The notes under the pieces were generated by a model. The model did no database searches, was not told the DNA's origin, and was given only the letters and a program-made list of their open reading frames with translations. A stretch of 64,000 nt of DNA from a virus. Numbering within the stretch: position 1 is the stretch's first letter; every line of letters starts with the position of its first letter. Both the position numbers and the translations under genes were made by a program. Positions 1-64,000 of the stretch are shown in pieces. The stretch covers positions 1 to 64,000 of the IMG/VR virus record IMGVR_UViG_3300025732_000030, one strand, 5' to 3'.

Positions 1-120
1 GGACAATTCAACGGGTACCGTGTGATGATGTCTCAAACAATGCCAGCTATCTGGGTAAAAGACCCTACAAAAGTCTTGAAAATTGTTATGAGAAACCCAA
101 TCACTGGTGGCTCTCTATAA
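1..120 (+). CDS. Major capsid protein, C-terminal fragment (5' truncated by window edge)
   Basis: Frame 1 reads GQFNGYRVMMSQTMPAIWVKDPTKVLKIVMRNPITGGSL*. The xWVKDPTK ending resembles crAss-like MCP C-termini. Followed by a strong terminator and by the expected crAss gene order. Confidence 0.75.
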   Translation, partial: GQFNGYRVMMSQTMPAIWVKDPTKVLKIVMRNPITGGSL

Positions 121-133
121 TAGATCAGGGTAT

Positions 134-163
134 AAGAGGGAGAGTAAAATCTCCCTCTTTTTA
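134..163 (+). terminator. Rho-independent terminator after MCP
   Basis: AAGAGGGAGA-gtaaaa-TCTCCCTCTT perfect stem followed by a T-run. Confidence 0.85.
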
Positions 164-195
164 CTTAATTTTTAAAAACTTAAACCAACAAAAAA

Positions 196-1221
196 ATGAA
201 AAATTCAGAATTTACAATGGTGGAAATAAACAAGGCTGCCACCAGCAGAAAAACAGCCATAGCTATTAGAACATACTTTGACAGTAATTCTTCTAATATG
301 GGATTAGAAAACTACCAACAAGTATTGTTTGACGGTGTTAAACATCATGAACAATTAGCTTGTTTAGAGGTCAATGGAGTAATTAGATATATCACAGGTT
401 TAAATGAATTTGCACCTGAGATTAAACTGTTAGTTCCTGAACAAAGAGAAGCTAAGGTAAAAGAAATTAGAACAGCAGTTGCTGAACTAGAAAGAGAACT
501 AGCAGCAAATGTTATTGACATTGAAGATAAAGATTTTTGGAATAAAGTAAAATTACTTAGTCCAAATAATAAAGACTTCTGGAATAAGATAGATTTAAAA
601 TGTGGTAATGAGCCACTTTATCTTGATCCAAAAGATCCTTTTGATAGAATTAAACTTTATGCTATTGAAGCTGGGGGATTTTCAATTGTAGCCAAAAGCT
701 ATGATGATGCAAGATCAAAATCTAAGCCCCCAAAGTTTTATCTAGATAAAGAAGAAGAAACTGTAATGATTAGAACAGAGTACAAGAAAATGAGAAACAA
801 AGCTCTTTCTGAATTACAGAAGTTATTTGATAAGAACAGTACAAAACTATTCTATGTTGCTAAGGTAGTAGATATTAACAGCACACAGTATAGAAAATCT
901 ACTCCAAATGACGTACTTTATGAAAACATGGATATGTACATAAATGGTGAAGGAGGAGAAAGCAACAAAGAAAGAGCAGCAAAATCTTTCATAGATGCAG
1001 TAAATATGGATATGGAAACACTAAAAATTAAATCAGTTGTAAGAGATTCCGTATTTTTTAAGTATATTATTAGTAAGGCAGATGGTCATATTTATCATGC
1101 TAAGTCAAATAGCTTACTTGGTAGAAATGTATCAGATGTTGTAGAGTACTTTAAGAACCCTTTAAATGAGGATATTCTTAATGATGTTACAGCTTCTGTC
1201 GAGAAATTGTGGAATTCTTAA
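196..1221 (+). CDS. Conserved crAss-like protein downstream of MCP (crAssphage gene 75-like)
   Basis: 341-aa ORF; position directly after MCP. Assignment rests mainly on synteny. Confidence 0.55.
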   Translation: MKNSEFTMVEINKAATSRKTAIAIRTYFDSNSSNMGLENYQQVLFDGVKHHEQLACLEVNGVIRYITGLNEFAPEIKLLVPEQREAKVKEIRTAVAELERELAANVIDIEDKDFWNKVKLLSPNNKDFWNKIDLKCGNEPLYLDPKDPFDRIKLYAIEAGGFSIVAKSYDDARSKSKPPKFYLDKEEETVMIRTEYKKMRNKALSELQKLFDKNSTKLFYVAKVVDINSTQYRKSTPNDVLYENMDMYINGEGGESNKERAAKSFIDAVNMDMETLKIKSVVRDSVFFKYIISKADGHIYHAKSNSLLGRNVSDVVEYFKNPLNEDILNDVTASVEKLWNS

Positions 1222-1238
1222 TTTAAATATATAAAATC

Positions 1239-1301
1239 ATGGCAACAATTAAAAAAACAGGACCTGGTGTTTTGAAAAAAGGGGCTAAAAAGAAAAAATA
1301 A
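1239..1301 (+). CDS. 20-aa basic peptide (not in ORF track)
   Basis: MATIKKTGPGVLKKGAKKKK*. A-rich leader with AATCATG start; TAATG stop/start overlap with the next ORF. Confidence 0.55.
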   Translation: MATIKKTGPGVLKKGAKKKK

Positions 1302-1639
1302 TGCCAAAAGATGCTTGTTATAATAAAGTAAAATCTCAATATGCTGTATTTCCTTCAGCAAGAGCCTCTCAAGCTATTGCCAAATGTAGAAAGAAATCTG
1401 GTACAGTAAGAAAAACTGAGAAGGGTACTGAACTAAAAAGATGGCAAGCAGAAAAATGGCAAGATACTAAATCAGGAAAAGCTTGTGGTGCCGGTGGTAA
1501 AAATGAATACTGCCGGCCTACAAAAAGAGTATCAAAGGATACACCTAAAACAAAGTATGAACTAACTCCTTCTAAACTAGCTGCTAAAAAAGCTGAGAAG
1601 TCTAGAGTAGGAATGGGAAGAAGAGTTAAAAATGTATAG
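1301..1639 (+). CDS. Small basic protein (DUF5872-like)
   Basis: 112 aa, K/R-rich; DACYxKVK...PSAxAS, LKRWxxEKW and YCRPxKRVSxxTPKT motifs typical of small basic proteins of aquatic phages. Confidence 0.6.
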   Translation: MPKDACYNKVKSQYAVFPSARASQAIAKCRKKSGTVRKTEKGTELKRWQAEKWQDTKSGKACGAGGKNEYCRPTKRVSKDTPKTKYELTPSKLAAKKAEKSRVGMGRRVKNV

Positions 1640-1641
1640 TC

Positions 1642-1881
1642 ATGGCAATTAAAAAAACAACAACTAGAAAATCATCAGCTAAGAAATCATCTTCAGTTGG
1701 TATTTCTATTTTAGGTAGTAGTAGAGCAGACATGAGAAAATGGGAAATTGAATCTGCTATGTCTACATTACAAAGAGCATCTGAGATACAGAAGAATGCT
1801 AAACTTATGAATGATGTTAAAAAGTTAGCAGCTGAAAAAGCCAAAGAGTTTAATAATCTTGCAACAGGTAAAAAGATTTAA
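1642..1881 (+). CDS. Small basic hypothetical protein
   Basis: 79 aa; K/S/T-rich N-terminal tail followed by a helical segment. Confidence 0.65.
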   Translation: MAIKKTTTRKSSAKKSSSVGISILGSSRADMRKWEIESAMSTLQRASEIQKNAKLMNDVKKLAAEKAKEFNNLATGKKI

Positions 1882-1883
1882 TA

Positions 1884-2147
1884 ATGGCAAGAGTTACTGC
1901 TGATGGTGAAAAGCATAGGATTTACAAAAAAACTAATAAAATAGGAAAAGGTAAACCTGGTGATATAATGGTTAATCATCCCACAAAAGACAAAGGAGAG
2001 TGGGATACAATTAACTTAACTAAAAAAGCAGGAGCAAAAACTATTAAACAAGGTATAGCAGCAACTAAAAAATGGCATAAAGAAAATCCATATCCTAAAA
2101 AGAAAAAAAATGGCAAAGACAGCAGCTTGGCAAAGAAAAGAAGGTAA
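1884..2147 (+). CDS. Small basic hypothetical protein
   Basis: 87 aa, K-rich, tightly packed in the operon. Confidence 0.65.
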   Translation: MARVTADGEKHRIYKKTNKIGKGKPGDIMVNHPTKDKGEWDTINLTKKAGAKTIKQGIAATKKWHKENPYPKKKKNGKDSSLAKKRR

Positions 2148-2382
2148 AAATAAAACAGGTGGTTTAAATGCTAAAGGAGTAGCTTCATATAGAAAAGAAA
2201 ATCCAGGAAGCAAACTTCAGACAGCTGTTACTACTAAACCATCAAAACTAAAACCTGGAAGTAAAGATGCTAAAAGACGTAAAAGTTTTTGTGCTAGAAT
2301 GTCTGGAATGCCAGGACCAATGAAAGATGAAAAAGGAAGACCAACTAGAAAGGCTCTTTCTTTAAGAAAATGGAATTGTTAA
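2110..2382 (+). CDS. Small basic protein (DUF6321-like)
   Basis: AWQRKEGKNxxGGLNAKG...RRKSFCARM.G...RKALSLRKWNC, a recognisable family in aquatic phages. Confidence 0.7.
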   Translation: MAKTAAWQRKEGKNKTGGLNAKGVASYRKENPGSKLQTAVTTKPSKLKPGSKDAKRRKSFCARMSGMPGPMKDEKGRPTRKALSLRKWNC

Positions 2383-2399
2383 TTTAAAAAAATATAATC

Positions 2400-2564
2400 A
2401 TGAAAAAATGTATGAAGTGTGGTGGTAAAGTTAAAATGGCTAAAGGTGGTAGTGCTAAAAGTATTATCAACTTTAAAGGCTTACCATTAAGTGGCCCAAC
2501 AGGACCAAATTCTTCAGGTATTAATACTGCAAAGAAAGGTGGCATAGTTAAGAAAAAGAAGTAA
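2400..2564 (+). CDS. 54-aa basic peptide with three xxxGG motifs (not in ORF track)
   Basis: MKKCMKCGGKVKMAKGGSAKSIINFKGLPLSGPTGPNSSGINTAKKGGIVKKKK*. Confidence 0.7.
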   Translation: MKKCMKCGGKVKMAKGGSAKSIINFKGLPLSGPTGPNSSGINTAKKGGIVKKKK

Positions 2565-2566
2565 TC

Positions 2567-2605
2567 ATGTGTAGCTGTAGAGGTAAAGGTAAAGTAAAAA
2601 AATAA
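2567..2605 (+). CDS. 12-aa basic Cys peptide (not in ORF track)
   Basis: MCSCRGKGKVKK*. TAATCATG start; fills the gap between its neighbours. Confidence 0.4.
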   Translation: MCSCRGKGKVKK

Positions 2606-2609
2606 AGTC

Positions 2610-2762
2610 ATGGCAACTAAAAAGAAGACAGATAAAAAGTGGATTCAAAAAGCAATAAATCCAGCACATAAAGGATTTTGCACTCCTATGACTAAAAAAA
2701 CATGTACTCCTAAAAGAAAAGCTCTTGCTATCACACTAAAGAAAATGTCTAAAAATAAATAA
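2610..2762 (+). CDS. 50-aa basic peptide, KWIQKAI family (not in ORF track)
   Basis: MATKKKTDKKWIQKAINPAHKGFCTPMTKKTCTPKRKALAITLKKMSKNK*. Confidence 0.7.
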   Translation: MATKKKTDKKWIQKAINPAHKGFCTPMTKKTCTPKRKALAITLKKMSKNK

Positions 2763-2764
2763 TC

Positions 2765-3253
2765 ATGAAACAGAATAAAAAAATAAATCCACTTATACAC
2801 TTTAATAATCTTAAAGCTGCTGCTGTTAAGAGGGGACAGGCCCAAATGGCTAATTTTACAAAAAAAATGAGATTGGGCGGTGAAGGAGAACCTGAAGAAA
2901 CAAAACCACCTGCACAAAAAGAAAATGACACAGAAAAAAAAGAAGAAAGTGCAGTTAGTGCTACTAAATTTGGAGCTATGTCTAATAAAGAATTTCGTCA
3001 ATTAAAAAAAGGAGAAAAACGTAAAGCAAAAATAGAAAGAATTTCTAGTGGAAAACAAGGTGAAAGAGTTGATAATGTTATTAAAGCTGTTGGAGCAGGT
3101 GCTGAAGCAATAGGTAATGTTGCAGGTAGTATAAAAGATATAAAAGGAGTATTTGGTCCATCACAACAAAAAAGAGGTGGTGTTATAAATAGAAGGACAA
3201 CTTCTAGACCTATTGCTAAAAAAGGTGGATCTGTAAAAAGAAAAAGAAAATAA
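2765..3253 (+). CDS. Basic low-complexity protein with xxxGG motifs
   Basis: 162 aa; MRLGG, QKRGG, AKKGG motifs; KRKRK C-terminus. Confidence 0.7.
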   Translation: MKQNKKINPLIHFNNLKAAAVKRGQAQMANFTKKMRLGGEGEPEETKPPAQKENDTEKKEESAVSATKFGAMSNKEFRQLKKGEKRKAKIERISSGKQGERVDNVIKAVGAGAEAIGNVAGSIKDIKGVFGPSQQKRGGVINRRTTSRPIAKKGGSVKRKRK

Positions 3254-3256
3254 GAA

Positions 3257-3958
3257 ATGTTAAATAGTACTATAACTGTAAAGATTAAACAACGTCTCAA
3301 TAAGCTTGACAGCCAAGACTATGATAACATAGAGTGCTGGCAGGTTGTGGAGGCATTTAACAAGGCTCAAGTAGAATGGGCTAGAAGACAGTTACACGGC
3401 ATTAATGTAGTTAAAGAAGGAGATGAACAATCTACTAGAAGAAAAGACGACCTTCAAGTTCTTCTTAATAAAACTACTATAACTAGTTTAACGGACAAAG
3501 GAGATTATTCTTTTTTAAGTATCCCCGGAAATTATCTACAATGGAAAAGAGTAGATGTCTTTGCACAAAGAGATTGTTGTGATAAAAGAAGAATGGTAAT
3601 ATATCTTGCAGAAGAAGGTAATGTATCTATACTTCTAAGAGATAAACTAAAACAACCAAGCTTTGAATGGGCAGAGACATTTGCTACATTAATAGATGAT
3701 AGAATTAATATCTATACTAATAATGAGTTTAATATCCCTGAAGTAGAACTTACATACTATAGACAACCTGTAAAAATTCAAATTCAAGGTTGTGTTGATC
3801 CCTACACTAATTTACAATCTACAACAAATGTGGAATGTGAATTTAAAGATGATATAATAGAATTACTAATTGATGAAACAGTAAGTATTTTGGCAGGAGA
3901 TATTGAATCTAACAATCAATTCTCAAGAGGTACTGAAACTGCAGAAAGAAATAACTAA
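3257..3958 (+). CDS. Head-tail adaptor / ring protein (crAss gene 74-like)
   Basis: KQRLNKLDSQDYDN...FNKAQ N-terminus and LTYYRQP...CEF C-terminal part resemble crAss ring proteins; synteny. Confidence 0.65.
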   Translation: MLNSTITVKIKQRLNKLDSQDYDNIECWQVVEAFNKAQVEWARRQLHGINVVKEGDEQSTRRKDDLQVLLNKTTITSLTDKGDYSFLSIPGNYLQWKRVDVFAQRDCCDKRRMVIYLAEEGNVSILLRDKLKQPSFEWAETFATLIDDRINIYTNNEFNIPEVELTYYRQPVKIQIQGCVDPYTNLQSTTNVECEFKDDIIELLIDETVSILAGDIESNNQFSRGTETAERNN

Positions 3959-3964
3959 TAAATA

Positions 3965-4423
3965 ATGGAAAAGCCAAGAATGTTAAAAAGAGAGTATGTA
4001 CCATCTAAAAGTGCAGAATATTCTACAGCAGGAGCATCAGCTAATTCTGAAGTACTAACAGCTGCTTGTGCAACTGAACTTATGAATGCTGCAAGTAGCT
4101 TTCATAAACTTCATTTAAAAGTAAAAGGATCCGGAGCATATGCTGCTCACAAAGCACTTAATGAACTTTATGATGCATTACCTGGTCATGCAGACATTCT
4201 TATTGAAGGATACCAAGGAGCATCAGAGAAAATCCTTGACTATAAAGAATCTACCCCAAGAACACTTAACTCAGTAGAAGAAGGTTTAGCTTATCTGAGA
4301 GATATGTATCAAATGGTAAATACTCTTCAAGCTAAAATGCCTTATTCTGAAATTATAAATTCATTGGATAATCTAAAAGATACTATTAACTCTGCTAAGT
4401 ATAAATTACTTTTCTTAAAATAA
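3965..4423 (+). CDS. Ferritin/Dps-like protein (DUF5856-like)
   Basis: FHKLHLKVKG..YAAHKALNELYD...ADILIEGYQG...YKLLFLK matches the Dps ferroxidase H-x11-H...D-x3-E pattern. Confidence 0.75.
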   Translation: MEKPRMLKREYVPSKSAEYSTAGASANSEVLTAACATELMNAASSFHKLHLKVKGSGAYAAHKALNELYDALPGHADILIEGYQGASEKILDYKESTPRTLNSVEEGLAYLRDMYQMVNTLQAKMPYSEIINSLDNLKDTINSAKYKLLFLK

Positions 4424-4424
4424 T

Positions 4425-4456
4425 TTTGGAGTTAAGAATATTTTTAGTATATTATA
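4425..4456 (+). promoter_or_regulatory. Putative late promoter
   Basis: TTTG-N17-AGTATATTATA; the same core recurs before four other + strand genes. Confidence 0.6.
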
Positions 4457-4486
4457 ATATATATGTTTAACTAAAAAATAAAAAAA

Positions 4487-6112
4487 ATGGCTTATTTTAA
4501 TCACGCGTTTCAAAAAACGTTTTTGGCTACAGGTGCCACAATTGGTCCTGTAACTATCACATTACCTGATGGTACTACTACCGCAGCTAGTGCAACTGGT
4601 GGTTTTTTAACTACTGCCGGTGTTCCTACTTATGCACTTAATCAAGTTTCTGCAGCTGGAATTGTTGCTAATGGAGATCTTGAAAGTGGATATGTTGGTT
4701 GGTTTGATCCTAAAACTAATGTGTCTGTAGTACCAAGTACTGCTAGTGCTTGTTGTCCTTTGTATCTTGCTGGATCAACAATCTACTGTAATGACAAAAT
4801 TAGTCCTTTCTTAGGTGGATACCAAGAAACTAACAAGTCTAAAGTTGTTAATCCTAGATATGTATCTAGATTATATGATGTAGAGCCTTGTGAGCCTACT
4901 AACAATGTAGTACACGTTGGTTCAACTTATTGGACTGCAGGTGGTGGAATTTTAACTACTAATAACCTTGTTGGTGGTGCTGGATATACAACTGGTGTAA
5001 CTACTACAACTGGTGGTACTGGAACAGGGGCTGTTGTTTCTTTCACAGCTGTTGCTGGTGCTGTAACTGTTGTTACTCTTGTTTCTCCAGGAAAAGGATA
5101 CACAATTGGTGATACTCTTACTCTTGTAGGTGGTGGTGGTAATGCTACTTTTGATGTTTTAACAGTAACTGCTGCTGCAGGTGATGCTTCTTGCTGTAAA
5201 GAATTCTTATGTGGTGAGACTTACTATCTTCGTTTAGATGTTAAAGGTTCTCCTGCTTTAAGATTCTTAAATCACAATGCATACTATACTGCATCTGCAT
5301 ATACTGGTTGTTGTCCTGCAGGAGCTATTGCTCCAACTGCGGTTGACTCAACTGAAGTTATGATCCTTTGGGCTAATGACTTATTAAATTCTCCAATTGT
5401 ATCTCCATTCTTACAAATTGCTGTGGAAGATGAGGCTGGTGTTATTTGGTATGCTCCTGGTACATCTGCTGCTTTCTTGGCTTCAGTTGGTGCTGATACT
5501 TGGGATAACTATCCAGCTACTGCCCATACTCCTGGTGCATGTGCAGGTTTAATTTTAAATGGTGCTTATGTAGATACTAGATTTGGAAATTGTACTTTCC
5601 AAGTTTCTGACTTCTATGAATTACAACCAATTAACTTATATCCAAGTGAAGTAGACTTAAATGGTGATCCATGTGAGTTTACAGGAGTATGTGTAGTTAA
5701 TGAGTGTTTGGGTAGCCAAGCAATGGGTACTGGAGAATCAGTGGTAAGAGATCTTTCTCTTTCTGAGTCTTACAGACAAAACTTTACTGCTACAGATCTT
5801 CGTATTAGAGAGATCACTCAAGGTAATCAACTTATAAATGCTATCAATAGACAAGCACTTTACTATAGAGTTTATTTACAACACAGTGTTCCAAGATTTA
5901 ACAATCCTTCTGGTACTTTTGATAATGATCAATACTTGTTAGAAGTTGTATTTACAGATGTTGCTAGTGGTGGGGCTTTCCTTACAGCTACTGAAGACTG
6001 GTTAGATGCTTGTGGAGTTTGTACAATTGAAGTAGGTGTTAATGGCTTCACTTGTGAGTCTACATGTTCAGCAGTTGACTTCCCTGCTCTTCCAACTCAG
6101 TGTGGAATCTAA
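4487..6112 (+). CDS. Virion structural protein (crAss gene 73-like / auxiliary capsid protein) with a G/T-rich insert
   Basis: 541 aa; own promoter and terminator; MAYFNHAF start; HSVPRFNNPSGTFDNDQY near the C-terminus; synteny. Confidence 0.55.
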   Translation: MAYFNHAFQKTFLATGATIGPVTITLPDGTTTAASATGGFLTTAGVPTYALNQVSAAGIVANGDLESGYVGWFDPKTNVSVVPSTASACCPLYLAGSTIYCNDKISPFLGGYQETNKSKVVNPRYVSRLYDVEPCEPTNNVVHVGSTYWTAGGGILTTNNLVGGAGYTTGVTTTTGGTGTGAVVSFTAVAGAVTVVTLVSPGKGYTIGDTLTLVGGGGNATFDVLTVTAAAGDASCCKEFLCGETYYLRLDVKGSPALRFLNHNAYYTASAYTGCCPAGAIAPTAVDSTEVMILWANDLLNSPIVSPFLQIAVEDEAGVIWYAPGTSAAFLASVGADTWDNYPATAHTPGACAGLILNGAYVDTRFGNCTFQVSDFYELQPINLYPSEVDLNGDPCEFTGVCVVNECLGSQAMGTGESVVRDLSLSESYRQNFTATDLRIREITQGNQLINAINRQALYYRVYLQHSVPRFNNPSGTFDNDQYLLEVVFTDVASGGAFLTATEDWLDACGVCTIEVGVNGFTCESTCSAVDFPALPTQCGI

Positions 6113-6135
6113 GAATTAAAGGTTAATAAATAAAT

Positions 6136-6172
6136 AAAGGGGAGAGAGAGTTTAGACTCCTTTCCCCTTTTT
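6136..6172 (+). terminator. Rho-independent terminator
   Basis: AAAGGGGAGAGAGAG...CTCCTTTCCCCTTT imperfect stem with a T-run. Confidence 0.7.
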
Positions 6173-6186
6173 ATTAAAAAGAAATT

Positions 6187-6747
6187 ATGGCAAATCATGT
6201 ATTAAGTCTAGAGGTGCCTCAAGTAATGAATGAGTGTATTCTCAAATTACTAGACACAAGTATATATCAAACAGCAAATCCAGCAATTCCAGTAGTTTGT
6301 CCTACCCTGAATATTACTGTTCCGGGATTTGGGTATTCTAATCAAATTGATGCTACTAGCTTTTATACTACAGGATCTGCTACTATAACAGCTTGTGATC
6401 TACAACTACAAACTACTAATTGTACAACTCAACATTTTAATTTACCTGATGGTATTTATATTATAAAATACAGTGTATCTCCTAATGATACTGTATATGT
6501 AGAGTACAATCATTTAAGAGTTACATCTGCTTTAAATAAATATTACAAAATACTTTGTGATATAGATGTTGCAGCATGTGACCCTCCATTTAAAATTCAA
6601 CAAAAACTTGAAGAACTAAGATTGATATTTATGTATCTTCAAGCAGCAAAGTCTAAGGTAGAGTTTTGTCATGAGCCACAGAAAGGTATGAGCTTATACA
6701 ACTATGCTGTAAAACTTTTAAATAAAATGTCCTGTTCAAATTGTTAA
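6187..6747 (+). CDS. Putative tail hub/structural protein, Cys-rich
   Basis: 186 aa; LPDGIYIIKYSVSPN motif seen in crAss-like tail-associated proteins. Confidence 0.5.
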   Translation: MANHVLSLEVPQVMNECILKLLDTSIYQTANPAIPVVCPTLNITVPGFGYSNQIDATSFYTTGSATITACDLQLQTTNCTTQHFNLPDGIYIIKYSVSPNDTVYVEYNHLRVTSALNKYYKILCDIDVAACDPPFKIQQKLEELRLIFMYLQAAKSKVEFCHEPQKGMSLYNYAVKLLNKMSCSNC

Positions 6748-6768
6748 ACCAACAAAAAACCAATAGTT

Positions 6769-6927
6769 ATGTCAGTATGTTCAAATTGTAAAGCAAAATT
6801 ATCCTGCGGGTGTCAGAAGAGAAAAGCATCTAATGGACAACAAGTATGCTCCAATTGCTTAGCAAAATATGAAACACAATTAAAAGCCAATAAAGGAAAA
6901 GATAGCTTACAAAAATTTACTAAATAA
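6769..6927 (+). CDS. 52-aa Cys-rich zinc-finger/metallothionein-like peptide (not in ORF track)
   Basis: MSVCSNCKAKLSCGCQKRKASNGQQVCSNCLAKYETQLKANKGKDSLQKFTK*; TAATG overlap with the next gene. Confidence 0.75.
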   Translation: MSVCSNCKAKLSCGCQKRKASNGQQVCSNCLAKYETQLKANKGKDSLQKFTK

Positions 6928-8822
6928 TGGCTCCTGTATATTATATATTTACACCTTGTTGCGGAGGGGATGATCTTTATTTTCAAACAGATCCTTCTGG
7001 TATACTTCCATATGCATTACCCCATCAGTTAATATATGATGCATATGCATGGGATACAACACCTCCTGGAGTACCAACTTATGGTGATCAGTATGGTTTA
7101 GTATCTGGAACATGCTATACAGTTAGCACTGGTATAGTTGCTACTGGAGAGCCAATAGAAACATTGCTACAGTTTTTTTCTTTGCCAATACTAAGTAATT
7201 CATGGATGAGCTTTACTGCTGCAGGTTATACAGATTGTGATCCTTTATATGGAGAGTGTAAACCATGTCCAGATTGTTATTTATTAATATCGTGTGATGG
7301 TTCTGTACCACCATTTACAACCAATCAAGATCTAGCTGCAATAGGAGCAACTCCTGGAGGATCATATATATTAGGTAGTCCTGATTATGGTGATGTATGT
7401 TTTCAAGTATTACTTGCACCTGAAGCTTTATTGCCATGTGATACATCAGCACCTGTATTATCTTATATAGATACTTGTATATGTGATTGTGATTGCTACT
7501 CTGTTATTGCAAATTCTAAAAACTGCTATTATATTGATTGTAATGGAAATTTAGTAAATACTGGTGCATTAACCGGTACAGAAATAAAGTTTTGTTCTTT
7601 AACATATCCTATTATTGTAGGAAATCAATGGCCATTACCTTTTTATATAACAAATACTGGGGCATGTGTTAATCAAATATGCCCTGAAGAGTGTTATGAA
7701 TTAGTAGATTGTGATGGTTTACAAGATCCTATTTTTACTACTAAACCTTCATTAGGACAATATGCAATTATTGGACAAGTAGTTATTATAGAGGGTTATC
7801 CAGATACATGTTGGATAGTTAACTCAGTAGCAGATTGTGAATGTGCAATAGATGTTGTTGTACTTCAATCTTATGCAGATTGTCCTACTTGTAAAAACCC
7901 AAGTAAGTACAAATTAATTAATTGTGCTGACTCAGGAACAATAGTATATACTAGTTCAGATTTAAGTGCTGTTGTTGGTCAAGTAATTACTATATTAGAT
8001 TGCCCAGGGTGTTGGTTTGTAGAAGAAATACCAGATATTCCATCTGATACAATAGTAATAGTAAATCAAGTTTATGTAGACTGTGTAGAATGTGAGCGTG
8101 AATATTATCAGTTAATAGATTGTACTGGTTACATGGCTCCCATAATAACCTATACAGATCTTAGTGCATATATTGGCTCAGTAATTAAACTTAAATATTG
8201 TCCTGATACATGTTGGTCAGTAAATATTACACAAAATTTTCAAGATGCTGGAATAGTAATTCCAGAAACTGAATATGTAGATTGTCCAGAGTGTTTACGT
8301 ACATTTCCATGTATTTGTACAACAGTAAGGAATGACAGTGATATAGCATTAGATTATAGATACTATGATTGTGATATTGCTGTACAACAGTTTACTCTAC
8401 AACCGGGAGAAACTTCTCCTAAGTTTTGTATTAGAGCATGGTCAATTTATTTTCCTGATACAGATTATATAGTACAACATGGAGATTGTACACAAGTAAT
8501 GCAAGATCCTTGGGGGTGTCCACCAGAAGTTTATCCAAGAAGAAGTGTACAACCGGGATATAATACACCAGCATGTACTGCAGATAAGTATGAAAAAATA
8601 TCTTGTAAATCAGCAGAAGTATACTATAAACAAGTACTTTATTTAAGATATGGTATATCTGATTGCTGTCCAGAAGATACAGATAAATGGTTAATTAAAA
8701 AAGAACTTATAGATATGGATGCACTAAGAGATCCAAATTGGGTATGCACCATATCTACTTGTGGATGTCCTCCAGCTTCATGTAACTGTACTCCACTATC
8801 AACAACTTGTAATTCTCAATAA
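6927..8822 (+). CDS. Cys-rich repeat structural (tail-associated) protein
   Basis: 631 aa, acidic and Cys-rich, with internal repeats of about 67-70 aa. Confidence 0.6.
   Translation: MAPVYYIFTPCCGGDDLYFQTDPSGILPYALPHQLIYDAYAWDTTPPGVPTYGDQYGLVSGTCYTVSTGIVATGEPIETLLQFFSLPILSNSWMSFTAAGYTDCDPLYGECKPCPDCYLLISCDGSVPPFTTNQDLAAIGATPGGSYILGSPDYGDVCFQVLLAPEALLPCDTSAPVLSYIDTCICDCDCYSVIANSKNCYYIDCNGNLVNTGALTGTEIKFCSLTYPIIVGNQWPLPFYITNTGACVNQICPEECYELVDCDGLQDPIFTTKPSLGQYAIIGQVVIIEGYPDTCWIVNSVADCECAIDVVVLQSYADCPTCKNPSKYKLINCADSGTIVYTSSDLSAVVGQVITILDCPGCWFVEEIPDIPSDTIVIVNQVYVDCVECEREYYQLIDCTGYMAPIITYTDLSAYIGSVIKLKYCPDTCWSVNITQNFQDAGIVIPETEYVDCPECLRTFPCICTTVRNDSDIALDYRYYDCDIAVQQFTLQPGETSPKFCIRAWSIYFPDTDYIVQHGDCTQVMQDPWGCPPEVYPRRSVQPGYNTPACTADKYEKISCKSAEVYYKQVLYLRYGISDCCPEDTDKWLIKKELIDMDALRDPNWVCTISTCGCPPASCNCTPLSTTCNSQ
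7692..8294 (+). repeat. Three tandem Cys-rich protein repeats
   Basis: Y-x-L-[VI]-[DN]-C...[IV]G-x-V[VI]...CW-x-V...Y-x-DC-xx-C three times; a degenerate copy lies near 7275. Confidence 0.75.
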
Positions 8823-8838
8823 TAATTAGTATATTATA
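8806..8838 (+). promoter_or_regulatory. Putative late promoter
   Basis: CTTG-N18-AGTATATTATA upstream of 8842. Confidence 0.5.
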
Positions 8839-8841
8839 GAT

Positions 8842-10491
8842 ATGAAACCTATAAATTTAGATAATAGTCCTTGTAGTCCAATCTCAAGCAATTGTGTGAT
8901 TTGGCAAGGCCCAGATATTCCATGCATTAAGCTATGTACTGGAGATACAGTTTCTAATGTGATACATGAACTTGCAACAGAGCTTTGCAATATTATGGAT
9001 CTTTTAGATGTTAATGGCTATGACTTATCTTGTTTTGATTTAGCAAGTTGTAAGCCTCAAAATATTCAAGAGTTAATTCAGTTTCTAATTGGAAGAATTT
9101 GCACTATTGAAACAGAACAAGCTGCTGAAGTTGCAGCTGCAATAGCTGGAGGGGTAGTTAAGTCTGCTTCTGCAGATACTCTAGTTACTGTTGCTCCTTG
9201 CTTTGTTGTAGGAACAACTACAGTAATGACAATAGCTGAATATGCTCAAGCAATGGGAACCAAGATCTGTAGTATTATTACTCAAATAGATACTATTAAT
9301 TTACAGATTAATGATTTAGATATAAGAGTAACTACATTAGAAAATACACCTGTTATTTTTCCTCCTACACCAAGCATAGTTATTGATTGTAACATAGGAG
9401 TTTTAATATCAGGAAATTCATATACTATTGATAATGTATTAGATGAGCTCATAAATAATGCTACAAATGGTTATTGTGCATATATGAGTGTGCTTGGTAC
9501 TCCAGCTAATATCACTTCATCTTTTACACCAGCTTGTGTTTTTGGAGCACCAATTACAACAGATCCTAATTGGAGTCCTGTTCCTGTAGATTTATCAGAA
9601 ACATTAACTAATATTTGGATTGCAATATGCTCTATTTATAGTTCTATTACTCCATTGACTACACAAAACAGTAGTACAATTAATCTTGATTATACTGCAA
9701 ATATTTTAACAGCTAAAATTAATGATACAGGTTGGGTTGATCTTGATGGTTTTGGATATTATACTGGGGCAGATACTCTAGCATTAAAACCACAAGCAAG
9801 AAGAATTGGTAATGCAGTTCATTTTCGTGGAATAATTACTATTCCAATTGATGATGGAGCTGGGCAGCCTTTATTATGGCAATATCAATCAGCACCTCCA
9901 GTAGACACTTATTATTTGTCTACTACAGTAACGCCAGCAACAGTAGGGCCTGATTCAGTTAATCTATCTACTGCAGGTACTATAACTTTTAATCAAGGGC
10001 TTTCTGTTATTCCAGCAAGTATTATGGATGTTGGTGAATTATTTGATAATACTTATGGAAGTAATTTTTTAATTGGAACAAGACCTGTAGAAATAGATGC
10101 TGCACCTGTGACAAGTACAATTTTATCAGGGTTATTTAATATTTCAATTACAGCAAGTAAAACATTACTTTTATCTCTTCCAAAAAATGCTGAACAAAAT
10201 GCTTTTTCTGGAACAGCAGCTTTTAATACATCACATTTAAATTATGTTGTATCTCATGTAGTATCAGGAGACAATGTTCCAAAATTTGATAATGCCAATA
10301 CAAATGTTAATAGTAATACGGGTGCTGGAACAATAGCTCTTAACATGGAATATGATGCAGCATTAACATATCCTTTTTCTTGTAATGCAAATGATGAACA
10401 AGAAGTTGGTGGTTTTAGAATTGTATTAGATGGTATCACAGCATATATTGATCCTTGCACTACAGATATTAAAAACTTTATTTGTCCTTAA
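8842..10491 (+). CDS. Tail fibre/spike protein
   Basis: Cys-rich N-terminal anchor (SNCVIWQGPDIPC), coiled coil (INLQINDLDIRVTTLE), DTGWVDL...RRIGNAVHFRG fibre-tip-like motif. Confidence 0.65.
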   Translation: MKPINLDNSPCSPISSNCVIWQGPDIPCIKLCTGDTVSNVIHELATELCNIMDLLDVNGYDLSCFDLASCKPQNIQELIQFLIGRICTIETEQAAEVAAAIAGGVVKSASADTLVTVAPCFVVGTTTVMTIAEYAQAMGTKICSIITQIDTINLQINDLDIRVTTLENTPVIFPPTPSIVIDCNIGVLISGNSYTIDNVLDELINNATNGYCAYMSVLGTPANITSSFTPACVFGAPITTDPNWSPVPVDLSETLTNIWIAICSIYSSITPLTTQNSSTINLDYTANILTAKINDTGWVDLDGFGYYTGADTLALKPQARRIGNAVHFRGIITIPIDDGAGQPLLWQYQSAPPVDTYYLSTTVTPATVGPDSVNLSTAGTITFNQGLSVIPASIMDVGELFDNTYGSNFLIGTRPVEIDAAPVTSTILSGLFNISITASKTLLLSLPKNAEQNAFSGTAAFNTSHLNYVVSHVVSGDNVPKFDNANTNVNSNTGAGTIALNMEYDAALTYPFSCNANDEQEVGGFRIVLDGITAYIDPCTTDIKNFICP

Positions 10492-10502
10492 TAAATTAAA
10501 CT

Positions 10503-10751
10503 ATGGCTACTAATACTTGTACTTCTTGTGGATGTAAAAAATGTGGATGTTCAGACAGTGCATTAATATCTCCTGCTCCATGCCCAACTCCAGCTGGTTG
10601 TCCAACACCTTTAACATGTTCTGAAGTTTTTGATGCAGAATGTGTAGTATATACAGGTCCTGACATTACATGTAATGGGGATATTGTTGTTCCTACTGAT
10701 ACAAATATGGCAGATGCACTAACATTAATTGTTGCATATTTCTGCCCTTGA
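10503..10751 (+). CDS. Small Cys-rich protein; stand-alone copy of the fibre N-terminal module
   Basis: CTSCGCKKCGC N-terminus, then AECVVYTGPDITC, which is similar to the N-terminus of 8842. Confidence 0.65.
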   Translation: MATNTCTSCGCKKCGCSDSALISPAPCPTPAGCPTPLTCSEVFDAECVVYTGPDITCNGDIVVPTDTNMADALTLIVAYFCP

Positions 10752-10788
10752 TATAAAGTTACAGTTGTTGGTTTCTGTGACAACAGGT

Positions 10789-10814
10789 AAAACCCCTGCA
10801 CTTGTGGGGGTTTT
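10789..10814 (+). terminator. Rho-independent terminator
   Basis: AAAACCCC-tgcacttgtg-GGGGTTTT hairpin. Confidence 0.7.
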
Positions 10815-10829
10815 GCATTTATTACTATA

Positions 10830-10860
10830 TTTGTTAAAGTCATTTATTTTTAGTATATTA
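10830..10860 (+). promoter_or_regulatory. Putative late promoter
   Basis: TTTG-N18-AGTATATTA upstream of 10872. Confidence 0.6.
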
Positions 10861-10871
10861 AATAGTATAGT

Positions 10872-11453
10872 ATGAAGGAGTTTAAGAGCCCGGATTTAAA
10901 AGCACCAAGGTATAGACCAGAAGTGCATACAATTATGAGCAAAGAGTTCTTTGAAAGTTTTAAAAAGAAATATCCTAGGTATAAAAACTTAGATGATAAA
11001 GAGTTAAGAAAAATTATTAAGGCATTTAATAATACAATTTATCAGACAGTAATAGATACTAGGGATGGGGTTCAATTGCCTGAACAAATTGGATGGTTGT
11101 TTATTGGAACTTGTCAAAGTCCTAAAAAACAAAACATTGATTTTGTAAAGTCAAAAAAATATGGAGTAGCAGTTACAAATAAAAACTGGGAAACAGATGG
11201 TAAGCTTGCCAAGATATTCTTTACAAGCTATGCATTAAAACACAAAATGAAGAATAGAGAGTTTTGGGGATTTGTAGCATGTAGAGATTTTAAAAGAGCA
11301 GTGGCTAAGTCTTATCCAGAAAACTGGAATATGTATTTAGTAGTTGAACCAACAGTAAGAATAAAACTTAACAGTACTAAAAATTATTTGGTCTACTCCG
11401 GTAAACAAAAAGACAGAGAAGGCTTAAAACATTATAATGAATTTGAACTATGA
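10872..11453 (+). CDS. IHF/HU-like DNA-binding protein (crAss gene 53/54-like)
   Basis: Basic 193 aa; helical N-terminus then GVQLPEQIGWLFI HU-like beta-arm start; located before the tail ring genes as in crAss-like phages. Confidence 0.55.
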   Translation: MKEFKSPDLKAPRYRPEVHTIMSKEFFESFKKKYPRYKNLDDKELRKIIKAFNNTIYQTVIDTRDGVQLPEQIGWLFIGTCQSPKKQNIDFVKSKKYGVAVTNKNWETDGKLAKIFFTSYALKHKMKNREFWGFVACRDFKRAVAKSYPENWNMYLVVEPTVRIKLNSTKNYLVYSGKQKDREGLKHYNEFEL

Positions 11454-12115
11454 CAACTATTGGTGAAGCAATATCAAGAGTTAGAAATACTTTAAAAGCA
11501 GTTAAAGAAGATCCATTCTTAACTGATAGAGTAATCTATAGCTCATTAATTAAATATGGTCAGACACTTTTAAAGAGAGAAGACAATCAATTTAGATTAA
11601 TGAAGATCAGTTCTATTTTTCAAGTGCTTCCTTATATAGAACTCATTGATGTAGATAAAGTAGAGGCTGGCTGTCTCGGAGTTTATTCAGGATGTTATTT
11701 TAAAAGATCAAAAGATAAACTCCCAACTATTCTTAATGGGGCTATGGGGCCTATTATACGCACCACATCTTCAATAGATGGTAGTATAGAGATGTTTAGA
11801 ACAGATCCAGGTACTTGGGTTTCTATGACTAAAACAACAACATTTAAATATAATACAAGAAAATATTTCTGGTATTTAGATGGTTACTTATATGCACCTA
11901 ATATAGATTGGGAAGCAGTTAGAATGGAAGCAATATTTCAAGGAGTTACAAATCCATGTGATCCAAAGGCAGAATGTGAAATAGCTCAAGATAAACTATT
12001 AACAATTCCAGAATATTTATTTTCTGAAGTAGAGCAATTTGTAATTAAAGAATTAACAATGTCTATGCAAGTACCTTCTGATGGTGCTGATGATAGCCAA
12101 AACACTCTTAGATAA
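11450..12115 (+). CDS. Tail tubular/ring protein
   Basis: 221 aa; KYFWYLDGYLY and D-x-x-D-x-S-Q-N C-terminus resemble crAss Ttub/ring proteins; synteny. Confidence 0.6.
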   Translation: MTTIGEAISRVRNTLKAVKEDPFLTDRVIYSSLIKYGQTLLKREDNQFRLMKISSIFQVLPYIELIDVDKVEAGCLGVYSGCYFKRSKDKLPTILNGAMGPIIRTTSSIDGSIEMFRTDPGTWVSMTKTTTFKYNTRKYFWYLDGYLYAPNIDWEAVRMEAIFQGVTNPCDPKAECEIAQDKLLTIPEYLFSEVEQFVIKELTMSMQVPSDGADDSQNTLR

Positions 12116-13155
12116 TGGATTTTAATTATACACTCCGCTACAGGTCATTTGACCAACTTTTAGAAGATGTAACAGTTGATCTAAATACATTTGCTCTAGA
12201 AAATATGATAGAGCCCCAACAGTTGATTAAACTTGCTAAAAAATTAAACTATGATCTTGGTTTAAGAATAAATCAAACTAAAGAAGAAATATTAGAAGTG
12301 TGTCATGGTAGAGTAAAGCTTCCAGATGATTTTTATACTTTTAATTATGGCATGATCTGTGGAGAATTTGCTGAACATGTCGGATATGGTGGCTATGGTG
12401 GTACTAATATACAAGAAGTACCATATGTAGAAGTTCCTGCTAATGTAGATGTATGTGCCCCACCAACAGTAAACTGTAGTACATGTAATTCTCAGCCATG
12501 TAATCAAACTGCAGCATGTGATCTTAACTTCCCCATAGTAGATCCAATACCCACAGCTTATGATCCTTTAAATCCTTATGGAAATACTTGTATTCCACCT
12601 AGAGTTTTTATGAACTGTAAAGGAGATAAATATGAATTAATTCAGGTAATTAATACAGGTAATGTAAGAGTTTATACAAGACTTATACCATTAAGAATGA
12701 AGGCAAGTCAAGAAATAGAGTGTGATTGTCCTAATTTATATATTAATGCTGCAAATGAAGGTTGGATTAAAGGTGGATTTTTATTTACTACTTTTCAAAC
12801 TGGAAAAGTATATTTAAACTATCAAGGACAAATGGAAGATGATCAAGGTAACTTAATGGTTCCTGATCATGATTTAATTAATGAATATTATGAGTATGCA
12901 TTTAAATCAAGAATCCTTGAAAATTTATATCTTAATGGAGAAGATGTTGCACAAAGAATGCAACTTGTTGAACAAAGACTTAAAGCAGCAAGAAATCAAG
13001 CACTAAGTGTTGTTAATACTCCAAACTTTAAAGAACTTGAACAGGTGTGGTGGACAAATAGAAAAGCTATGTATGGTAAATACTATGACATGTTTAAAAG
13101 TTATTCTCCAACTAATGCTTTTTATAATAAATATGGTACTTCAAGATTAATTTAG
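12115..13155 (+). CDS. Tail ring protein with Cys-rich insertion
   Basis: VKLPDDF...TTFQTGKVYLNY...GNLMVPD ring-protein motifs; directly upstream of the muzzle gene. Confidence 0.6.
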   Translation: MDFNYTLRYRSFDQLLEDVTVDLNTFALENMIEPQQLIKLAKKLNYDLGLRINQTKEEILEVCHGRVKLPDDFYTFNYGMICGEFAEHVGYGGYGGTNIQEVPYVEVPANVDVCAPPTVNCSTCNSQPCNQTAACDLNFPIVDPIPTAYDPLNPYGNTCIPPRVFMNCKGDKYELIQVINTGNVRVYTRLIPLRMKASQEIECDCPNLYINAANEGWIKGGFLFTTFQTGKVYLNYQGQMEDDQGNLMVPDHDLINEYYEYAFKSRILENLYLNGEDVAQRMQLVEQRLKAARNQALSVVNTPNFKELEQVWWTNRKAMYGKYYDMFKSYSPTNAFYNKYGTSRLI

Positions 13156-13157
13156 TT

Positions 13158-16100
13158 ATGGCAAAAAAGGAATCAAGTACTAGTCAAAATAATTTAAATA
13201 CATTTATCAAGGGTCTTCATAAAGATTCTGATCCTGCATTTATTTCAGAGGGCATGTGGACACATGCAAGAAATGTAGTTAATAATACAATTGAAGGTGA
13301 TATAGGTACATTATCCAATGAAGCATCAAATGCTCTTTGTGCTCTTGCTGGAGCAACAATGCCCAATACTGTAAATTTTAGATATATTATTGGAGCAGTT
13401 CATTTATTTTCTGATAAGTGGATTATCTATACAGCGGGTCACAATACTGAAATTGCTGTTATTTCTTCAATGTCAGAAATAGGTTTATTTGAAATAGACA
13501 GTTGTACATATAGACCAATAGTACAAGATGCATGTTTAAATTTTTGTAAATCTAATTTAGTAAGTGGTGTATCTAGAGAATTACAAAACTGTTCATGGCA
13601 AGTATATTGGGCAGATGGCTTAAATCCAGATAGAGTTTTAAATCTTGGTGACCAAAAACTTTGGCCCTCTCTTGCTGATTATTCATGGGCTGGTGCTGGT
13701 GCAAATGTAAATTATTACATAAGCTTATTAGTACCGGGATTAAAAGTACTTTGGCCAGGAGTTACTTGGAAACAAATTTGCACAGATAGTTTAGGAATAT
13801 CACAAACTTCTCCAGGAGTATGGCCTATTGGTCATCCTGTTGGTTGTATAACCTGTGATAATCTTAATGAACTTGACTGTGATGCTATAAGATTAGCAAG
13901 ACTGATGAAGACACCATGTCTTAATTTAAGTATTGCTGAAGGATCAGGAAGTTTAGAAAATGGTAGTTATTATGCAGTTATTGCTTATAGTATTAAAAAT
14001 CAAAAAGTAACAGATTATTTTGCACCAAGCAATGTTCAGCCAGTATATACTTTAACATCAAGTCAGGGGTCTTTAATACTAGATGTAGATGCAGATACTG
14101 AAAGTTTTGATGAATTTGAATTAGTAGTAGTAGCTAATATTAATGAAAATACAGCTGCTATAATTCACGGCTATTATTCTACAAAAACTAAAAGAATTTT
14201 TATTGAGCAATTTGCTTTAAATAAACCTGCTGTTGATCCAAGTTCAATTGGATTAATTATACCAATATTTGAGAAATCAGATCAGATGACTCAGCTTAAT
14301 AATTATTTATTAAGAATAGGACCAACAACTAAATTTGATTTTAATTATCAGCCATTAGCAAATCTTATTCAGTCAGAATGGGTTGCTGTAGAATATCCAT
14401 CAGATTATTATTTTAAAGGTGGAAGCCATACAAACTATTTAAGAGATGAAGTATATTCTTTCTTTATAAGATGGGTGTATGACACAGGAGATAAGTCCGC
14501 TTCTTATCATATACCTGGAAGAGCAGCAAGAAGATGGGGGCCTAATTCTTATTTTGAAAATGCACCAAATTCTCTTTCTAATGGGGATAGTTTTCCAGGA
14601 GATACTAAAATATTTCAAACAATAAATACAGCCACACAAACATCAACTGGTGGTACAACATTGCCTGATGGTGGAACTATTGTTGGTGTGGGTGATATGG
14701 GATACTGGCAATCTACAGAAATATATCCAGATGATAGGCCAGATATATGGAATGCAAGTGACCACATGTGGACTGGAAAATTTCAATCTCCAAATCCATC
14801 ATATGATCTTTGTGGTTTACCAATTAGACACCACAAGTTTCCTGAGAATGTAATTTATAATGCTGTTACAGGTAACTTAACAAACTTAACTGGCTCAAGC
14901 CACTTTAGAAAAGACGCTGTAACTGGGGCTCTCTTCATTAGAGTAATGGGAGTAAGATTTAAAAATATTATTCTTCCAAAAGATAATGATGGTATTGATA
15001 TACAAAATATAGTTGGTTATGAAATATTAAGGGGTGGTAGAGATGGTAACAAATCTATTGTTGCTAAAGGTATGATAAATAACTTTAGAGATTATGAAAG
15101 ACAAGGGGTTACTGCAAACACAAGAAAGGGGTTATATGCTAATTATCCTTTTAATACTATTTATCCTGTAGGAAACACATTAAACTCTTCTGACCATAAT
15201 TATCAGTATAATGATCCATATATAAAATCAGTAGATAATAATAATGATGTTGTAAATCAAGATATACCAAATAATCTTATTACTTTTCATTCACCAGATA
15301 CAACATTTAGAAATCCATATTTAGGTATACCAGAATTAAAGTTATATGGATATTTATCTGGAACAGCAACTCAACAATTTATTGAACCACAAGGGCATCC
15401 TAAATTTACCTTACTTTCAGATGAGGCTTTATGGGTTGCAATGGTTGCTGGTTTATTAGATGTGCTATTAAGATCTGGTGGCAAGAAAACATTTAACTAT
15501 CCCCAAGGTAGTTTTATTAGTCAATTCCAACTTCCTGAAGTAGCAGCAACTACAGCATTGCCCGGAGTACAAGCTAATCTGACTGCACTTACTGGCGTGA
15601 CTACAGCTAATCAAACATTTAATACTGCAATTAATACCTATACCAATAGTGGTTTTGCCTTGTCACAAGCATTTAGTGGACAAAGCACTTTAGACAATAT
15701 TTATAATAACCACAATCAAACAGTTCTATTGGCAGGTGGGAACTATGATCCACAAACATATAGTGTAGAAGCATCTGCATATTCAATGCTTCCTTCATGG
15801 GTATCTACAACATTATCTATTGCTGGAGCAGTATCACAAATAGCATTCTTTTTTATGGAAGGAGCAGGTGCAGCAATTGACGTATTATATGCTTTAGGTC
15901 CATTAAGACAATATGCCCTTCAGTTAATTGCACATGGTTTGTATGATGTATTTAATCCATTTAATATTAATGATACAAAAAGATTTAGAATTGCGGATGC
16001 ATTTTATATTGCAAAAAATACATCAGCAGAAGTAAGAAACTATCAAAACACAATAACAGGTAATACAGATAGTTATACAATTAATAACTATAAAAGACCA

Positions 16101-18617
16101 AAGATCCTTACTATTAGAACTGAGAGAGCAAATAATAATCAGACTGCGGGTCCAAAGTTATTAGTAGGTGCAACTATTGCTTCTGGTTTAGACCAATCTT
16201 TAGGTTCATTAAACATGTTTGATGATGCAGGGTTTGGACCTAAAATAAATGACAAGGATAAAAGTAAAGAATTTCAAGCAAAAATTGCAAGTCATTATGG
16301 AGCATTAAAAATAAATATAGAAGATCAATATGGTAATTTAAGAAGTATTATACAATTACCAATAACACCATGTGAGCAACATATTCCAAATTTACCAGTT
16401 TCAAATATAAGTGTTAACTATAATTTACCAGATGGAACCCCTACATCAACAATAATACAACAAAAAATAATTCAATCTTCTATAGAGTTATTTAATGGAG
16501 ATACTTATGTATGTAGGTTTACTGAAAAAAATCCAATGTTCTTTTTCTATGATTGGTTATATGGTGAACCAAATGGTTATGAATATAATTACTTTAATAA
16601 CCAAATGATCCCTGAACCAAGATTTTGGTCAAATAGTGAAAAATATGACATTAGCAATTTACAAGTAACTAATATTGCTGCTTGGACGGCCATAATAAAT
16701 AATGCAACAACAGGTACAGGATTCCTTCCTAGCTCATATTATAATTTAGATAATGATAATTATAATATGACCAATGATCATCATGGGGCTTATCCTGGTT
16801 TTATGTTTGTTAAAAATTCATATTTCTATTTATCAGCTTCAGGTGTTAGGGACTTTGTTGTTGAATCAGATGTATTATTAGACTTTAGAGAAGTTGGTGT
16901 ATTTGATTATGAAAAATGTTATCAACCCTATCAGTACACAGATTTATATGCCATGTTTAGAATGGATAAATTAACTGCTACTGAAGGAAATTTCTACATA
17001 TATGATCAGTCTTTAAGTATTAGTAGATTAACTAATAGGTTTACTTCTTTTGGATTTCTGCAGTCAGTATTTTATGATCCCACTGTTGCAGAGCTTTGCT
17101 ATACATATTTACCAAATACAATAACATATTCATTACCAACAACTGCTAATACTGCAATTGATTATTGGTATATGTTTTTACCATTTAATAGAAAAAACTT
17201 TATCGGTCAAATTAGTTCTGTAAAATCTTTTGCTAAAACTGGTGCTTTTGTAACATTTAAAAATGAAAGTCCTATTGTATTTCAAGGAGTAGATACATTA
17301 GAAATGGATGGCTCAGGTACTAAAGTTATTATTGGTGACGGAGGTTTATTTGCAAGAGAACCTCAAAATGTTGTAGTAGCAGATCAACCATATATGTATG
17401 GCTCTTCACAGGGAAGATTATCAGTTATATCTACTCCTGCAGGTATGTACTATGTTTCACAAGATCAAGGTAAAATATTTTCTTATGGTGAGGGGCTTAC
17501 AGAAATAAATCAAGCAGGTATGAAGTGGTGGTTTGATGAATTTTTACCATCTAAATTACTAGCAGACTTTCCTCAATTCCCCTATGCAGATAATCCAGTA
17601 GCTGGTGTTGGTACGCAAGCTATTTATGATAATGGCAATTCAGTATTATATTTCTGTAAAAAAGATTATAAACTAAAAACATATGATCAGTTTGGTAATC
17701 TAATAAAACCACAAGTAACATATGTGAATACAGGAAAAGAAAGTTACTTTTTATATGTTCCCATTGGAGCTGACGGTAAATTATTAACTCCTGTAAAAAT
17801 GCCTTTAGGAGATCCATTAATATTTGAAGATGCTTCTTGGACAATGAGCTATGATCCAAAATCTAAATTCTGGATTAGTTTTCATGACTGGCATCCAAAT
17901 TTAATTATTCCTACAAAAGAAAGTTTTGTAAGTATTGTTAAAAATGAATTGTGGCAACATTATTTTTCATGTAATGACTATTGTAATTTTTATGGTACAC
18001 AGTATCCATTTGAAGTTGAGTTCCCAGTATCAACAGGTCAAACAGTAACTACTTTAAAATCAGTAGAGTATATTCTTGAATGTTATAGAAGAGATACTAT
18101 ACATTGCATGGATCAGTTTCATGTGCTTGATTATAATTTTGATCAAGCTGTGATTTATAACTCAGAACAAATCTCTGGATATTTAAATCTTAATATATTT
18201 CCCAAAAACAATGTGACTCTATCTTTAGATTATCCTAAACTTAATCAATCTAACTTAGCTTCATTTGATGTATTATTCTCAAAAGAAGAACAGAAGTATA
18301 GAATAAATCAGTTCTGGGATATTACAAAAGATAGGGGGGAATTCCCACTTACTGCAGGCTATCCTCCAACAGGACCACTTGTTCCAGGAACAACAGTTCT
18401 TTTAGGAAACTATCCACAAGAATTATTATGGATTACAGAATCTAATGGATATAAAAAATCTATTAATCCAAATTCTGTAAACTATAATAAAGATTCTATG
18501 CAGAGAAAGAAATTTAGACATATGGTTAACTTTATACATCTAAGTAAAGCAGATACTAGAGATACCAACATGATCTTTAAAATGTTTAATACCAAAAATC
18601 AATATTCTTTTAGATAA
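13158..18617 (+). CDS. Muzzle / tail stabilisation protein (P22 gp10-like Tstab)
   Basis: 1819 aa, beta-rich; FIKGLHKD start, YLRDEVYSFFIRW, PIRHHKFP and WTMSYD...WISFHDW motifs typical of crAss-like Tstab. Confidence 0.75.
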   Translation: MAKKESSTSQNNLNTFIKGLHKDSDPAFISEGMWTHARNVVNNTIEGDIGTLSNEASNALCALAGATMPNTVNFRYIIGAVHLFSDKWIIYTAGHNTEIAVISSMSEIGLFEIDSCTYRPIVQDACLNFCKSNLVSGVSRELQNCSWQVYWADGLNPDRVLNLGDQKLWPSLADYSWAGAGANVNYYISLLVPGLKVLWPGVTWKQICTDSLGISQTSPGVWPIGHPVGCITCDNLNELDCDAIRLARLMKTPCLNLSIAEGSGSLENGSYYAVIAYSIKNQKVTDYFAPSNVQPVYTLTSSQGSLILDVDADTESFDEFELVVVANINENTAAIIHGYYSTKTKRIFIEQFALNKPAVDPSSIGLIIPIFEKSDQMTQLNNYLLRIGPTTKFDFNYQPLANLIQSEWVAVEYPSDYYFKGGSHTNYLRDEVYSFFIRWVYDTGDKSASYHIPGRAARRWGPNSYFENAPNSLSNGDSFPGDTKIFQTINTATQTSTGGTTLPDGGTIVGVGDMGYWQSTEIYPDDRPDIWNASDHMWTGKFQSPNPSYDLCGLPIRHHKFPENVIYNAVTGNLTNLTGSSHFRKDAVTGALFIRVMGVRFKNIILPKDNDGIDIQNIVGYEILRGGRDGNKSIVAKGMINNFRDYERQGVTANTRKGLYANYPFNTIYPVGNTLNSSDHNYQYNDPYIKSVDNNNDVVNQDIPNNLITFHSPDTTFRNPYLGIPELKLYGYLSGTATQQFIEPQGHPKFTLLSDEALWVAMVAGLLDVLLRSGGKKTFNYPQGSFISQFQLPEVAATTALPGVQANLTALTGVTTANQTFNTAINTYTNSGFALSQAFSGQSTLDNIYNNHNQTVLLAGGNYDPQTYSVEASAYSMLPSWVSTTLSIAGAVSQIAFFFMEGAGAAIDVLYALGPLRQYALQLIAHGLYDVFNPFNINDTKRFRIADAFYIAKNTSAEVRNYQNTITGNTDSYTINNYKRPKILTIRTERANNNQTAGPKLLVGATIASGLDQSLGSLNMFDDAGFGPKINDKDKSKEFQAKIASHYGALKINIEDQYGNLRSIIQLPITPCEQHIPNLPVSNISVNYNLPDGTPTSTIIQQKIIQSSIELFNGDTYVCRFTEKNPMFFFYDWLYGEPNGYEYNYFNNQMIPEPRFWSNSEKYDISNLQVTNIAAWTAIINNATTGTGFLPSSYYNLDNDNYNMTNDHHGAYPGFMFVKNSYFYLSASGVRDFVVESDVLLDFREVGVFDYEKCYQPYQYTDLYAMFRMDKLTATEGNFYIYDQSLSISRLTNRFTSFGFLQSVFYDPTVAELCYTYLPNTITYSLPTTANTAIDYWYMFLPFNRKNFIGQISSVKSFAKTGAFVTFKNESPIVFQGVDTLEMDGSGTKVIIGDGGLFAREPQNVVVADQPYMYGSSQGRLSVISTPAGMYYVSQDQGKIFSYGEGLTEINQAGMKWWFDEFLPSKLLADFPQFPYADNPVAGVGTQAIYDNGNSVLYFCKKDYKLKTYDQFGNLIKPQVTYVNTGKESYFLYVPIGADGKLLTPVKMPLGDPLIFEDASWTMSYDPKSKFWISFHDWHPNLIIPTKESFVSIVKNELWQHYFSCNDYCNFYGTQYPFEVEFPVSTGQTVTTLKSVEYILECYRRDTIHCMDQFHVLDYNFDQAVIYNSEQISGYLNLNIFPKNNVTLSLDYPKLNQSNLASFDVLFSKEEQKYRINQFWDITKDRGEFPLTAGYPPTGPLVPGTTVLLGNYPQELLWITESNGYKKSINPNSVNYNKDSMQRKKFRHMVNFIHLSKADTRDTNMIFKMFNTKNQYSFR

Positions 18618-21600
18618 TGAAAAAATCTCTGAAAAAAGGTTTACCTGGTGGCCCAAATGAAAAACTATTTTCAAAAGAAGGATATAGAAGTACATCCTCT
18701 GATGTAAATAATTTATTTAATATCATTCCTTCTGGTAATATTACTATGAAGGAAAAAGATGGAACACCATTAAAAAAAGGACCTTTATTAGGGATTGATA
18801 ATTTGGGTAATTCACAATTAATGCTTCCTGGTGCAGATTATCAATTTCCTGGAAATGTTGTTCAAGAGGTTCCATTAGCTAAAAAGGGAGGGCCTTTTCA
18901 GAATAGCAATATTTATGCAACTAATAAACTATTTGCAATAAATCCATTATTTAAAAAAAGAAAGAAGGGTAAAAAAGCAAGGGGTATTTATAATCCTAAA
19001 GCAAAGTATACTTATGATGAAGGTGGAGAAACAAATTGCCCATTAGGTTATATGTGGAATGGTATAGAATGTATTCTTAATCCTTTTGAAACAAGACCAA
19101 GTCAAAGAGCAGCTGTTTATATGGATAAAGATGGTACTTATAAGATGGACCCAGTATACCAACAGTTCTCTCAACAAAAGTTTGATGTAGCAGAATCTAA
19201 TAGAAAAGCACAAGAGTTTAATAAGATGTATGTTCAGTCTAAAAACTATAAAAGACTTTTAAAGAAACAAGGTTATACTCCTGAAGAAATAGAAGATAGA
19301 ATTAATTCTGTCATGAACATAAATGACTTCAGGTATATTGATCAAGGTCAAAGTTGGGTAGGTGCTGATGAAAATACAGGTAAGGAATTTATATCATACA
19401 ATGTAACAGATCCAGGTGATTGGCCTGGGTTTGATCAGATAGCAGCACATGAGTGGGGTCATGTAGGTGTAGACTCAGGAGCTAGTCCTCTTAAACAAAA
19501 AGAAAAAGAAGAGTTTATTAATAGGATAAATAAAGAACAGGCAGGAGTTACTGGTAACCCAGATGACTTAGTGCATGATATGGAGCCTCAAGAAAATAGG
19601 GCAGACTTAGTACAATTAAAACTACAACTGCAAGAATCTGGAATATTTGATTCCACAAAAAGAAAAAGATTCACAAAGAAAGATCTTAACAAATATAAGG
19701 AGGCTATGAAGTCTTCTGAAAGAAATTGGGATAACATGTGGAATAGAATGTTTAGATTATATGATGATGATAGCATTATATATTTGATGAACAATGTTGC
19801 ACAAAATAATTCCAATGAAGATGTCCAAGTTGCAAAGTATGGTTTTGAATTAGATCTTACAGAAGATGAAATACAAAAATATGTTAAAGGAGGATACATA
19901 GTAGAAGACATTTCTGTGCCTTTATTAACTAGAATGCAACTTGCTGGTGAAGTTCCTGAATCAACATATACACCCATCGCACCTAATTATTTAGAAGAAA
20001 ATCCAGAAACATATTCTCAAATTGTAAATAAACCAGAGGTCTCTACAGAAAGAGAAGGTTCAGATATTGGTAAACTAAGAGCAGAGTTCCGTGAACAAAA
20101 TCCATTAGATATATTTTTAGATGAGAAGAAAAGACAATATCTAAGAAGAAATAAAGGATTAAATAAATCTGCTGGAGTTACTATGGAAAAATTTCCAGAA
20201 GATGTTCTTCAGAACTTTATGAAAGAGTATGATTATAAAACAAATAATTATGCTGTAAAAAAACTTGGTAAGAAAGAAGGATGGAATCCTAGAAGAAGAG
20301 GTGAATGGGTAGATGAACTCACACCCGGTGAAAAAGATGCTGTAGCAGAATCTAGATATGGTTCTAAGCTACAACCAAGTTATTGGTCTAGATCATTAGC
20401 AGGTGTTCAAGAATTAGGTAATACTCTTCTACCAGGTCAGCCATTACAGTTTGATATTCCCGGGCTCACAAAGAAAGAGGAAAAAGAAATGAGAGACTCT
20501 AAATTAAGTGCTCTTGAGACTCTTGCACCAATAGATATTCCAGGTGCAGTTATAGCCAATCTTTCCAAAAATACTGGATTATCTACAGGTTCTGATTATA
20601 AAGAACAACCAAACGTATTATCTGGTGAAAAAATGTCTAATGTTTCTGATATAGATGCAACATTATTAAATCCATTAACTTATGCAGGACTAGAAGCACT
20701 ACCTGAGCTTGGTGTAAATTTAGTTAAGGGTATTAGTAAAGGCATTTCTGCAGCACCAGAAGCTATTTCAAATTTAAAAAAGTTTATTACTACAGAAGCA
20801 CCTTTAAACTTGGATACGCCAGTTAATAATATTGATAATGTAGTAGATGTAAGATCAAAAGTTTTAGAAAGTGTTCCAAAAGATGCTCCATATGTTATGT
20901 CAGATGAACTTTTACCTGATTATAAAACATTTAAAACTAGAGGACGATCAATAACATATGATGAGGGTGTTGATCTTTTAGAAGATATGGCAAATAAATA
21001 TCCTGTGCTTCAAGAAAGTCCTAAAATACCAGTATACTATCACGGAACTACATCTGCCTCTTTACCTGGTATAATTAAAAATGAAGGACTATTACCTGTT
21101 GGTGAATTAATAAGAGAAGGTAAAATTCCATTAACAGGTGAGCTAGGTTCTGGAGTTGCAGGTATAAATAATTCAAGTATATCAACTGCAATGGCAAGAG
21201 GACATCAGGGTGCATTGGATTATGCAATTGGTTTATCTGGAAAAAATAAAGTTAATGTGGAAGATGATTTGGCAAAATGGTTTGAAAGAGGTGGTAGAGA
21301 ATCTTTTGTTGAGTCACCATATAGTCCAGATATTTCTTTTTATGATGATTTAAAAAATAAAAGATTAACTGAATGGCAAAATTTATCTGATGCTGAAAAA
21401 GCTTTAGTTCAAGATAATTATCCTGTTATGTTTGGAATAAATCCTACAAAAGGAAATACTGAAAGATTTGTTATTCCAAAAACAGATATATCAGATGAAG
21501 TTGGTATTTCTGGTAAAATTAATTTTGAAGAAATTCCTTCTATTTTTGTACCAAAAAGTAAAGTAGCAGCTCTTCAAGAACAATTGGGAACAAAAACAAA

Positions 21601-21754
21601 AGTATTACCCATTGAGGATTTTATGCAGAATTATAAAAATGCAGATCAGTATAATCAAATGGGTTATTCAAAAGGTGGTATAGTGGCTCAACTTCTTAAA
21701 ACACAAATTGATAAACTTATAAAACAAGGATACATAATAGAGGAGATTGATTAA
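18617..21754 (+). CDS. Putative cargo protein with zincin (HEWGH) and ADP-ribosyltransferase-like modules
   Basis: HEWGH at 19448-19462 with a downstream E-x-RA; YYHGT...GLLP at about 21035 with a C-terminal E-V...I..IFVP strand. Confidence 0.6.
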   Translation: MKKSLKKGLPGGPNEKLFSKEGYRSTSSDVNNLFNIIPSGNITMKEKDGTPLKKGPLLGIDNLGNSQLMLPGADYQFPGNVVQEVPLAKKGGPFQNSNIYATNKLFAINPLFKKRKKGKKARGIYNPKAKYTYDEGGETNCPLGYMWNGIECILNPFETRPSQRAAVYMDKDGTYKMDPVYQQFSQQKFDVAESNRKAQEFNKMYVQSKNYKRLLKKQGYTPEEIEDRINSVMNINDFRYIDQGQSWVGADENTGKEFISYNVTDPGDWPGFDQIAAHEWGHVGVDSGASPLKQKEKEEFINRINKEQAGVTGNPDDLVHDMEPQENRADLVQLKLQLQESGIFDSTKRKRFTKKDLNKYKEAMKSSERNWDNMWNRMFRLYDDDSIIYLMNNVAQNNSNEDVQVAKYGFELDLTEDEIQKYVKGGYIVEDISVPLLTRMQLAGEVPESTYTPIAPNYLEENPETYSQIVNKPEVSTEREGSDIGKLRAEFREQNPLDIFLDEKKRQYLRRNKGLNKSAGVTMEKFPEDVLQNFMKEYDYKTNNYAVKKLGKKEGWNPRRRGEWVDELTPGEKDAVAESRYGSKLQPSYWSRSLAGVQELGNTLLPGQPLQFDIPGLTKKEEKEMRDSKLSALETLAPIDIPGAVIANLSKNTGLSTGSDYKEQPNVLSGEKMSNVSDIDATLLNPLTYAGLEALPELGVNLVKGISKGISAAPEAISNLKKFITTEAPLNLDTPVNNIDNVVDVRSKVLESVPKDAPYVMSDELLPDYKTFKTRGRSITYDEGVDLLEDMANKYPVLQESPKIPVYYHGTTSASLPGIIKNEGLLPVGELIREGKIPLTGELGSGVAGINNSSISTAMARGHQGALDYAIGLSGKNKVNVEDDLAKWFERGGRESFVESPYSPDISFYDDLKNKRLTEWQNLSDAEKALVQDNYPVMFGINPTKGNTERFVIPKTDISDEVGISGKINFEEIPSIFVPKSKVAALQEQLGTKTKVLPIEDFMQNYKNADQYNQMGYSKGGIVAQLLKTQIDKLIKQGYIIEEID

Positions 21755-21759
21755 ACTTA

Positions 21760-21797
21760 TTTGGTTTACTACTTAAATTTATTTTTAGTATATTTAA
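21760..21797 (+). promoter_or_regulatory. Putative late promoter
   Basis: TTAGTATATTTA core at 21785 with TTTG/TTTA upstream. Confidence 0.55.
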
Positions 21798-21812
21798 TAT
21801 ATAACGTGCAAC

Positions 21813-24800
21813 ATGGCAACAAAAAAAGTTAGAATCCGCAAACCCAATGAAGGTGAACAACCCGGGTTTATTAGTAAGCTCAGTAAGTATACAGAGACCA
21901 AGAAAGAACAGTCTCAATATTCTGATGAAGATATATATAGGTATATACTTACTAAAGTTCAAGAAGGAGATTTTCCTGAACAAATTATTGCGGATTTAGA
22001 AAAATATAAAATTCCAAGATCAAAAGTAGCTGACACTGCTTATGATTTATATGATGATTATAAAAGGGCTGCTGAAGAAAAGAAAAAAGAATCTGGTAAA
22101 GCACCATATGATACAGAAAATCCTTATAATACAGAAACTGCATCCACAGAAGATGAAACTGCAGAAGAAGTTTATGATGAAGAAGAAGATGATGAGGAAA
22201 TACAAGAAGCTCAAGCCGGGGGTCAGTTTATAGGTAATAGCATTTTTCCAAAACCAACAAAACCTTATTATGTGGGGGCTGATGCAGAGCCATATGATAA
22301 TGCTTATAAAACAGGTGGGGCAACTAGTAAAAGATCTTTTATTAATAAGTTTGTAAAAGATAAACTTAAACAAGCTGCAGAAGGTGATGAGGTTCAGAAC
22401 AATGAATTCTATTTACCACCTACCGGAACTATAGATGATCCAATGGGTAAGTATACTCAAAAAGCAAAACTATTTGCAAAGACAGTACAGAATACTGGTA
22501 ATCAAGCAGTATATAAAGAACAAGCAGAACAAGCATATAACAATTATATTCAAAATATGGGCGGCCCCATGAATCAACAAGATTCACATGACCCATTAGA
22601 ACATTTACATATATATGGAGAAGCTTTAGATCATACATTAACACAAAATACTTCAGGCATGGCTGATGAATTTCAATTTGGTGGAATAAAAAAATTAAAA
22701 GAAATGGGTGGAAATAGAAGAATAAGAAGAGCTAACAAAGCTTTATTTGGAACACCATATGCTATACCTGGTGTAGATGTTAATTATGAGTTTGGTCCTC
22801 TAGGAGGATTAAGAAAAGCAACAGCAGATTGGGATGTTTCTGTACTGGGAGATCTAGTAAAATTCTTACCACAAAGAGGAGGGTCTTTTAACTCTCCATT
22901 TAATGCTGGCTATTCATTAGTTTCCACGCCTGCAAAAATGCGGGATAAAGTTATTAGAACAATAAATAATAAAGCTTTAGATGAAGTTGCAGCAAATACT
23001 CCAGGATCTGATGCTACAAGAAATAATACTACAAATAATAAGGCAGAACTAACTTGCCCTCCGGGAGCAACATATGATGCTAATAAAGGTTACTGTGTAG
23101 ACATGAACGGTAGAATGGTATTCTCACCATCTACTATGCTTACTAAAGATTCATCTGAACTTTTAACTAATCCTTTTGTAAATCCTTATGCTGATCAAAT
23201 TCCAGGAAGCTATGAGAACTTAAAAGCAAAACAAGCTAAGACAAATGTATTAACTAATGCTGGTGTATCTCCATTACAAGCTAATACAGCACCTATGTCA
23301 AATATTGCTTGGATGGGTTCTAATGTGGGAATGTTTAAAGAAACTTGGACACCAGAAAAACTTGCATTTGAGAAAGCTGCTGAACCAGAAAGTTACTCTG
23401 ATACAAATAAACCTTGGTATTATTTTACGGATCCTTCAGGAAAACAATATGATACACAATATGTAGAAAGTTTTGATCCTTTAACAGGAGAGCCAACTTT
23501 TAATAAAAATTATTATAAAAATAAACCTGCTGATATTTATGATAAAACAGCATATTATCAGAAATATATTGCATCGTCACCCTATTCTTATCTATTAGAT
23601 GAAAATTATAGAAAAGCCAATAATATAAATAAGTTTGAGGACTATACTCCTGAACAGCGAAAACAGTTATATGATTATGGCCAATATTCTTATTTAGTAA
23701 CAGATAAAGAAGGTAATGAATATTCAGCACGAAGTATGGCTCCAGATTATAAAGAACAGGTTTATGATCCAGCTGTGAAGGCCTACAAACCACAATACGA
23801 TATGGGATTATACAATGAGCAGGTAATGGAAAGTTTAGGATTAACCATACCAGATCCATATCAAACAGGTGGTTTTATAGATTCTGAAAATCCAGATCTA
23901 TATAAATTCATTTATGGTGGAGATGATCTTTATGGAGAAGGAGGATATCTTCCAAAAGCAGAATATGGAGATTGGTCAAAAAGTAGATTTAATACAGGTT
24001 TTAAACCAAGATATAGCCAACAAAGAGAAAGATTAACTCTTGATCCAGCTATTATGAATCCATTTGGTGCAGATGGTTGGAGAGAAAATGCCATGAATAC
24101 TTTTAGACAACGTGTTACTGAAGATAGAAATAAACAAGGTACAACTAATAATACTACTCAACCTACTACGACTACTACTAATACACAGCAAGGAACTAAT
24201 ACCCAACAAGGTACAAATACACAGCAAGGAAACAATACACAGCAAGGTGCACCTGGAACATTTAATTTTATAGCTCCACCATCAAGAAGAGGAATCTTTG
24301 GTCTTACAAGAGACTTTAATTATGGTTCAGGATTCTCACCAGTTAACTGGCAAGTTCCTGAAGGAACAACATCCATTAGAGAAGTAGCTTATAAAGATCG
24401 TGGTAAATGGTATAATCCATTTGATACTAAAAGAATTAAAGAGTATTATGCAATGGGACTACCTGGTGCAGAAAATACTACAGGACAACCTGCTGGAACT
24501 ACTACTCAACCTGGAACCACCCCTTCTACTAATCAACCAGGAGGAACACAAACTCCATCTGCACAAGTTAGAAATGTATCTGGTATGACTATTACTAATG
24601 TAGATGGCAATGAGGCAAAAGGTATAGATAGAAAAGGTAGATTAGTTTCCGGAGATCTTACTGGTGATAGACAAATGAATAGGCAAGATAGAAGATATCA
24701 AAGAAGACATGGTAGTCCTGATGAGCCACAAGATCCAGATTTAACTGCACTTGGGTTTCAACCTGATATGTCAAATATGCAAGATATGGAAGAAGTACCT

Positions 24801-25835
24801 ACTGCTATTAATACTGGAGGTATAGAACAAATTGATATGCCACAGGGTAAACCAAATACTGTATTATATGCTAATTCCCCATTAGCATATAAGCAAACAG
24901 AAAGTGCACCATCCCAATCTGTTAATCCTAAAAGTATTTGGGATCCTAATAGTGTAGTTCCTAATACAGTTAATCAAGATGTTCCACAAAATAATCTTGG
25001 TCCTGTTGGTTTTGGCACAACACAAAATACTCAACAAGGAGTACCACCATTATTACAAAGAACCAATGTTTCACAAACAGTAACTCAAAACCAGGCAGAT
25101 GCTCAGTCACCAAAAGATATTTGGGATCCAAATAATATTATATCTGGCTCAAATTCTAATGTATCTAGTACAAATCCTGTAGTACCACAAGTGGTTTCTC
25201 AATCTAATACAAGATTGATGGGAAATCCATTTGCAGATGCTCAACAAAATATATTTAATAAACAAGCTCCTACAAATCCATTTGGAGTAATTAGAAGAGC
25301 ACATGGTGGTGAGATGGATTATATGCCAGACTATATGGCATATGGTGGTTATCTACCACAAGCGGGTCCTGGTATTGTAGTAGATCAACCAGAATTTAAT
25401 GATCCAAATTATATTGGTAAAGTAGTTGAAGAATCTGGATTTAGTTGGGATCCAAAACAATTGGGAGCAGACCTATTTGGTGGTAAAATGAGTTTAACAG
25501 GTATGGCTACATCAATTGGTGATGCATTTAAGAATGAGAAAAACTTTGATCAATATAGAAAGATGGCTAGATCTTCTGATGCAGCAACTCCAAATACTGG
25601 TCAGTCAGGTTTTGGTTCAGCTGAAGTACCTGGAAGTAATATGGGATACATGGGGGTAAATGATATAAACTCTGGAAGAAGAATTCAAGGTATTGGTTGG
25701 CAAGGTAATGAGGTAATCACTAAAAAAGGTGGTCAATTAGGTTCTAATTATAAAAAAGGAAGTGTTTATACATTAACAGCTAAGCAGATTCAAGAGATTG
25801 TTGCTGCGGGTGGTAAAGTAGAATATATAAAATAA
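21813..25835 (+). CDS. Putative cargo (ejected) protein, largely low-complexity
   Basis: 1340 aa; Q/N/T/P-rich; many xxxGG motifs; lies in the cargo block. Confidence 0.6.
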   Translation: MATKKVRIRKPNEGEQPGFISKLSKYTETKKEQSQYSDEDIYRYILTKVQEGDFPEQIIADLEKYKIPRSKVADTAYDLYDDYKRAAEEKKKESGKAPYDTENPYNTETASTEDETAEEVYDEEEDDEEIQEAQAGGQFIGNSIFPKPTKPYYVGADAEPYDNAYKTGGATSKRSFINKFVKDKLKQAAEGDEVQNNEFYLPPTGTIDDPMGKYTQKAKLFAKTVQNTGNQAVYKEQAEQAYNNYIQNMGGPMNQQDSHDPLEHLHIYGEALDHTLTQNTSGMADEFQFGGIKKLKEMGGNRRIRRANKALFGTPYAIPGVDVNYEFGPLGGLRKATADWDVSVLGDLVKFLPQRGGSFNSPFNAGYSLVSTPAKMRDKVIRTINNKALDEVAANTPGSDATRNNTTNNKAELTCPPGATYDANKGYCVDMNGRMVFSPSTMLTKDSSELLTNPFVNPYADQIPGSYENLKAKQAKTNVLTNAGVSPLQANTAPMSNIAWMGSNVGMFKETWTPEKLAFEKAAEPESYSDTNKPWYYFTDPSGKQYDTQYVESFDPLTGEPTFNKNYYKNKPADIYDKTAYYQKYIASSPYSYLLDENYRKANNINKFEDYTPEQRKQLYDYGQYSYLVTDKEGNEYSARSMAPDYKEQVYDPAVKAYKPQYDMGLYNEQVMESLGLTIPDPYQTGGFIDSENPDLYKFIYGGDDLYGEGGYLPKAEYGDWSKSRFNTGFKPRYSQQRERLTLDPAIMNPFGADGWRENAMNTFRQRVTEDRNKQGTTNNTTQPTTTTTNTQQGTNTQQGTNTQQGNNTQQGAPGTFNFIAPPSRRGIFGLTRDFNYGSGFSPVNWQVPEGTTSIREVAYKDRGKWYNPFDTKRIKEYYAMGLPGAENTTGQPAGTTTQPGTTPSTNQPGGTQTPSAQVRNVSGMTITNVDGNEAKGIDRKGRLVSGDLTGDRQMNRQDRRYQRRHGSPDEPQDPDLTALGFQPDMSNMQDMEEVPTAINTGGIEQIDMPQGKPNTVLYANSPLAYKQTESAPSQSVNPKSIWDPNSVVPNTVNQDVPQNNLGPVGFGTTQNTQQGVPPLLQRTNVSQTVTQNQADAQSPKDIWDPNNIISGSNSNVSSTNPVVPQVVSQSNTRLMGNPFADAQQNIFNKQAPTNPFGVIRRAHGGEMDYMPDYMAYGGYLPQAGPGIVVDQPEFNDPNYIGKVVEESGFSWDPKQLGADLFGGKMSLTGMATSIGDAFKNEKNFDQYRKMARSSDAATPNTGQSGFGSAEVPGSNMGYMGVNDINSGRRIQGIGWQGNEVITKKGGQLGSNYKKGSVYTLTAKQIQEIVAAGGKVEYIK
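24177..24248 (+). repeat. 4 x 18-bp coding tandem repeat (TNTQQG)
   Basis: ACTAATACACAGCAAGGA / ACTAATACCCAACAAGGT / ACAAATACACAGCAAGGA / AACAATACACAGCAAGGT. Confidence 0.85.
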
Positions 25836-25841
25836 ACTAAC

Positions 25842-28487
25842 ATGCAATACAGAATAAAAATAGTTGAGGAACCAGAAATCTATAAAGTAAGAGTTACAGA
25901 TGTTCCTAAAGCTAAAACAGGCTATCAAGTTGATGGATCTCTGGCAAATGATATAACAGCATTTGGTGGAGGAAATATAAAACTTGATCAACCAAAAGCA
26001 GTTGCTAGAAAAACAATAACTAAAGTTCCAAGAGAAGAAGCAAATCTAGAAGCTGAAGGTGGGGAAACTGTATTAACATTTGATCCTAGTGGTTATCCAT
26101 TATTCTATGAAATTAAAGGCCCAAGACACAGTCAAAATGGTGTACCTTTAAATTTACCAGATGACAGTTTTATTTTCAGTGATACAAAATCTATGAAAAT
26201 AAGTGATCCAAATATATTAGAAATGTTTGGTAAGAAAGCTAAGAAAGGAGGATATACCCCGGCAGAACTATCTAAACAATATCTAAATATAAATAAACAT
26301 AGAGAAGTTCTACAAGATAAAGACTCAGATAAAATTGAGATTAAAACTGCACAGTTAATGATAAAGAAAAGCATCTTTAAATTAGGTGCATTAGCATTAG
26401 CTCAAGAATCTAAAAAAGGTTTTCCTCAAGGAATTCCTGTAGTTGCTAAAACTTATATGGAAGAAGCAGGTATATCTGAACAAGACATATTACCAAATGC
26501 TGAACAACCACAAGAAGGTGTGCCACAAGAAGGTCAACAACCTATACCTCAAGAACAAATGCTGCAAGGTGAAGCTCCTACTATGCCTGATGGTTCTCCA
26601 GTTGCTATGCCGGAAGAACTCTCTCAAGGACAACCTATGCCACAAGCACAGCCTACTATGGGCTATGGTGGAATTAATTTGAGAAGAGCAAGAGATGGAG
26701 AAGAAGTAACTTTAAATAAAATTAAAGAAAGAGTAAGAATGCAGTTAGAAAATGATGTGGCTGCAGATGATATAGTAGTTGCTTTAATTAAAGGTGGTAT
26801 AAATTTAGAAGATATACAAGATATATTTGTTAGTTTAAGAATTCCAGAACAACAAGCAAAAAGATTTGCATTACAAGGCTTGGAAAAATATCAACAAATG
26901 GTTGCTGCTCAAAGACAACAACAACAGCAACAACAACCTCAAGGAATGCCAATGGTTGGCCCACAAGGACAAGGAGTGCCACCACAACAAATGGATCCAA
27001 GAATGATGCAGATGATAGCTCAACAGCAACAAATGCAACAAGCACCCATGGCAAAATATGGAATGATCCTAGGTGGTTTTGATATGCCACTTATTATGTC
27101 TGATGGAGGTTACTTAGACAGATTTGATCCTGGTGGCACACCTAGACCAAAAAATACTAAAAAAGTTGGTAAAGAAGAGTATAATGCAAGTGATTGGGAA
27201 ACAAGAACAGATGAAACAGGAGAATACAAATACAATAAAAAAACTGGTGAAGTAATTGGAAAAGCTAAAGTTAAAACAAGAGAAGAAAGGGGACCAGTTA
27301 CTAGAGGTGGGGGATATACTAAAGAGCAAGTTTGTGCTTGGATGAAACAAGAAGGTGGAAACTATTATGGGTGGACTGCAGATGAAATAATTGCGGCAGG
27401 AATTGCTGCTCCATCACTTAAAGGATATTTACAAGGGTGTGAAGTAAAAGGAGAAACAGAAAGTGAAGAAGCTATATATATGGACGGAGAACCTGTTGTT
27501 GACTGTGAACCATGTTTAGACAAAGATGGAAAACCAATGGTAGATGCAAGTGGGCAACCTGTTGTAAGAACTAAAGATCCTACTACTGGGTTATGCTCTG
27601 ATTGCCCTACAGAAACAACAGAAAAAGAATGTTACTGTACAGATCCTAATACTGGTCAAGAAGTTATTGTAGATTGTGGTACTAATTGTGATGAATGGGT
27701 AAAGAATCCAGAGCCAACACCTGTACAAGAACTTCCTGAAGATCAATTTGCATTAGCAACTTCTTTAGCTGCTCGTCCAGTTAATATAGCTCCAATTAGA
27801 GGTAGAGCTCCTGGTGTAAGGGAACAAGTTTTTGGTATTGATTATTTAAATCAAGCCATGTTAGCATCTGGTATGAATCAAGGTATGCAAAAAAATATGG
27901 CTCCGTTATTACAAAATAATCCTGGTGCTGCACTATCTGCTATGTTTACAGGACAACAAGAAGCTCAAAGAAATATTATGGGTGCTGCAGAAGCTGCAGA
28001 TAGATTTAATTCACAACAATCAAGTGCAATTAGTGCTAAAAATACAGCATGGCAAGATAAACAATTACAACAAGGTATAACTCAAGATGATTTATATAAT
28101 ACCAGGTTTGCTACATATAAAGGAAATGTAGCACAGGATGACGCAAATTATTGGGCTAAAGCTAGTAATGACTATAGTAAATTAAAAGGTGATGCAAGAG
28201 CAGCTGCTGCTGCCAATGCTGGGCAGGGAATGAAATGGATATTTGGTCCTGGTGGTAGAGAATATATTGTTAATACTAATAACAAACAAATCACACCAGA
28301 AGCACCAGATAAAACTACAGCTGAAATGGTAGCAGATTATAAGAAACTGGGTTATGATCCTGATCAATCTATTAGACTTGCAGAACTTGATGTAAGAAGA
28401 CAACCAAAAGCAAAGTTTGGTGGAGTTATATATATGGGCAATGGTGGGTATATTTATGGAACTAATACATATCCATTTGAGTATTAA
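25842..28487 (+). CDS. Putative cargo protein (crAss-like EAEGGE...GPxH domain)
   Basis: ANLEAEGGETV...GPRHSQNGVPL...IFSD N-terminal domain; Q/P/M-rich middle; Cys cluster. Confidence 0.6.
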   Translation: MQYRIKIVEEPEIYKVRVTDVPKAKTGYQVDGSLANDITAFGGGNIKLDQPKAVARKTITKVPREEANLEAEGGETVLTFDPSGYPLFYEIKGPRHSQNGVPLNLPDDSFIFSDTKSMKISDPNILEMFGKKAKKGGYTPAELSKQYLNINKHREVLQDKDSDKIEIKTAQLMIKKSIFKLGALALAQESKKGFPQGIPVVAKTYMEEAGISEQDILPNAEQPQEGVPQEGQQPIPQEQMLQGEAPTMPDGSPVAMPEELSQGQPMPQAQPTMGYGGINLRRARDGEEVTLNKIKERVRMQLENDVAADDIVVALIKGGINLEDIQDIFVSLRIPEQQAKRFALQGLEKYQQMVAAQRQQQQQQQPQGMPMVGPQGQGVPPQQMDPRMMQMIAQQQQMQQAPMAKYGMILGGFDMPLIMSDGGYLDRFDPGGTPRPKNTKKVGKEEYNASDWETRTDETGEYKYNKKTGEVIGKAKVKTREERGPVTRGGGYTKEQVCAWMKQEGGNYYGWTADEIIAAGIAAPSLKGYLQGCEVKGETESEEAIYMDGEPVVDCEPCLDKDGKPMVDASGQPVVRTKDPTTGLCSDCPTETTEKECYCTDPNTGQEVIVDCGTNCDEWVKNPEPTPVQELPEDQFALATSLAARPVNIAPIRGRAPGVREQVFGIDYLNQAMLASGMNQGMQKNMAPLLQNNPGAALSAMFTGQQEAQRNIMGAAEAADRFNSQQSSAISAKNTAWQDKQLQQGITQDDLYNTRFATYKGNVAQDDANYWAKASNDYSKLKGDARAAAAANAGQGMKWIFGPGGREYIVNTNNKQITPEAPDKTTAEMVADYKKLGYDPDQSIRLAELDVRRQPKAKFGGVIYMGNGGYIYGTNTYPFEY

Positions 28488-28500
28488 TAAACTTCAAAAA

Positions 28501-28532
28501 TTTATTAAACTTATAAAATTTTAATATATTTA
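28501..28532 (+). promoter_or_regulatory. Putative late promoter
   Basis: TTTA-N18-AATATATTTA variant of the recurrent motif. Confidence 0.45.
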
Positions 28533-28538
28533 CAATAT

Positions 28539-30053
28539 ATGGGAACTTATTTACAAGGTGTACAATCAATAATTCCATCACTGCAGCCGCATGATAATGG
28601 ACTTAATGTTGTTGCTAACCTTTTACAATTAAAGCAGTCACAGTATGATTCAAATTATAAATCATTAAATAAGCTTTACGGTCAGTATTATTATGCAGAT
28701 CTAACAAGAACAGATAATCTTGAAAAAAGAGATAATACTGTAAGACAAATAGATTTTGATTTAAAAAGAATTTCTGGACTAGATCTTTCATTAGAACAAA
28801 ATGTTAATCAAGCCATGCAAGTATTTAAACCATTTTATGAAGACACTTCATTAATGAAAGATATGGCTTGGACAAAAAACTTTAACATGCAGTTGGGAGA
28901 AGCAGAAGGATTAAATAAAAGTACTGATATAGATAGAAAAAAACTTTATTGGGAAGAAGGTGTTCAAGCTCTACAATATAAAAGAAAAGAGTTTATGGAA
29001 GCTTCCCCAGAAGAAGCAATGTCATTTGAGAATCCTATATATACTCCATATGTGAATGTCCAAGCTAAGTCAATGGAGATATTTAAAGACTCGGGAATTT
29101 CTATGGATGTGTCAGATACAGATGGTAACTATATAATAAGACAAAAAAATGGGGATATTTTAACTGAACCATTGAGCAAACTATTACAAGCACAGTTATC
29201 ATCAGATCCAATGGTAAGAGCTGTTTATGATACTAAAGCATATGTGAACAGAAAGAAATGGGTTTCTGCTAATGCATCAGAATATGGTGGAGAAAAACAA
29301 GCTGAGATGCAATATCTACAAGATGCTTATGGAAAAATGAAAAAAGAAACAGAAGACAGGCATGCTGATTATCAAGATGTTGCTAAAGCATATGATGCTA
29401 AAATTAAAGATATTAAAGCTCAAATAAATGCTAAAGGGAGTAGTCCAATGTTAGAAAAACAATTGCGCCAGTATGAAAGCAATAAACAAATTAATGATGA
29501 ATTATTATCAAGCTCATCTAAACAATTAGAACAATTTAATAATGCATATTCAAGTAGTGGCAATACATCTACAGGATTTAAAAATCCATATGACAATATT
29601 AACACTTTAAGATTTATTGTAGATAATAGTGTATCTAATAATTTCTTTTCTGAAGATGTAATGTTTGCTGCAGAAAGTCTTTCTAAAAGAGAAATGGTTA
29701 GAGATATTAAACCAGATCCATTTGCTGTCATTGATAGAAGGCATGCAAATAGAATGGCTGAAATAAATAAACAAGCTTACTATGATAAATATGATTATGA
29801 TGGAAACTTAAAACCTGTAAAATCTTCTAATACTGGAAAAGGAAAAGGAAGTGGAAGTAGTGGTGGTAATAATAGTGGTAGTGGTGCATTTACTCCTCCA
29901 GGATTAAATGGTGGTGGTGGTAACAACAATAATAATAACAATGGTAGTAATGGTAATAATACTCCAAAGCCCACTATTGTAAAAAATAAAAAAACAGGTG
30001 CTGTGACTATAAAAAAAGATGATGGCTCTTCTGTAACAATAGATCCTATATAA
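28539..30053 (+). CDS. Putative cargo protein (helical, G/N-rich tail)
   Basis: 504 aa; KQSQYDSNY...SGLDLS.EQNVNQA N-terminal motif of crAss-like cargo proteins; no Cys. Confidence 0.6.
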   Translation: MGTYLQGVQSIIPSLQPHDNGLNVVANLLQLKQSQYDSNYKSLNKLYGQYYYADLTRTDNLEKRDNTVRQIDFDLKRISGLDLSLEQNVNQAMQVFKPFYEDTSLMKDMAWTKNFNMQLGEAEGLNKSTDIDRKKLYWEEGVQALQYKRKEFMEASPEEAMSFENPIYTPYVNVQAKSMEIFKDSGISMDVSDTDGNYIIRQKNGDILTEPLSKLLQAQLSSDPMVRAVYDTKAYVNRKKWVSANASEYGGEKQAEMQYLQDAYGKMKKETEDRHADYQDVAKAYDAKIKDIKAQINAKGSSPMLEKQLRQYESNKQINDELLSSSSKQLEQFNNAYSSSGNTSTGFKNPYDNINTLRFIVDNSVSNNFFSEDVMFAAESLSKREMVRDIKPDPFAVIDRRHANRMAEINKQAYYDKYDYDGNLKPVKSSNTGKGKGSGSSGGNNSGSGAFTPPGLNGGGGNNNNNNNGSNGNNTPKPTIVKNKKTGAVTIKKDDGSSVTIDPI

Positions 30054-30078
30054 TAATATTAATTTAATTTATAATAAC

Positions 30079-32403
30079 ATGCCTGATCCTCAATATAAAC
30101 AATATGATGACCCAACTATTCAAGTAGGTGATACTGTAATAGGACCTGATGGTAACAAAGGTGTTATTAGGCACTTAAAAGATAAATGGGGTCGGCCATC
30201 TGATAGTAAATGGTATGGGTGGGATGATAAAAGTAAGATATATACTCAAGGTCCAAAAGCTACTGCAGTATCTGATACCATTAAAAAAATAATAAAGCCT
30301 ATGACCACAGGAGACTTAAGTGGTACATGGTCAGAATGGGATTTTAATAATCCAAGAACAGCTGTACAAAGACCGGGTACTGTATTAGATAAACAAGATA
30401 TATCAAAAGGAGTAACATTAAATCTTAATCAAGGGTATGATACCTATGTTAAACCTGCACTTACTGTTTCATTAGATCTATTGGAATCTTTAGAAAGTAC
30501 AGGTGCTATAAGTAAACAGGAAATATATGATATATTATCTCCAGGTACAGGAAAATCCACAGAATACAAAGACCCATTGGGTTATGATACAATGGATGAA
30601 TGGGTAAAAAAATATGATCCTGATTATTTTAAAGGAACAATATATGATAAAAATATATATAAAAGTGTTAAAGCCTATAAAAATGCAGTTGCAGAACAAG
30701 GTGCTGATTTTTTTCTTGCAAGAACTAATGTTGGTAGACGTACACAATATGATAAAAATGGTAAGCCAATAATGGCAGCAGACTATGGTACTACAAGAGA
30801 TATGCTTAGCACAATCCCACAAACAGATAAAGATATAAAAGAAGAAAATTATACAATGCAAGTTATAAATAAACTTTCAAGTTGGATTGGTAAAAATTCT
30901 GGATTAGATCCTGTTAAAAATGCTATGAAAATGCAAGACCTAGTGCCCTTACTAACAGCTGCTAATACATATGCATTGAATATGCAAGATGTAAAAGATT
31001 TTCGAATAAAAGCCAAATCCAAAATTGTTAGTTCAATGTATAATGGTTTAAAAGATAGAAAAGATATTAAAGAGGAATTTGGAAAACCAGTATTTGATAA
31101 AAACAATAAGTTTGTGAAATATAATATGGACAATTTAAGATTTCAACTAGATAAATCTTTTGATGAAGCTGGAAACTTTGATCCTTACTTTATTCCAAAA
31201 ACTAATTATGAAGGAGACTTAAGACATAAAAATTATTATGATAAAAAACTTTATGGAGATTCATTTAAACCTATTGATCTTTTTAGTCCTCATAAAGGCG
31301 GTAGAGAGGGTATGATTGATCCATCAGATTTAGAACCTTGGCAAAGACAAGAACTAGCATCATATAAAACATTTGATGATTTTATGGGAGCAGGGATGGG
31401 TGATATACAAAAAAGATCAAAAAAAGAAGCAATAAAAAAAGGATATCCTATTTACACAGATATAGGTGCTGGAACATATGTACCAGATGTTATTCCTTAT
31501 TCAGAAACTGGTATTGGTGAATTATTTGCTGATGAATTTCAAAAAGCTGTTAAAAATATTTATACAGATACAGATGACAGAAATGTATTAGGTTTAGGAT
31601 ATAATAATATACCCTTTTTAGACTTTGCAGGTGCTGGTGGTACAGGAATTTCTGCAGATGCTTTATCAAAAAAAATAAGACTCAGTGCTGGAAAAAATTC
31701 TGATGCACTTGTTATTTGGAATACCTTTCTTAGGGATTGGGATAATGGAGATATAAAAAATAAAATTAATGGTAATGATAGATTAATTAGTTTTCATGGT
31801 GCTGGGACGGTTGGGTATAATGAGTCTTTAGGAGAAGATGAAGATATAGGTGATTCAAGTGAAAAAGGTATTAAATTAATTAATGACTTTATAGAGTGGA
31901 TACCTAATAATAGATCAACTGACTTTGGTATAACTGCATATAAATATGCTGTCAATTCTTTTGATAAATCTGCAATGGTTTTAAACTTTCCTCCTGCATT
32001 TTTAAAAAGTAAAAAAGAAGATAAAACTAATGGTTATTTAACAGATACTGATATTAAGTTATTAGAACAACATGGTGCATCAATTATTGGAAATCAAGGA
32101 GATTTTAGTAATGAGCTAATGCTTGCACAAAAAACACCATTACAAACTCATATTGATTATAGAAAAAAATTTACTTGGACACACCCAACAGGTTTAGCAT
32201 CATATGAAATATTAAAAGGTAAACCCGGTGAAGCTGATTATAAAACTATCACAAGAATTTATGGTTTTAATGAAGATGGTTCATTTGGCAAAATATTATC
32301 TGAACAAAGAAATTCTATAACAAATTTCAGAGATAATATTGATAAAGCATTAAATGATGCAGTAATTGAGTTAAATAACATAGTTAATGAAATGAATAAC
32401 TAA
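30079..32403 (+). CDS. Hypothetical cargo-block protein
   Basis: 774-aa ORF, no Cys, no recognised motif. Confidence 0.6.
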   Translation: MPDPQYKQYDDPTIQVGDTVIGPDGNKGVIRHLKDKWGRPSDSKWYGWDDKSKIYTQGPKATAVSDTIKKIIKPMTTGDLSGTWSEWDFNNPRTAVQRPGTVLDKQDISKGVTLNLNQGYDTYVKPALTVSLDLLESLESTGAISKQEIYDILSPGTGKSTEYKDPLGYDTMDEWVKKYDPDYFKGTIYDKNIYKSVKAYKNAVAEQGADFFLARTNVGRRTQYDKNGKPIMAADYGTTRDMLSTIPQTDKDIKEENYTMQVINKLSSWIGKNSGLDPVKNAMKMQDLVPLLTAANTYALNMQDVKDFRIKAKSKIVSSMYNGLKDRKDIKEEFGKPVFDKNNKFVKYNMDNLRFQLDKSFDEAGNFDPYFIPKTNYEGDLRHKNYYDKKLYGDSFKPIDLFSPHKGGREGMIDPSDLEPWQRQELASYKTFDDFMGAGMGDIQKRSKKEAIKKGYPIYTDIGAGTYVPDVIPYSETGIGELFADEFQKAVKNIYTDTDDRNVLGLGYNNIPFLDFAGAGGTGISADALSKKIRLSAGKNSDALVIWNTFLRDWDNGDIKNKINGNDRLISFHGAGTVGYNESLGEDEDIGDSSEKGIKLINDFIEWIPNNRSTDFGITAYKYAVNSFDKSAMVLNFPPAFLKSKKEDKTNGYLTDTDIKLLEQHGASIIGNQGDFSNELMLAQKTPLQTHIDYRKKFTWTHPTGLASYEILKGKPGEADYKTITRIYGFNEDGSFGKILSEQRNSITNFRDNIDKALNDAVIELNNIVNEMNN

Positions 32404-32413
32404 TTAATATATA

Positions 32414-35400
32414 ATGCCTGGTATTGAAGATTTTAATGAAAAGTTAACAAAATTAGCAAATGCTAGTTCAAGTAGAATGCTTGAAAATGAAATGCGTTTG
32501 TATAATCCCAATGATCAAATAACTCCATATGCATATAATGCTGGAAAAACAAGTGGCTCTCATTTTAAAAGATATTACGCATATGGTCCTGAAACATTTG
32601 AAAGAATAGGTTTTTCACCATTTCAAAATAATGAAAAAAATTTTAATGAAGGTACTGGAACATATGCTGAATTTAAAAGATCTATTGTGCATGGTTTTGC
32701 ACCATTATTTGCAAGAGGATTTGTATCTGGACCTAAGAGTTTGGGGAGAATGCTTAAAGGAGATTTTAGTGATGACCCAGAAGAAGCAGCAGCATATGCA
32801 GAAGCATCAGCAATTGCATCATCTACTAAAGGTGGTTTAACGGGATTTGGAAGTAATTTATTAGTAAACTTTGGTTATACTGCAGGAATTATAATGGAAG
32901 CAGTTGCTGAAGAAGCTTTAACATTAGGTTTAAGTAGTGAATATACTATCTTCAATGCAGGTAAAAATTTAGTAAGAGGTGTTAAATATGTTGGTCGTGC
33001 ACCAAAGGTTGGTAAAGGAATATTAGCAACAGAAAGTATACTACAAAGAACTAATCAATTACAGTCAACACTTAAAAAATTAGATAATATAACTGATGCA
33101 AGAAACTATTGGAAATCTCTGAAGGTGGATAGATCAATGGGTAATGTAGCTGCAAAGTCAAAAAGTACAGGGAAATCTGTTTTAAATTTTTTTAATCCTA
33201 TTAGCAATACTACAGATGCAATAATTGATGTTGCTAAATCTTCTAAGAATTTTCAGGGTCTAGAAAAAATTTCTAATGCTGCATTCAAAACTGTTGGGGG
33301 TTTATATAGAGATATTAGAAATGTTAATATGGCTTTATCAGAGGGTAGGCTAGAAGCAGGCTTTGTTAGAAAAGATACTTTTGATCAACTATTTGATGAG
33401 TATAGAGAAACACATAATGGAGAAGATCCACCTGATGATCTTCAAGATGAAATGCGTCAAAAAGCAAAAGAAGCTTCAGAAGGAGCTTTGCTTGCAAATA
33501 CTCTTTTAATTTTTGCTACAAACAAAATTGTTTTTGACAATGTTATGTCTCCTAAAAGAGGGATAGCAAGAGTATTCAGCAAAAAAATAGCTGATGTTAA
33601 AAAGAACATGGCCGGGAGAACAGTAAGAGAGTTTACTAAAAAGACACTTAAAACTGGTAAAGAAGTTCTTACACCTAAATTATCTGTAATTAAAAAAGGT
33701 TGGAAAGGTTGGAAAGGTACTGCTCAAGCTATAAAAAAACAAGGATTTCAAAAAACTGTATTAAAAACAATTGGCTATGCTAAGGCAAATATAATGGAGG
33801 GTATCCAAGAATCAATGCAAGATGTAATTGCTAAAACCTCAAAAGATTATTATACAGAATCTTTTTATTCTGAACCTGTTGCTTCTTATTATTATACTGA
33901 AGGTTTTTTAAATAAAAAAAACAAAGAAGACAAATCATTTTGGGATCACTTAGGAGAAGGATTTCAAGCACAAGTTTATGAAACTGATGCAAGAGGAGAA
34001 TTTGTTTTAAAGAAAGGAGAAAAACAATGGAGTGGAAAAGGTTTTGAAACATTTTTATCTGGTTTTGCAATGGGGACAATGGCAGGCCCAGTCAACAAAG
34101 CATTACCATTTATTCAATCTAAGATTGCTAAATATAAAAATAAAGCTCAATATGATGCTCTTAAAGCTAAGCTTGCATCATATAATGAATCAATGGCAAA
34201 ACAAGTTAATGATACTTTTAAAAATGATCCATTAAATATGCTTAATGCAAGATTATATAATCTTGGTGTGCAATCTAAACTTGCTGATCAAATTGCTGAT
34301 CCGGATACAAAAGCAAAACAAGATGCAATTGAAGAAGCTACTGTAAAGCAAATATCTCAAATGATTGAACTGGGTGCAACAGACATTTGGTTGGATCATT
34401 TAGAAAATATTAAAAATCTTACACAAGAAGAGTATGCAGAATATCAGGGGATTACAATGGAACAAGCTGATGGACATACAGAAAAGATAGATCATATCAT
34501 AAATAAAACACAAGACATTCTTAAAAATTATGATAAGGTAAATGAAATGTATCCCAATCCTGTAGACTTAAATGAATACAAGAAGGGTTCAGTAGAATAT
34601 CAAAAGGCCGCTTTATTTTCTAAAGCATGGGATGAGGCTGTAAGAAATGTAATTTTTTATAATGATAGTTATAAAAATACTCTTGATAGAATGCAAAAAG
34701 TTTATCGGGATATGGCATCAAACAAATTAATTGGTAAAGTAGATCCTTTAAGAGTACAAGCATTATTTAATGAAGATGATTTAACTGGAGAAATTGGAAT
34801 GCTTAAAACAGAAATTGAAGCTTTAGAAGGTTCTGAAGATCCAAATTCTAAAAAACAGTTAGTTGCAAGAAAAGATTCTTTAAAAGCTTTAGAAGAATTT
34901 AAAGAAAACTATAATAGTTTTATGGATCACTTCTATAAAACTGCTAGATCTCAAGAAGATGATGAAGTACAAGCTATAGAGTCTCAACTAAGTGACATTG
35001 AAACCCAATTAAAAGGTAAACCAAGAAGAGCTGAAAGAGTAAGATTAGAAAGAGAACAAAAAAGATTAAATACAAGACTATCTCAGTTTGAAAAAAATGA
35101 GGAGAGAACACTTGAGAGACAAGAACTAAAAGATAAAAAAAATAGAATCATTGATCTCAATAATCAGATTGATGAATTAACAAATACAAAAAATAATTTT
35201 TCAGTTCCAGCATATTATGATCAATTTACCACAGCCAGTCAATATCAAGAAAGAGAATCAGAAAGAATAGATAGAAAAATTGCTGATTTAGAGCAAGAAC
35301 GTGATTCAATAAATACTGAAGTAGAGTCCACTATGGATTTTACTAATGAAAAAATGTTAGCTAATCTTGAAGGTTCATTTAAAAAGTATTTGAAAACTCT

Positions 35401-38400
35401 TGCTAATCAAAGCAATGAAACTTTATTAGATAGTAATATGGATCAAGCCTTTGAAATGCTTGTTGATTATTACAGATTAGGTAAAGAAGCTCAAGGTACA
35501 GCAGAGGCCATTAATATTTTGAATGATCCTGCTGGTTTTGTGGAACATGTTGAAAATAATTTTGCTTGGATGTCAGATCTATGGAACAATAGAGAAGACA
35601 TGATACTAAAAAATATAACAGAGCAAACAAAAAGAATTCAGTATAACAACTTGTTAAATATGTTAGCTGCTGAGGGCATCTATGTTGATTTAGAAGAGTT
35701 TGCAAACTGGAAAATGAATGGTGAACTACCTACTGAATTTTATGACTCAGTTAATAAAAGAGTTGTTCCAAAAGGAAGTATATTATATAATCAAGTTGCT
35801 CAAAAATTTATTGAGTTAGACTTTTTAAATAATATGGTGGAAAGTAAAAAATCACCAGAACAAAAACTTGCGGATAGTTTAAAAATGTTAAATTTATTAG
35901 AGCAAGAAGAACTTAATGAGCTTCAAAAATATAATGTAAAAAAAGAAATTGGTAAAATTGATGATAAAGAATTTACAATAGATACTGTTAAAAGTAAATT
36001 AGGGATTGATCAATACCTAGATGCTACATATACAACAGAAGATGGAAAAACTGTAAATATTACTTTTTATAAAGATTCTGATGGAAACATTAAATATACT
36101 GATGCTCAAGGATCAATAGTTGGTAATATATCTATTAAGCTTAGAGATGGAAAAATATTTGCTTATAGAGAAGAGCCAGATCCAGTTGAAGTTGAAGCCA
36201 TCAAAAAAAGATATGATCAACTTAGAGCAGAGGCTGCTGAAGGATCTATTGCAAGTACATCAAATGTAATCTTAGAAGGTGGTGTAGTTTCATTAGATGA
36301 TCTTAATGCAGATACTCCAATTGCTAATATGCCTGAAGAATTAAGAGAACAGCTTAAAGCAGCATTTGAAGATTATAGAGATGACCCAAAAAATGAATAT
36401 TTATTTCCAGAAAACCTTACTGAAGAAGAAATAGAATACAGATTTGTTAAATTTATAAAAAGTGAGTCAGAAGCATTAGAGCTTATTGAAAATTATATTA
36501 AAGAACAAAGGCTTAAAACTTCAACTTCTGAGGGAGAAGTTTCTGCTCCAATGATTACTTTATCAACTGGTAAAAAAATATCTGCAGAGAATGCTACTGA
36601 TAAACAAATTCAATCTGTATTACAACGCTATAATATGGAAATTAATGCTATAGAGAATAATAAAAATAAATCTATAGATGATGAAGTAAGGCTAAAAGAA
36701 TTAAAAGAAAAGTATTCACTTTTAGAATCTTATATTAAAAGTAGAATTAATAAAGCTCTTACTCCGGAAATGCAGAATGCTCTTGAGTTAATTAAACAAT
36801 TACAGAAAGAACAAGAAAGAATAGAAGCATTACCAACAGGATATAAGATTGGTATGAAGATTCTTAGAAGGGTAACAAATGTTATTCAAAAATTCTTGGG
36901 TAAAAAATATGAATATAAATCTAAACCAGAAATTGAAGCTGCCTATAATTTAACAATAGGGGAAGGTCAATCAGTTAAAGACTTTATTGATATTTTAAAA
37001 GCAAGTAAGCTTCCAGGATTCAATGAGAAATCTTATGAAGCTATAGAGGCATTCATGAATGAATATAGTGATACTGATTTAAAAGGTATTGATCCTGCAT
37101 TATTAGCTGCAAGACGTGGAGATAGAAAAGCTCAGGAAGAATTTGAAAAGTATGGATTAGAGTGGGAACAAACAACCACTTATAGATTTGTAGGGCAATC
37201 AGAAGTAGATGTGCTATTATCTGGAAAAAATGTAGATAGCAAAAGGGGAATGGCAGATGCTGGTATTGATGTAACCACATCCCCAAAAGTTACAAGTGCT
37301 GCTACCAATGAATATAGAGTTACGTTCAAAGAGAGTTTTGATGTGAATAATGGTTTAGGTAAAGTAAGGGAAAAAAATAAAGAATTAGGAGATCATCATC
37401 TTGAAAAAGGTAGGGGTTATTCTTTAAATGATGTTGTTAAAATAGAAAGACTAGATGAAAATGGAAATGTTATAGAAACTATATACAGCCCTAATATAGA
37501 TAGTTTAAAAGAAGCAACAATTAACTTTATCACAGAACAAGCAACATATCAATGGGGTAGAGATAGAGGTAATGTAATAGATAGACTAACTAAAAAATAT
37601 TTTAGTGGTGAAAAAGTTCAACCAGATCTTAATGAAATTTCACAAGAAGCATTTGATAGTTTGTTTGGAAGAAATGGTATTTATAAAACTATAAAAGATT
37701 ATATAGATACAAATGATTTAATTGTTGTAGCAAATGGTCTTATAGTATATGATGAGGAAGCAAATGTAGCTGGGGAAATAGATTTACTTCTTGTTGATAG
37801 AAAAGGTAATTTTCAGATTATAGATATTAAAACTGGTGAAACAGCCAAGTGGAATGGGTATAATAATCCTAAAAGTGATAACTATGAAAAACAAATTGAG
37901 AATACTTATCAGCAAATGGTATATGCTAGACTATTGAAAAATATGTTTGGTATAGATGCTAAGATAAATATACTACCTATTGAAACTACTGTAGATCCTA
38001 CAACAAGTAAAATACTTACTGCAAAAAGACCAGGCTCTCCACTGCTATTGAAGGCAGATAAAATTTTATTTCCATTAGAGCCAACCCAAGAAATGTATGA
38101 TAAACTTGATGCTGAAATACCTGTAACAGAACCTAAATTTAAAGGAACAGTTCCATCTAGTAATGTTGAAGATATACTTGATGATCCTAATCTTAATGAT
38201 GTTGAAAATTCAGACTATGAAAATGAAAATCCAGAGGAAGAAGATGATGATGATCAATTAAACAGTGTTAAAGAATATAATAAATTAAAATCTAAAATTG
38301 AAAAAGCAGACTATGATCAGTTGCAACTTCTTAAAGTAGATCTTGCAATGAACATTGTAAAATTTTCCCCTGCACAGTTTACAGAATTAAATAAATTAAT

Positions 38401-38842
38401 TGAAGAAAAAGAAGCAGCTTTAAAAGTACAGGATGAAACTGAAGATGGAGAAGTAATTATTTACAATATAGGTGATCAAGTTTACTCAGAAAATGATATC
38501 TTTACAAATACGGGTAGGAAATTTTTGAGTGCTAATCAAACAGCAGTTATATCAGAGATTTCTGGAGATAAAATTACTATTAAACCAGAAGGTAAAAGAA
38601 CTAAAATGGAAATGAGTATAGAAGAATTTAAAAAGAAATTTAAACCTGCAAGCACATTGTTTAGTGGAGAAGAAACAGATGGTCCTGTAGTTGACGAGAG
38701 TGAAGGAGTTACTCAAGAATCTACAGATACTGTTTCAGATTTATTGGATGGTCAAGATGCTGCTTCTAGACAAAAAGCTTTAGAAGATCAAGCTATAGTG
38801 GAAAATACAAGAGATAATTTATTAGATGACTTAGATTGTTAA
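32414..38842 (+). CDS. Giant cargo protein with coiled coils and a C-terminal PD-(D/E)xK nuclease
   Basis: 2142 aa; AGEIDLLLVDRKGNFQIIDIKT (37769-37834) and YQQMVY; single Cys as the last residue. Confidence 0.7.
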   Translation: MPGIEDFNEKLTKLANASSSRMLENEMRLYNPNDQITPYAYNAGKTSGSHFKRYYAYGPETFERIGFSPFQNNEKNFNEGTGTYAEFKRSIVHGFAPLFARGFVSGPKSLGRMLKGDFSDDPEEAAAYAEASAIASSTKGGLTGFGSNLLVNFGYTAGIIMEAVAEEALTLGLSSEYTIFNAGKNLVRGVKYVGRAPKVGKGILATESILQRTNQLQSTLKKLDNITDARNYWKSLKVDRSMGNVAAKSKSTGKSVLNFFNPISNTTDAIIDVAKSSKNFQGLEKISNAAFKTVGGLYRDIRNVNMALSEGRLEAGFVRKDTFDQLFDEYRETHNGEDPPDDLQDEMRQKAKEASEGALLANTLLIFATNKIVFDNVMSPKRGIARVFSKKIADVKKNMAGRTVREFTKKTLKTGKEVLTPKLSVIKKGWKGWKGTAQAIKKQGFQKTVLKTIGYAKANIMEGIQESMQDVIAKTSKDYYTESFYSEPVASYYYTEGFLNKKNKEDKSFWDHLGEGFQAQVYETDARGEFVLKKGEKQWSGKGFETFLSGFAMGTMAGPVNKALPFIQSKIAKYKNKAQYDALKAKLASYNESMAKQVNDTFKNDPLNMLNARLYNLGVQSKLADQIADPDTKAKQDAIEEATVKQISQMIELGATDIWLDHLENIKNLTQEEYAEYQGITMEQADGHTEKIDHIINKTQDILKNYDKVNEMYPNPVDLNEYKKGSVEYQKAALFSKAWDEAVRNVIFYNDSYKNTLDRMQKVYRDMASNKLIGKVDPLRVQALFNEDDLTGEIGMLKTEIEALEGSEDPNSKKQLVARKDSLKALEEFKENYNSFMDHFYKTARSQEDDEVQAIESQLSDIETQLKGKPRRAERVRLEREQKRLNTRLSQFEKNEERTLERQELKDKKNRIIDLNNQIDELTNTKNNFSVPAYYDQFTTASQYQERESERIDRKIADLEQERDSINTEVESTMDFTNEKMLANLEGSFKKYLKTLANQSNETLLDSNMDQAFEMLVDYYRLGKEAQGTAEAINILNDPAGFVEHVENNFAWMSDLWNNREDMILKNITEQTKRIQYNNLLNMLAAEGIYVDLEEFANWKMNGELPTEFYDSVNKRVVPKGSILYNQVAQKFIELDFLNNMVESKKSPEQKLADSLKMLNLLEQEELNELQKYNVKKEIGKIDDKEFTIDTVKSKLGIDQYLDATYTTEDGKTVNITFYKDSDGNIKYTDAQGSIVGNISIKLRDGKIFAYREEPDPVEVEAIKKRYDQLRAEAAEGSIASTSNVILEGGVVSLDDLNADTPIANMPEELREQLKAAFEDYRDDPKNEYLFPENLTEEEIEYRFVKFIKSESEALELIENYIKEQRLKTSTSEGEVSAPMITLSTGKKISAENATDKQIQSVLQRYNMEINAIENNKNKSIDDEVRLKELKEKYSLLESYIKSRINKALTPEMQNALELIKQLQKEQERIEALPTGYKIGMKILRRVTNVIQKFLGKKYEYKSKPEIEAAYNLTIGEGQSVKDFIDILKASKLPGFNEKSYEAIEAFMNEYSDTDLKGIDPALLAARRGDRKAQEEFEKYGLEWEQTTTYRFVGQSEVDVLLSGKNVDSKRGMADAGIDVTTSPKVTSAATNEYRVTFKESFDVNNGLGKVREKNKELGDHHLEKGRGYSLNDVVKIERLDENGNVIETIYSPNIDSLKEATINFITEQATYQWGRDRGNVIDRLTKKYFSGEKVQPDLNEISQEAFDSLFGRNGIYKTIKDYIDTNDLIVVANGLIVYDEEANVAGEIDLLLVDRKGNFQIIDIKTGETAKWNGYNNPKSDNYEKQIENTYQQMVYARLLKNMFGIDAKINILPIETTVDPTTSKILTAKRPGSPLLLKADKILFPLEPTQEMYDKLDAEIPVTEPKFKGTVPSSNVEDILDDPNLNDVENSDYENENPEEEDDDDQLNSVKEYNKLKSKIEKADYDQLQLLKVDLAMNIVKFSPAQFTELNKLIEEKEAALKVQDETEDGEVIIYNIGDQVYSENDIFTNTGRKFLSANQTAVISEISGDKITIKPEGKRTKMEMSIEEFKKKFKPASTLFSGEETDGPVVDESEGVTQESTDTVSDLLDGQDAASRQKALEDQAIVENTRDNLLDDLDC

Positions 38843-38846
38843 GAAG

Positions 38847-41800
38847 ATGAAAATAGTTTGTGCATTATCACCAAAACAAGTAGAGAACTTATATAAAGAT
38901 ATATATAAAAACATGTTGAATTCATTAGAAGCTGATAAAGCTTTTAATGCTAATGACTACATGAAAACTTTATTTACACAAATTGCTGAGAAAAAAGATG
39001 TTCCAACAGCAATGAAATTTTTACAGCAAGTGCCTAGCATTATGAGAGCTGTTGGTGTAAAATCACAGTTTGATAATTTAGATATTTCTTTAGACGCCCT
39101 TAAGCCATTGGTTACAGATTTTAAAAATGAAAAAGATGGTTTCAAGAATGTACTTAACTATTTCAAGCCAGAGATGTCTGACAAAGACAAACTGGAATTA
39201 CTTGTAGCAAATCAATTTATCTCAAGCTTACCTACTGAAATAGAAGATCCTAAAGAGATAAAAGATCCTTTTAGATTTAAACCATTTAGTTGGTTAAGTA
39301 CTACATTTCAACAATTAATACAACTTAACCCACTTAATAAATTAAAGTTATTAAGTGAAAAACCAGATGCTAATAAAAATAGGATTTACAACACTATAGA
39401 CAAAATACAAGCTGCTATTAGTGCTGAGCAAGCTTTAGTAACTGATGGTACATTAACGGTAGCTGGTAAAGTATTAAAACTAAAACCTGTTAGACTATTA
39501 GATCTTTATGATACAAACCAAGCAGATATTGATAACACTACTGCTCAAGATGTAATAAGAACTAAATCTATTAAAAATAGACCTGCGGGAGTTGAAACAC
39601 AAGATACAATTGCTTTAGTTTTATCAGATGAAGATGGTAATTATTACCACTTTACAGAGGACGGAAATTTTTCTACTGAAGAAGAAGGAGGAAAAATAGT
39701 TTATCAGTTTATGAGAAATGTAAACAAAGATAATACTACTGGAGAATATGTTGCAGTAAATCAATATGGGTATGATGATCAGATTCAAACACCAGAAATG
39801 ATTGCAGAAAAATTAGAAATTACTGTAGAAAAAGCTAAAGAACTTCAACAAGAAGAATTAAAAAACTTATACGAAATAAAACAAGCTGTTGTAAACAATC
39901 AGCAAAATCCTCTTTTAAATGTGGTTGAATTAAGTGCGGGTGTTCCAGAAAGTTTAGCACAAAAGAAAATATCATTAAAAAATTTAAGATCTCTTCCATT
40001 TGTAAATAATGCAACATTTAAAACAATAACACCAGTAATTGAAAAAGGATCAGATGTATCTGCAGTTATTACATTAAATGGTACTATATATCCGGTGGAT
40101 AAACCAGATTTATCTGAAGTTTTAATACAAAAAATAACATCAGTTCTTACAAATCCTAAACTATCTAATAAACAAAAGTATGACTTTGTAAATCAATTTC
40201 TTTCTGATAAAGCTTCAATGAAAGCAAGAAGACATACGTTACTTTATAATCCTGGAACAGATGCCCTCACTTTTCAATATACTGAAAAAACAAATGCTGA
40301 TGGAACTGGTGGAACATATACATTACTCAATGACCAATTAAATAATAAATATGATTTAGTATATGATGTTTTAAGATATGCAAAAGGTGATAGTAGAAAG
40401 GGTAAACCTTTTCCTGCTAAAATGACTTATAATATTGATGTCCTATCTAGAAATGGATATCAAGATTATAATATAGAAACAGGAGAAATTAGTGATGAGT
40501 ATACACCTTATATTCCATTATTAGAAACACTAGATGCCGCAGATATTAAAATATCTGAAAGCACAGATCCTGGATTTTATAATACATATATTAGATTTAG
40601 TATTCCTTCAGATATTTCTATAGATGCAACTGAAGAGCCAAAAGTGAGATCACAATATGTAGGTAAATTTATTTACTCAACTCCGGGATCTGGAAAAACT
40701 ACTTTAGCAAATACAGATGAGAACATTATAGATACTGATGAGTTAATTGTAGAAGAAATGAATAAAAGGCATCCTGACTTTAAACAGGAAGCTAATGAAC
40801 CCATACAAGAGTTTATTTTAAGATATGTTATAAAATATGACCATAAAGCTGAAATAAACAAAATAGTTTTAAATCAAGTTAAAGAACTAACTGCTAGTGG
40901 TAAAACTGTTCTTACAGGTACAATGGCATTCATTAAAGATGTTGATGTTGTATTTAGAATGAATCCTACAAGCAGTAGAGCAATTGAAAGATTTGGTTCA
41001 GTTGAGAAAGCAAAAGATTTTGCTAAAAAAGAAAAAGATGAAGCTAATAAAGCAAAGAAAAAATCAATTGAAACAAAAGGAATAGAACAAAGTATAATGA
41101 CATCTTTTGTTTCTGAACCTGTTACGCAAACACCAAAAGAAGAAAGAGATAATATCATAGAACCTGAAAACACACCAAAACCAGAAGAAGGAGGTCTTGG
41201 TAGTTTGCTTGATGATGAAATGTACAGATCTGGTAAAAATTTAGATTTAGAAAATATTACTTCTGAAGATATAAAAAATGCTGAGACATGGTGGAATAAC
41301 TCACCACTGTCTAAGTTTATTGATTTCAAAACAATGGTTAACATTGTTAACTCTGATGTTTATGCAAAGTTTATTGCATATGGAGCTGTGTTAAATAATA
41401 AATATGGTGAGATTCAAATTGGTCAAAGAACTAGTATAGTAGATGTATATCATGAAGCATGGCACGGATTTACTCAGTTATTCTTAACTCCAACTGAAAG
41501 AAAAGCTTTATATGATGAAGTTGCAAAACAAGAAGGAAGCTTTACACTATTAAATGAAACCACTGTTAAATTTAGTGACGCAACATATGGACAGCTTGAA
41601 GAATATCTTGCAGAAGAATTTAGAACTTATGCAAAAGAACAAGGTGTTAAAGCTAATTCACCTAAAAGAAATAGTATATTTAGAAAAATTCTAAACTTCT
41701 TAAAAAATCTATTTAAATCTAAAAATACTAAAGATAAACTCTTTAATGAGTTATACTTAGCTGGAAAAAATAAAAAGAATAGTCAAAAGTTCTTAAATAA

Positions 41801-44800
41801 ATATTCTCCGCTTGTTAATACTTTCAGCTTTAAAGAACTTAACAGAGGTATAGAAAATGTAGTTGAACCTACAATTGATGCTTTAGATAAACAAGATAGT
41901 AATCTTGTATCAAAAAGTATTGACTCTTTCTTTTCATTAAGAGCAGATAAAAATTCTGAAGAGACAGGTACTAAAGAGGCAACTATAAGAATCTTTACAA
42001 ATGAAAAAACAAAAGAAAAAGTATATGCTGAAGCTAAAGTAGATTTTCAAAATAAACTTGATACGGCTAAAGAAGAATTAGAAAAAATACAAGATGACCC
42101 CACTAAGGCATTAGAAATTGAAAAGCTTCAAAATAAAATAAGAATATTTGAAACTGCATTAAAAAATTGGGGTGATAAAAAGTCAGGAGTAATTGCTTAT
42201 CATAATGAGAATAGTGATTATAAAATCATCAACAAAAAGTTTAAAGAGATAAAAGATGAAGAGGAAGATGATACCACTACACAATCTCAAACTGCTAATA
42301 GTAAAACAGTAGAAAATAGTTCGCAAGGTGAAACTTTGGGAATAAAAGATGATACTCAAACTAAATCTTTATTAGATTTAGCAAGTTCAGAAACTATTGT
42401 TTTATTATCTAGTTTACATAAAATAGAAAATGGCAAAACTGTGCTAAATGAATTAGGTTATCCAGAACTTGCAGATTTTGCAACTACTTGGAATAATACT
42501 ATCAGAGCTCTTAATGGAGAAAAAAATCCATCTAAAATGCTTGAAAATATTAGAACTTCTGCACAAACAATATATCCTGAATTTAAACAATTATTAAGAA
42601 AGCTTCCGGGATATACAATTGAAAATGGTAAGATTGTTATCAATGAAAAAAATAGATTTGAAGTAAAAACATTAAGTGCATTTTGGCAAGATTTTCAAAA
42701 AACAAGAGTAACTTATTTACAAACAACAATATTTGATAATAATATTGCTGAAGTTACTAAAGCTTCAATTGAAACAATGAGCTTAATGCGTAAGTTTCAA
42801 GCTAAGTTTAAAAGTGATCTTGAAAATAAATTCATTGGAAGATCAGCAGAAAATGTTGCATTCTTAAAAGTTGCAGAAGTTGTAGCAGAATTTGGTAAAG
42901 ATGGAAAATTAGATTCTGATAGAGCTTATGAATTTGCAAGAGCAATAGGTTTATATTTAGATGATTTATCAATCATTAAAAATGAACTTAATCTAAATCA
43001 GAAAGCTAAGCAGATGTATGGTCTCATATATATCTATAGGGCAATGTATGATATAGATAATGCAATGAAGAATCCTAAAACAACTCAGAAAACAGTAACT
43101 GAAATAAATGAGTTTTTATTAGATCCAATTGGTAAACTAACTTCTGGGTTTAGTGCAGGGACTATTGCTGAAAAAGAAGTAAGACAAAAAAATGCTATAG
43201 ACAGAATTCTTGGTTTACAAGCTAAATATGGTTTTGATTCTGCAAACTTTGCAGTATTAAATGCAGAAAAAAATCTTGTATTTGAACATATAGATGATCA
43301 CACTATAAGTTATATAACTTATGCTCTGAATAAAATGGATAATTTATCAGAGGCATGGACACCAGGTAGTGAATTTGAATACATGAGTTATTTAAATCCA
43401 TTAATTAATTCATTTACAACAAGACTTGGTATTATTAATACACTATTTGATAAGAATGATACAGAAGATGGTGTATACAACTGGGCTAAAAGATCTGGAA
43501 AATCCTTACAATTATTTATCAATTCAGGCACTCAGGTAGAAGCAATTGATGATGGAACAAATACAACTTCATTAGATGCTAGAGGTAAGTTCTTACAAGA
43601 ATTACACAGCATGCTTAAAGGAGGAATGATAGAATTTATGAGACATGCATCTAAGTCATCATCTTTTGGTGCTAGAATAGACGGAGAAGGTGGTATTCTA
43701 GGTGGTGTTGGTAAAGGCACAGATACAAGATTATGGGTTGATATAGACAAATTTGCAGTAGGTAATGCATATGAATATGTTGTAAAAAATCATATGATAC
43801 CATATATTGCTGGTGAGTTAGAAAGAATAAATAAATTTAAAGCTAACAAAGAATTATTTAAAACATATAAAGGATACAACAGAGTTCTTGCGGATGGCAC
43901 TATGGCCGGTGAAAACTTTACTGCATTTGATAATGTTTTAACTAAAGACACAAAAGCAAAAATCTTAGAGGCAGTAACAGATCCTAATATTAGATTTGAA
44001 GATTATATAAAAACTAATCCTAAATTATATAAGGAAATCTTAGAAGAAATTACTAAATATTTTACTGATCAGACTAAAGATTTGCAAAACTATTATAATG
44101 AAGCTAAGTATTTAAGCCCAGATCTTTTAGATAAGCTTTCTGTATTTAATCTTGATCAAGAGAAAGTTGAAGAAGTTTTAATGTCTGCATATGCAGTAAA
44201 CTCTTGGGTACAAAACTTTGAAACTGCTACTTTATTCTATGGTGATATTGTACAATACAACCATGAAAAAGAAGAAATGCATAAGAGAAACTCAGGTGCA
44301 ACTTCTGGTGGATTAAAGATAAGAACAGACCAATCAATAAGACGTTATCTAACTGAATTAAATGGTAAATTATCTTATGCACAAGCTGAAGGATTAGAAA
44401 CTTTAGCATATACAGGAACTTATAATTCTGCTATTATTCAAGATATTAAAAGAGAATCTGTTTATTCTCCAATAATTGAAAGAGAACTTAGAAAAGATTA
44501 TACTGAAAGACTTAAAGGAAAAGTTCCAGCTGATAAATTATCAGAGGAAGTAGAGATGCGTGTGGCTCAGGATCTTAAGCCTTATGCAAAAATGGAAGAA
44601 GCGGATGGTCAAGGTTGGATTACAATTGATGCATATAGAAATCTTAAAATGGCATCTGATCAATGGAGTGATTTACAGGAAGAGTTATTTAAAAAAATAA
44701 TAAATAAACAACCTGTTAAATATTCTGACATTATTGAATTCTTTCCTGTATATAAAGTTCAAAACTTTGGACATTTAGCTAATACGGCACTACCCGTAAT

Positions 44801-47800
44801 GGCAATGCATAAGTTTGCATTAGCTCCCCTTATTCCACCAATGATAAAGAATTCTGATTTAGAATCTTTACATAAACAGATGATTAAGAATAACATTCAG
44901 TATGTAACTTTTCCAACAGGTTCTAAAGTTGGTAGTGTAACCTCTCAAGTTAATGAAAAAGGAGAAGCAGTTGCTGATAAAATTTATGATGACAAAGATC
45001 AAAAATCATTAAAGACAAATATTAAGTTCACACCAAATAAAGTTTATTTAGAATATCTTAAGGATGTAACTAAAGTTCCTGTGTCTTATAAAAACAAAAC
45101 AGTATTTGCTACTCAGTTAAGAAAACTTATCTTATCTAACCTATATAGAAATGGTGAATTAACTGTTAAAAATCAAGTTTTAATTAAAGACTATGAAGAT
45201 GCAGTAGATGCCTACGGTGAGTTCTTAAAAATGGAATTACTTAATGAGATAGGCTATACATTTGAAGATGGTAAATACATTGGAAACTTTAAAAACTTCT
45301 TAGAACTTGTTCAAAGAGAATTGGGTAGAAAGAATATTCCAGAACACCATATTGAGTTTGTTAATATGAATCCAGATAATTCTTTGAAAACAGATTTATC
45401 TTTCCATTTAAGAGCAGATGAGATTGAAAAAATTATTGTTTCATTAATTGAAAAAAGATTAGTAAGACAAAAAATTAAAGGTGAAGCATTAGTACAAGTT
45501 TCTAGTGCAATGACAAATGGTATTTGGGATAACCAAATTCAATTTGATAAAGCTGATATAGAGCAAGTAAGAAAGTTCATGGGAACTAATAACTTACCTT
45601 TCTATAACTATAATAAGGATAGAACATCAGCAATGAAAGTTGCTATTGCTCTTCAAGGAGACTTTGTTAATCTTTTAAACTTAGATTACAAAGGAGAAAA
45701 AATTGGTACAAGAGAAAGACTGAATCAGGCTATCAAAGATGATGAATGGTTAAATGCAAATGATGGAGCTAACAGAAAAGCAATTACTATGATTGCTGTT
45801 AGGATTCCTGTGCAAGGTCTTAACTCTATGGAATACATGGAAGTATATGAGTTCTTAGATGAGGCTGCTGGTCCAATTATTATACCACCATCAGAAATAG
45901 TTGCTAAGTCAGGAGCTGACTTTGACGTTGATAAACTTACTACATTTATGCCATCATTGGATAAATCTGGAAAGTTTGTAGAATCAGCAATATCTAATGA
46001 AAGACTTCAAAATCTTCTTAACCAAAATAAAGATACAGAAGAAGGAAAACAAATGAATGCTAGATTACTAAGCACTCAAAAGGCAGCTTTAGAGAATAAA
46101 CTAATTACTAGCATATCTAACATACTCAGTTTACCAGAAAATTATGCATCACTGGTAAGACCAAATGCCACTTACTTATTAAAAGATGCTATAGCAGATA
46201 AAATAGCAGATAAGGTAACAGACTATAATAGATTTGATAATTATCATGGTGAAGAAACAAGATTAAATGAAAAAGGTGAAAAAGCTATCAGCCCTACTAG
46301 AGTATTAGAACCACTATATAATTTGCACAAACATGAGGCAAACATGATTGGTAAAAAAGTATTGGGTATTGTGGCTATTTATAATGCTCTACACCCTGTT
46401 CTAAATAGTTTGGGTGCATCAATGCCTAAAACATATAGGTATAAAAAATCAAAAGAAAGAAAATCTAGAATATTTTTACCGGTTAATAAAACAAAGGATG
46501 GTAGAATATCACTATCAGAAACTACTACAGTGGATGGAGATTTAATCTCAGAACTATATTCACAATTAATGAATGGTTCAGTAGATGTTGAAAAAGATGC
46601 TTGGATATTTTTTATTCAAGGTAATGAAGAGCTAATTGGTTTAATGGCTATGCTACTTAAATCCGGAGTTCCAAGAGAACATGCCATTAAGTTTCTATCA
46701 CAACCATTAGTTAGAGAGTATGCAAAAGAACAAAGACTTTTAAAAAGTTCTTATTCAGATCTTATTACTGATAATAGCGGTATACCAAAAACTCAATTAA
46801 CTGTAAATTATTACGGTGAACCAATAGAGATAAAAATTCCAGATAAAGAAATTGCAGCAGCTAGAGTACTCTCAAGATTTGGTGTTGATAAACCAATGAG
46901 ATTTGTAAAGGGTAATGCAGATCAAGCTTCATTAGATGCATTTATAAAGAAAGGAAATATATTAAACAAAGAAGGAGTATTTGATCTTAAATTACTAGAT
47001 GCTATATTAGAAGATCCAAATAATCCTGCACGCAAAGATCAGCAAATTGCTACATTATTACATGTAATGGAGTTAGAAAAACAATTCTCTGGATATCAAG
47101 AGCTAATGAGATTATCTAATCCAGATACTTCAATATCTAAAACTTTACAGCAAGTATTAAATAGAAATGTACTACTTGATGAAATTGAAAATGATTCAAG
47201 GGTAGAAAGTAAAATAGTAAACGCTTTAAGAAAGGAATCTATTTTATCTACATTTTTTGATAATCAAATTGTTCAAGATTTAGTTGAACCAGTATTTCCA
47301 TTAAGAAATTCAAAAGATATAAGTAATATTATTATTGGCCTAATAAAGAACAATAGTTTTCAGATAACAAAAAGATTTGGTGATACTGAAAAATTTATTT
47401 CAGAGATAAAAAATAACATGGTTAATTCTGTGTTCCAAAACTATATGATGGGTTATGTGCAATCTGAAAAAGACTTATTAAATATTCCGTCAGATCTTTT
47501 AGCTAAATACTTTACAAAAGATGTGTTCTTCCAAAATACAGGATATTCATTTGCAGAAGATATTTTTGATATTATAAATCAACATCCTGAACTAAAAGAT
47601 AAATATAGTTTATTATCACAGTTATCTATTCCAGAAGTTAAGGATGGTCAAAAGATTCTTACTTTAAATAACTCTAGATTATTAAGCAAAGGAAATATAG
47701 CTGAGCAATATTATCAAAATATTGTTGCTCTAGCTGATCCTAATGTTTCTAAGGTAGATGACCCAGTACAGAATAAATATATCAGTGACATGTTCCGTGT

Positions 47801-50800
47801 ACTCCCACTTATGGCCATATACCAAAATGGAGTGGGATACAGTAGATTTGGCTTTAATGAAATCTTGCCATTTGAGGATTATGTTACAATCATGAATAAT
47901 GCCGCAGTAGATTTTAATAATCAAAGTTTTGAGAATAAACAACTATACATGGATAGAGTATTTAGTATAAGTATGAATCCTAAAAATAGAATCTTTAAAA
48001 ACTTTGTGTCAGCTGCATTTGCATCTACTATTCCAACATTTGAAAAGAAAAACAGATTTACAGTTATTCCACAATCAGGAGTAAAAGATGCTAAAGCTGT
48101 TGTAAAATCTAGTATCTCTACACAGTTTATTGGTTTTGGAGAAGGTATAGTTGGTAAAGATGGTAAACGCAGTAGCACACAAATATACAGAGAGCAAGTT
48201 GGTAATTTAGCAAATACTGGAAAATATAGCAGTACAGATGTAATCTTTGTATCTGTTCCTGGACTAAGAGGTGATGCAGCAATTACCAAAAGAGAACAAG
48301 ATAAAACAATCAAAGAAGCAATTAAAGCTATAGAAGCTGAAGCAACTATTCTTGTAGATAATAAAGCTTATACTTTTGATTCTAAAAATACTTACAACAC
48401 CGGAGAAAAAAGATTGTTTCAAAATCTTGAAGCCAAAGGTTATAACTATTCTGAGATTACAATTGATGGTGTAAAAATAGGAACATGGAGTAAATCTAGA
48501 ACTACTCAAGCTCCTATAAGTACTGGAGTAGAAATTAGTTCTAATGCTAAAGGTCTTGCAGCTGCCCTTACTAATCCTACAGAGTTAGCTAAATCTAAAG
48601 GTAATCTCACCCAATCTTATCCAATAGAATTTAATGGTAAAACTTATAAAGATGTTGAAGCTGCATATCAAGCATTAAAAGATAAATCTGAGTCTATAAC
48701 AAAACCTACTAAAGAAAATAGTAAGAACTATAAATTAATGGTAGATTTAATAAAAGCCAAGTTACAACAGCATTCAAGATTAGTTTCAGAAATAACTAAA
48801 CAAGGTGGTTCTACTTGGGTTTTATCATCTACTCATCAACCTACTAATGCAAATACCGTATGGGAAACAGGAGGAAAAAATTGGTTTATTGAAGCTCTTA
48901 ACGATGCTTACTTATCTACTCAACCTACTACAGCTCCTACTGTTATAACTGAAATTAAACCAGAAGATATAACTTTTAAATCAAATAGATTAGAAACATT
49001 TGAAAGACAGGGAGACCTTGAATCAGTAAAAGGTTATGGATTAATTATAAAAGGTCAACCTAATGTAGATTTATTTACATTTAAAGATGATTCAGAATGG
49101 GTCATCATTGATAATAAGTCTAAATTACTAATACCAATTAGAGGAGGAATTTCTACTAAACGTGATATAGCGAAATTACTAAGCAATGATTTAACTTTTC
49201 ATATATCAAAAGAAAGGAATAGAAAATTATTAGAAGGAATTGGTTTTAATTTTACTCAAGAACAAAAACCAGGTGATCAATTAGATTTATTTAACCAACG
49301 TACTATAAATCCAAATCAAAAGTTTGATAAAGTACTTGCTAAAAAAATACAAGATAAACTTGAAAAACTATATCCTGAGATTAAATTAAACATTAGCAAT
49401 ACTCCAGTTTGGGAGCAAGGTGATAATGTACTTAATCAAGAGCAATATAATAATCAAGTAAACTATAGGATTAAAACAGTTGATATTTTACTTACACCAA
49501 AAGCTGATCAAGTATTTGCTAAGGGTATTAAAAATAAATGGACACTGGATAAAATCTTAACAGAACTTCAGATACCTAAAAATCAAAAAGGACTTATAGA
49601 AAGAGTAATAGAAACAATGCCATACTTTGAGGGTATACCTTTTAACGCTCAACTTGCATATGCTATTGCTTCTACTTATAACTATACTATTGAGATTAAT
49701 ACTTCTAAAGATAAAATTGAGGATGCTTTCGGCAATGTTTGGGTTGATAAATATCCTAATAAAAAAATTGGAGATTATATTACTATTGATAATAAACAAT
49801 GGAAAATAACAGGTACAAGATTTGAAGATGATAGTTGGGGGGATTCGGGTTTAGAACAAAGAGAATCTTTTATTGTAGGTTCAGAAGGAGAAAACACTCA
49901 ATATTACTCTAATCTAACAGTTCCAGGTGGAACTAACTATACTGAACAAGAAGTAACAACACCGGGTGTTGTTCCTAATATTAAAGGGCATGCTCAGTTT
50001 GCTACAGATAAAGGTATAGGTTGGTTTAGGAGTGATGAAAGGACTAATAGTTTAAAGCAATTTAATGAGTTTGAAATAGGAGATACTTGGTATGCTCAAG
50101 GTAGCATCAACATGTATGGTAGAGAATACTATGGTAAAATAGTTGGTAATAATGAAGGAGTAGAAATTTCAAAAGAAGAATTTGAAAAAGCTAAGCAAGA
50201 ATTTATTAGTAGTAATCCTTCTTATACAGATAATACTAAAACTCGTAGAATACTAGAAGTACAATCTGATTTGTTTCAGAAAGGTAGAGATAAATATTTT
50301 CTATATGAAAAAGAAGGTAAACAAACTGTTTTAGGTACTCAAATAATTGATAGTTCTGAAAACCAATTTCTTCAACTCCTCAACAAAGACAATAACTGGG
50401 TAACATTCTTTGTTAAATCTATTATTCAAGATAGTGCTAAGAAAGGATATGAGAAAGTTTTATTTCCAAGTGGTAATACTGCTAGTAAAGTTGAAGGTCA
50501 TACTACTTTAGAAGAGTTTAAGAAGCAAAAAGAAGATAGGATTAAAGAACTTGAAAAAGATGAAAATATTTATCACCTTGCATTAATTTTAGATAAATCT
50601 GATAGCGGTATTTTAGATTCTTTTCCTACAAAAGAAGAAGCTTTAATCGCAATTAATAGAAATAACAAAGAAATACAAGAATTGGATTCTAGTAGTGAAT
50701 TAACCTATGAACTTAGAGAAAAGAATTTAAACTTAAATGAAATAAATCAACTTAAACAAGAACTTGAAAGAATAGAAGGTCCAGAAGGTTTTGGTGCTTT

Positions 50801-51470
50801 AAAACCTATTTATAATTTCTATGAAAATGTAGTGGCTAATGTTCTTAAAAAACAAGGTTATACACCTACACAAGTTACAGATGAGTATGGTAATACTTGG
50901 AATGAGGTAATAATTAACCAAGCTAGAGATTTACAAAATGTATTGTTGCAAAAAAATGAAGCAGATAAAATTATAGGTCAAGCTAATATTAAAGCTATGA
51001 CAGTATTAATTGATGCTGTAAATCAAAGACAAGATACATTACCACATGAGTATGCTCACCATTATATTGCTTGGTTTAGAAATACTCCTATTGTTCAAGA
51101 AGGCATTAAAAGATTTGGTAGTGAAGAAGCATTAGTACAAGCAATTGGAGAACAAGTTGTAAAACAAAAAGGAAATGCCTATAATTGGTGGAAAAAGTTT
51201 ACTAACTTTATCTTAAATCTATTGTCTAATAAACAAGTGTTACAAGTATTAACTGATAGTTTCTTAAATAGAACAAACTTAAATGAAGTTACCTATAATG
51301 AAGAAATGGAAAGTCAGGAAATAGAAACTGAAACAACACAAGAAAGACAAGAAAAAATTGATACTTTAAATGAACTAGAATTTAAAAATTGGTTCACAAA
51401 TGAAGCAACTAAAAATCCAGATTTAGATATCTTAGATGCTCTAGATTATTATATGAAATGTAAAAGATAA
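38847..51470 (+). CDS. Virion RNA polymerase polyprotein (phi14:2 gp66-like two-barrel RNAP) with accessory domains
   Basis: GADFDVDKL catalytic motif (45918-45932), preceded by RIPVQG and ADGQGWI; also P-loop STPGSGKTT, HEAWH, a NADAR-like domain and HEYAH. Confidence 0.9.
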   Translation: MKIVCALSPKQVENLYKDIYKNMLNSLEADKAFNANDYMKTLFTQIAEKKDVPTAMKFLQQVPSIMRAVGVKSQFDNLDISLDALKPLVTDFKNEKDGFKNVLNYFKPEMSDKDKLELLVANQFISSLPTEIEDPKEIKDPFRFKPFSWLSTTFQQLIQLNPLNKLKLLSEKPDANKNRIYNTIDKIQAAISAEQALVTDGTLTVAGKVLKLKPVRLLDLYDTNQADIDNTTAQDVIRTKSIKNRPAGVETQDTIALVLSDEDGNYYHFTEDGNFSTEEEGGKIVYQFMRNVNKDNTTGEYVAVNQYGYDDQIQTPEMIAEKLEITVEKAKELQQEELKNLYEIKQAVVNNQQNPLLNVVELSAGVPESLAQKKISLKNLRSLPFVNNATFKTITPVIEKGSDVSAVITLNGTIYPVDKPDLSEVLIQKITSVLTNPKLSNKQKYDFVNQFLSDKASMKARRHTLLYNPGTDALTFQYTEKTNADGTGGTYTLLNDQLNNKYDLVYDVLRYAKGDSRKGKPFPAKMTYNIDVLSRNGYQDYNIETGEISDEYTPYIPLLETLDAADIKISESTDPGFYNTYIRFSIPSDISIDATEEPKVRSQYVGKFIYSTPGSGKTTLANTDENIIDTDELIVEEMNKRHPDFKQEANEPIQEFILRYVIKYDHKAEINKIVLNQVKELTASGKTVLTGTMAFIKDVDVVFRMNPTSSRAIERFGSVEKAKDFAKKEKDEANKAKKKSIETKGIEQSIMTSFVSEPVTQTPKEERDNIIEPENTPKPEEGGLGSLLDDEMYRSGKNLDLENITSEDIKNAETWWNNSPLSKFIDFKTMVNIVNSDVYAKFIAYGAVLNNKYGEIQIGQRTSIVDVYHEAWHGFTQLFLTPTERKALYDEVAKQEGSFTLLNETTVKFSDATYGQLEEYLAEEFRTYAKEQGVKANSPKRNSIFRKILNFLKNLFKSKNTKDKLFNELYLAGKNKKNSQKFLNKYSPLVNTFSFKELNRGIENVVEPTIDALDKQDSNLVSKSIDSFFSLRADKNSEETGTKEATIRIFTNEKTKEKVYAEAKVDFQNKLDTAKEELEKIQDDPTKALEIEKLQNKIRIFETALKNWGDKKSGVIAYHNENSDYKIINKKFKEIKDEEEDDTTTQSQTANSKTVENSSQGETLGIKDDTQTKSLLDLASSETIVLLSSLHKIENGKTVLNELGYPELADFATTWNNTIRALNGEKNPSKMLENIRTSAQTIYPEFKQLLRKLPGYTIENGKIVINEKNRFEVKTLSAFWQDFQKTRVTYLQTTIFDNNIAEVTKASIETMSLMRKFQAKFKSDLENKFIGRSAENVAFLKVAEVVAEFGKDGKLDSDRAYEFARAIGLYLDDLSIIKNELNLNQKAKQMYGLIYIYRAMYDIDNAMKNPKTTQKTVTEINEFLLDPIGKLTSGFSAGTIAEKEVRQKNAIDRILGLQAKYGFDSANFAVLNAEKNLVFEHIDDHTISYITYALNKMDNLSEAWTPGSEFEYMSYLNPLINSFTTRLGIINTLFDKNDTEDGVYNWAKRSGKSLQLFINSGTQVEAIDDGTNTTSLDARGKFLQELHSMLKGGMIEFMRHASKSSSFGARIDGEGGILGGVGKGTDTRLWVDIDKFAVGNAYEYVVKNHMIPYIAGELERINKFKANKELFKTYKGYNRVLADGTMAGENFTAFDNVLTKDTKAKILEAVTDPNIRFEDYIKTNPKLYKEILEEITKYFTDQTKDLQNYYNEAKYLSPDLLDKLSVFNLDQEKVEEVLMSAYAVNSWVQNFETATLFYGDIVQYNHEKEEMHKRNSGATSGGLKIRTDQSIRRYLTELNGKLSYAQAEGLETLAYTGTYNSAIIQDIKRESVYSPIIERELRKDYTERLKGKVPADKLSEEVEMRVAQDLKPYAKMEEADGQGWITIDAYRNLKMASDQWSDLQEELFKKIINKQPVKYSDIIEFFPVYKVQNFGHLANTALPVMAMHKFALAPLIPPMIKNSDLESLHKQMIKNNIQYVTFPTGSKVGSVTSQVNEKGEAVADKIYDDKDQKSLKTNIKFTPNKVYLEYLKDVTKVPVSYKNKTVFATQLRKLILSNLYRNGELTVKNQVLIKDYEDAVDAYGEFLKMELLNEIGYTFEDGKYIGNFKNFLELVQRELGRKNIPEHHIEFVNMNPDNSLKTDLSFHLRADEIEKIIVSLIEKRLVRQKIKGEALVQVSSAMTNGIWDNQIQFDKADIEQVRKFMGTNNLPFYNYNKDRTSAMKVAIALQGDFVNLLNLDYKGEKIGTRERLNQAIKDDEWLNANDGANRKAITMIAVRIPVQGLNSMEYMEVYEFLDEAAGPIIIPPSEIVAKSGADFDVDKLTTFMPSLDKSGKFVESAISNERLQNLLNQNKDTEEGKQMNARLLSTQKAALENKLITSISNILSLPENYASLVRPNATYLLKDAIADKIADKVTDYNRFDNYHGEETRLNEKGEKAISPTRVLEPLYNLHKHEANMIGKKVLGIVAIYNALHPVLNSLGASMPKTYRYKKSKERKSRIFLPVNKTKDGRISLSETTTVDGDLISELYSQLMNGSVDVEKDAWIFFIQGNEELIGLMAMLLKSGVPREHAIKFLSQPLVREYAKEQRLLKSSYSDLITDNSGIPKTQLTVNYYGEPIEIKIPDKEIAAARVLSRFGVDKPMRFVKGNADQASLDAFIKKGNILNKEGVFDLKLLDAILEDPNNPARKDQQIATLLHVMELEKQFSGYQELMRLSNPDTSISKTLQQVLNRNVLLDEIENDSRVESKIVNALRKESILSTFFDNQIVQDLVEPVFPLRNSKDISNIIIGLIKNNSFQITKRFGDTEKFISEIKNNMVNSVFQNYMMGYVQSEKDLLNIPSDLLAKYFTKDVFFQNTGYSFAEDIFDIINQHPELKDKYSLLSQLSIPEVKDGQKILTLNNSRLLSKGNIAEQYYQNIVALADPNVSKVDDPVQNKYISDMFRVLPLMAIYQNGVGYSRFGFNEILPFEDYVTIMNNAAVDFNNQSFENKQLYMDRVFSISMNPKNRIFKNFVSAAFASTIPTFEKKNRFTVIPQSGVKDAKAVVKSSISTQFIGFGEGIVGKDGKRSSTQIYREQVGNLANTGKYSSTDVIFVSVPGLRGDAAITKREQDKTIKEAIKAIEAEATILVDNKAYTFDSKNTYNTGEKRLFQNLEAKGYNYSEITIDGVKIGTWSKSRTTQAPISTGVEISSNAKGLAAALTNPTELAKSKGNLTQSYPIEFNGKTYKDVEAAYQALKDKSESITKPTKENSKNYKLMVDLIKAKLQQHSRLVSEITKQGGSTWVLSSTHQPTNANTVWETGGKNWFIEALNDAYLSTQPTTAPTVITEIKPEDITFKSNRLETFERQGDLESVKGYGLIIKGQPNVDLFTFKDDSEWVIIDNKSKLLIPIRGGISTKRDIAKLLSNDLTFHISKERNRKLLEGIGFNFTQEQKPGDQLDLFNQRTINPNQKFDKVLAKKIQDKLEKLYPEIKLNISNTPVWEQGDNVLNQEQYNNQVNYRIKTVDILLTPKADQVFAKGIKNKWTLDKILTELQIPKNQKGLIERVIETMPYFEGIPFNAQLAYAIASTYNYTIEINTSKDKIEDAFGNVWVDKYPNKKIGDYITIDNKQWKITGTRFEDDSWGDSGLEQRESFIVGSEGENTQYYSNLTVPGGTNYTEQEVTTPGVVPNIKGHAQFATDKGIGWFRSDERTNSLKQFNEFEIGDTWYAQGSINMYGREYYGKIVGNNEGVEISKEEFEKAKQEFISSNPSYTDNTKTRRILEVQSDLFQKGRDKYFLYEKEGKQTVLGTQIIDSSENQFLQLLNKDNNWVTFFVKSIIQDSAKKGYEKVLFPSGNTASKVEGHTTLEEFKKQKEDRIKELEKDENIYHLALILDKSDSGILDSFPTKEEALIAINRNNKEIQELDSSSELTYELREKNLNLNEINQLKQELERIEGPEGFGALKPIYNFYENVVANVLKKQGYTPTQVTDEYGNTWNEVIINQARDLQNVLLQKNEADKIIGQANIKAMTVLIDAVNQRQDTLPHEYAHHYIAWFRNTPIVQEGIKRFGSEEALVQAIGEQVVKQKGNAYNWWKKFTNFILNLLSNKQVLQVLTDSFLNRTNLNEVTYNEEMESQEIETETTQERQEKIDTLNELEFKNWFTNEATKNPDLDILDALDYYMKCKR

Positions 51471-51475
51471 ATATT

Positions 51476-54400
51476 ATGTCATTCTGTTTAAACTTTGGTG
51501 ATCCTAATGTACAAAAAATGGTAAAAGATTTTGGAGAGGTTAAAGTCTCTAATCTTATCCAGGAATTTTTTAATAGTGAAACACCTATATATGATGATTT
51601 CATTAAAAATAAAAATGTTAAAGAGGCATTAGGTTTAGTACCTATATCTAAAGTGAAACAAGAAATTGGTAAAAGCTTTCCCAAAGAAATTAGTGGAAGC
51701 CAAATGATTAGTTTAAAGAGTGCCGTTTCTAGAAAAAACAACTATAATTTTAGTAATAAAATTTCAGTAGTATATTCTTTATATAACTTAGAGCAAATAG
51801 GGCAAGCAGATTTAAATACTTGGGGTCTTAGAAAAGTTAAAGGTAAATTAGATATTGATGGCAAAATAGATAGAGCAAAATCTAGAATTGTAGATGCTGG
51901 TCAATCAAATAAACCTGTATCAGAATTAGAAAATCTAATTAAAACAGGAGCATATATAAAACCAGAATTCAGAGAGAAAACTCCTGAAGAATTATTATAT
52001 GAACAAGAAGCTAGAAAGATACAAGAGGAGGATGCTAAAAGAGCAGGTGTAGATTATAGCGATGACTACTTATTTGGAAGAAATTCTGAAGGACAATTGG
52101 GTGTAGATCCAAATATTACAGAAGCAGAGTTCAGAAGACAAGCAGACATTGTAACTAAAATGGCAGCTGTAGAAGAAGCTACTGCAGATAATTTTGATGT
52201 TAAAAAAGAAAAAGCTATTGAGGTTGCTACAAAACTTGCAGATAAATTATCTGAAGCTATGAATGTAGAATGGGAGTTAGTAACTCCTGAAGCTGCTGAA
52301 ATATTATTAAAAAATACTCCAACAGAATATGCCGGAGAACCAGCATTTTTCTTTGGTAATAAAGTATACTTTGTAGAAGGTAATCTATCACTTGATAATG
52401 TACTACATGAATTTGCACATCCTTTAATAAAGGGAATTGAGCAAGAGAATCCTGAGCTATTTGATAAGTTATATACTGAATTAAGTATGACACCAGAGGG
52501 TCTAGATGTTATAGCATATATAGAAAGGGTATATCCAAGACTTCAAAAAAGCACAAAAGCATTTATGCGGGAAGCATTAGTTACTTCTATTGAAAGAAAA
52601 GGTACAGCTCCATCTTCTAAATTTAAAAAATTCTTAGACAAACTAATGTTTGCTATCAAGAAAATTATTAGAAAAGTGTTTAGCCCGCAAGCAGCCGCAA
52701 AGATTAATTTAAATAAATTAAGTCAAAGTACCACTTTAGATCAATTAGCAAATATGCTTGCTAATGAGGAGTTTGAGATAGAAACAGTTGATATTTTAGA
52801 TACTGATTCTGCAGAGTTTAAAAAACTAGAAAATAATATTTCTAGAAGAATTGCAGAACTTAAAGAATTACCGGTTGAAAAATTGCAAGAAGAGATTAAT
52901 AGAATCTATGACAATAACATGCGGCAGCTTAATAGTTTAAAGCAAGTGCCATTTAAAGTAAAAGATTTATTAGTTAAAAGTGGTGGTACAAAAATTTTAA
53001 ATTATATTCGGGAAGAGCTTTCAAAATATCAAACAGTTAATGTAAGAGCAGAAGATATTGATCCAGAAAATGTTATCAGAGCTGTAGAAGATATAGAAAA
53101 AGAAACAAGACTTAGAGCCCTTGCTTTAATAAACTCATTAAATGAAATAAAAATATTTACTGAAAGTATTGAAAAAATTCTTGATGATTTATCAAAAGTA
53201 GAATCACAAACAAATGAAAATATATCAAGAGTTGTTTATTATAAAACTTCATTACAAAATCAAAAAGATTTAATAGATAACTTAAAAGATATAGGATTAG
53301 ATAAAGAAACTTTATTTTTTAGTACTCTTAACTCAATTCAAAATTCAATTGAAAAAGCTAATAAAAAAATAGAAGAAATTGAATTTAAGTTTATATCTGA
53401 TTTCTTTACAGATGAGACTGAATTAATGAAAGGCAGTGTTGAAAAAAATTTAAAAGAAAGGGTTGGTATAATCTTAAAGGCAGAGGGATATTCTGATGTA
53501 GAAATAGATAAATTTATAAATAATGTAATTGATACAAAAGATAGGGAAACATATACATTAAAAGATCTTGGTTTAACTGGAGTAAGTTCAAGAAGAGCAA
53601 AACTGGTTGTTAAGGCTGTAAATGAGTATATGTTTAAAAGATTGGGTAAACAGCAAATTGAAGAATATTTAAAAGGGCAGAGAGGAGATATTTCATTTTT
53701 TACAGGATTTATAACTCCATATGCAAATATGGATGATCCAATTTCTGGTTCCTTTACAAGATTTATAAAAACTAAAATATTTGAAGCTCAACAATCAGCA
53801 CAAGATCAAGCAGATGAAATAACATATAAATTACTACCATTATTAAATGCAGTAGGTTATCAACCACATAAAGTAGATCAACTTGGTGATATGCTATTAT
53901 TTTTAGATAAAGTTGGTTATGTAGATAATAATGGAGATTTTCAAGAAAAAGAAGTTTGGACATTCAAAAATAAGTTTAAAAATTATAAATATGATTTAGC
54001 AAAACTTCAAAATGATTTTGCAGTTGCAAGACATAACAATGATAAACAAGGTATGAAAGATGCTTATCAAGCAATTCAAGACTTTGAAGAAAAATATATG
54101 CATAGAAAATATACAAAAGCTTTTTATGATATACAAAAAATTTGGAATACCGGATCTACAGTAACTGATCCTTTTACAGGAGAAGAAATAACTGTATCTC
54201 CTAGTGTAGCATTTGATGCATATGTAGAAAGACAGAATCAACTTTCTAAAATGAATACATTAAAGAATGTTAATTTCTTAGACTTAGAGGACTTATATGA
54301 TTTTAATGACTCAGAGGAACAGGCCAGATTAGAATATAATAGGTTATTTGATATATATTCCTTAGACGGTAAACCAAAACAAGGTGAAGAACTTCAAAGA

Positions 54401-57400
54401 GTGTTATTAAGAAAAAAACACCGGGAGCTATCTAGAAACATGTATGATTATGATGTGGATAGTGATAGAGTACAAAAAGATCTTGACAATTTTCATAATA
54501 GATTATTGGCCAAAGGAATAGACCCAGAAGCAGAGCCTAAAGAAGGAGAAACTAAAAATGAATATCAAAAACAGATTGATAAGTTCATACGGGCTAATTT
54601 TAAAACAGCTTATACATCTAAGTTTTATTCTGAAAGAAAAAGAATACTAAATGAGATTAGACAAATTACAGAAAAAGTTGCTAACAAAAAATCTCAGGTA
54701 GCTTTAGATTTAGCTGAGTTATATAAAACTAGATATAATTTATCAGTATCTACATCAGATGCAAATGGACAACCAAATGGTTTAAATCTTTCTCCCGAAC
54801 AAATTAATCTTTTAAAGAAAATAGAAGATGAAATAGTAATATTAGAAGAACAATTTAACAGAAAAACAGGATTAACAAAGGATCAAACAGCTAGATATGA
54901 TTCTTATATTGCAAAGGCAGCATCTGGAACTAAATTAACTGAAGAAGAAAAAAAAGATTATCTAGAAATACTTTCTGTTAAAAATGAAATGGGATTAAAT
55001 TCAACGGAACTAGCGGCACTTAAAGCTAGATTTGCTGAACTAAGAGAACTTGAAAGTAAAATACCTACAGATTATTATTTAGAAGCATTTAATTATGCAA
55101 TAAGGAATTTAGAACTTCCAGAAATTGATATGGATAATGCAGATAAGTGGATTAATTCAGATGACTTAACTAAAGCATTAGAAAATCCAGAATTTGCAAA
55201 ATGGTTTGGTAGAAATCATTACCAAAAAGAAGTATTTGATTTGGATTTAAATCAGAAAGTTGTTAAAAATTTTAGAACAGCTGCTTGGAGTATGAAAGTT
55301 CCAAATAATTCTGATCATTTCTTTTCAACATCTATGATTGATCCATTAACAAAAGAAGAAATACAAATTCCAGGAAGACCAACAGGAAAATATACTAAAA
55401 GTAAAATAAAGAATGAGTTTCTAACCATGCCAAAAGGAGAAAATTGGGATAATTATGTAGGAACTATTATAGATAACAGAGGGAACTTTTTACCAAAAGA
55501 ATACATAGTTGGTAATTCAGATTCAGCATTTGATAAAAAATATCAAAATGAAGAATATGAAGAAATAAAAAAGAATGGTGGCCCAGAGTTTCAGCTATTA
55601 AATGCAATAACTGAATCTATGTTACAAATTCAAAAAAATAAACCTGTTTCAAGTAGGTTATATTTAGAAATGCCAAGATTTAGAAAAAGAGGCAATTTAG
55701 AATATCTAATGACTGGGGAAACTAAAGAAAACATAGTAGAAAAAATTGGTGGATTTAAAGGTCTATGGAAAACATGGTTTGGTAGAGATATAGATGATGC
55801 AGAGTTTGGATTTAACCATGATCTTAATTATAATTTAGTAACTACAGATTTAGAAGGAAGGCCAGTTAATAGAGTTAAAATAAGGGGTTTATATAATTTA
55901 GAACAAAAACGTGTTTCTAAAGATGTATTGAGAGGTATGTATGACTATCTTTTGTCATTAGAAGAACAAAAAGTACTACTGGAAAATGAACCAATTGCTA
56001 AAGCTTTAGAAAGTGTTCTTGATAAAAATGGTGTAAAAGATCTAAATAGAGTTGATAGAGAAGAATATCGTAGAACTGGTAAAAAAGAATTCATTAAAAA
56101 AGAAGGAAATAGAAGACGTGATGTAATTAACCATATGGTTGAAAAAATCTTTTATGGTAAAATTGCTGGAGACTTTTCTGATGAACATCCAACAATAACT
56201 AAAATTGTTCAAGGATTATTTAGAAGATCATCAAGAGCATTCATTGCATTTGACCCACAGTCAGCTATTAAAAACCGTTGGGGGATGCTTTATCAAAATG
56301 CCATATATGCATCAGGTGGTAAAAATGTTACACCACTGTCATTAGCTAAGGGATATGCAAAAGCTAAGCAATCTGCAATGTACTGGGTTTTTAAAGATAT
56401 TTATGAACAAGGAATTAAATCAGCTGATATACAGTTAATAGAAAGAATGGACCCAACAGCAATGTTTGGTAAAAACTTTGGTAAATCATCTTCAAGATCA
56501 AAATTAAAAGACTTAGCAGATTTAACTTATGCTTATGACTTTAGAAGAACTATGGAACTTGAAGCAGCCATGGAAATGTTCTGGGGTATAATGTATAATA
56601 AATATATTCCTCAAGCAGGTTCATCAGAAGATATTACTTATGCAGATGCATGGGAAACAGATGATAAGGGGATTTTAAAATTAAAAGATGGTATTGATCC
56701 AGCATATGATTATAAAAAAGTGGATCATGAATATAAATTTGGAGATACTTTTGAAAGTATTGGTAAAAGATATAATATAACTGCTGAACAAGTTAAACAA
56801 AGAAGTGGTATAACAGATATGTCAAAACTTGAACCTGGAGATAAAATTACTGTAGGTAATATGGAAGAATTTATAAATATGAAATTCTTACAACAAGGTA
56901 TACAAAAAAAGACAACAGGTTTAATGGATGTATTTGATACACCACAGGCTGAAAAATATTTAGTTTATCGAGCATTCACTTTTTATAAAAGATTTGCTAC
57001 AGGAATATTTCTTGACAAATATCAAATAGATACAACTAAAGGTAATAGAGGTGGTTATGTTTATAACTGGGATACTAATGCTTTAGATAAAGGTTATTAT
57101 ACCAATACTTTACAAAATGTTTGGAGACTTATAAGATCTGTTGGTAAAGATTTGGCAATAATGACTGAAGATGAAAAAATAGCTACAAGAAAAATGATTA
57201 TAGAAAATATTGGTTATTTTTTAATAGCAATGATAATTGGTTCATGGTATTTTGGTTTTGACCCGGATGATGAGGACAAGTGGGACAAATTAAAAGCAAG
57301 AGGTACAACAACACAAGGACAACTTGAAAATCATCTCCTTTATCTTTTACTGATGACTAAAATGGAAAATGAAGCTTTTTCTCCTTTAGCTATTTATACA

Positions 57401-57676
57401 CAAGGAACAAAATATTTTAAAACAACAACAATTGCACTAGATAATACAGTAGTGTTATATGGTAAAATTGCACAAGATCTTAAGAATATGGCAGAAGGTG
57501 ATGATAATGAAGCTAGATATAGTCAAGATGTGGGGTCTTATTCTTGGCAAAAGAAAGGGTCATTAAAGCTTTGGAACCATCTTTTTTCAACTTATGGTAT
57601 TAAAGGTAAAAATGAAATAGAAGAAGGTGGTATTTGGTCTATTAAAAAATACCAAGCATTTGAAAATGCTGATTAA
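51476..57676 (+). CDS. Giant cargo protein with zincin, LysM and a C-terminal hydrophobic helix
   Basis: HEFAH (52406-52420); LysM-like HEYKFGDTFESIGKRYNITAEQVKQRSGI...LEPGDKITV (56726-56857); IGYFLIAMIIGSWYFGF. Confidence 0.7.
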   Translation: MSFCLNFGDPNVQKMVKDFGEVKVSNLIQEFFNSETPIYDDFIKNKNVKEALGLVPISKVKQEIGKSFPKEISGSQMISLKSAVSRKNNYNFSNKISVVYSLYNLEQIGQADLNTWGLRKVKGKLDIDGKIDRAKSRIVDAGQSNKPVSELENLIKTGAYIKPEFREKTPEELLYEQEARKIQEEDAKRAGVDYSDDYLFGRNSEGQLGVDPNITEAEFRRQADIVTKMAAVEEATADNFDVKKEKAIEVATKLADKLSEAMNVEWELVTPEAAEILLKNTPTEYAGEPAFFFGNKVYFVEGNLSLDNVLHEFAHPLIKGIEQENPELFDKLYTELSMTPEGLDVIAYIERVYPRLQKSTKAFMREALVTSIERKGTAPSSKFKKFLDKLMFAIKKIIRKVFSPQAAAKINLNKLSQSTTLDQLANMLANEEFEIETVDILDTDSAEFKKLENNISRRIAELKELPVEKLQEEINRIYDNNMRQLNSLKQVPFKVKDLLVKSGGTKILNYIREELSKYQTVNVRAEDIDPENVIRAVEDIEKETRLRALALINSLNEIKIFTESIEKILDDLSKVESQTNENISRVVYYKTSLQNQKDLIDNLKDIGLDKETLFFSTLNSIQNSIEKANKKIEEIEFKFISDFFTDETELMKGSVEKNLKERVGIILKAEGYSDVEIDKFINNVIDTKDRETYTLKDLGLTGVSSRRAKLVVKAVNEYMFKRLGKQQIEEYLKGQRGDISFFTGFITPYANMDDPISGSFTRFIKTKIFEAQQSAQDQADEITYKLLPLLNAVGYQPHKVDQLGDMLLFLDKVGYVDNNGDFQEKEVWTFKNKFKNYKYDLAKLQNDFAVARHNNDKQGMKDAYQAIQDFEEKYMHRKYTKAFYDIQKIWNTGSTVTDPFTGEEITVSPSVAFDAYVERQNQLSKMNTLKNVNFLDLEDLYDFNDSEEQARLEYNRLFDIYSLDGKPKQGEELQRVLLRKKHRELSRNMYDYDVDSDRVQKDLDNFHNRLLAKGIDPEAEPKEGETKNEYQKQIDKFIRANFKTAYTSKFYSERKRILNEIRQITEKVANKKSQVALDLAELYKTRYNLSVSTSDANGQPNGLNLSPEQINLLKKIEDEIVILEEQFNRKTGLTKDQTARYDSYIAKAASGTKLTEEEKKDYLEILSVKNEMGLNSTELAALKARFAELRELESKIPTDYYLEAFNYAIRNLELPEIDMDNADKWINSDDLTKALENPEFAKWFGRNHYQKEVFDLDLNQKVVKNFRTAAWSMKVPNNSDHFFSTSMIDPLTKEEIQIPGRPTGKYTKSKIKNEFLTMPKGENWDNYVGTIIDNRGNFLPKEYIVGNSDSAFDKKYQNEEYEEIKKNGGPEFQLLNAITESMLQIQKNKPVSSRLYLEMPRFRKRGNLEYLMTGETKENIVEKIGGFKGLWKTWFGRDIDDAEFGFNHDLNYNLVTTDLEGRPVNRVKIRGLYNLEQKRVSKDVLRGMYDYLLSLEEQKVLLENEPIAKALESVLDKNGVKDLNRVDREEYRRTGKKEFIKKEGNRRRDVINHMVEKIFYGKIAGDFSDEHPTITKIVQGLFRRSSRAFIAFDPQSAIKNRWGMLYQNAIYASGGKNVTPLSLAKGYAKAKQSAMYWVFKDIYEQGIKSADIQLIERMDPTAMFGKNFGKSSSRSKLKDLADLTYAYDFRRTMELEAAMEMFWGIMYNKYIPQAGSSEDITYADAWETDDKGILKLKDGIDPAYDYKKVDHEYKFGDTFESIGKRYNITAEQVKQRSGITDMSKLEPGDKITVGNMEEFINMKFLQQGIQKKTTGLMDVFDTPQAEKYLVYRAFTFYKRFATGIFLDKYQIDTTKGNRGGYVYNWDTNALDKGYYTNTLQNVWRLIRSVGKDLAIMTEDEKIATRKMIIENIGYFLIAMIIGSWYFGFDPDDEDKWDKLKARGTTTQGQLENHLLYLLLMTKMENEAFSPLAIYTQGTKYFKTTTIALDNTVVLYGKIAQDLKNMAEGDDNEARYSQDVGSYSWQKKGSLKLWNHLFSTYGIKGKNEIEEGGIWSIKKYQAFENAD

Positions 57677-57680
57677 AAAT

Positions 57681-57709
57681 AAAAGGGAAGATTATTTCTT
57701 CCCTTTTTT
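57681..57709. terminator. Bidirectional terminator at the convergence of late and replication modules
   Basis: AAAAGGGAAGA-ttatt-TCTTCCCTTTT with an A-run before and a T-run after. Confidence 0.85.
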
Positions 57710-57883
57710 AACTTTTTTAAATTTACTTATATCAACTCCTACAAGTTCACTTGTATTAAGTTTAAACTTACCAAGTGTACCTTCTTTATCCTTGCTTACA
57801 AGAACATAGCCATTATTTTCTGATACAAAGTTGATATATAATTCTTGGCCATTGAATTCAATTTTCATTTTTTTATTTTTCAT
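57692..57883 (-). CDS. Small hypothetical protein
   Basis: 63 aa, beta-rich with basic ends; same strand as the replication block. Confidence 0.55.
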   Translation of the reverse strand: MKNKKMKIEFNGQELYINFVSENNGYVLVSKDKEGTLGKFKLNTSELVGVDISKFKKVKKGKK

Positions 57884-57903
57884 AAGATTTATAATATAAA
57901 GTT

Positions 57904-57940
57904 AAAAAAAATAGGGGAACAGCCTAAGCCATTCCCCCAT
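57904..57940 (-). terminator. Terminator-like hairpin after the DUF932-like gene
   Basis: On - strand: GGGGAATGGC-TTAG-GCTGTTCCCC followed by TATTTTTTTT. Confidence 0.75.
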
Positions 57941-57973
57941 CTTTGTTGTTATTTATTACCCCTTTTGGGATCT

Positions 57974-59170
57974 TTAGAAAAAGTCTGATGAATCATCATC
58001 ATCATCTTCTTCAATATCAAATATTAGGTCATCTAAGTTAGCATCTTCTGATGCATCTTTTTCATCTGACTTAATTAACTCTAATTCAACAGCATCTCTT
58101 TCTTCAGGAGATACTTCTAGACTCATGTGAGATGCATTTTCACCTGTATACTCTTGATTCTCATCAGCCTCATATCCTGGGAAACTTTCTTCTGTCTCTG
58201 ATCCTTCTAATGGAAGATCCATCCAATCATTAAGATCTTCTTCTTCATCTTCAGGATCTACACTATCTACAACAGGAGCTTCAAAAGTATTTCCAATCGG
58301 ATCAGTATAAGTAACAACTATATCTGACTGAGCTTCTTCTGCTTCTGCAATAGCAATTAGATCTAGTAAATTTGTTTGATTAGGATCAATTACATCTTCC
58401 TCAGCTTCAACAACTACAGGAATAGGCGTAATTACCTGTGCAGGTGCAGTGCACTGTTGAAAGTTATTAACAGTTGATATAAAATAATGCAAGACACGTT
58501 GATCTTCCATCCAAGTTTTAGGATGTGAATGCTGTAAAGCAATTGTAACATAATTATAAAATGCCCACAAACTATTACTGTCGTCATATACATGACTTGG
58601 TCTGTCCATTTGTTGTCTTATAATACTAGCTTGCTCTGTAGTAAGAATCTGATACTCAGCAAACAAGATACCCAATAACTGAGCTTGTTTTCTCTTGTTT
58701 AATGTGATATCTTTCATAGAGTCTTTGTCTGCACAAAGTTGGTTATAATACATGTTAGCATTAGCTATTTGATCTTGTATGGTTTTAATTGTCTCTTCAT
58801 CTGCAGTTCCAGTATGTTTACGAGCCCAACTTCCCATGTCTCCACATACCATAGATGTTCCTGTCAGATTAATATAGGCACCCACACCACACTTAAATCT
58901 TACTTGTTTGTTATAACTGTTTGTCCATGCAAACATCATAGATAGCTCAGGGTCATTATTAAAATTTAATTTATAAATTCCGTGAGCAATTTGTCCATCA
59001 GCAGTACATCTGTACTCTTCACTGACAACACCAAAACCTGCAGCAGCAAGCTCAGTATATACATAATCAATTACTGATTGGTGACTAATTACAGTGTAAG
59101 TAGCACCATGATTTGGTAAATCCACACTAACTAAGTGTGCTTTTGTACATTCGGCAATTTTCTTTGGCAT
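57974..59170 (-). CDS. DUF932-like protein with acidic C-terminal tail
   Basis: TYTVISH...AWTNSYNK...GAY...MVCG...RKHTG and SLWAFYNYVT motifs; the likely start is MPKK at 59170, just after the polB stop. Confidence 0.65.
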   Translation of the reverse strand: MPKKIAECTKAHLVSVDLPNHGATYTVISHQSVIDYVYTELAAAGFGVVSEEYRCTADGQIAHGIYKLNFNNDPELSMMFAWTNSYNKQVRFKCGVGAYINLTGTSMVCGDMGSWARKHTGTADEETIKTIQDQIANANMYYNQLCADKDSMKDITLNKRKQAQLLGILFAEYQILTTEQASIIRQQMDRPSHVYDDSNSLWAFYNYVTIALQHSHPKTWMEDQRVLHYFISTVNNFQQCTAPAQVITPIPVVVEAEEDVIDPNQTNLLDLIAIAEAEEAQSDIVVTYTDPIGNTFEAPVVDSVDPEDEEEDLNDWMDLPLEGSETEESFPGYEADENQEYTGENASHMSLEVSPEERDAVELELIKSDEKDASEDANLDDLIFDIEEDDDDDSSDFF

Positions 59171-59171
59171 T

Positions 59172-61070
59172 TTAAAATAATTTATATTGTGTAACAATAG
59201 GCTCAAGATCTCTTATTTCTTTATTGATCTTGTCCAAATAATAATCATAATTAATATCATATTCAGTAAATGGCTTTTCTTTATAGTTAATTAATAAAGT
59301 TTGTAACCATCTACCTGCTTCTATTTGTATTTCCCGGTTATCAGTATTATTTTTCTTAATAACCTTTGTACCTGTATTAGATATAAAATACCTGATAGTA
59401 TGCTGTAGTTTTTCAATTAAATATTCCCCGTCAACAATTTTATGTTGATAAAAGTTCCAGTCTCCTTTGATTTTTACACCACCACAGAAGTCAAATATAT
59501 CTGTGTTAGATTTAATATAATCCTCGGGTTTAATTCCATCTACAAAATATGCATGGATAGCTTTAGGAACAACTAAGAAACTTTTGTTTTTATGCATTGC
59601 TAGATTAGCAAACTCAAACCTACCCTTGCATTTAGACTTACCTTCTTCTGTTATAGCAATGTAATTATTTACATCACCTAAAATAACCTTGGAATATTTA
59701 TCATGTTCTAGTTGTAGATTAGTAATCTTCTCCCATCTTTTACAAATCTCCATATACTTATCTACATACTGTCTAGGGATCATAGTCTCTAAACCATCTG
59801 TGTTTTGCATAAGTGGCAAAGCATTTGGTATTTCCTCACAGATCATCTCATACAACATAGTAAGACTAAGTTGACCATTGATGGTAATTCTCATAGTAAA
59901 CTCTGGGTCATACAAGAAACTATTCTCATCATTGCTGAGCCCATAAGTTGAATTTAGTATAATCTTATATACATAGTTCTTAGGATCTTTCTTCGGGATC
60001 TTTTTTCTTTCTTCAAAGAACCATTCATACAGATTACAAAACTCTTGTTCAGGCAAATGTGCCGGGGCCCATTTATTTCTAATAGCAAGATTAGGATAGA
60101 AACTAGTAACGTCAGACGTCATTATTATCATATCTTCATTAGATGAATATACTTTAGTAGCTCTAGCTCCATGAATACCACCAAGACCATAATCTGTTTT
60201 GACACCTTTATACTGTACAGAATATTTAAAACCACCTTTTGTTTCTCCTGGATATAATACTACATCCTGAAACTTTTTCAGAAGATTCTGAAAGGTAGCT
60301 GTTTTAAACTCTATATAAGGTAGTATAATGTCTTTAACAGTTATTTTAGTTCTGATAGTTCTCATTTTCCGCAACTCAAACTTTCTTATCCCCGTCTGTT
60401 TTGTTAAAAAATGTAAAAATAATTCTTTAGATATTCTTGGTTCAGATGCAGAATATAAATCTATCCCATATTCATCTGTCAATTGTCTACGCAAGTCTAT
60501 CTGATCTTTACAGAGATGCATTATTTTCTTAGTAGATTTAACATCATTAATACAATATCTGATTATCTCAGGTATTTGTTCTGCTGTAACTTCAGTAGTG
60601 TGATGAATAGGCATGTCAATAATGTTATGCCAGTCCATAGTAAACTGAATCCACTTTAAACTTGATCTCTTAGCATTGTTGTCCCAATGGTTTAGTTTAA
60701 AAACATCTAGTTGTCTGATGCTTAAATCTCTAGGAGAATACTCCTGAAACTCTCCATTGTTACTTCTGTTAATTACATCTTGAGCTTTATTATATAAAAA
60801 TCTAGCAATAGTATTGCCAGACTGTTCTAATAACTGCTCTTTATTTCTTAAAATGTGCTCGGTGATTTGGCTATCAAAGCCAAGACCATTGAAACTTACA
60901 TGCCACTCATCATAAGCAATGTTTCTTTCTAGAAATGTAACCAGTTCTAGAATATCATTTTTACTTTCATGAATAGTAAAGATTTCTTGGTCTTCAGATT
61001 TTACTCCTTCAAAGCATGCAATAAAGCAGTTGCTTAAGGTTTCAAAATCCATTACATAGTGTTGTCTCAT
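59172..61070 (-). CDS. polB: DNA polymerase family B (crAss-like)
   Basis: ExoI DFET, ExoII FNGLGFD, ExoIII YCINDV; polymerase motifs SDVTSFYPN, KIILNSTYG, NTDG. Confidence 0.93.
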   Translation of the reverse strand: MRQHYVMDFETLSNCFIACFEGVKSEDQEIFTIHESKNDILELVTFLERNIAYDEWHVSFNGLGFDSQITEHILRNKEQLLEQSGNTIARFLYNKAQDVINRSNNGEFQEYSPRDLSIRQLDVFKLNHWDNNAKRSSLKWIQFTMDWHNIIDMPIHHTTEVTAEQIPEIIRYCINDVKSTKKIMHLCKDQIDLRRQLTDEYGIDLYSASEPRISKELFLHFLTKQTGIRKFELRKMRTIRTKITVKDIILPYIEFKTATFQNLLKKFQDVVLYPGETKGGFKYSVQYKGVKTDYGLGGIHGARATKVYSSNEDMIIMTSDVTSFYPNLAIRNKWAPAHLPEQEFCNLYEWFFEERKKIPKKDPKNYVYKIILNSTYGLSNDENSFLYDPEFTMRITINGQLSLTMLYEMICEEIPNALPLMQNTDGLETMIPRQYVDKYMEICKRWEKITNLQLEHDKYSKVILGDVNNYIAITEEGKSKCKGRFEFANLAMHKNKSFLVVPKAIHAYFVDGIKPEDYIKSNTDIFDFCGGVKIKGDWNFYQHKIVDGEYLIEKLQHTIRYFISNTGTKVIKKNNTDNREIQIEAGRWLQTLLINYKEKPFTEYDINYDYYLDKINKEIRDLEPIVTQYKLF

Positions 61071-61104
61071 AATAAATTCAGTTAAGCTGTTTCCCCGTAT
61101 AATA

Positions 61105-61137
61105 TCACATGGGGCAACCTAAGCCACCCCATAGTGA
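61105..61137 (-). promoter_or_regulatory. Intergenic hairpin upstream of polB
   Basis: On - strand: TCACTATGGGGTGGC-TTAG-GTTGCCCCATGTGA; no U-tract; same loop as the 57914-57938 hairpin. Confidence 0.55.
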
Positions 61138-61143
61138 CCTAAA

Positions 61144-61506
61144 TTACTTTTGTTTTTCAGAGTCAGTCATAAAAGACTTGTAGTCAAACTTCTTGGCGTT
61201 AATAGCAAAGTGCTCTACTATCTCTGTGATAGCTGTTACATCTTCAATATAAAACTCTTGGAAGACTTCAATCTTATGTCTGTCTTGTTTGGTGCCTTTA
61301 GCTCCCGTGATTACTTGCCCATACTCATCTAACTTAGGAAGCATATGTAAAGTATGCTTAGTAGTTTTAGAGATAATAACAAATACTTTTGTCCCGGGAT
61401 CAAAAATACACTCTACATAAGGGCATGATTCTGTAATAGGAATCATTCTAAAGGTTTGGCTTTCTTGCCAGCTAGATTGAACTAGCATCATTGATTTTTC
61501 ACTCAT
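61144..61506 (-). CDS. Hypothetical protein
   Basis: 120-aa ORF with an A-rich leader. Confidence 0.7.
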   Translation of the reverse strand: MSEKSMMLVQSSWQESQTFRMIPITESCPYVECIFDPGTKVFVIISKTTKHTLHMLPKLDEYGQVITGAKGTKQDRHKIEVFQEFYIEDVTAITEIVEHFAINAKKFDYKSFMTDSEKQK

Positions 61507-61535
61507 TGTTGGTTTTTTTATAAATTTAATACAAA

Positions 61536-62102
61536 TTAATCTAGAATTCTTATATTTTCCAAATCTGCAACCTGAATTAATAAATTTTCTTTATCAAAAT
61601 CTGGTTTATCACACAATTCCACTACATCTTTTAGCAAATCTGGTTTTACACCTAACAGCTCTGCATATCTTTCATACCATTTATTTGGATATAAAAAGCT
61701 ATGCACATAGACATAGTTCCCACTATTTTTCTCAAAGAAATCTAGGATTTTGATTTTAATTTTATTGTCAAATTTACTGAATCTTCCTTCAAAAAACATT
61801 TGCCAATTTTCTTGGTGATCTGAAAAATCAAATATAAATACACTGGTGGTTTCATTTACTTTTACGTAATCATATAATCTTGTATGTTTTAATAAAACAT
61901 TAGTCTCAAAAGTTGTATACTCTGAGTCTGTTCTTGTTTTATATACACACACTAATTTCATATCCTCGGGAGAATATTTTTCATTCCAACTAACATAAGT
62001 TTCATCTGGAATAACACTTGTCCCCCTTTTAATGCCCAAGAGCGGATATAAGAATATCTTGGACTTTTGAAAATATTTACCGTACAGTGTATTAATTACC
62101 AT
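61536..62102 (-). CDS. Hypothetical protein
   Basis: 188-aa ORF, packed in the operon. Confidence 0.7.
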   Translation of the reverse strand: MVINTLYGKYFQKSKIFLYPLLGIKRGTSVIPDETYVSWNEKYSPEDMKLVCVYKTRTDSEYTTFETNVLLKHTRLYDYVKVNETTSVFIFDFSDHQENWQMFFEGRFSKFDNKIKIKILDFFEKNSGNYVYVHSFLYPNKWYERYAELLGVKPDLLKDVVELCDKPDFDKENLLIQVADLENIRILD

Positions 62103-62106
62103 AAAT

Positions 62107-63123
62107 CTACAATTTTACATTACCAAACACTAAATCATATGGCAGTGTAAAGTCTTTGTTTTCATAATGATATTTAACCATATCACCTACATCATCAAAG
62201 TCTTGTTGCCATATGGCCATTGTCTCTCTTGAGACTTGAAAAGGATAAGCTTGGTTGTATTTGTCTATTACAATAAATGTAAAGTACAACGTCCACTCAG
62301 CCAAATCTGGTAAATCTTTTAGAAATTTATGAAAAACAAGTTTCTCATATACTACTGCCTGAATCCAATATTTATAATACTGCACTGATTCAGGAAACTC
62401 TAAAAGAGATTTACCTGTAGTCTTAAGGTCATTGATAAATATTGTTTTAGATTCTCTATCTATAACAAGATTATCTATTACTCCCTTAAAACCATATGGT
62501 AGATAATCCACGTCAACCTTCACTGGCAACTCACTATACACCTCTATGTGGTCATCTGTTTCAGCCCTATCAAATTGTAGTAATTGTCTTATGTCTTTAT
62601 TAGACTTAAGAACCTCAACACTTACTTTACAGCCATCTAAAGTAGGTTGATCTACTACCGTTTTATCACGGGCTTCTTTAAGAAAATTAAAGTATTGTTT
62701 GTTTTCCTCTGTAAGTATCTTATCAAGTCTCTGTTGATCTGTCTTAAGTGTTTGGTAGAGATTAGCTGTGAGTAGCTCTATAAGTATATCTGCTGAGTAG
62801 TCTTCCAAAGATAGAGAATTATTTTCAATTGACAAGTGTGTCCTGAAAATATTATCAATTATTTTTTTCTGACTATCAGTTGGTAGTTTTCCCGGCATGC
62901 TTGTAAAATAATCATCATACTTATCCTCTTCAAACAAGAGACAGTGTATGACCCTACCTGCTACCAGGTGAGGGCCAACACTATCTTCTCTTCTGTTGAG
63001 CACATAATGATTATAGAAAGCTACGGGAGAATAAAGAAGTTTACTTATACTAGAATAGCTAAAGTAAAACTTTTCTTTATAGAATTTTTCTAGTTCTTCA
63101 GAACCATTCAAAGTCATCTCCAT
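62107..63123 (-). CDS. PD-(D/E)xK exonuclease (RecE/DUF3799/Cas4-like)
   Basis: FSYSSIS, GRVIHCLL, E-LP...FKGVIDNL...INDLKTT, YWIQAVVY. Confidence 0.8.
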   Translation of the reverse strand: MEMTLNGSEELEKFYKEKFYFSYSSISKLLYSPVAFYNHYVLNRREDSVGPHLVAGRVIHCLLFEEDKYDDYFTSMPGKLPTDSQKKIIDNIFRTHLSIENNSLSLEDYSADILIELLTANLYQTLKTDQQRLDKILTEENKQYFNFLKEARDKTVVDQPTLDGCKVSVEVLKSNKDIRQLLQFDRAETDDHIEVYSELPVKVDVDYLPYGFKGVIDNLVIDRESKTIFINDLKTTGKSLLEFPESVQYYKYWIQAVVYEKLVFHKFLKDLPDLAEWTLYFTFIVIDKYNQAYPFQVSRETMAIWQQDFDDVGDMVKYHYENKDFTLPYDLVFGNVKL

Positions 63124-64000
63124 TTGTTTTCTCTATTTGATTGTTATTTGATTCTTCTTCAGGGCTCCCTTGTTCTGCACTTAACTCTTCTTCTAATGCT
63201 ATTAACTCTGACTTAAGTTCAGCTCTTTGAATATTAGTTATTGCAGCTTCTATGAGTTCATCAGTAACTGTATCATCTATTGTAGCTGTGACCTCAAGAG
63301 TGCTGTCTTCTTCTGGATTAATTAAATTTAGAGAAGTTATATTAAGCTTATCAAGATATTCTGGGTTAATAGTAACTTCTTTAATTTGAAAAACATCATT
63401 ATACACAATATTTCTATGAATATCATCACTATATTCTTGGTATAATCTTTTGATCATATCTAGTGTAAGTAATCCTTTTTCCTCAATCTGTTTTATAATA
63501 TTATCAGAATTTCTACGTCCAAGATCTCTTGGTGCCCATCCAAAATAACTAAGCAGAGACTTAAAGTTTACATGGTTTCTAGTATGAGAATTAGATATTA
63601 TATTACTATAATCACTTAATAACATCTGCAAATAGAGTATGCTATTGTCATAATGAGAATTAGCCATAATTTCCATAGCAAGTACATGATTATCACGATC
63701 AGTACTTTCAAACATATTTTTCAGTTGTTCATATACTATATCATCTATTACAGTAGAATCTTCACCATTTATTTTAGTAAGTAATTCTGACTCATGATAA
63801 ATAGGTTTACTTTGCATAGCATTATAAACATCCTGATACTCTGGTTCAATGCCATATATATATGAACTAGTGTAATCAATAGCAGTATCATTAGAAAGAA
63901 TGTTTCTCATGTCTTGCCAATCTGAACAAATTGTTGTAGCACCTGAACCAGTAATAGCTGTTTCTAGTCTTTCAATATAAAATTCATCAGTGCAAATATT
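63098..64000 (-). CDS. Hypothetical protein (5' end beyond the window)
   Basis: Frame stays open from 63910 to the window edge (NICTDEFYIERLETAITGSGATTICSDWQDM...). Confidence 0.7.
   Translation of the reverse strand, partial: NICTDEFYIERLETAITGSGATTICSDWQDMRNILSNDTAIDYTSSYIYGIEPEYQDVYNAMQSKPIYHESELLTKINGEDSTVIDDIVYEQLKNMFESTDRDNHVLAMEIMANSHYDNSILYLQMLLSDYSNIISNSHTRNHVNFKSLLSYFGWAPRDLGRRNSDNIIKQIEEKGLLTLDMIKRLYQEYSDDIHRNIVYNDVFQIKEVTINPEYLDKLNITSLNLINPEEDSTLEVTATIDDTVTDELIEAAITNIQRAELKSELIALEEELSAEQGSPEEESNNNQIEKTNGDDFEWF

Follow-up and report, generated by a model that had tools for sequence, protein, structure and literature searches.

The three giant proteins encoded at positions 32414–57676 of the DNA analysed here (nucleotides 1–64,000 of IMG/VR record IMGVR_UViG_3300025732_000030, hereafter the window) contain only four cysteines in 8415 residues, and each of these is located next to a terminus facing a neighbouring member of the set: A-2142, B-5, B-4205 (third from the end) and C-4. 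Comparison with related loci strongly supports the pairing of these terminal cysteines, and we consider it probable (roughly 0.7) that at each junction the C-terminal tail of the preceding protein docks onto the N-terminal head of the following one, with a disulfide at each joint connecting A, B and C into a single thread.

The window corresponds to a block of late genes from a crAss-like phage, and the complete record is 78.5 kb long. Two tail ring genes lie upstream of the three proteins, both above the Pfam cut-off: CrAss_Ring_2 at 11450–12115 (E 1.6e-20) and CrAss_Ring_1 at 12115–13155 (E 5.8e-11). Two smaller proteins are encoded on the + strand ahead of the chain, one of 504 aa (28539–30053) and one of 774 aa (30079–32403), the latter directly upstream of A. 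Neither contains cysteine, and the junction between the 774-aa protein and A is cysteine-free on both sides; the same pair of small cysteine-free proteins precedes the chain in relatives. A (32414–38842, 2142 aa), B (38847–51470, 4207 aa) and C (51476–57676, 2066 aa), all on the + strand, are probably the large packaged cargo proteins of this phage. The preliminary description had called B a virion RNA polymerase, and homology searches bear this out: residues ∼1750–2400 match gp66 of phi14:2 (4e-14) and the RNA polymerase of crAss002 (2e-15) in tblastn searches, the catalytic motif DFDVD of crAss-type virion RNA polymerases is found at residues 2358–2362 (45918–45932), and the D-F-D-x-D columns are invariant in an alignment that includes these two proteins. 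A second conserved module of B (residues about 3480–4150; 49284–51296), with the motif HEYAH at residue 4067, is found in relatives on either side of a junction or before the RNA polymerase module. Residues 1764–1844 of A weakly match the PD-(D/E)XK family, below the Pfam cut-off. Protein C carries a zincin-like HEFAH motif at residue 311 (52406–52420), with E312 nearly invariant across C-like proteins; the region has no Pfam match, and zinc peptidases appear only as weak fold matches (E 0.07). Closer to the C-terminus of the same protein is a LysM peptidoglycan-binding domain (residues 1754–1793; 56735–56854; E 2.6e-5, above the Pfam cut-off). The + strand block ends just past the C stop codon at a hairpin followed by a T run, read from the sequence (57682–57709), and the genes beyond it are on the − strand.

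All four cysteines are specified by TGT. The first is the last residue of A (DLDC followed by the stop codon, 38837–38839), the second is residue 5 of B (MKIVC, 38859–38861), the third precedes the final KR of B (YMKCKR, 51459–51461) and the fourth is residue 4 of C (MSFC, 51485–51487). This pattern, including the absence of cysteine from the outer ends (the N-terminus of A and the C-terminus of C) and from the two upstream proteins, had first been read by eye; our translation of all open reading frames and inspection of the raw sequence reproduced it in every detail, and no additional internal cysteine was found in A, B or C. The tail genes are indeed rich in cysteine, as had also been noted: the open reading frame at 6927–8822 has 52 cysteines in 631 aa, and the average for + strand open reading frames before 18 kb is 2.6%. 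At the background frequency of the other open reading frames in the window (1.68%, versus 0.048% in A–B–C), ∼141 cysteines would be expected in 8415 residues (Poisson P(≤4) = 9e-55). If four cysteines were placed uniformly, one would fall into each of the inner terminal 5-mers with P = 3e-12. Base composition is not the cause of the depletion, since TGY codons are common (3.1%) when this DNA is read in frame +2.

Conservation of the terminal cysteines was assessed in 163 IMG/VR loci plus the window, which together hold 219 unique junctions between giant proteins. Cysteines are present on both sides of 208 junctions (190 of them unique), which share ancestry and hence represent far fewer independent events; a C-terminal cysteine alone was never observed. 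Seven junctions have only the N-terminal cysteine (within 9 residues of the end), and of these four possess an upstream cysteine at −10 to −23, two contain an intervening open reading frame and one is an artefact. Internal cysteines amount to 0.018% of the 889,094 residues of these giant proteins. The cysteines are thus conserved and strictly paired in homologues, a check set by the preliminary description that the idea of a chain survives. Their exact positions float, from −1 to −9 at the C-terminus and from 3 to 8 at the N-terminus, with TGT and TGC both serving as codons, and the spacing of the genes at the junctions runs from overlaps to gaps of >1 kb. Among A-like proteins, no column of the last 250 aa is invariant except the terminal cysteine; in 23 aligned B-like tails no other column is conserved at ≥90%, and in the first 500 aa of 23 C-like proteins the cysteine alone is invariant. 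Cys5 is likewise invariant in the alignment of B heads. Chains of relatives carry up to four links, and the head motifs differ between junctions in 56 of the 57 chains that have two or more. The B|C junction of the window is probably orthologous to a widespread junction characterised by a 'CPN-head'.

Cultured crassviruses conform to the same rule. Cysteines are found in phi14:2 at −1 of g067, at 3 and −2 of g066 and at 3 of g065, and in crAss001 at −3 of gp47, at 5 and −9 of gp50 and at 5 of gp49. The gene for crAss001 gp47 is on the opposite strand from gp50–gp49 and is not adjacent to that of gp50, from which it appears that the order of the chain is set by the proteins rather than by gene adjacency; the earlier proposal of a chain in gene order has to be qualified accordingly. 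The rule is also followed by crAss002 and by CrAssphage ZA, a relative of p-crAssphage. These gut lineages tolerate internal cysteines (six besides the terminal one in crAss002 gp33, seven in CrAssphage ZA), so the exclusivity of the terminal cysteines is not universal.

The cysteine pair comes and goes with the gene break. Junctions fall at many different places in window coordinates. In two loci (L080 and L054), comparison with unsplit relatives that are 88–91% identical (L064 and L073) revealed an inserted GIY-YIG endonuclease gene, flanked by a new cysteine-ended tail and a new MAC- head. Conversely, proteins that are continuous across the site of the B|C junction of the window (e.g. L013, 9062–16414) lack both cysteines together with the tail and head segments, and fully fused giants are free of cysteine (4895 aa in L053, >5601 aa in L072). 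Splits therefore carry the pair and fused forms do without it, an association that had been suggested as a check on the idea of a linked chain.

The mechanism that we favour would operate as follows. A, B and C are purged of cysteine, like the ejected proteins of other podophages, and a single one is retained close to every terminus that has a neighbour in the chain. Docking of each C-terminal tail on the following N-terminal head would bring the two cysteines together, and an inter-protein disulfide would form in the assembled particle, yielding a linear A–S–S–B–S–S–C thread of 8415 residues. Because the cysteines lie 1–9 residues from the ends, the joint would be thin and unbranched; the absence of any other cysteine would prevent wrong links, and the different tail and head types at the two junctions would provide the order. 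The chain might ensure that the proteins are co-packaged at fixed stoichiometry, stabilise the core or order the exit, and reduction in the cytoplasm might then separate the proteins.

Co-folding of the adjoining termini, suggested earlier as a check, predicts docking at the A|B junction. When a C-terminal 250-aa piece of A was co-folded with the B head, the last 50 residues of A were placed on the first 100 residues of B with a score of 0.71, versus 0.00 for the best of three controls; 58 of 80 solved complexes, as against 2 of 110 mismatched pairs, attain this mark, figures that apply only approximately because own alignments were used for the co-fold. The runs share at least 49% of contacts, and the pLDDT of the partners is at least 62. 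The predicted interface comprises residues 2093–2142 of A (residues 201–250 of the piece; 38690–38839) and residues 2–24 of B, including both cysteines, though the output reports no Cys–Cys contact as such; residues 45–68 and 93–100 of B also belong to the predicted docking site. The head itself (residues 2–100; 38850–39146) is helical, its fold model showing helices at residues 9–125 (pLDDT 84–92). No solved relative was found by sequence search.

The disulfide is proposed by analogy. In the cryo-EM structure of cyanophage A4 (Anabaena phage A-4L, Saffermanviridae) the C-terminal helix of gp27 docks in gp26, and Cys1715 of the former forms a disulfide with Cys5 of the latter (PNAS 2025, PMC12002296). 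Like the proteins of the window, these are consecutive large internal or ejection proteins of a podophage, in this case of the pre-ejectosome, and the two cysteines are the sole ones of proteins of 1717 and 1114 residues. Pf-WMP4, Pf-WMP3 and TR020 keep both terminal cysteines at about 25% identity, the gp26-like protein of TR020 having two further internal ones. The A4 offsets, third from the C-terminus upstream and residue 5 downstream, are matched by Cys4205 and Cys5 of B, whereas the actual pairs of the window would be A-2142 (−1) with B-5 and B-4205 (−3) with C-4. A4 has a single link within a pentameric ring around the portal axis, whereas for the window two links are proposed, in a chain that includes the RNA polymerase. 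No match to A4 gp27 or gp26 was obtained with phmmer at E ≤ 1, and Foldseek searches of the PDB with the B and C heads as queries returned nothing at E ≤ 0.001 and listed no A4 chain, so the precedent is one of analogy: the crass-type proteins may work like those of A4 but do not appear to be members of the A4 family. The preliminary description knew of no account of such an arrangement. For Crassvirales we likewise found no published description of paired terminal cysteines in the literature searched; the A4 disulfide, however, has been published, albeit as a stabilising detail, with no rule relating it to gene breaks (PMC12002296).

The same chain could be held together by different chemistry, with a shared metal ion (e.g. 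Zn, Fe or Cu) bridging the paired cysteines and a different trigger for release. Strict pairing fits such a bridge equally well, the docked tail and head could bring two thiolates together to bind a metal, and acidic residues occur frequently over the 14 positions that precede the C-terminal cysteine. A metal site is nonetheless disfavoured by the alignments, in which neither cysteine has a His, Asp, Glu or further Cys conserved at a fixed distance that could act as third or fourth ligand, and the His content of the chain is only 0.75%. The floating positions of the cysteines are easier to reconcile with a flexible disulfide than with a defined site, and in the sole solved case of the pattern, that of A4, the link is a disulfide (PMC12002296). 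We regard a metal bridge as unlikely. The disulfide has its own difficulty in that it would have to form despite the reducing conditions of the host cytoplasm and, in many cases, an anaerobic host, which we counted against it. In its favour, disulfides are present in crAss001 virions, in tail and portal-vertex proteins (PMC10172136).

It is also improbable, in our estimate, that the two cysteines are not in contact at all and have separate roles, such as attachment to the portal, the capsid or a DNA end, covalent modification, or redox sensing after ejection, any head-to-tail association being non-covalent. The co-fold result concerns tail and head as a whole, which leaves room for this reading. 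Separate roles would not, however, predict the lack of C-terminal-only cysteines among more than 200 junctions, the cysteine-free outer ends, the joint loss of both cysteines in fused forms or their joint gain at a new, endonuclease-made break, and in the A4 structure the same two positions are bonded together (PMC12002296).

Finally, because the genes mostly lie very close together (166 of the 219 unique junctions overlap or are separated by ≤20 nt), the terminal codons overlap the initiation region of the neighbouring gene, and the cysteines could be a by-product of start and stop context, coupling signals or open reading frame calling with no meaning for the protein; this very improbable reading is already contradicted by the non-adjacent crAss001 genes on opposite strands, by 30 unique junctions with gaps >100 nt (many holding a whole endonuclease or ferritin gene), by the variation of cysteine position, neighbouring residues and codon, by control junctions from the same loci (12 with both cysteines, 34 with the C-terminal and 51 with the N-terminal one alone, 314 with neither), and by the junctions to the upstream cysteine-free proteins, which are equally tight yet contain no cysteine. 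Two known cysteine-dependent signals were considered and rejected. In a split intein the first piece ends with an N-intein of ∼100 aa that starts with Cys, and the C-intein ends in His-Asn followed by Cys; cysteines 1–3 residues from the C-terminus and 3–5 from the N-terminus leave no room for intein halves, and a Pfam scan at E ≤ 0.1 detected no Hint or intein family. Bacterial lipoproteins carry a signal peptide whose lipobox ends with a Cys near residue 15–25, whereas the cysteines in question are at residues 3–8 with no hydrophobic segment before them.

The closest cultured counterparts of the disulfide-linked chain proposed here are g067–g066–g065 of phi14:2 (bioRxiv 10.1101/2020.03.07.982082) and gp47, gp50 and gp49 of crAss001 (PMC10172136), with a homologous RNA polymerase module containing DFDxD, the same placement downstream of the tail ring genes and of two small cysteine-free proteins, and the terminal-cysteine rule in common. 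They share only 22–28% identity with the window proteins, and B has roughly twice the length of gp66 and contains the additional conserved module at residues about 3480–4150. The cargo proteins of both phages were found in virions by mass spectrometry (bioRxiv 10.1101/2020.03.07.982082; PMC10172136), gp47, gp49 and gp50 being unresolved in the crAss001 reconstruction. The text of the phi14:2 preprint does not contain 'cystein', 'Cys' or 'disulf', and the disulfides discussed in the crAss001 atlas paper are those of tail and portal-vertex proteins, the cysteines of the cargo going unmentioned. The preprint proposed that fused forms are cleaved into components; contrary to this, the cysteine rule suggests that separate forms are re-joined. 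In N4-like phages, too, the virion RNA polymerase is a giant protein that, like the ejection proteins accompanying it, is purged of cysteine, and the near-total loss in N4 gp50 and DEV gp71–gp73 was explained by passage through the envelope (PMC11445570). Their ejected proteins have zero cysteines and the polymerase is one polypeptide, in contrast to the split set of the window with one cysteine at each inner terminus.

A practical consequence is an annotation rule: giant cargo genes truly begin at the Met located two to seven codons ahead of the conserved cysteine, a criterion that corrects at least two database records. More broadly, and tentatively, the crassvirus cargo might work as a single giant thread, between 5,000 and >8,000 residues long, no matter how many genes encode it, in which breaks, including those made by homing endonucleases, are re-joined after translation by a tail, a head and a cysteine pair, with end-to-end exit and reductive release; the same device might have originated independently in cyanopodophages and may be general among podophages. 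The question addressed here is how crassviruses, the most abundant phages in the human gut, store and deliver their cargo protein of about 5 MDa, including the polymerase that starts infection. If the proposed link is correct, a covalent head-to-tail tie would make this cargo one functional unit, which would explain the occurrence of the same modules as one, two, three or five genes and why the huge 'polyproteins' would need no cleavage. It would also account mechanistically for a fixed stoichiometry and for the order in which the proteins are packaged or exit, and would provide a redox switch for release.

The plus strand between ~4.5 kb and 57.7 kb of the window is occupied by the late-gene block of a crAss-like phage, with above-cut-off Pfam matches to CrAss_Ring_2 (11450–12115, + strand) and CrAss_Ring_1 (12115–13155, + strand); the IMG/VR virus record itself is 78.5 kb long and rated 66% complete, the window being its first 64 kb. 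The block ends with three giant genes, A (32414–38842; 2142 aa), B (38847–51470; 4207 aa) and C (51476–57676; 2066 aa). A hairpin and a T run lie directly 3′ of the C stop, and the genes past the hairpin are on the opposite strand. Residues ~1750–2400 of B match the virion RNA polymerases (RNAP) of phi14:2 (gp66) and crAss002 in tblastn searches, with a DFDVD motif at residue 2358, and C carries a HEFAH motif and a LysM domain. PHROGs returned no family for A, B, C or the upstream 504-aa and 774-aa proteins, and Pfam searches of A, B and C produced only sub-threshold matches apart from the LysM of C. Two more HExxH motifs occur in B (HEAWH at residue 869, window 41451–41465; HEYAH at residue 4067, window 51045–51059), and residues 1764–1844 of A (window 37703–37945) display weak similarity to PD-(D/E)XK/NERD nucleases (E 0.0011, below the Pfam cut-off).

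Translation of every ORF and inspection of the raw junction sequences revealed only four cysteines in the 8415 aa of A, B and C: the last residue of A (A-2142), B-5, B-4205 (third from last) and C-4. The count, positions and coordinates in the preliminary description were exact; its statements that the outer ends of the trio and the 504-aa and 774-aa proteins lack Cys, and that the tail proteins are rich in it, were likewise reproduced. At the background rate of the window (1.68%), ~141 Cys would be expected (P(≤4) = 9e-55), and the probability of four falling one per inner terminal 5-mer is 3e-12. Base composition is not the cause of the depletion, because TGY codons are frequent out of frame in the same DNA.

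The tail-region protein encoded at 6927–8822 is extremely Cys-rich (52 Cys in 631 aa, 8.2%), as are those at 4487–6112 and 8842–10491. None of the three has a Pfam or PHROG family, and their composition fits the disulfides found in the tail of crAss001 virions (PMC10172136). The proteins encoded at 18617–21754 (1045 aa) and 21813–25835 (1340 aa) contain exactly two Cys each, 11 and 13 residues apart (141/152 and 415/428), and all ten Cys of the 881-aa protein at 25842–28487 fall within residues 498–616; the proteins are otherwise poor in Cys, and these residues may form local disulfides or a metal site.

Two scans of IMG/VR, seeded with the C-terminal 499 aa of B or, alternatively, with an RNAP-module alignment reaching 23% identity, yielded 160 loci, which were considered together with two close relatives (compared loci are denoted by L-numbers). 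ORF calling revealed in almost all of them two small Cys-free proteins followed by two to five giant proteins in succession. Giants of the relatives have a Cys within the last few residues and the giant that follows has one at residue 3–8; the internal Cys frequency is 0.018% over 889,094 residues. The paired arrangement of terminal Cys that the preliminary description noted in the window recurs in its relatives: considering all loci, 208 junctions (190 unique sequences) are paired, and a C-terminal Cys never occurs on its own. Seven junctions show a Cys within nine residues of the end on the N-terminal side only; in four the upstream protein has a Cys at −10, −16, −19 or −23 (counted from the C-terminus), two have an extra ORF in between and one is an artefact. 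The extra ORFs, of 719 aa (L006:12693–14852, matching PG_binding_1) and 594 aa (L078:5203–6987), contain CxxC pairs. These two loci are the sole real breaks of the pairing rule, the cargo piece before the extra ORF being without a terminal Cys and the piece after it having one. Apparent exceptions that were really junctions with the small upstream proteins, with unrelated genes downstream or at the end of a locus were set aside by hand, and wholly Cys-free junctions are those to the small proteins or to unrelated neighbours. Under the stricter chain definition of a first tally, 77 junctions were paired, 25 were Cys-free on both sides and none was discordant; among control same-strand gene pairs from the same loci, 12 had Cys on both sides, 85 on one side only and 314 on neither. 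The terminal-Cys pairing of successive cargo proteins is very probably a genuine rule, as strongly supported as sequence comparison allows.

The terminal Cys are conspicuous against a very divergent sequence background. Over the last 250 residues of 19 A-like proteins (mean column identity 27%), no column other than that of the Cys is invariant; over the last 200 of 23 B-like tails, no other column reaches 90% conservation; and over the first 500 of 23 C-like proteins the Cys is again the sole invariant position. In B-like proteins, seven columns among the first 600 residues are invariant, that of the Cys included.

The pattern is also present in cultured phages. In phi14:2 the Cys are at −1 (g067), 3 and −2 (g066) and 3 (g065), with no others in 5398 residues. 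In crAss001, gp47, the first partner, has a single Cys (−3), gp50 carries Cys at 5 and −9 plus an internal one, and gp49 carries Cys 5; gut lineages tolerate a few internal Cys. The gp32 of crAss002 ends in ...FVCS and the protein preceding the RNAP subunit of CrAssphage ZA in ...FSCM. An in-frame MSC lies 32 codons (crAss002 gp33, L084:12800–12900) or 22 codons (CrAssphage ZA RNAP subunit, L167:9774–9850) past the annotated starts, which are probably too far upstream; the MSC start would give Cys 3. Since crAss001 gp47 is encoded on the strand opposite to gp50 and gp49, the spacing of partner genes runs from overlap to >1 kb with entire genes in the gap, and Cys is written with either codon, explanations based on start or stop context are removed. 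A nucleotide-level or annotation artefact is rejected on three grounds: the strands used in crAss001, the long gaps and the behaviour of the control junctions.

Projected onto the window, paired junctions of relatives fall at B 1, B ~900–1000, B ~3250–3500, B ~3750–3800, B ~4094, B|C (the B tail/C head junction) and C ~50–190, and B of the window is without Cys at every one of those internal sites. The clearest natural experiment lies at B ~3750–3800, where L080 and L054 are compared with L064 and L073 (88–91% identical downstream). The former bear a GIY-YIG homing-endonuclease gene (Pfam; L080:10141–10926) with a new tail (...IKCS or ...APCE) before it and a new head (MACKYIF or MACYEYK) after it, whereas the unsplit latter have a plain linker without Cys. 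The preliminary description had raised the question of whether gene splits and fusions gain or lose the pair: one was gained at this break, and the fully fused giants of L053 (4895 aa) and L072 (>5601 aa) are devoid of any Cys. GIY-YIG genes (Pfam) occur in many 500–1200-nt junction gaps (L080, L015, L052, L054, L058, L062, L066, L070, L077, L078, L081), and the break at B ~3750–3800 looks like gene fission by a mobile element 'healed' at the protein level.

Proteins continuous across the B|C site (e.g. L013 9062–16414, 2450 aa) have only the N-terminal Cys and lack the ~145-aa tail and ~240-aa head flanking the junction in the window. The window C head (MSFCLNFGDPNVQKMV...) aligns with a widespread head, MxxCPNxNxxxWKxLV, which points to B|C as probably an old junction, with the conserved module B 3480–4150 on differing sides by lineage. 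Independent gains of paired Cys are much fewer than the junction count. Module order is permuted: the match to B 3480–4150 follows the RNAP module in the window and precedes it in L007, L019, L025, L040, L053, L069, L072 and L075, and an A-like module comes after the RNAP protein in L149 and L161. Ferritin-like genes occupy gaps between Cys-tipped cargo genes in L019 (5751–6230; Pfam Ferritin, E 1e-7) and L028 (8946–9434; E 5e-20); an iron-storage gene inside a crassvirus cargo block is unexpected.

A bond between such Cys has been seen in the cyanopodophage A4 (Anabaena phage A-4L), where cryo-EM revealed a disulfide between gp27 Cys1715 and gp26 Cys5 (PMC12002296). In the A-4L genome these residues are the only Cys of their proteins (1717 aa, −3; 1114 aa, 5), so that the same terminal-Cys rule marks a bond already seen. 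Both are kept in Pf-WMP4, Pf-WMP3 and TR020 (~25% identical to the A4 proteins), the gp26-like protein of TR020 having two further internal Cys. No homology between A4 and window proteins was detected with phmmer, and Foldseek searches of the PDB with AlphaFold models of the B head (pLDDT 76.5) and C head (71.7) gave nothing significant, the weak top rows for the C head being zinc peptidases (E 0.07). The resemblance to A4 is a parallel and not a sign of membership in the same family; from one disulfide seen in one structure, the Crassvirales sequences extend the pattern to a putative chain of several links that goes with the splitting and fusing of genes. Loss of Cys is known for the ejected proteins of N4-like phages (PMC11445570), and a preprint on the phi14:2 polymerase (bioRxiv 10.1101/2020.03.07.982082) says nothing about Cys and proposes cleavage of the fused forms. 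The preliminary description considered the arrangement undescribed; this holds for Crassvirales in the openly accessible literature searched, but not for the A4 disulfide. As far as that search reached, the rule is new for Crassvirales.

A disulfide is the most likely tie: A4 provides a precedent, the position of the Cys floats, and no further ligands are conserved. We assign the reading as a whole a confidence of 0.7. The main alternative is a metal bridge between the paired Cys. Were relaxed selection at disordered ends responsible, Cys should also occur unpaired and at the outer ends, and neither is seen. A lipoprotein signal does not agree with Cys at residue 3–8 without a signal peptide, and split inteins are rejected, since intein halves would not fit and a Hint domain is lacking.

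For the A|B junction, the last 250 residues of A and the first 600 of B were co-folded, each as a 19-row alignment. The score was 0.71 (runs 0.71, 0.72 and 0.69) versus 0.00 for the best of three controls; 58 of 80 solved complexes attain that mark, as do 2 of 110 mismatched pairs, counts that are only rough because our own alignments were used. The runs have at least 49% of contacts in common, with partner pLDDT of at least 62. The confident predicted interface joins A 2093–2142 to B 2–24, 45–68 and 93–100. Docking of the adjoining termini, for which the preliminary description suggested a co-fold, is thus predicted with both Cys inside the interface, but no Cys–Cys contact was reported. By sequence, neither piece is related to a solved structure, which makes it unlikely that the model merely reproduced a complex already known.

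Among the 57 chains with at least two junctions, 56 have different head motifs at their junctions; such differences would let docking fix the order of the chain and block self-linking. The link itself might secure fixed stoichiometry and co-packaging of the cargo proteins; it could alternatively provide a stable core, as in A4, or allow the proteins to exit as one thread and be released by reduction.
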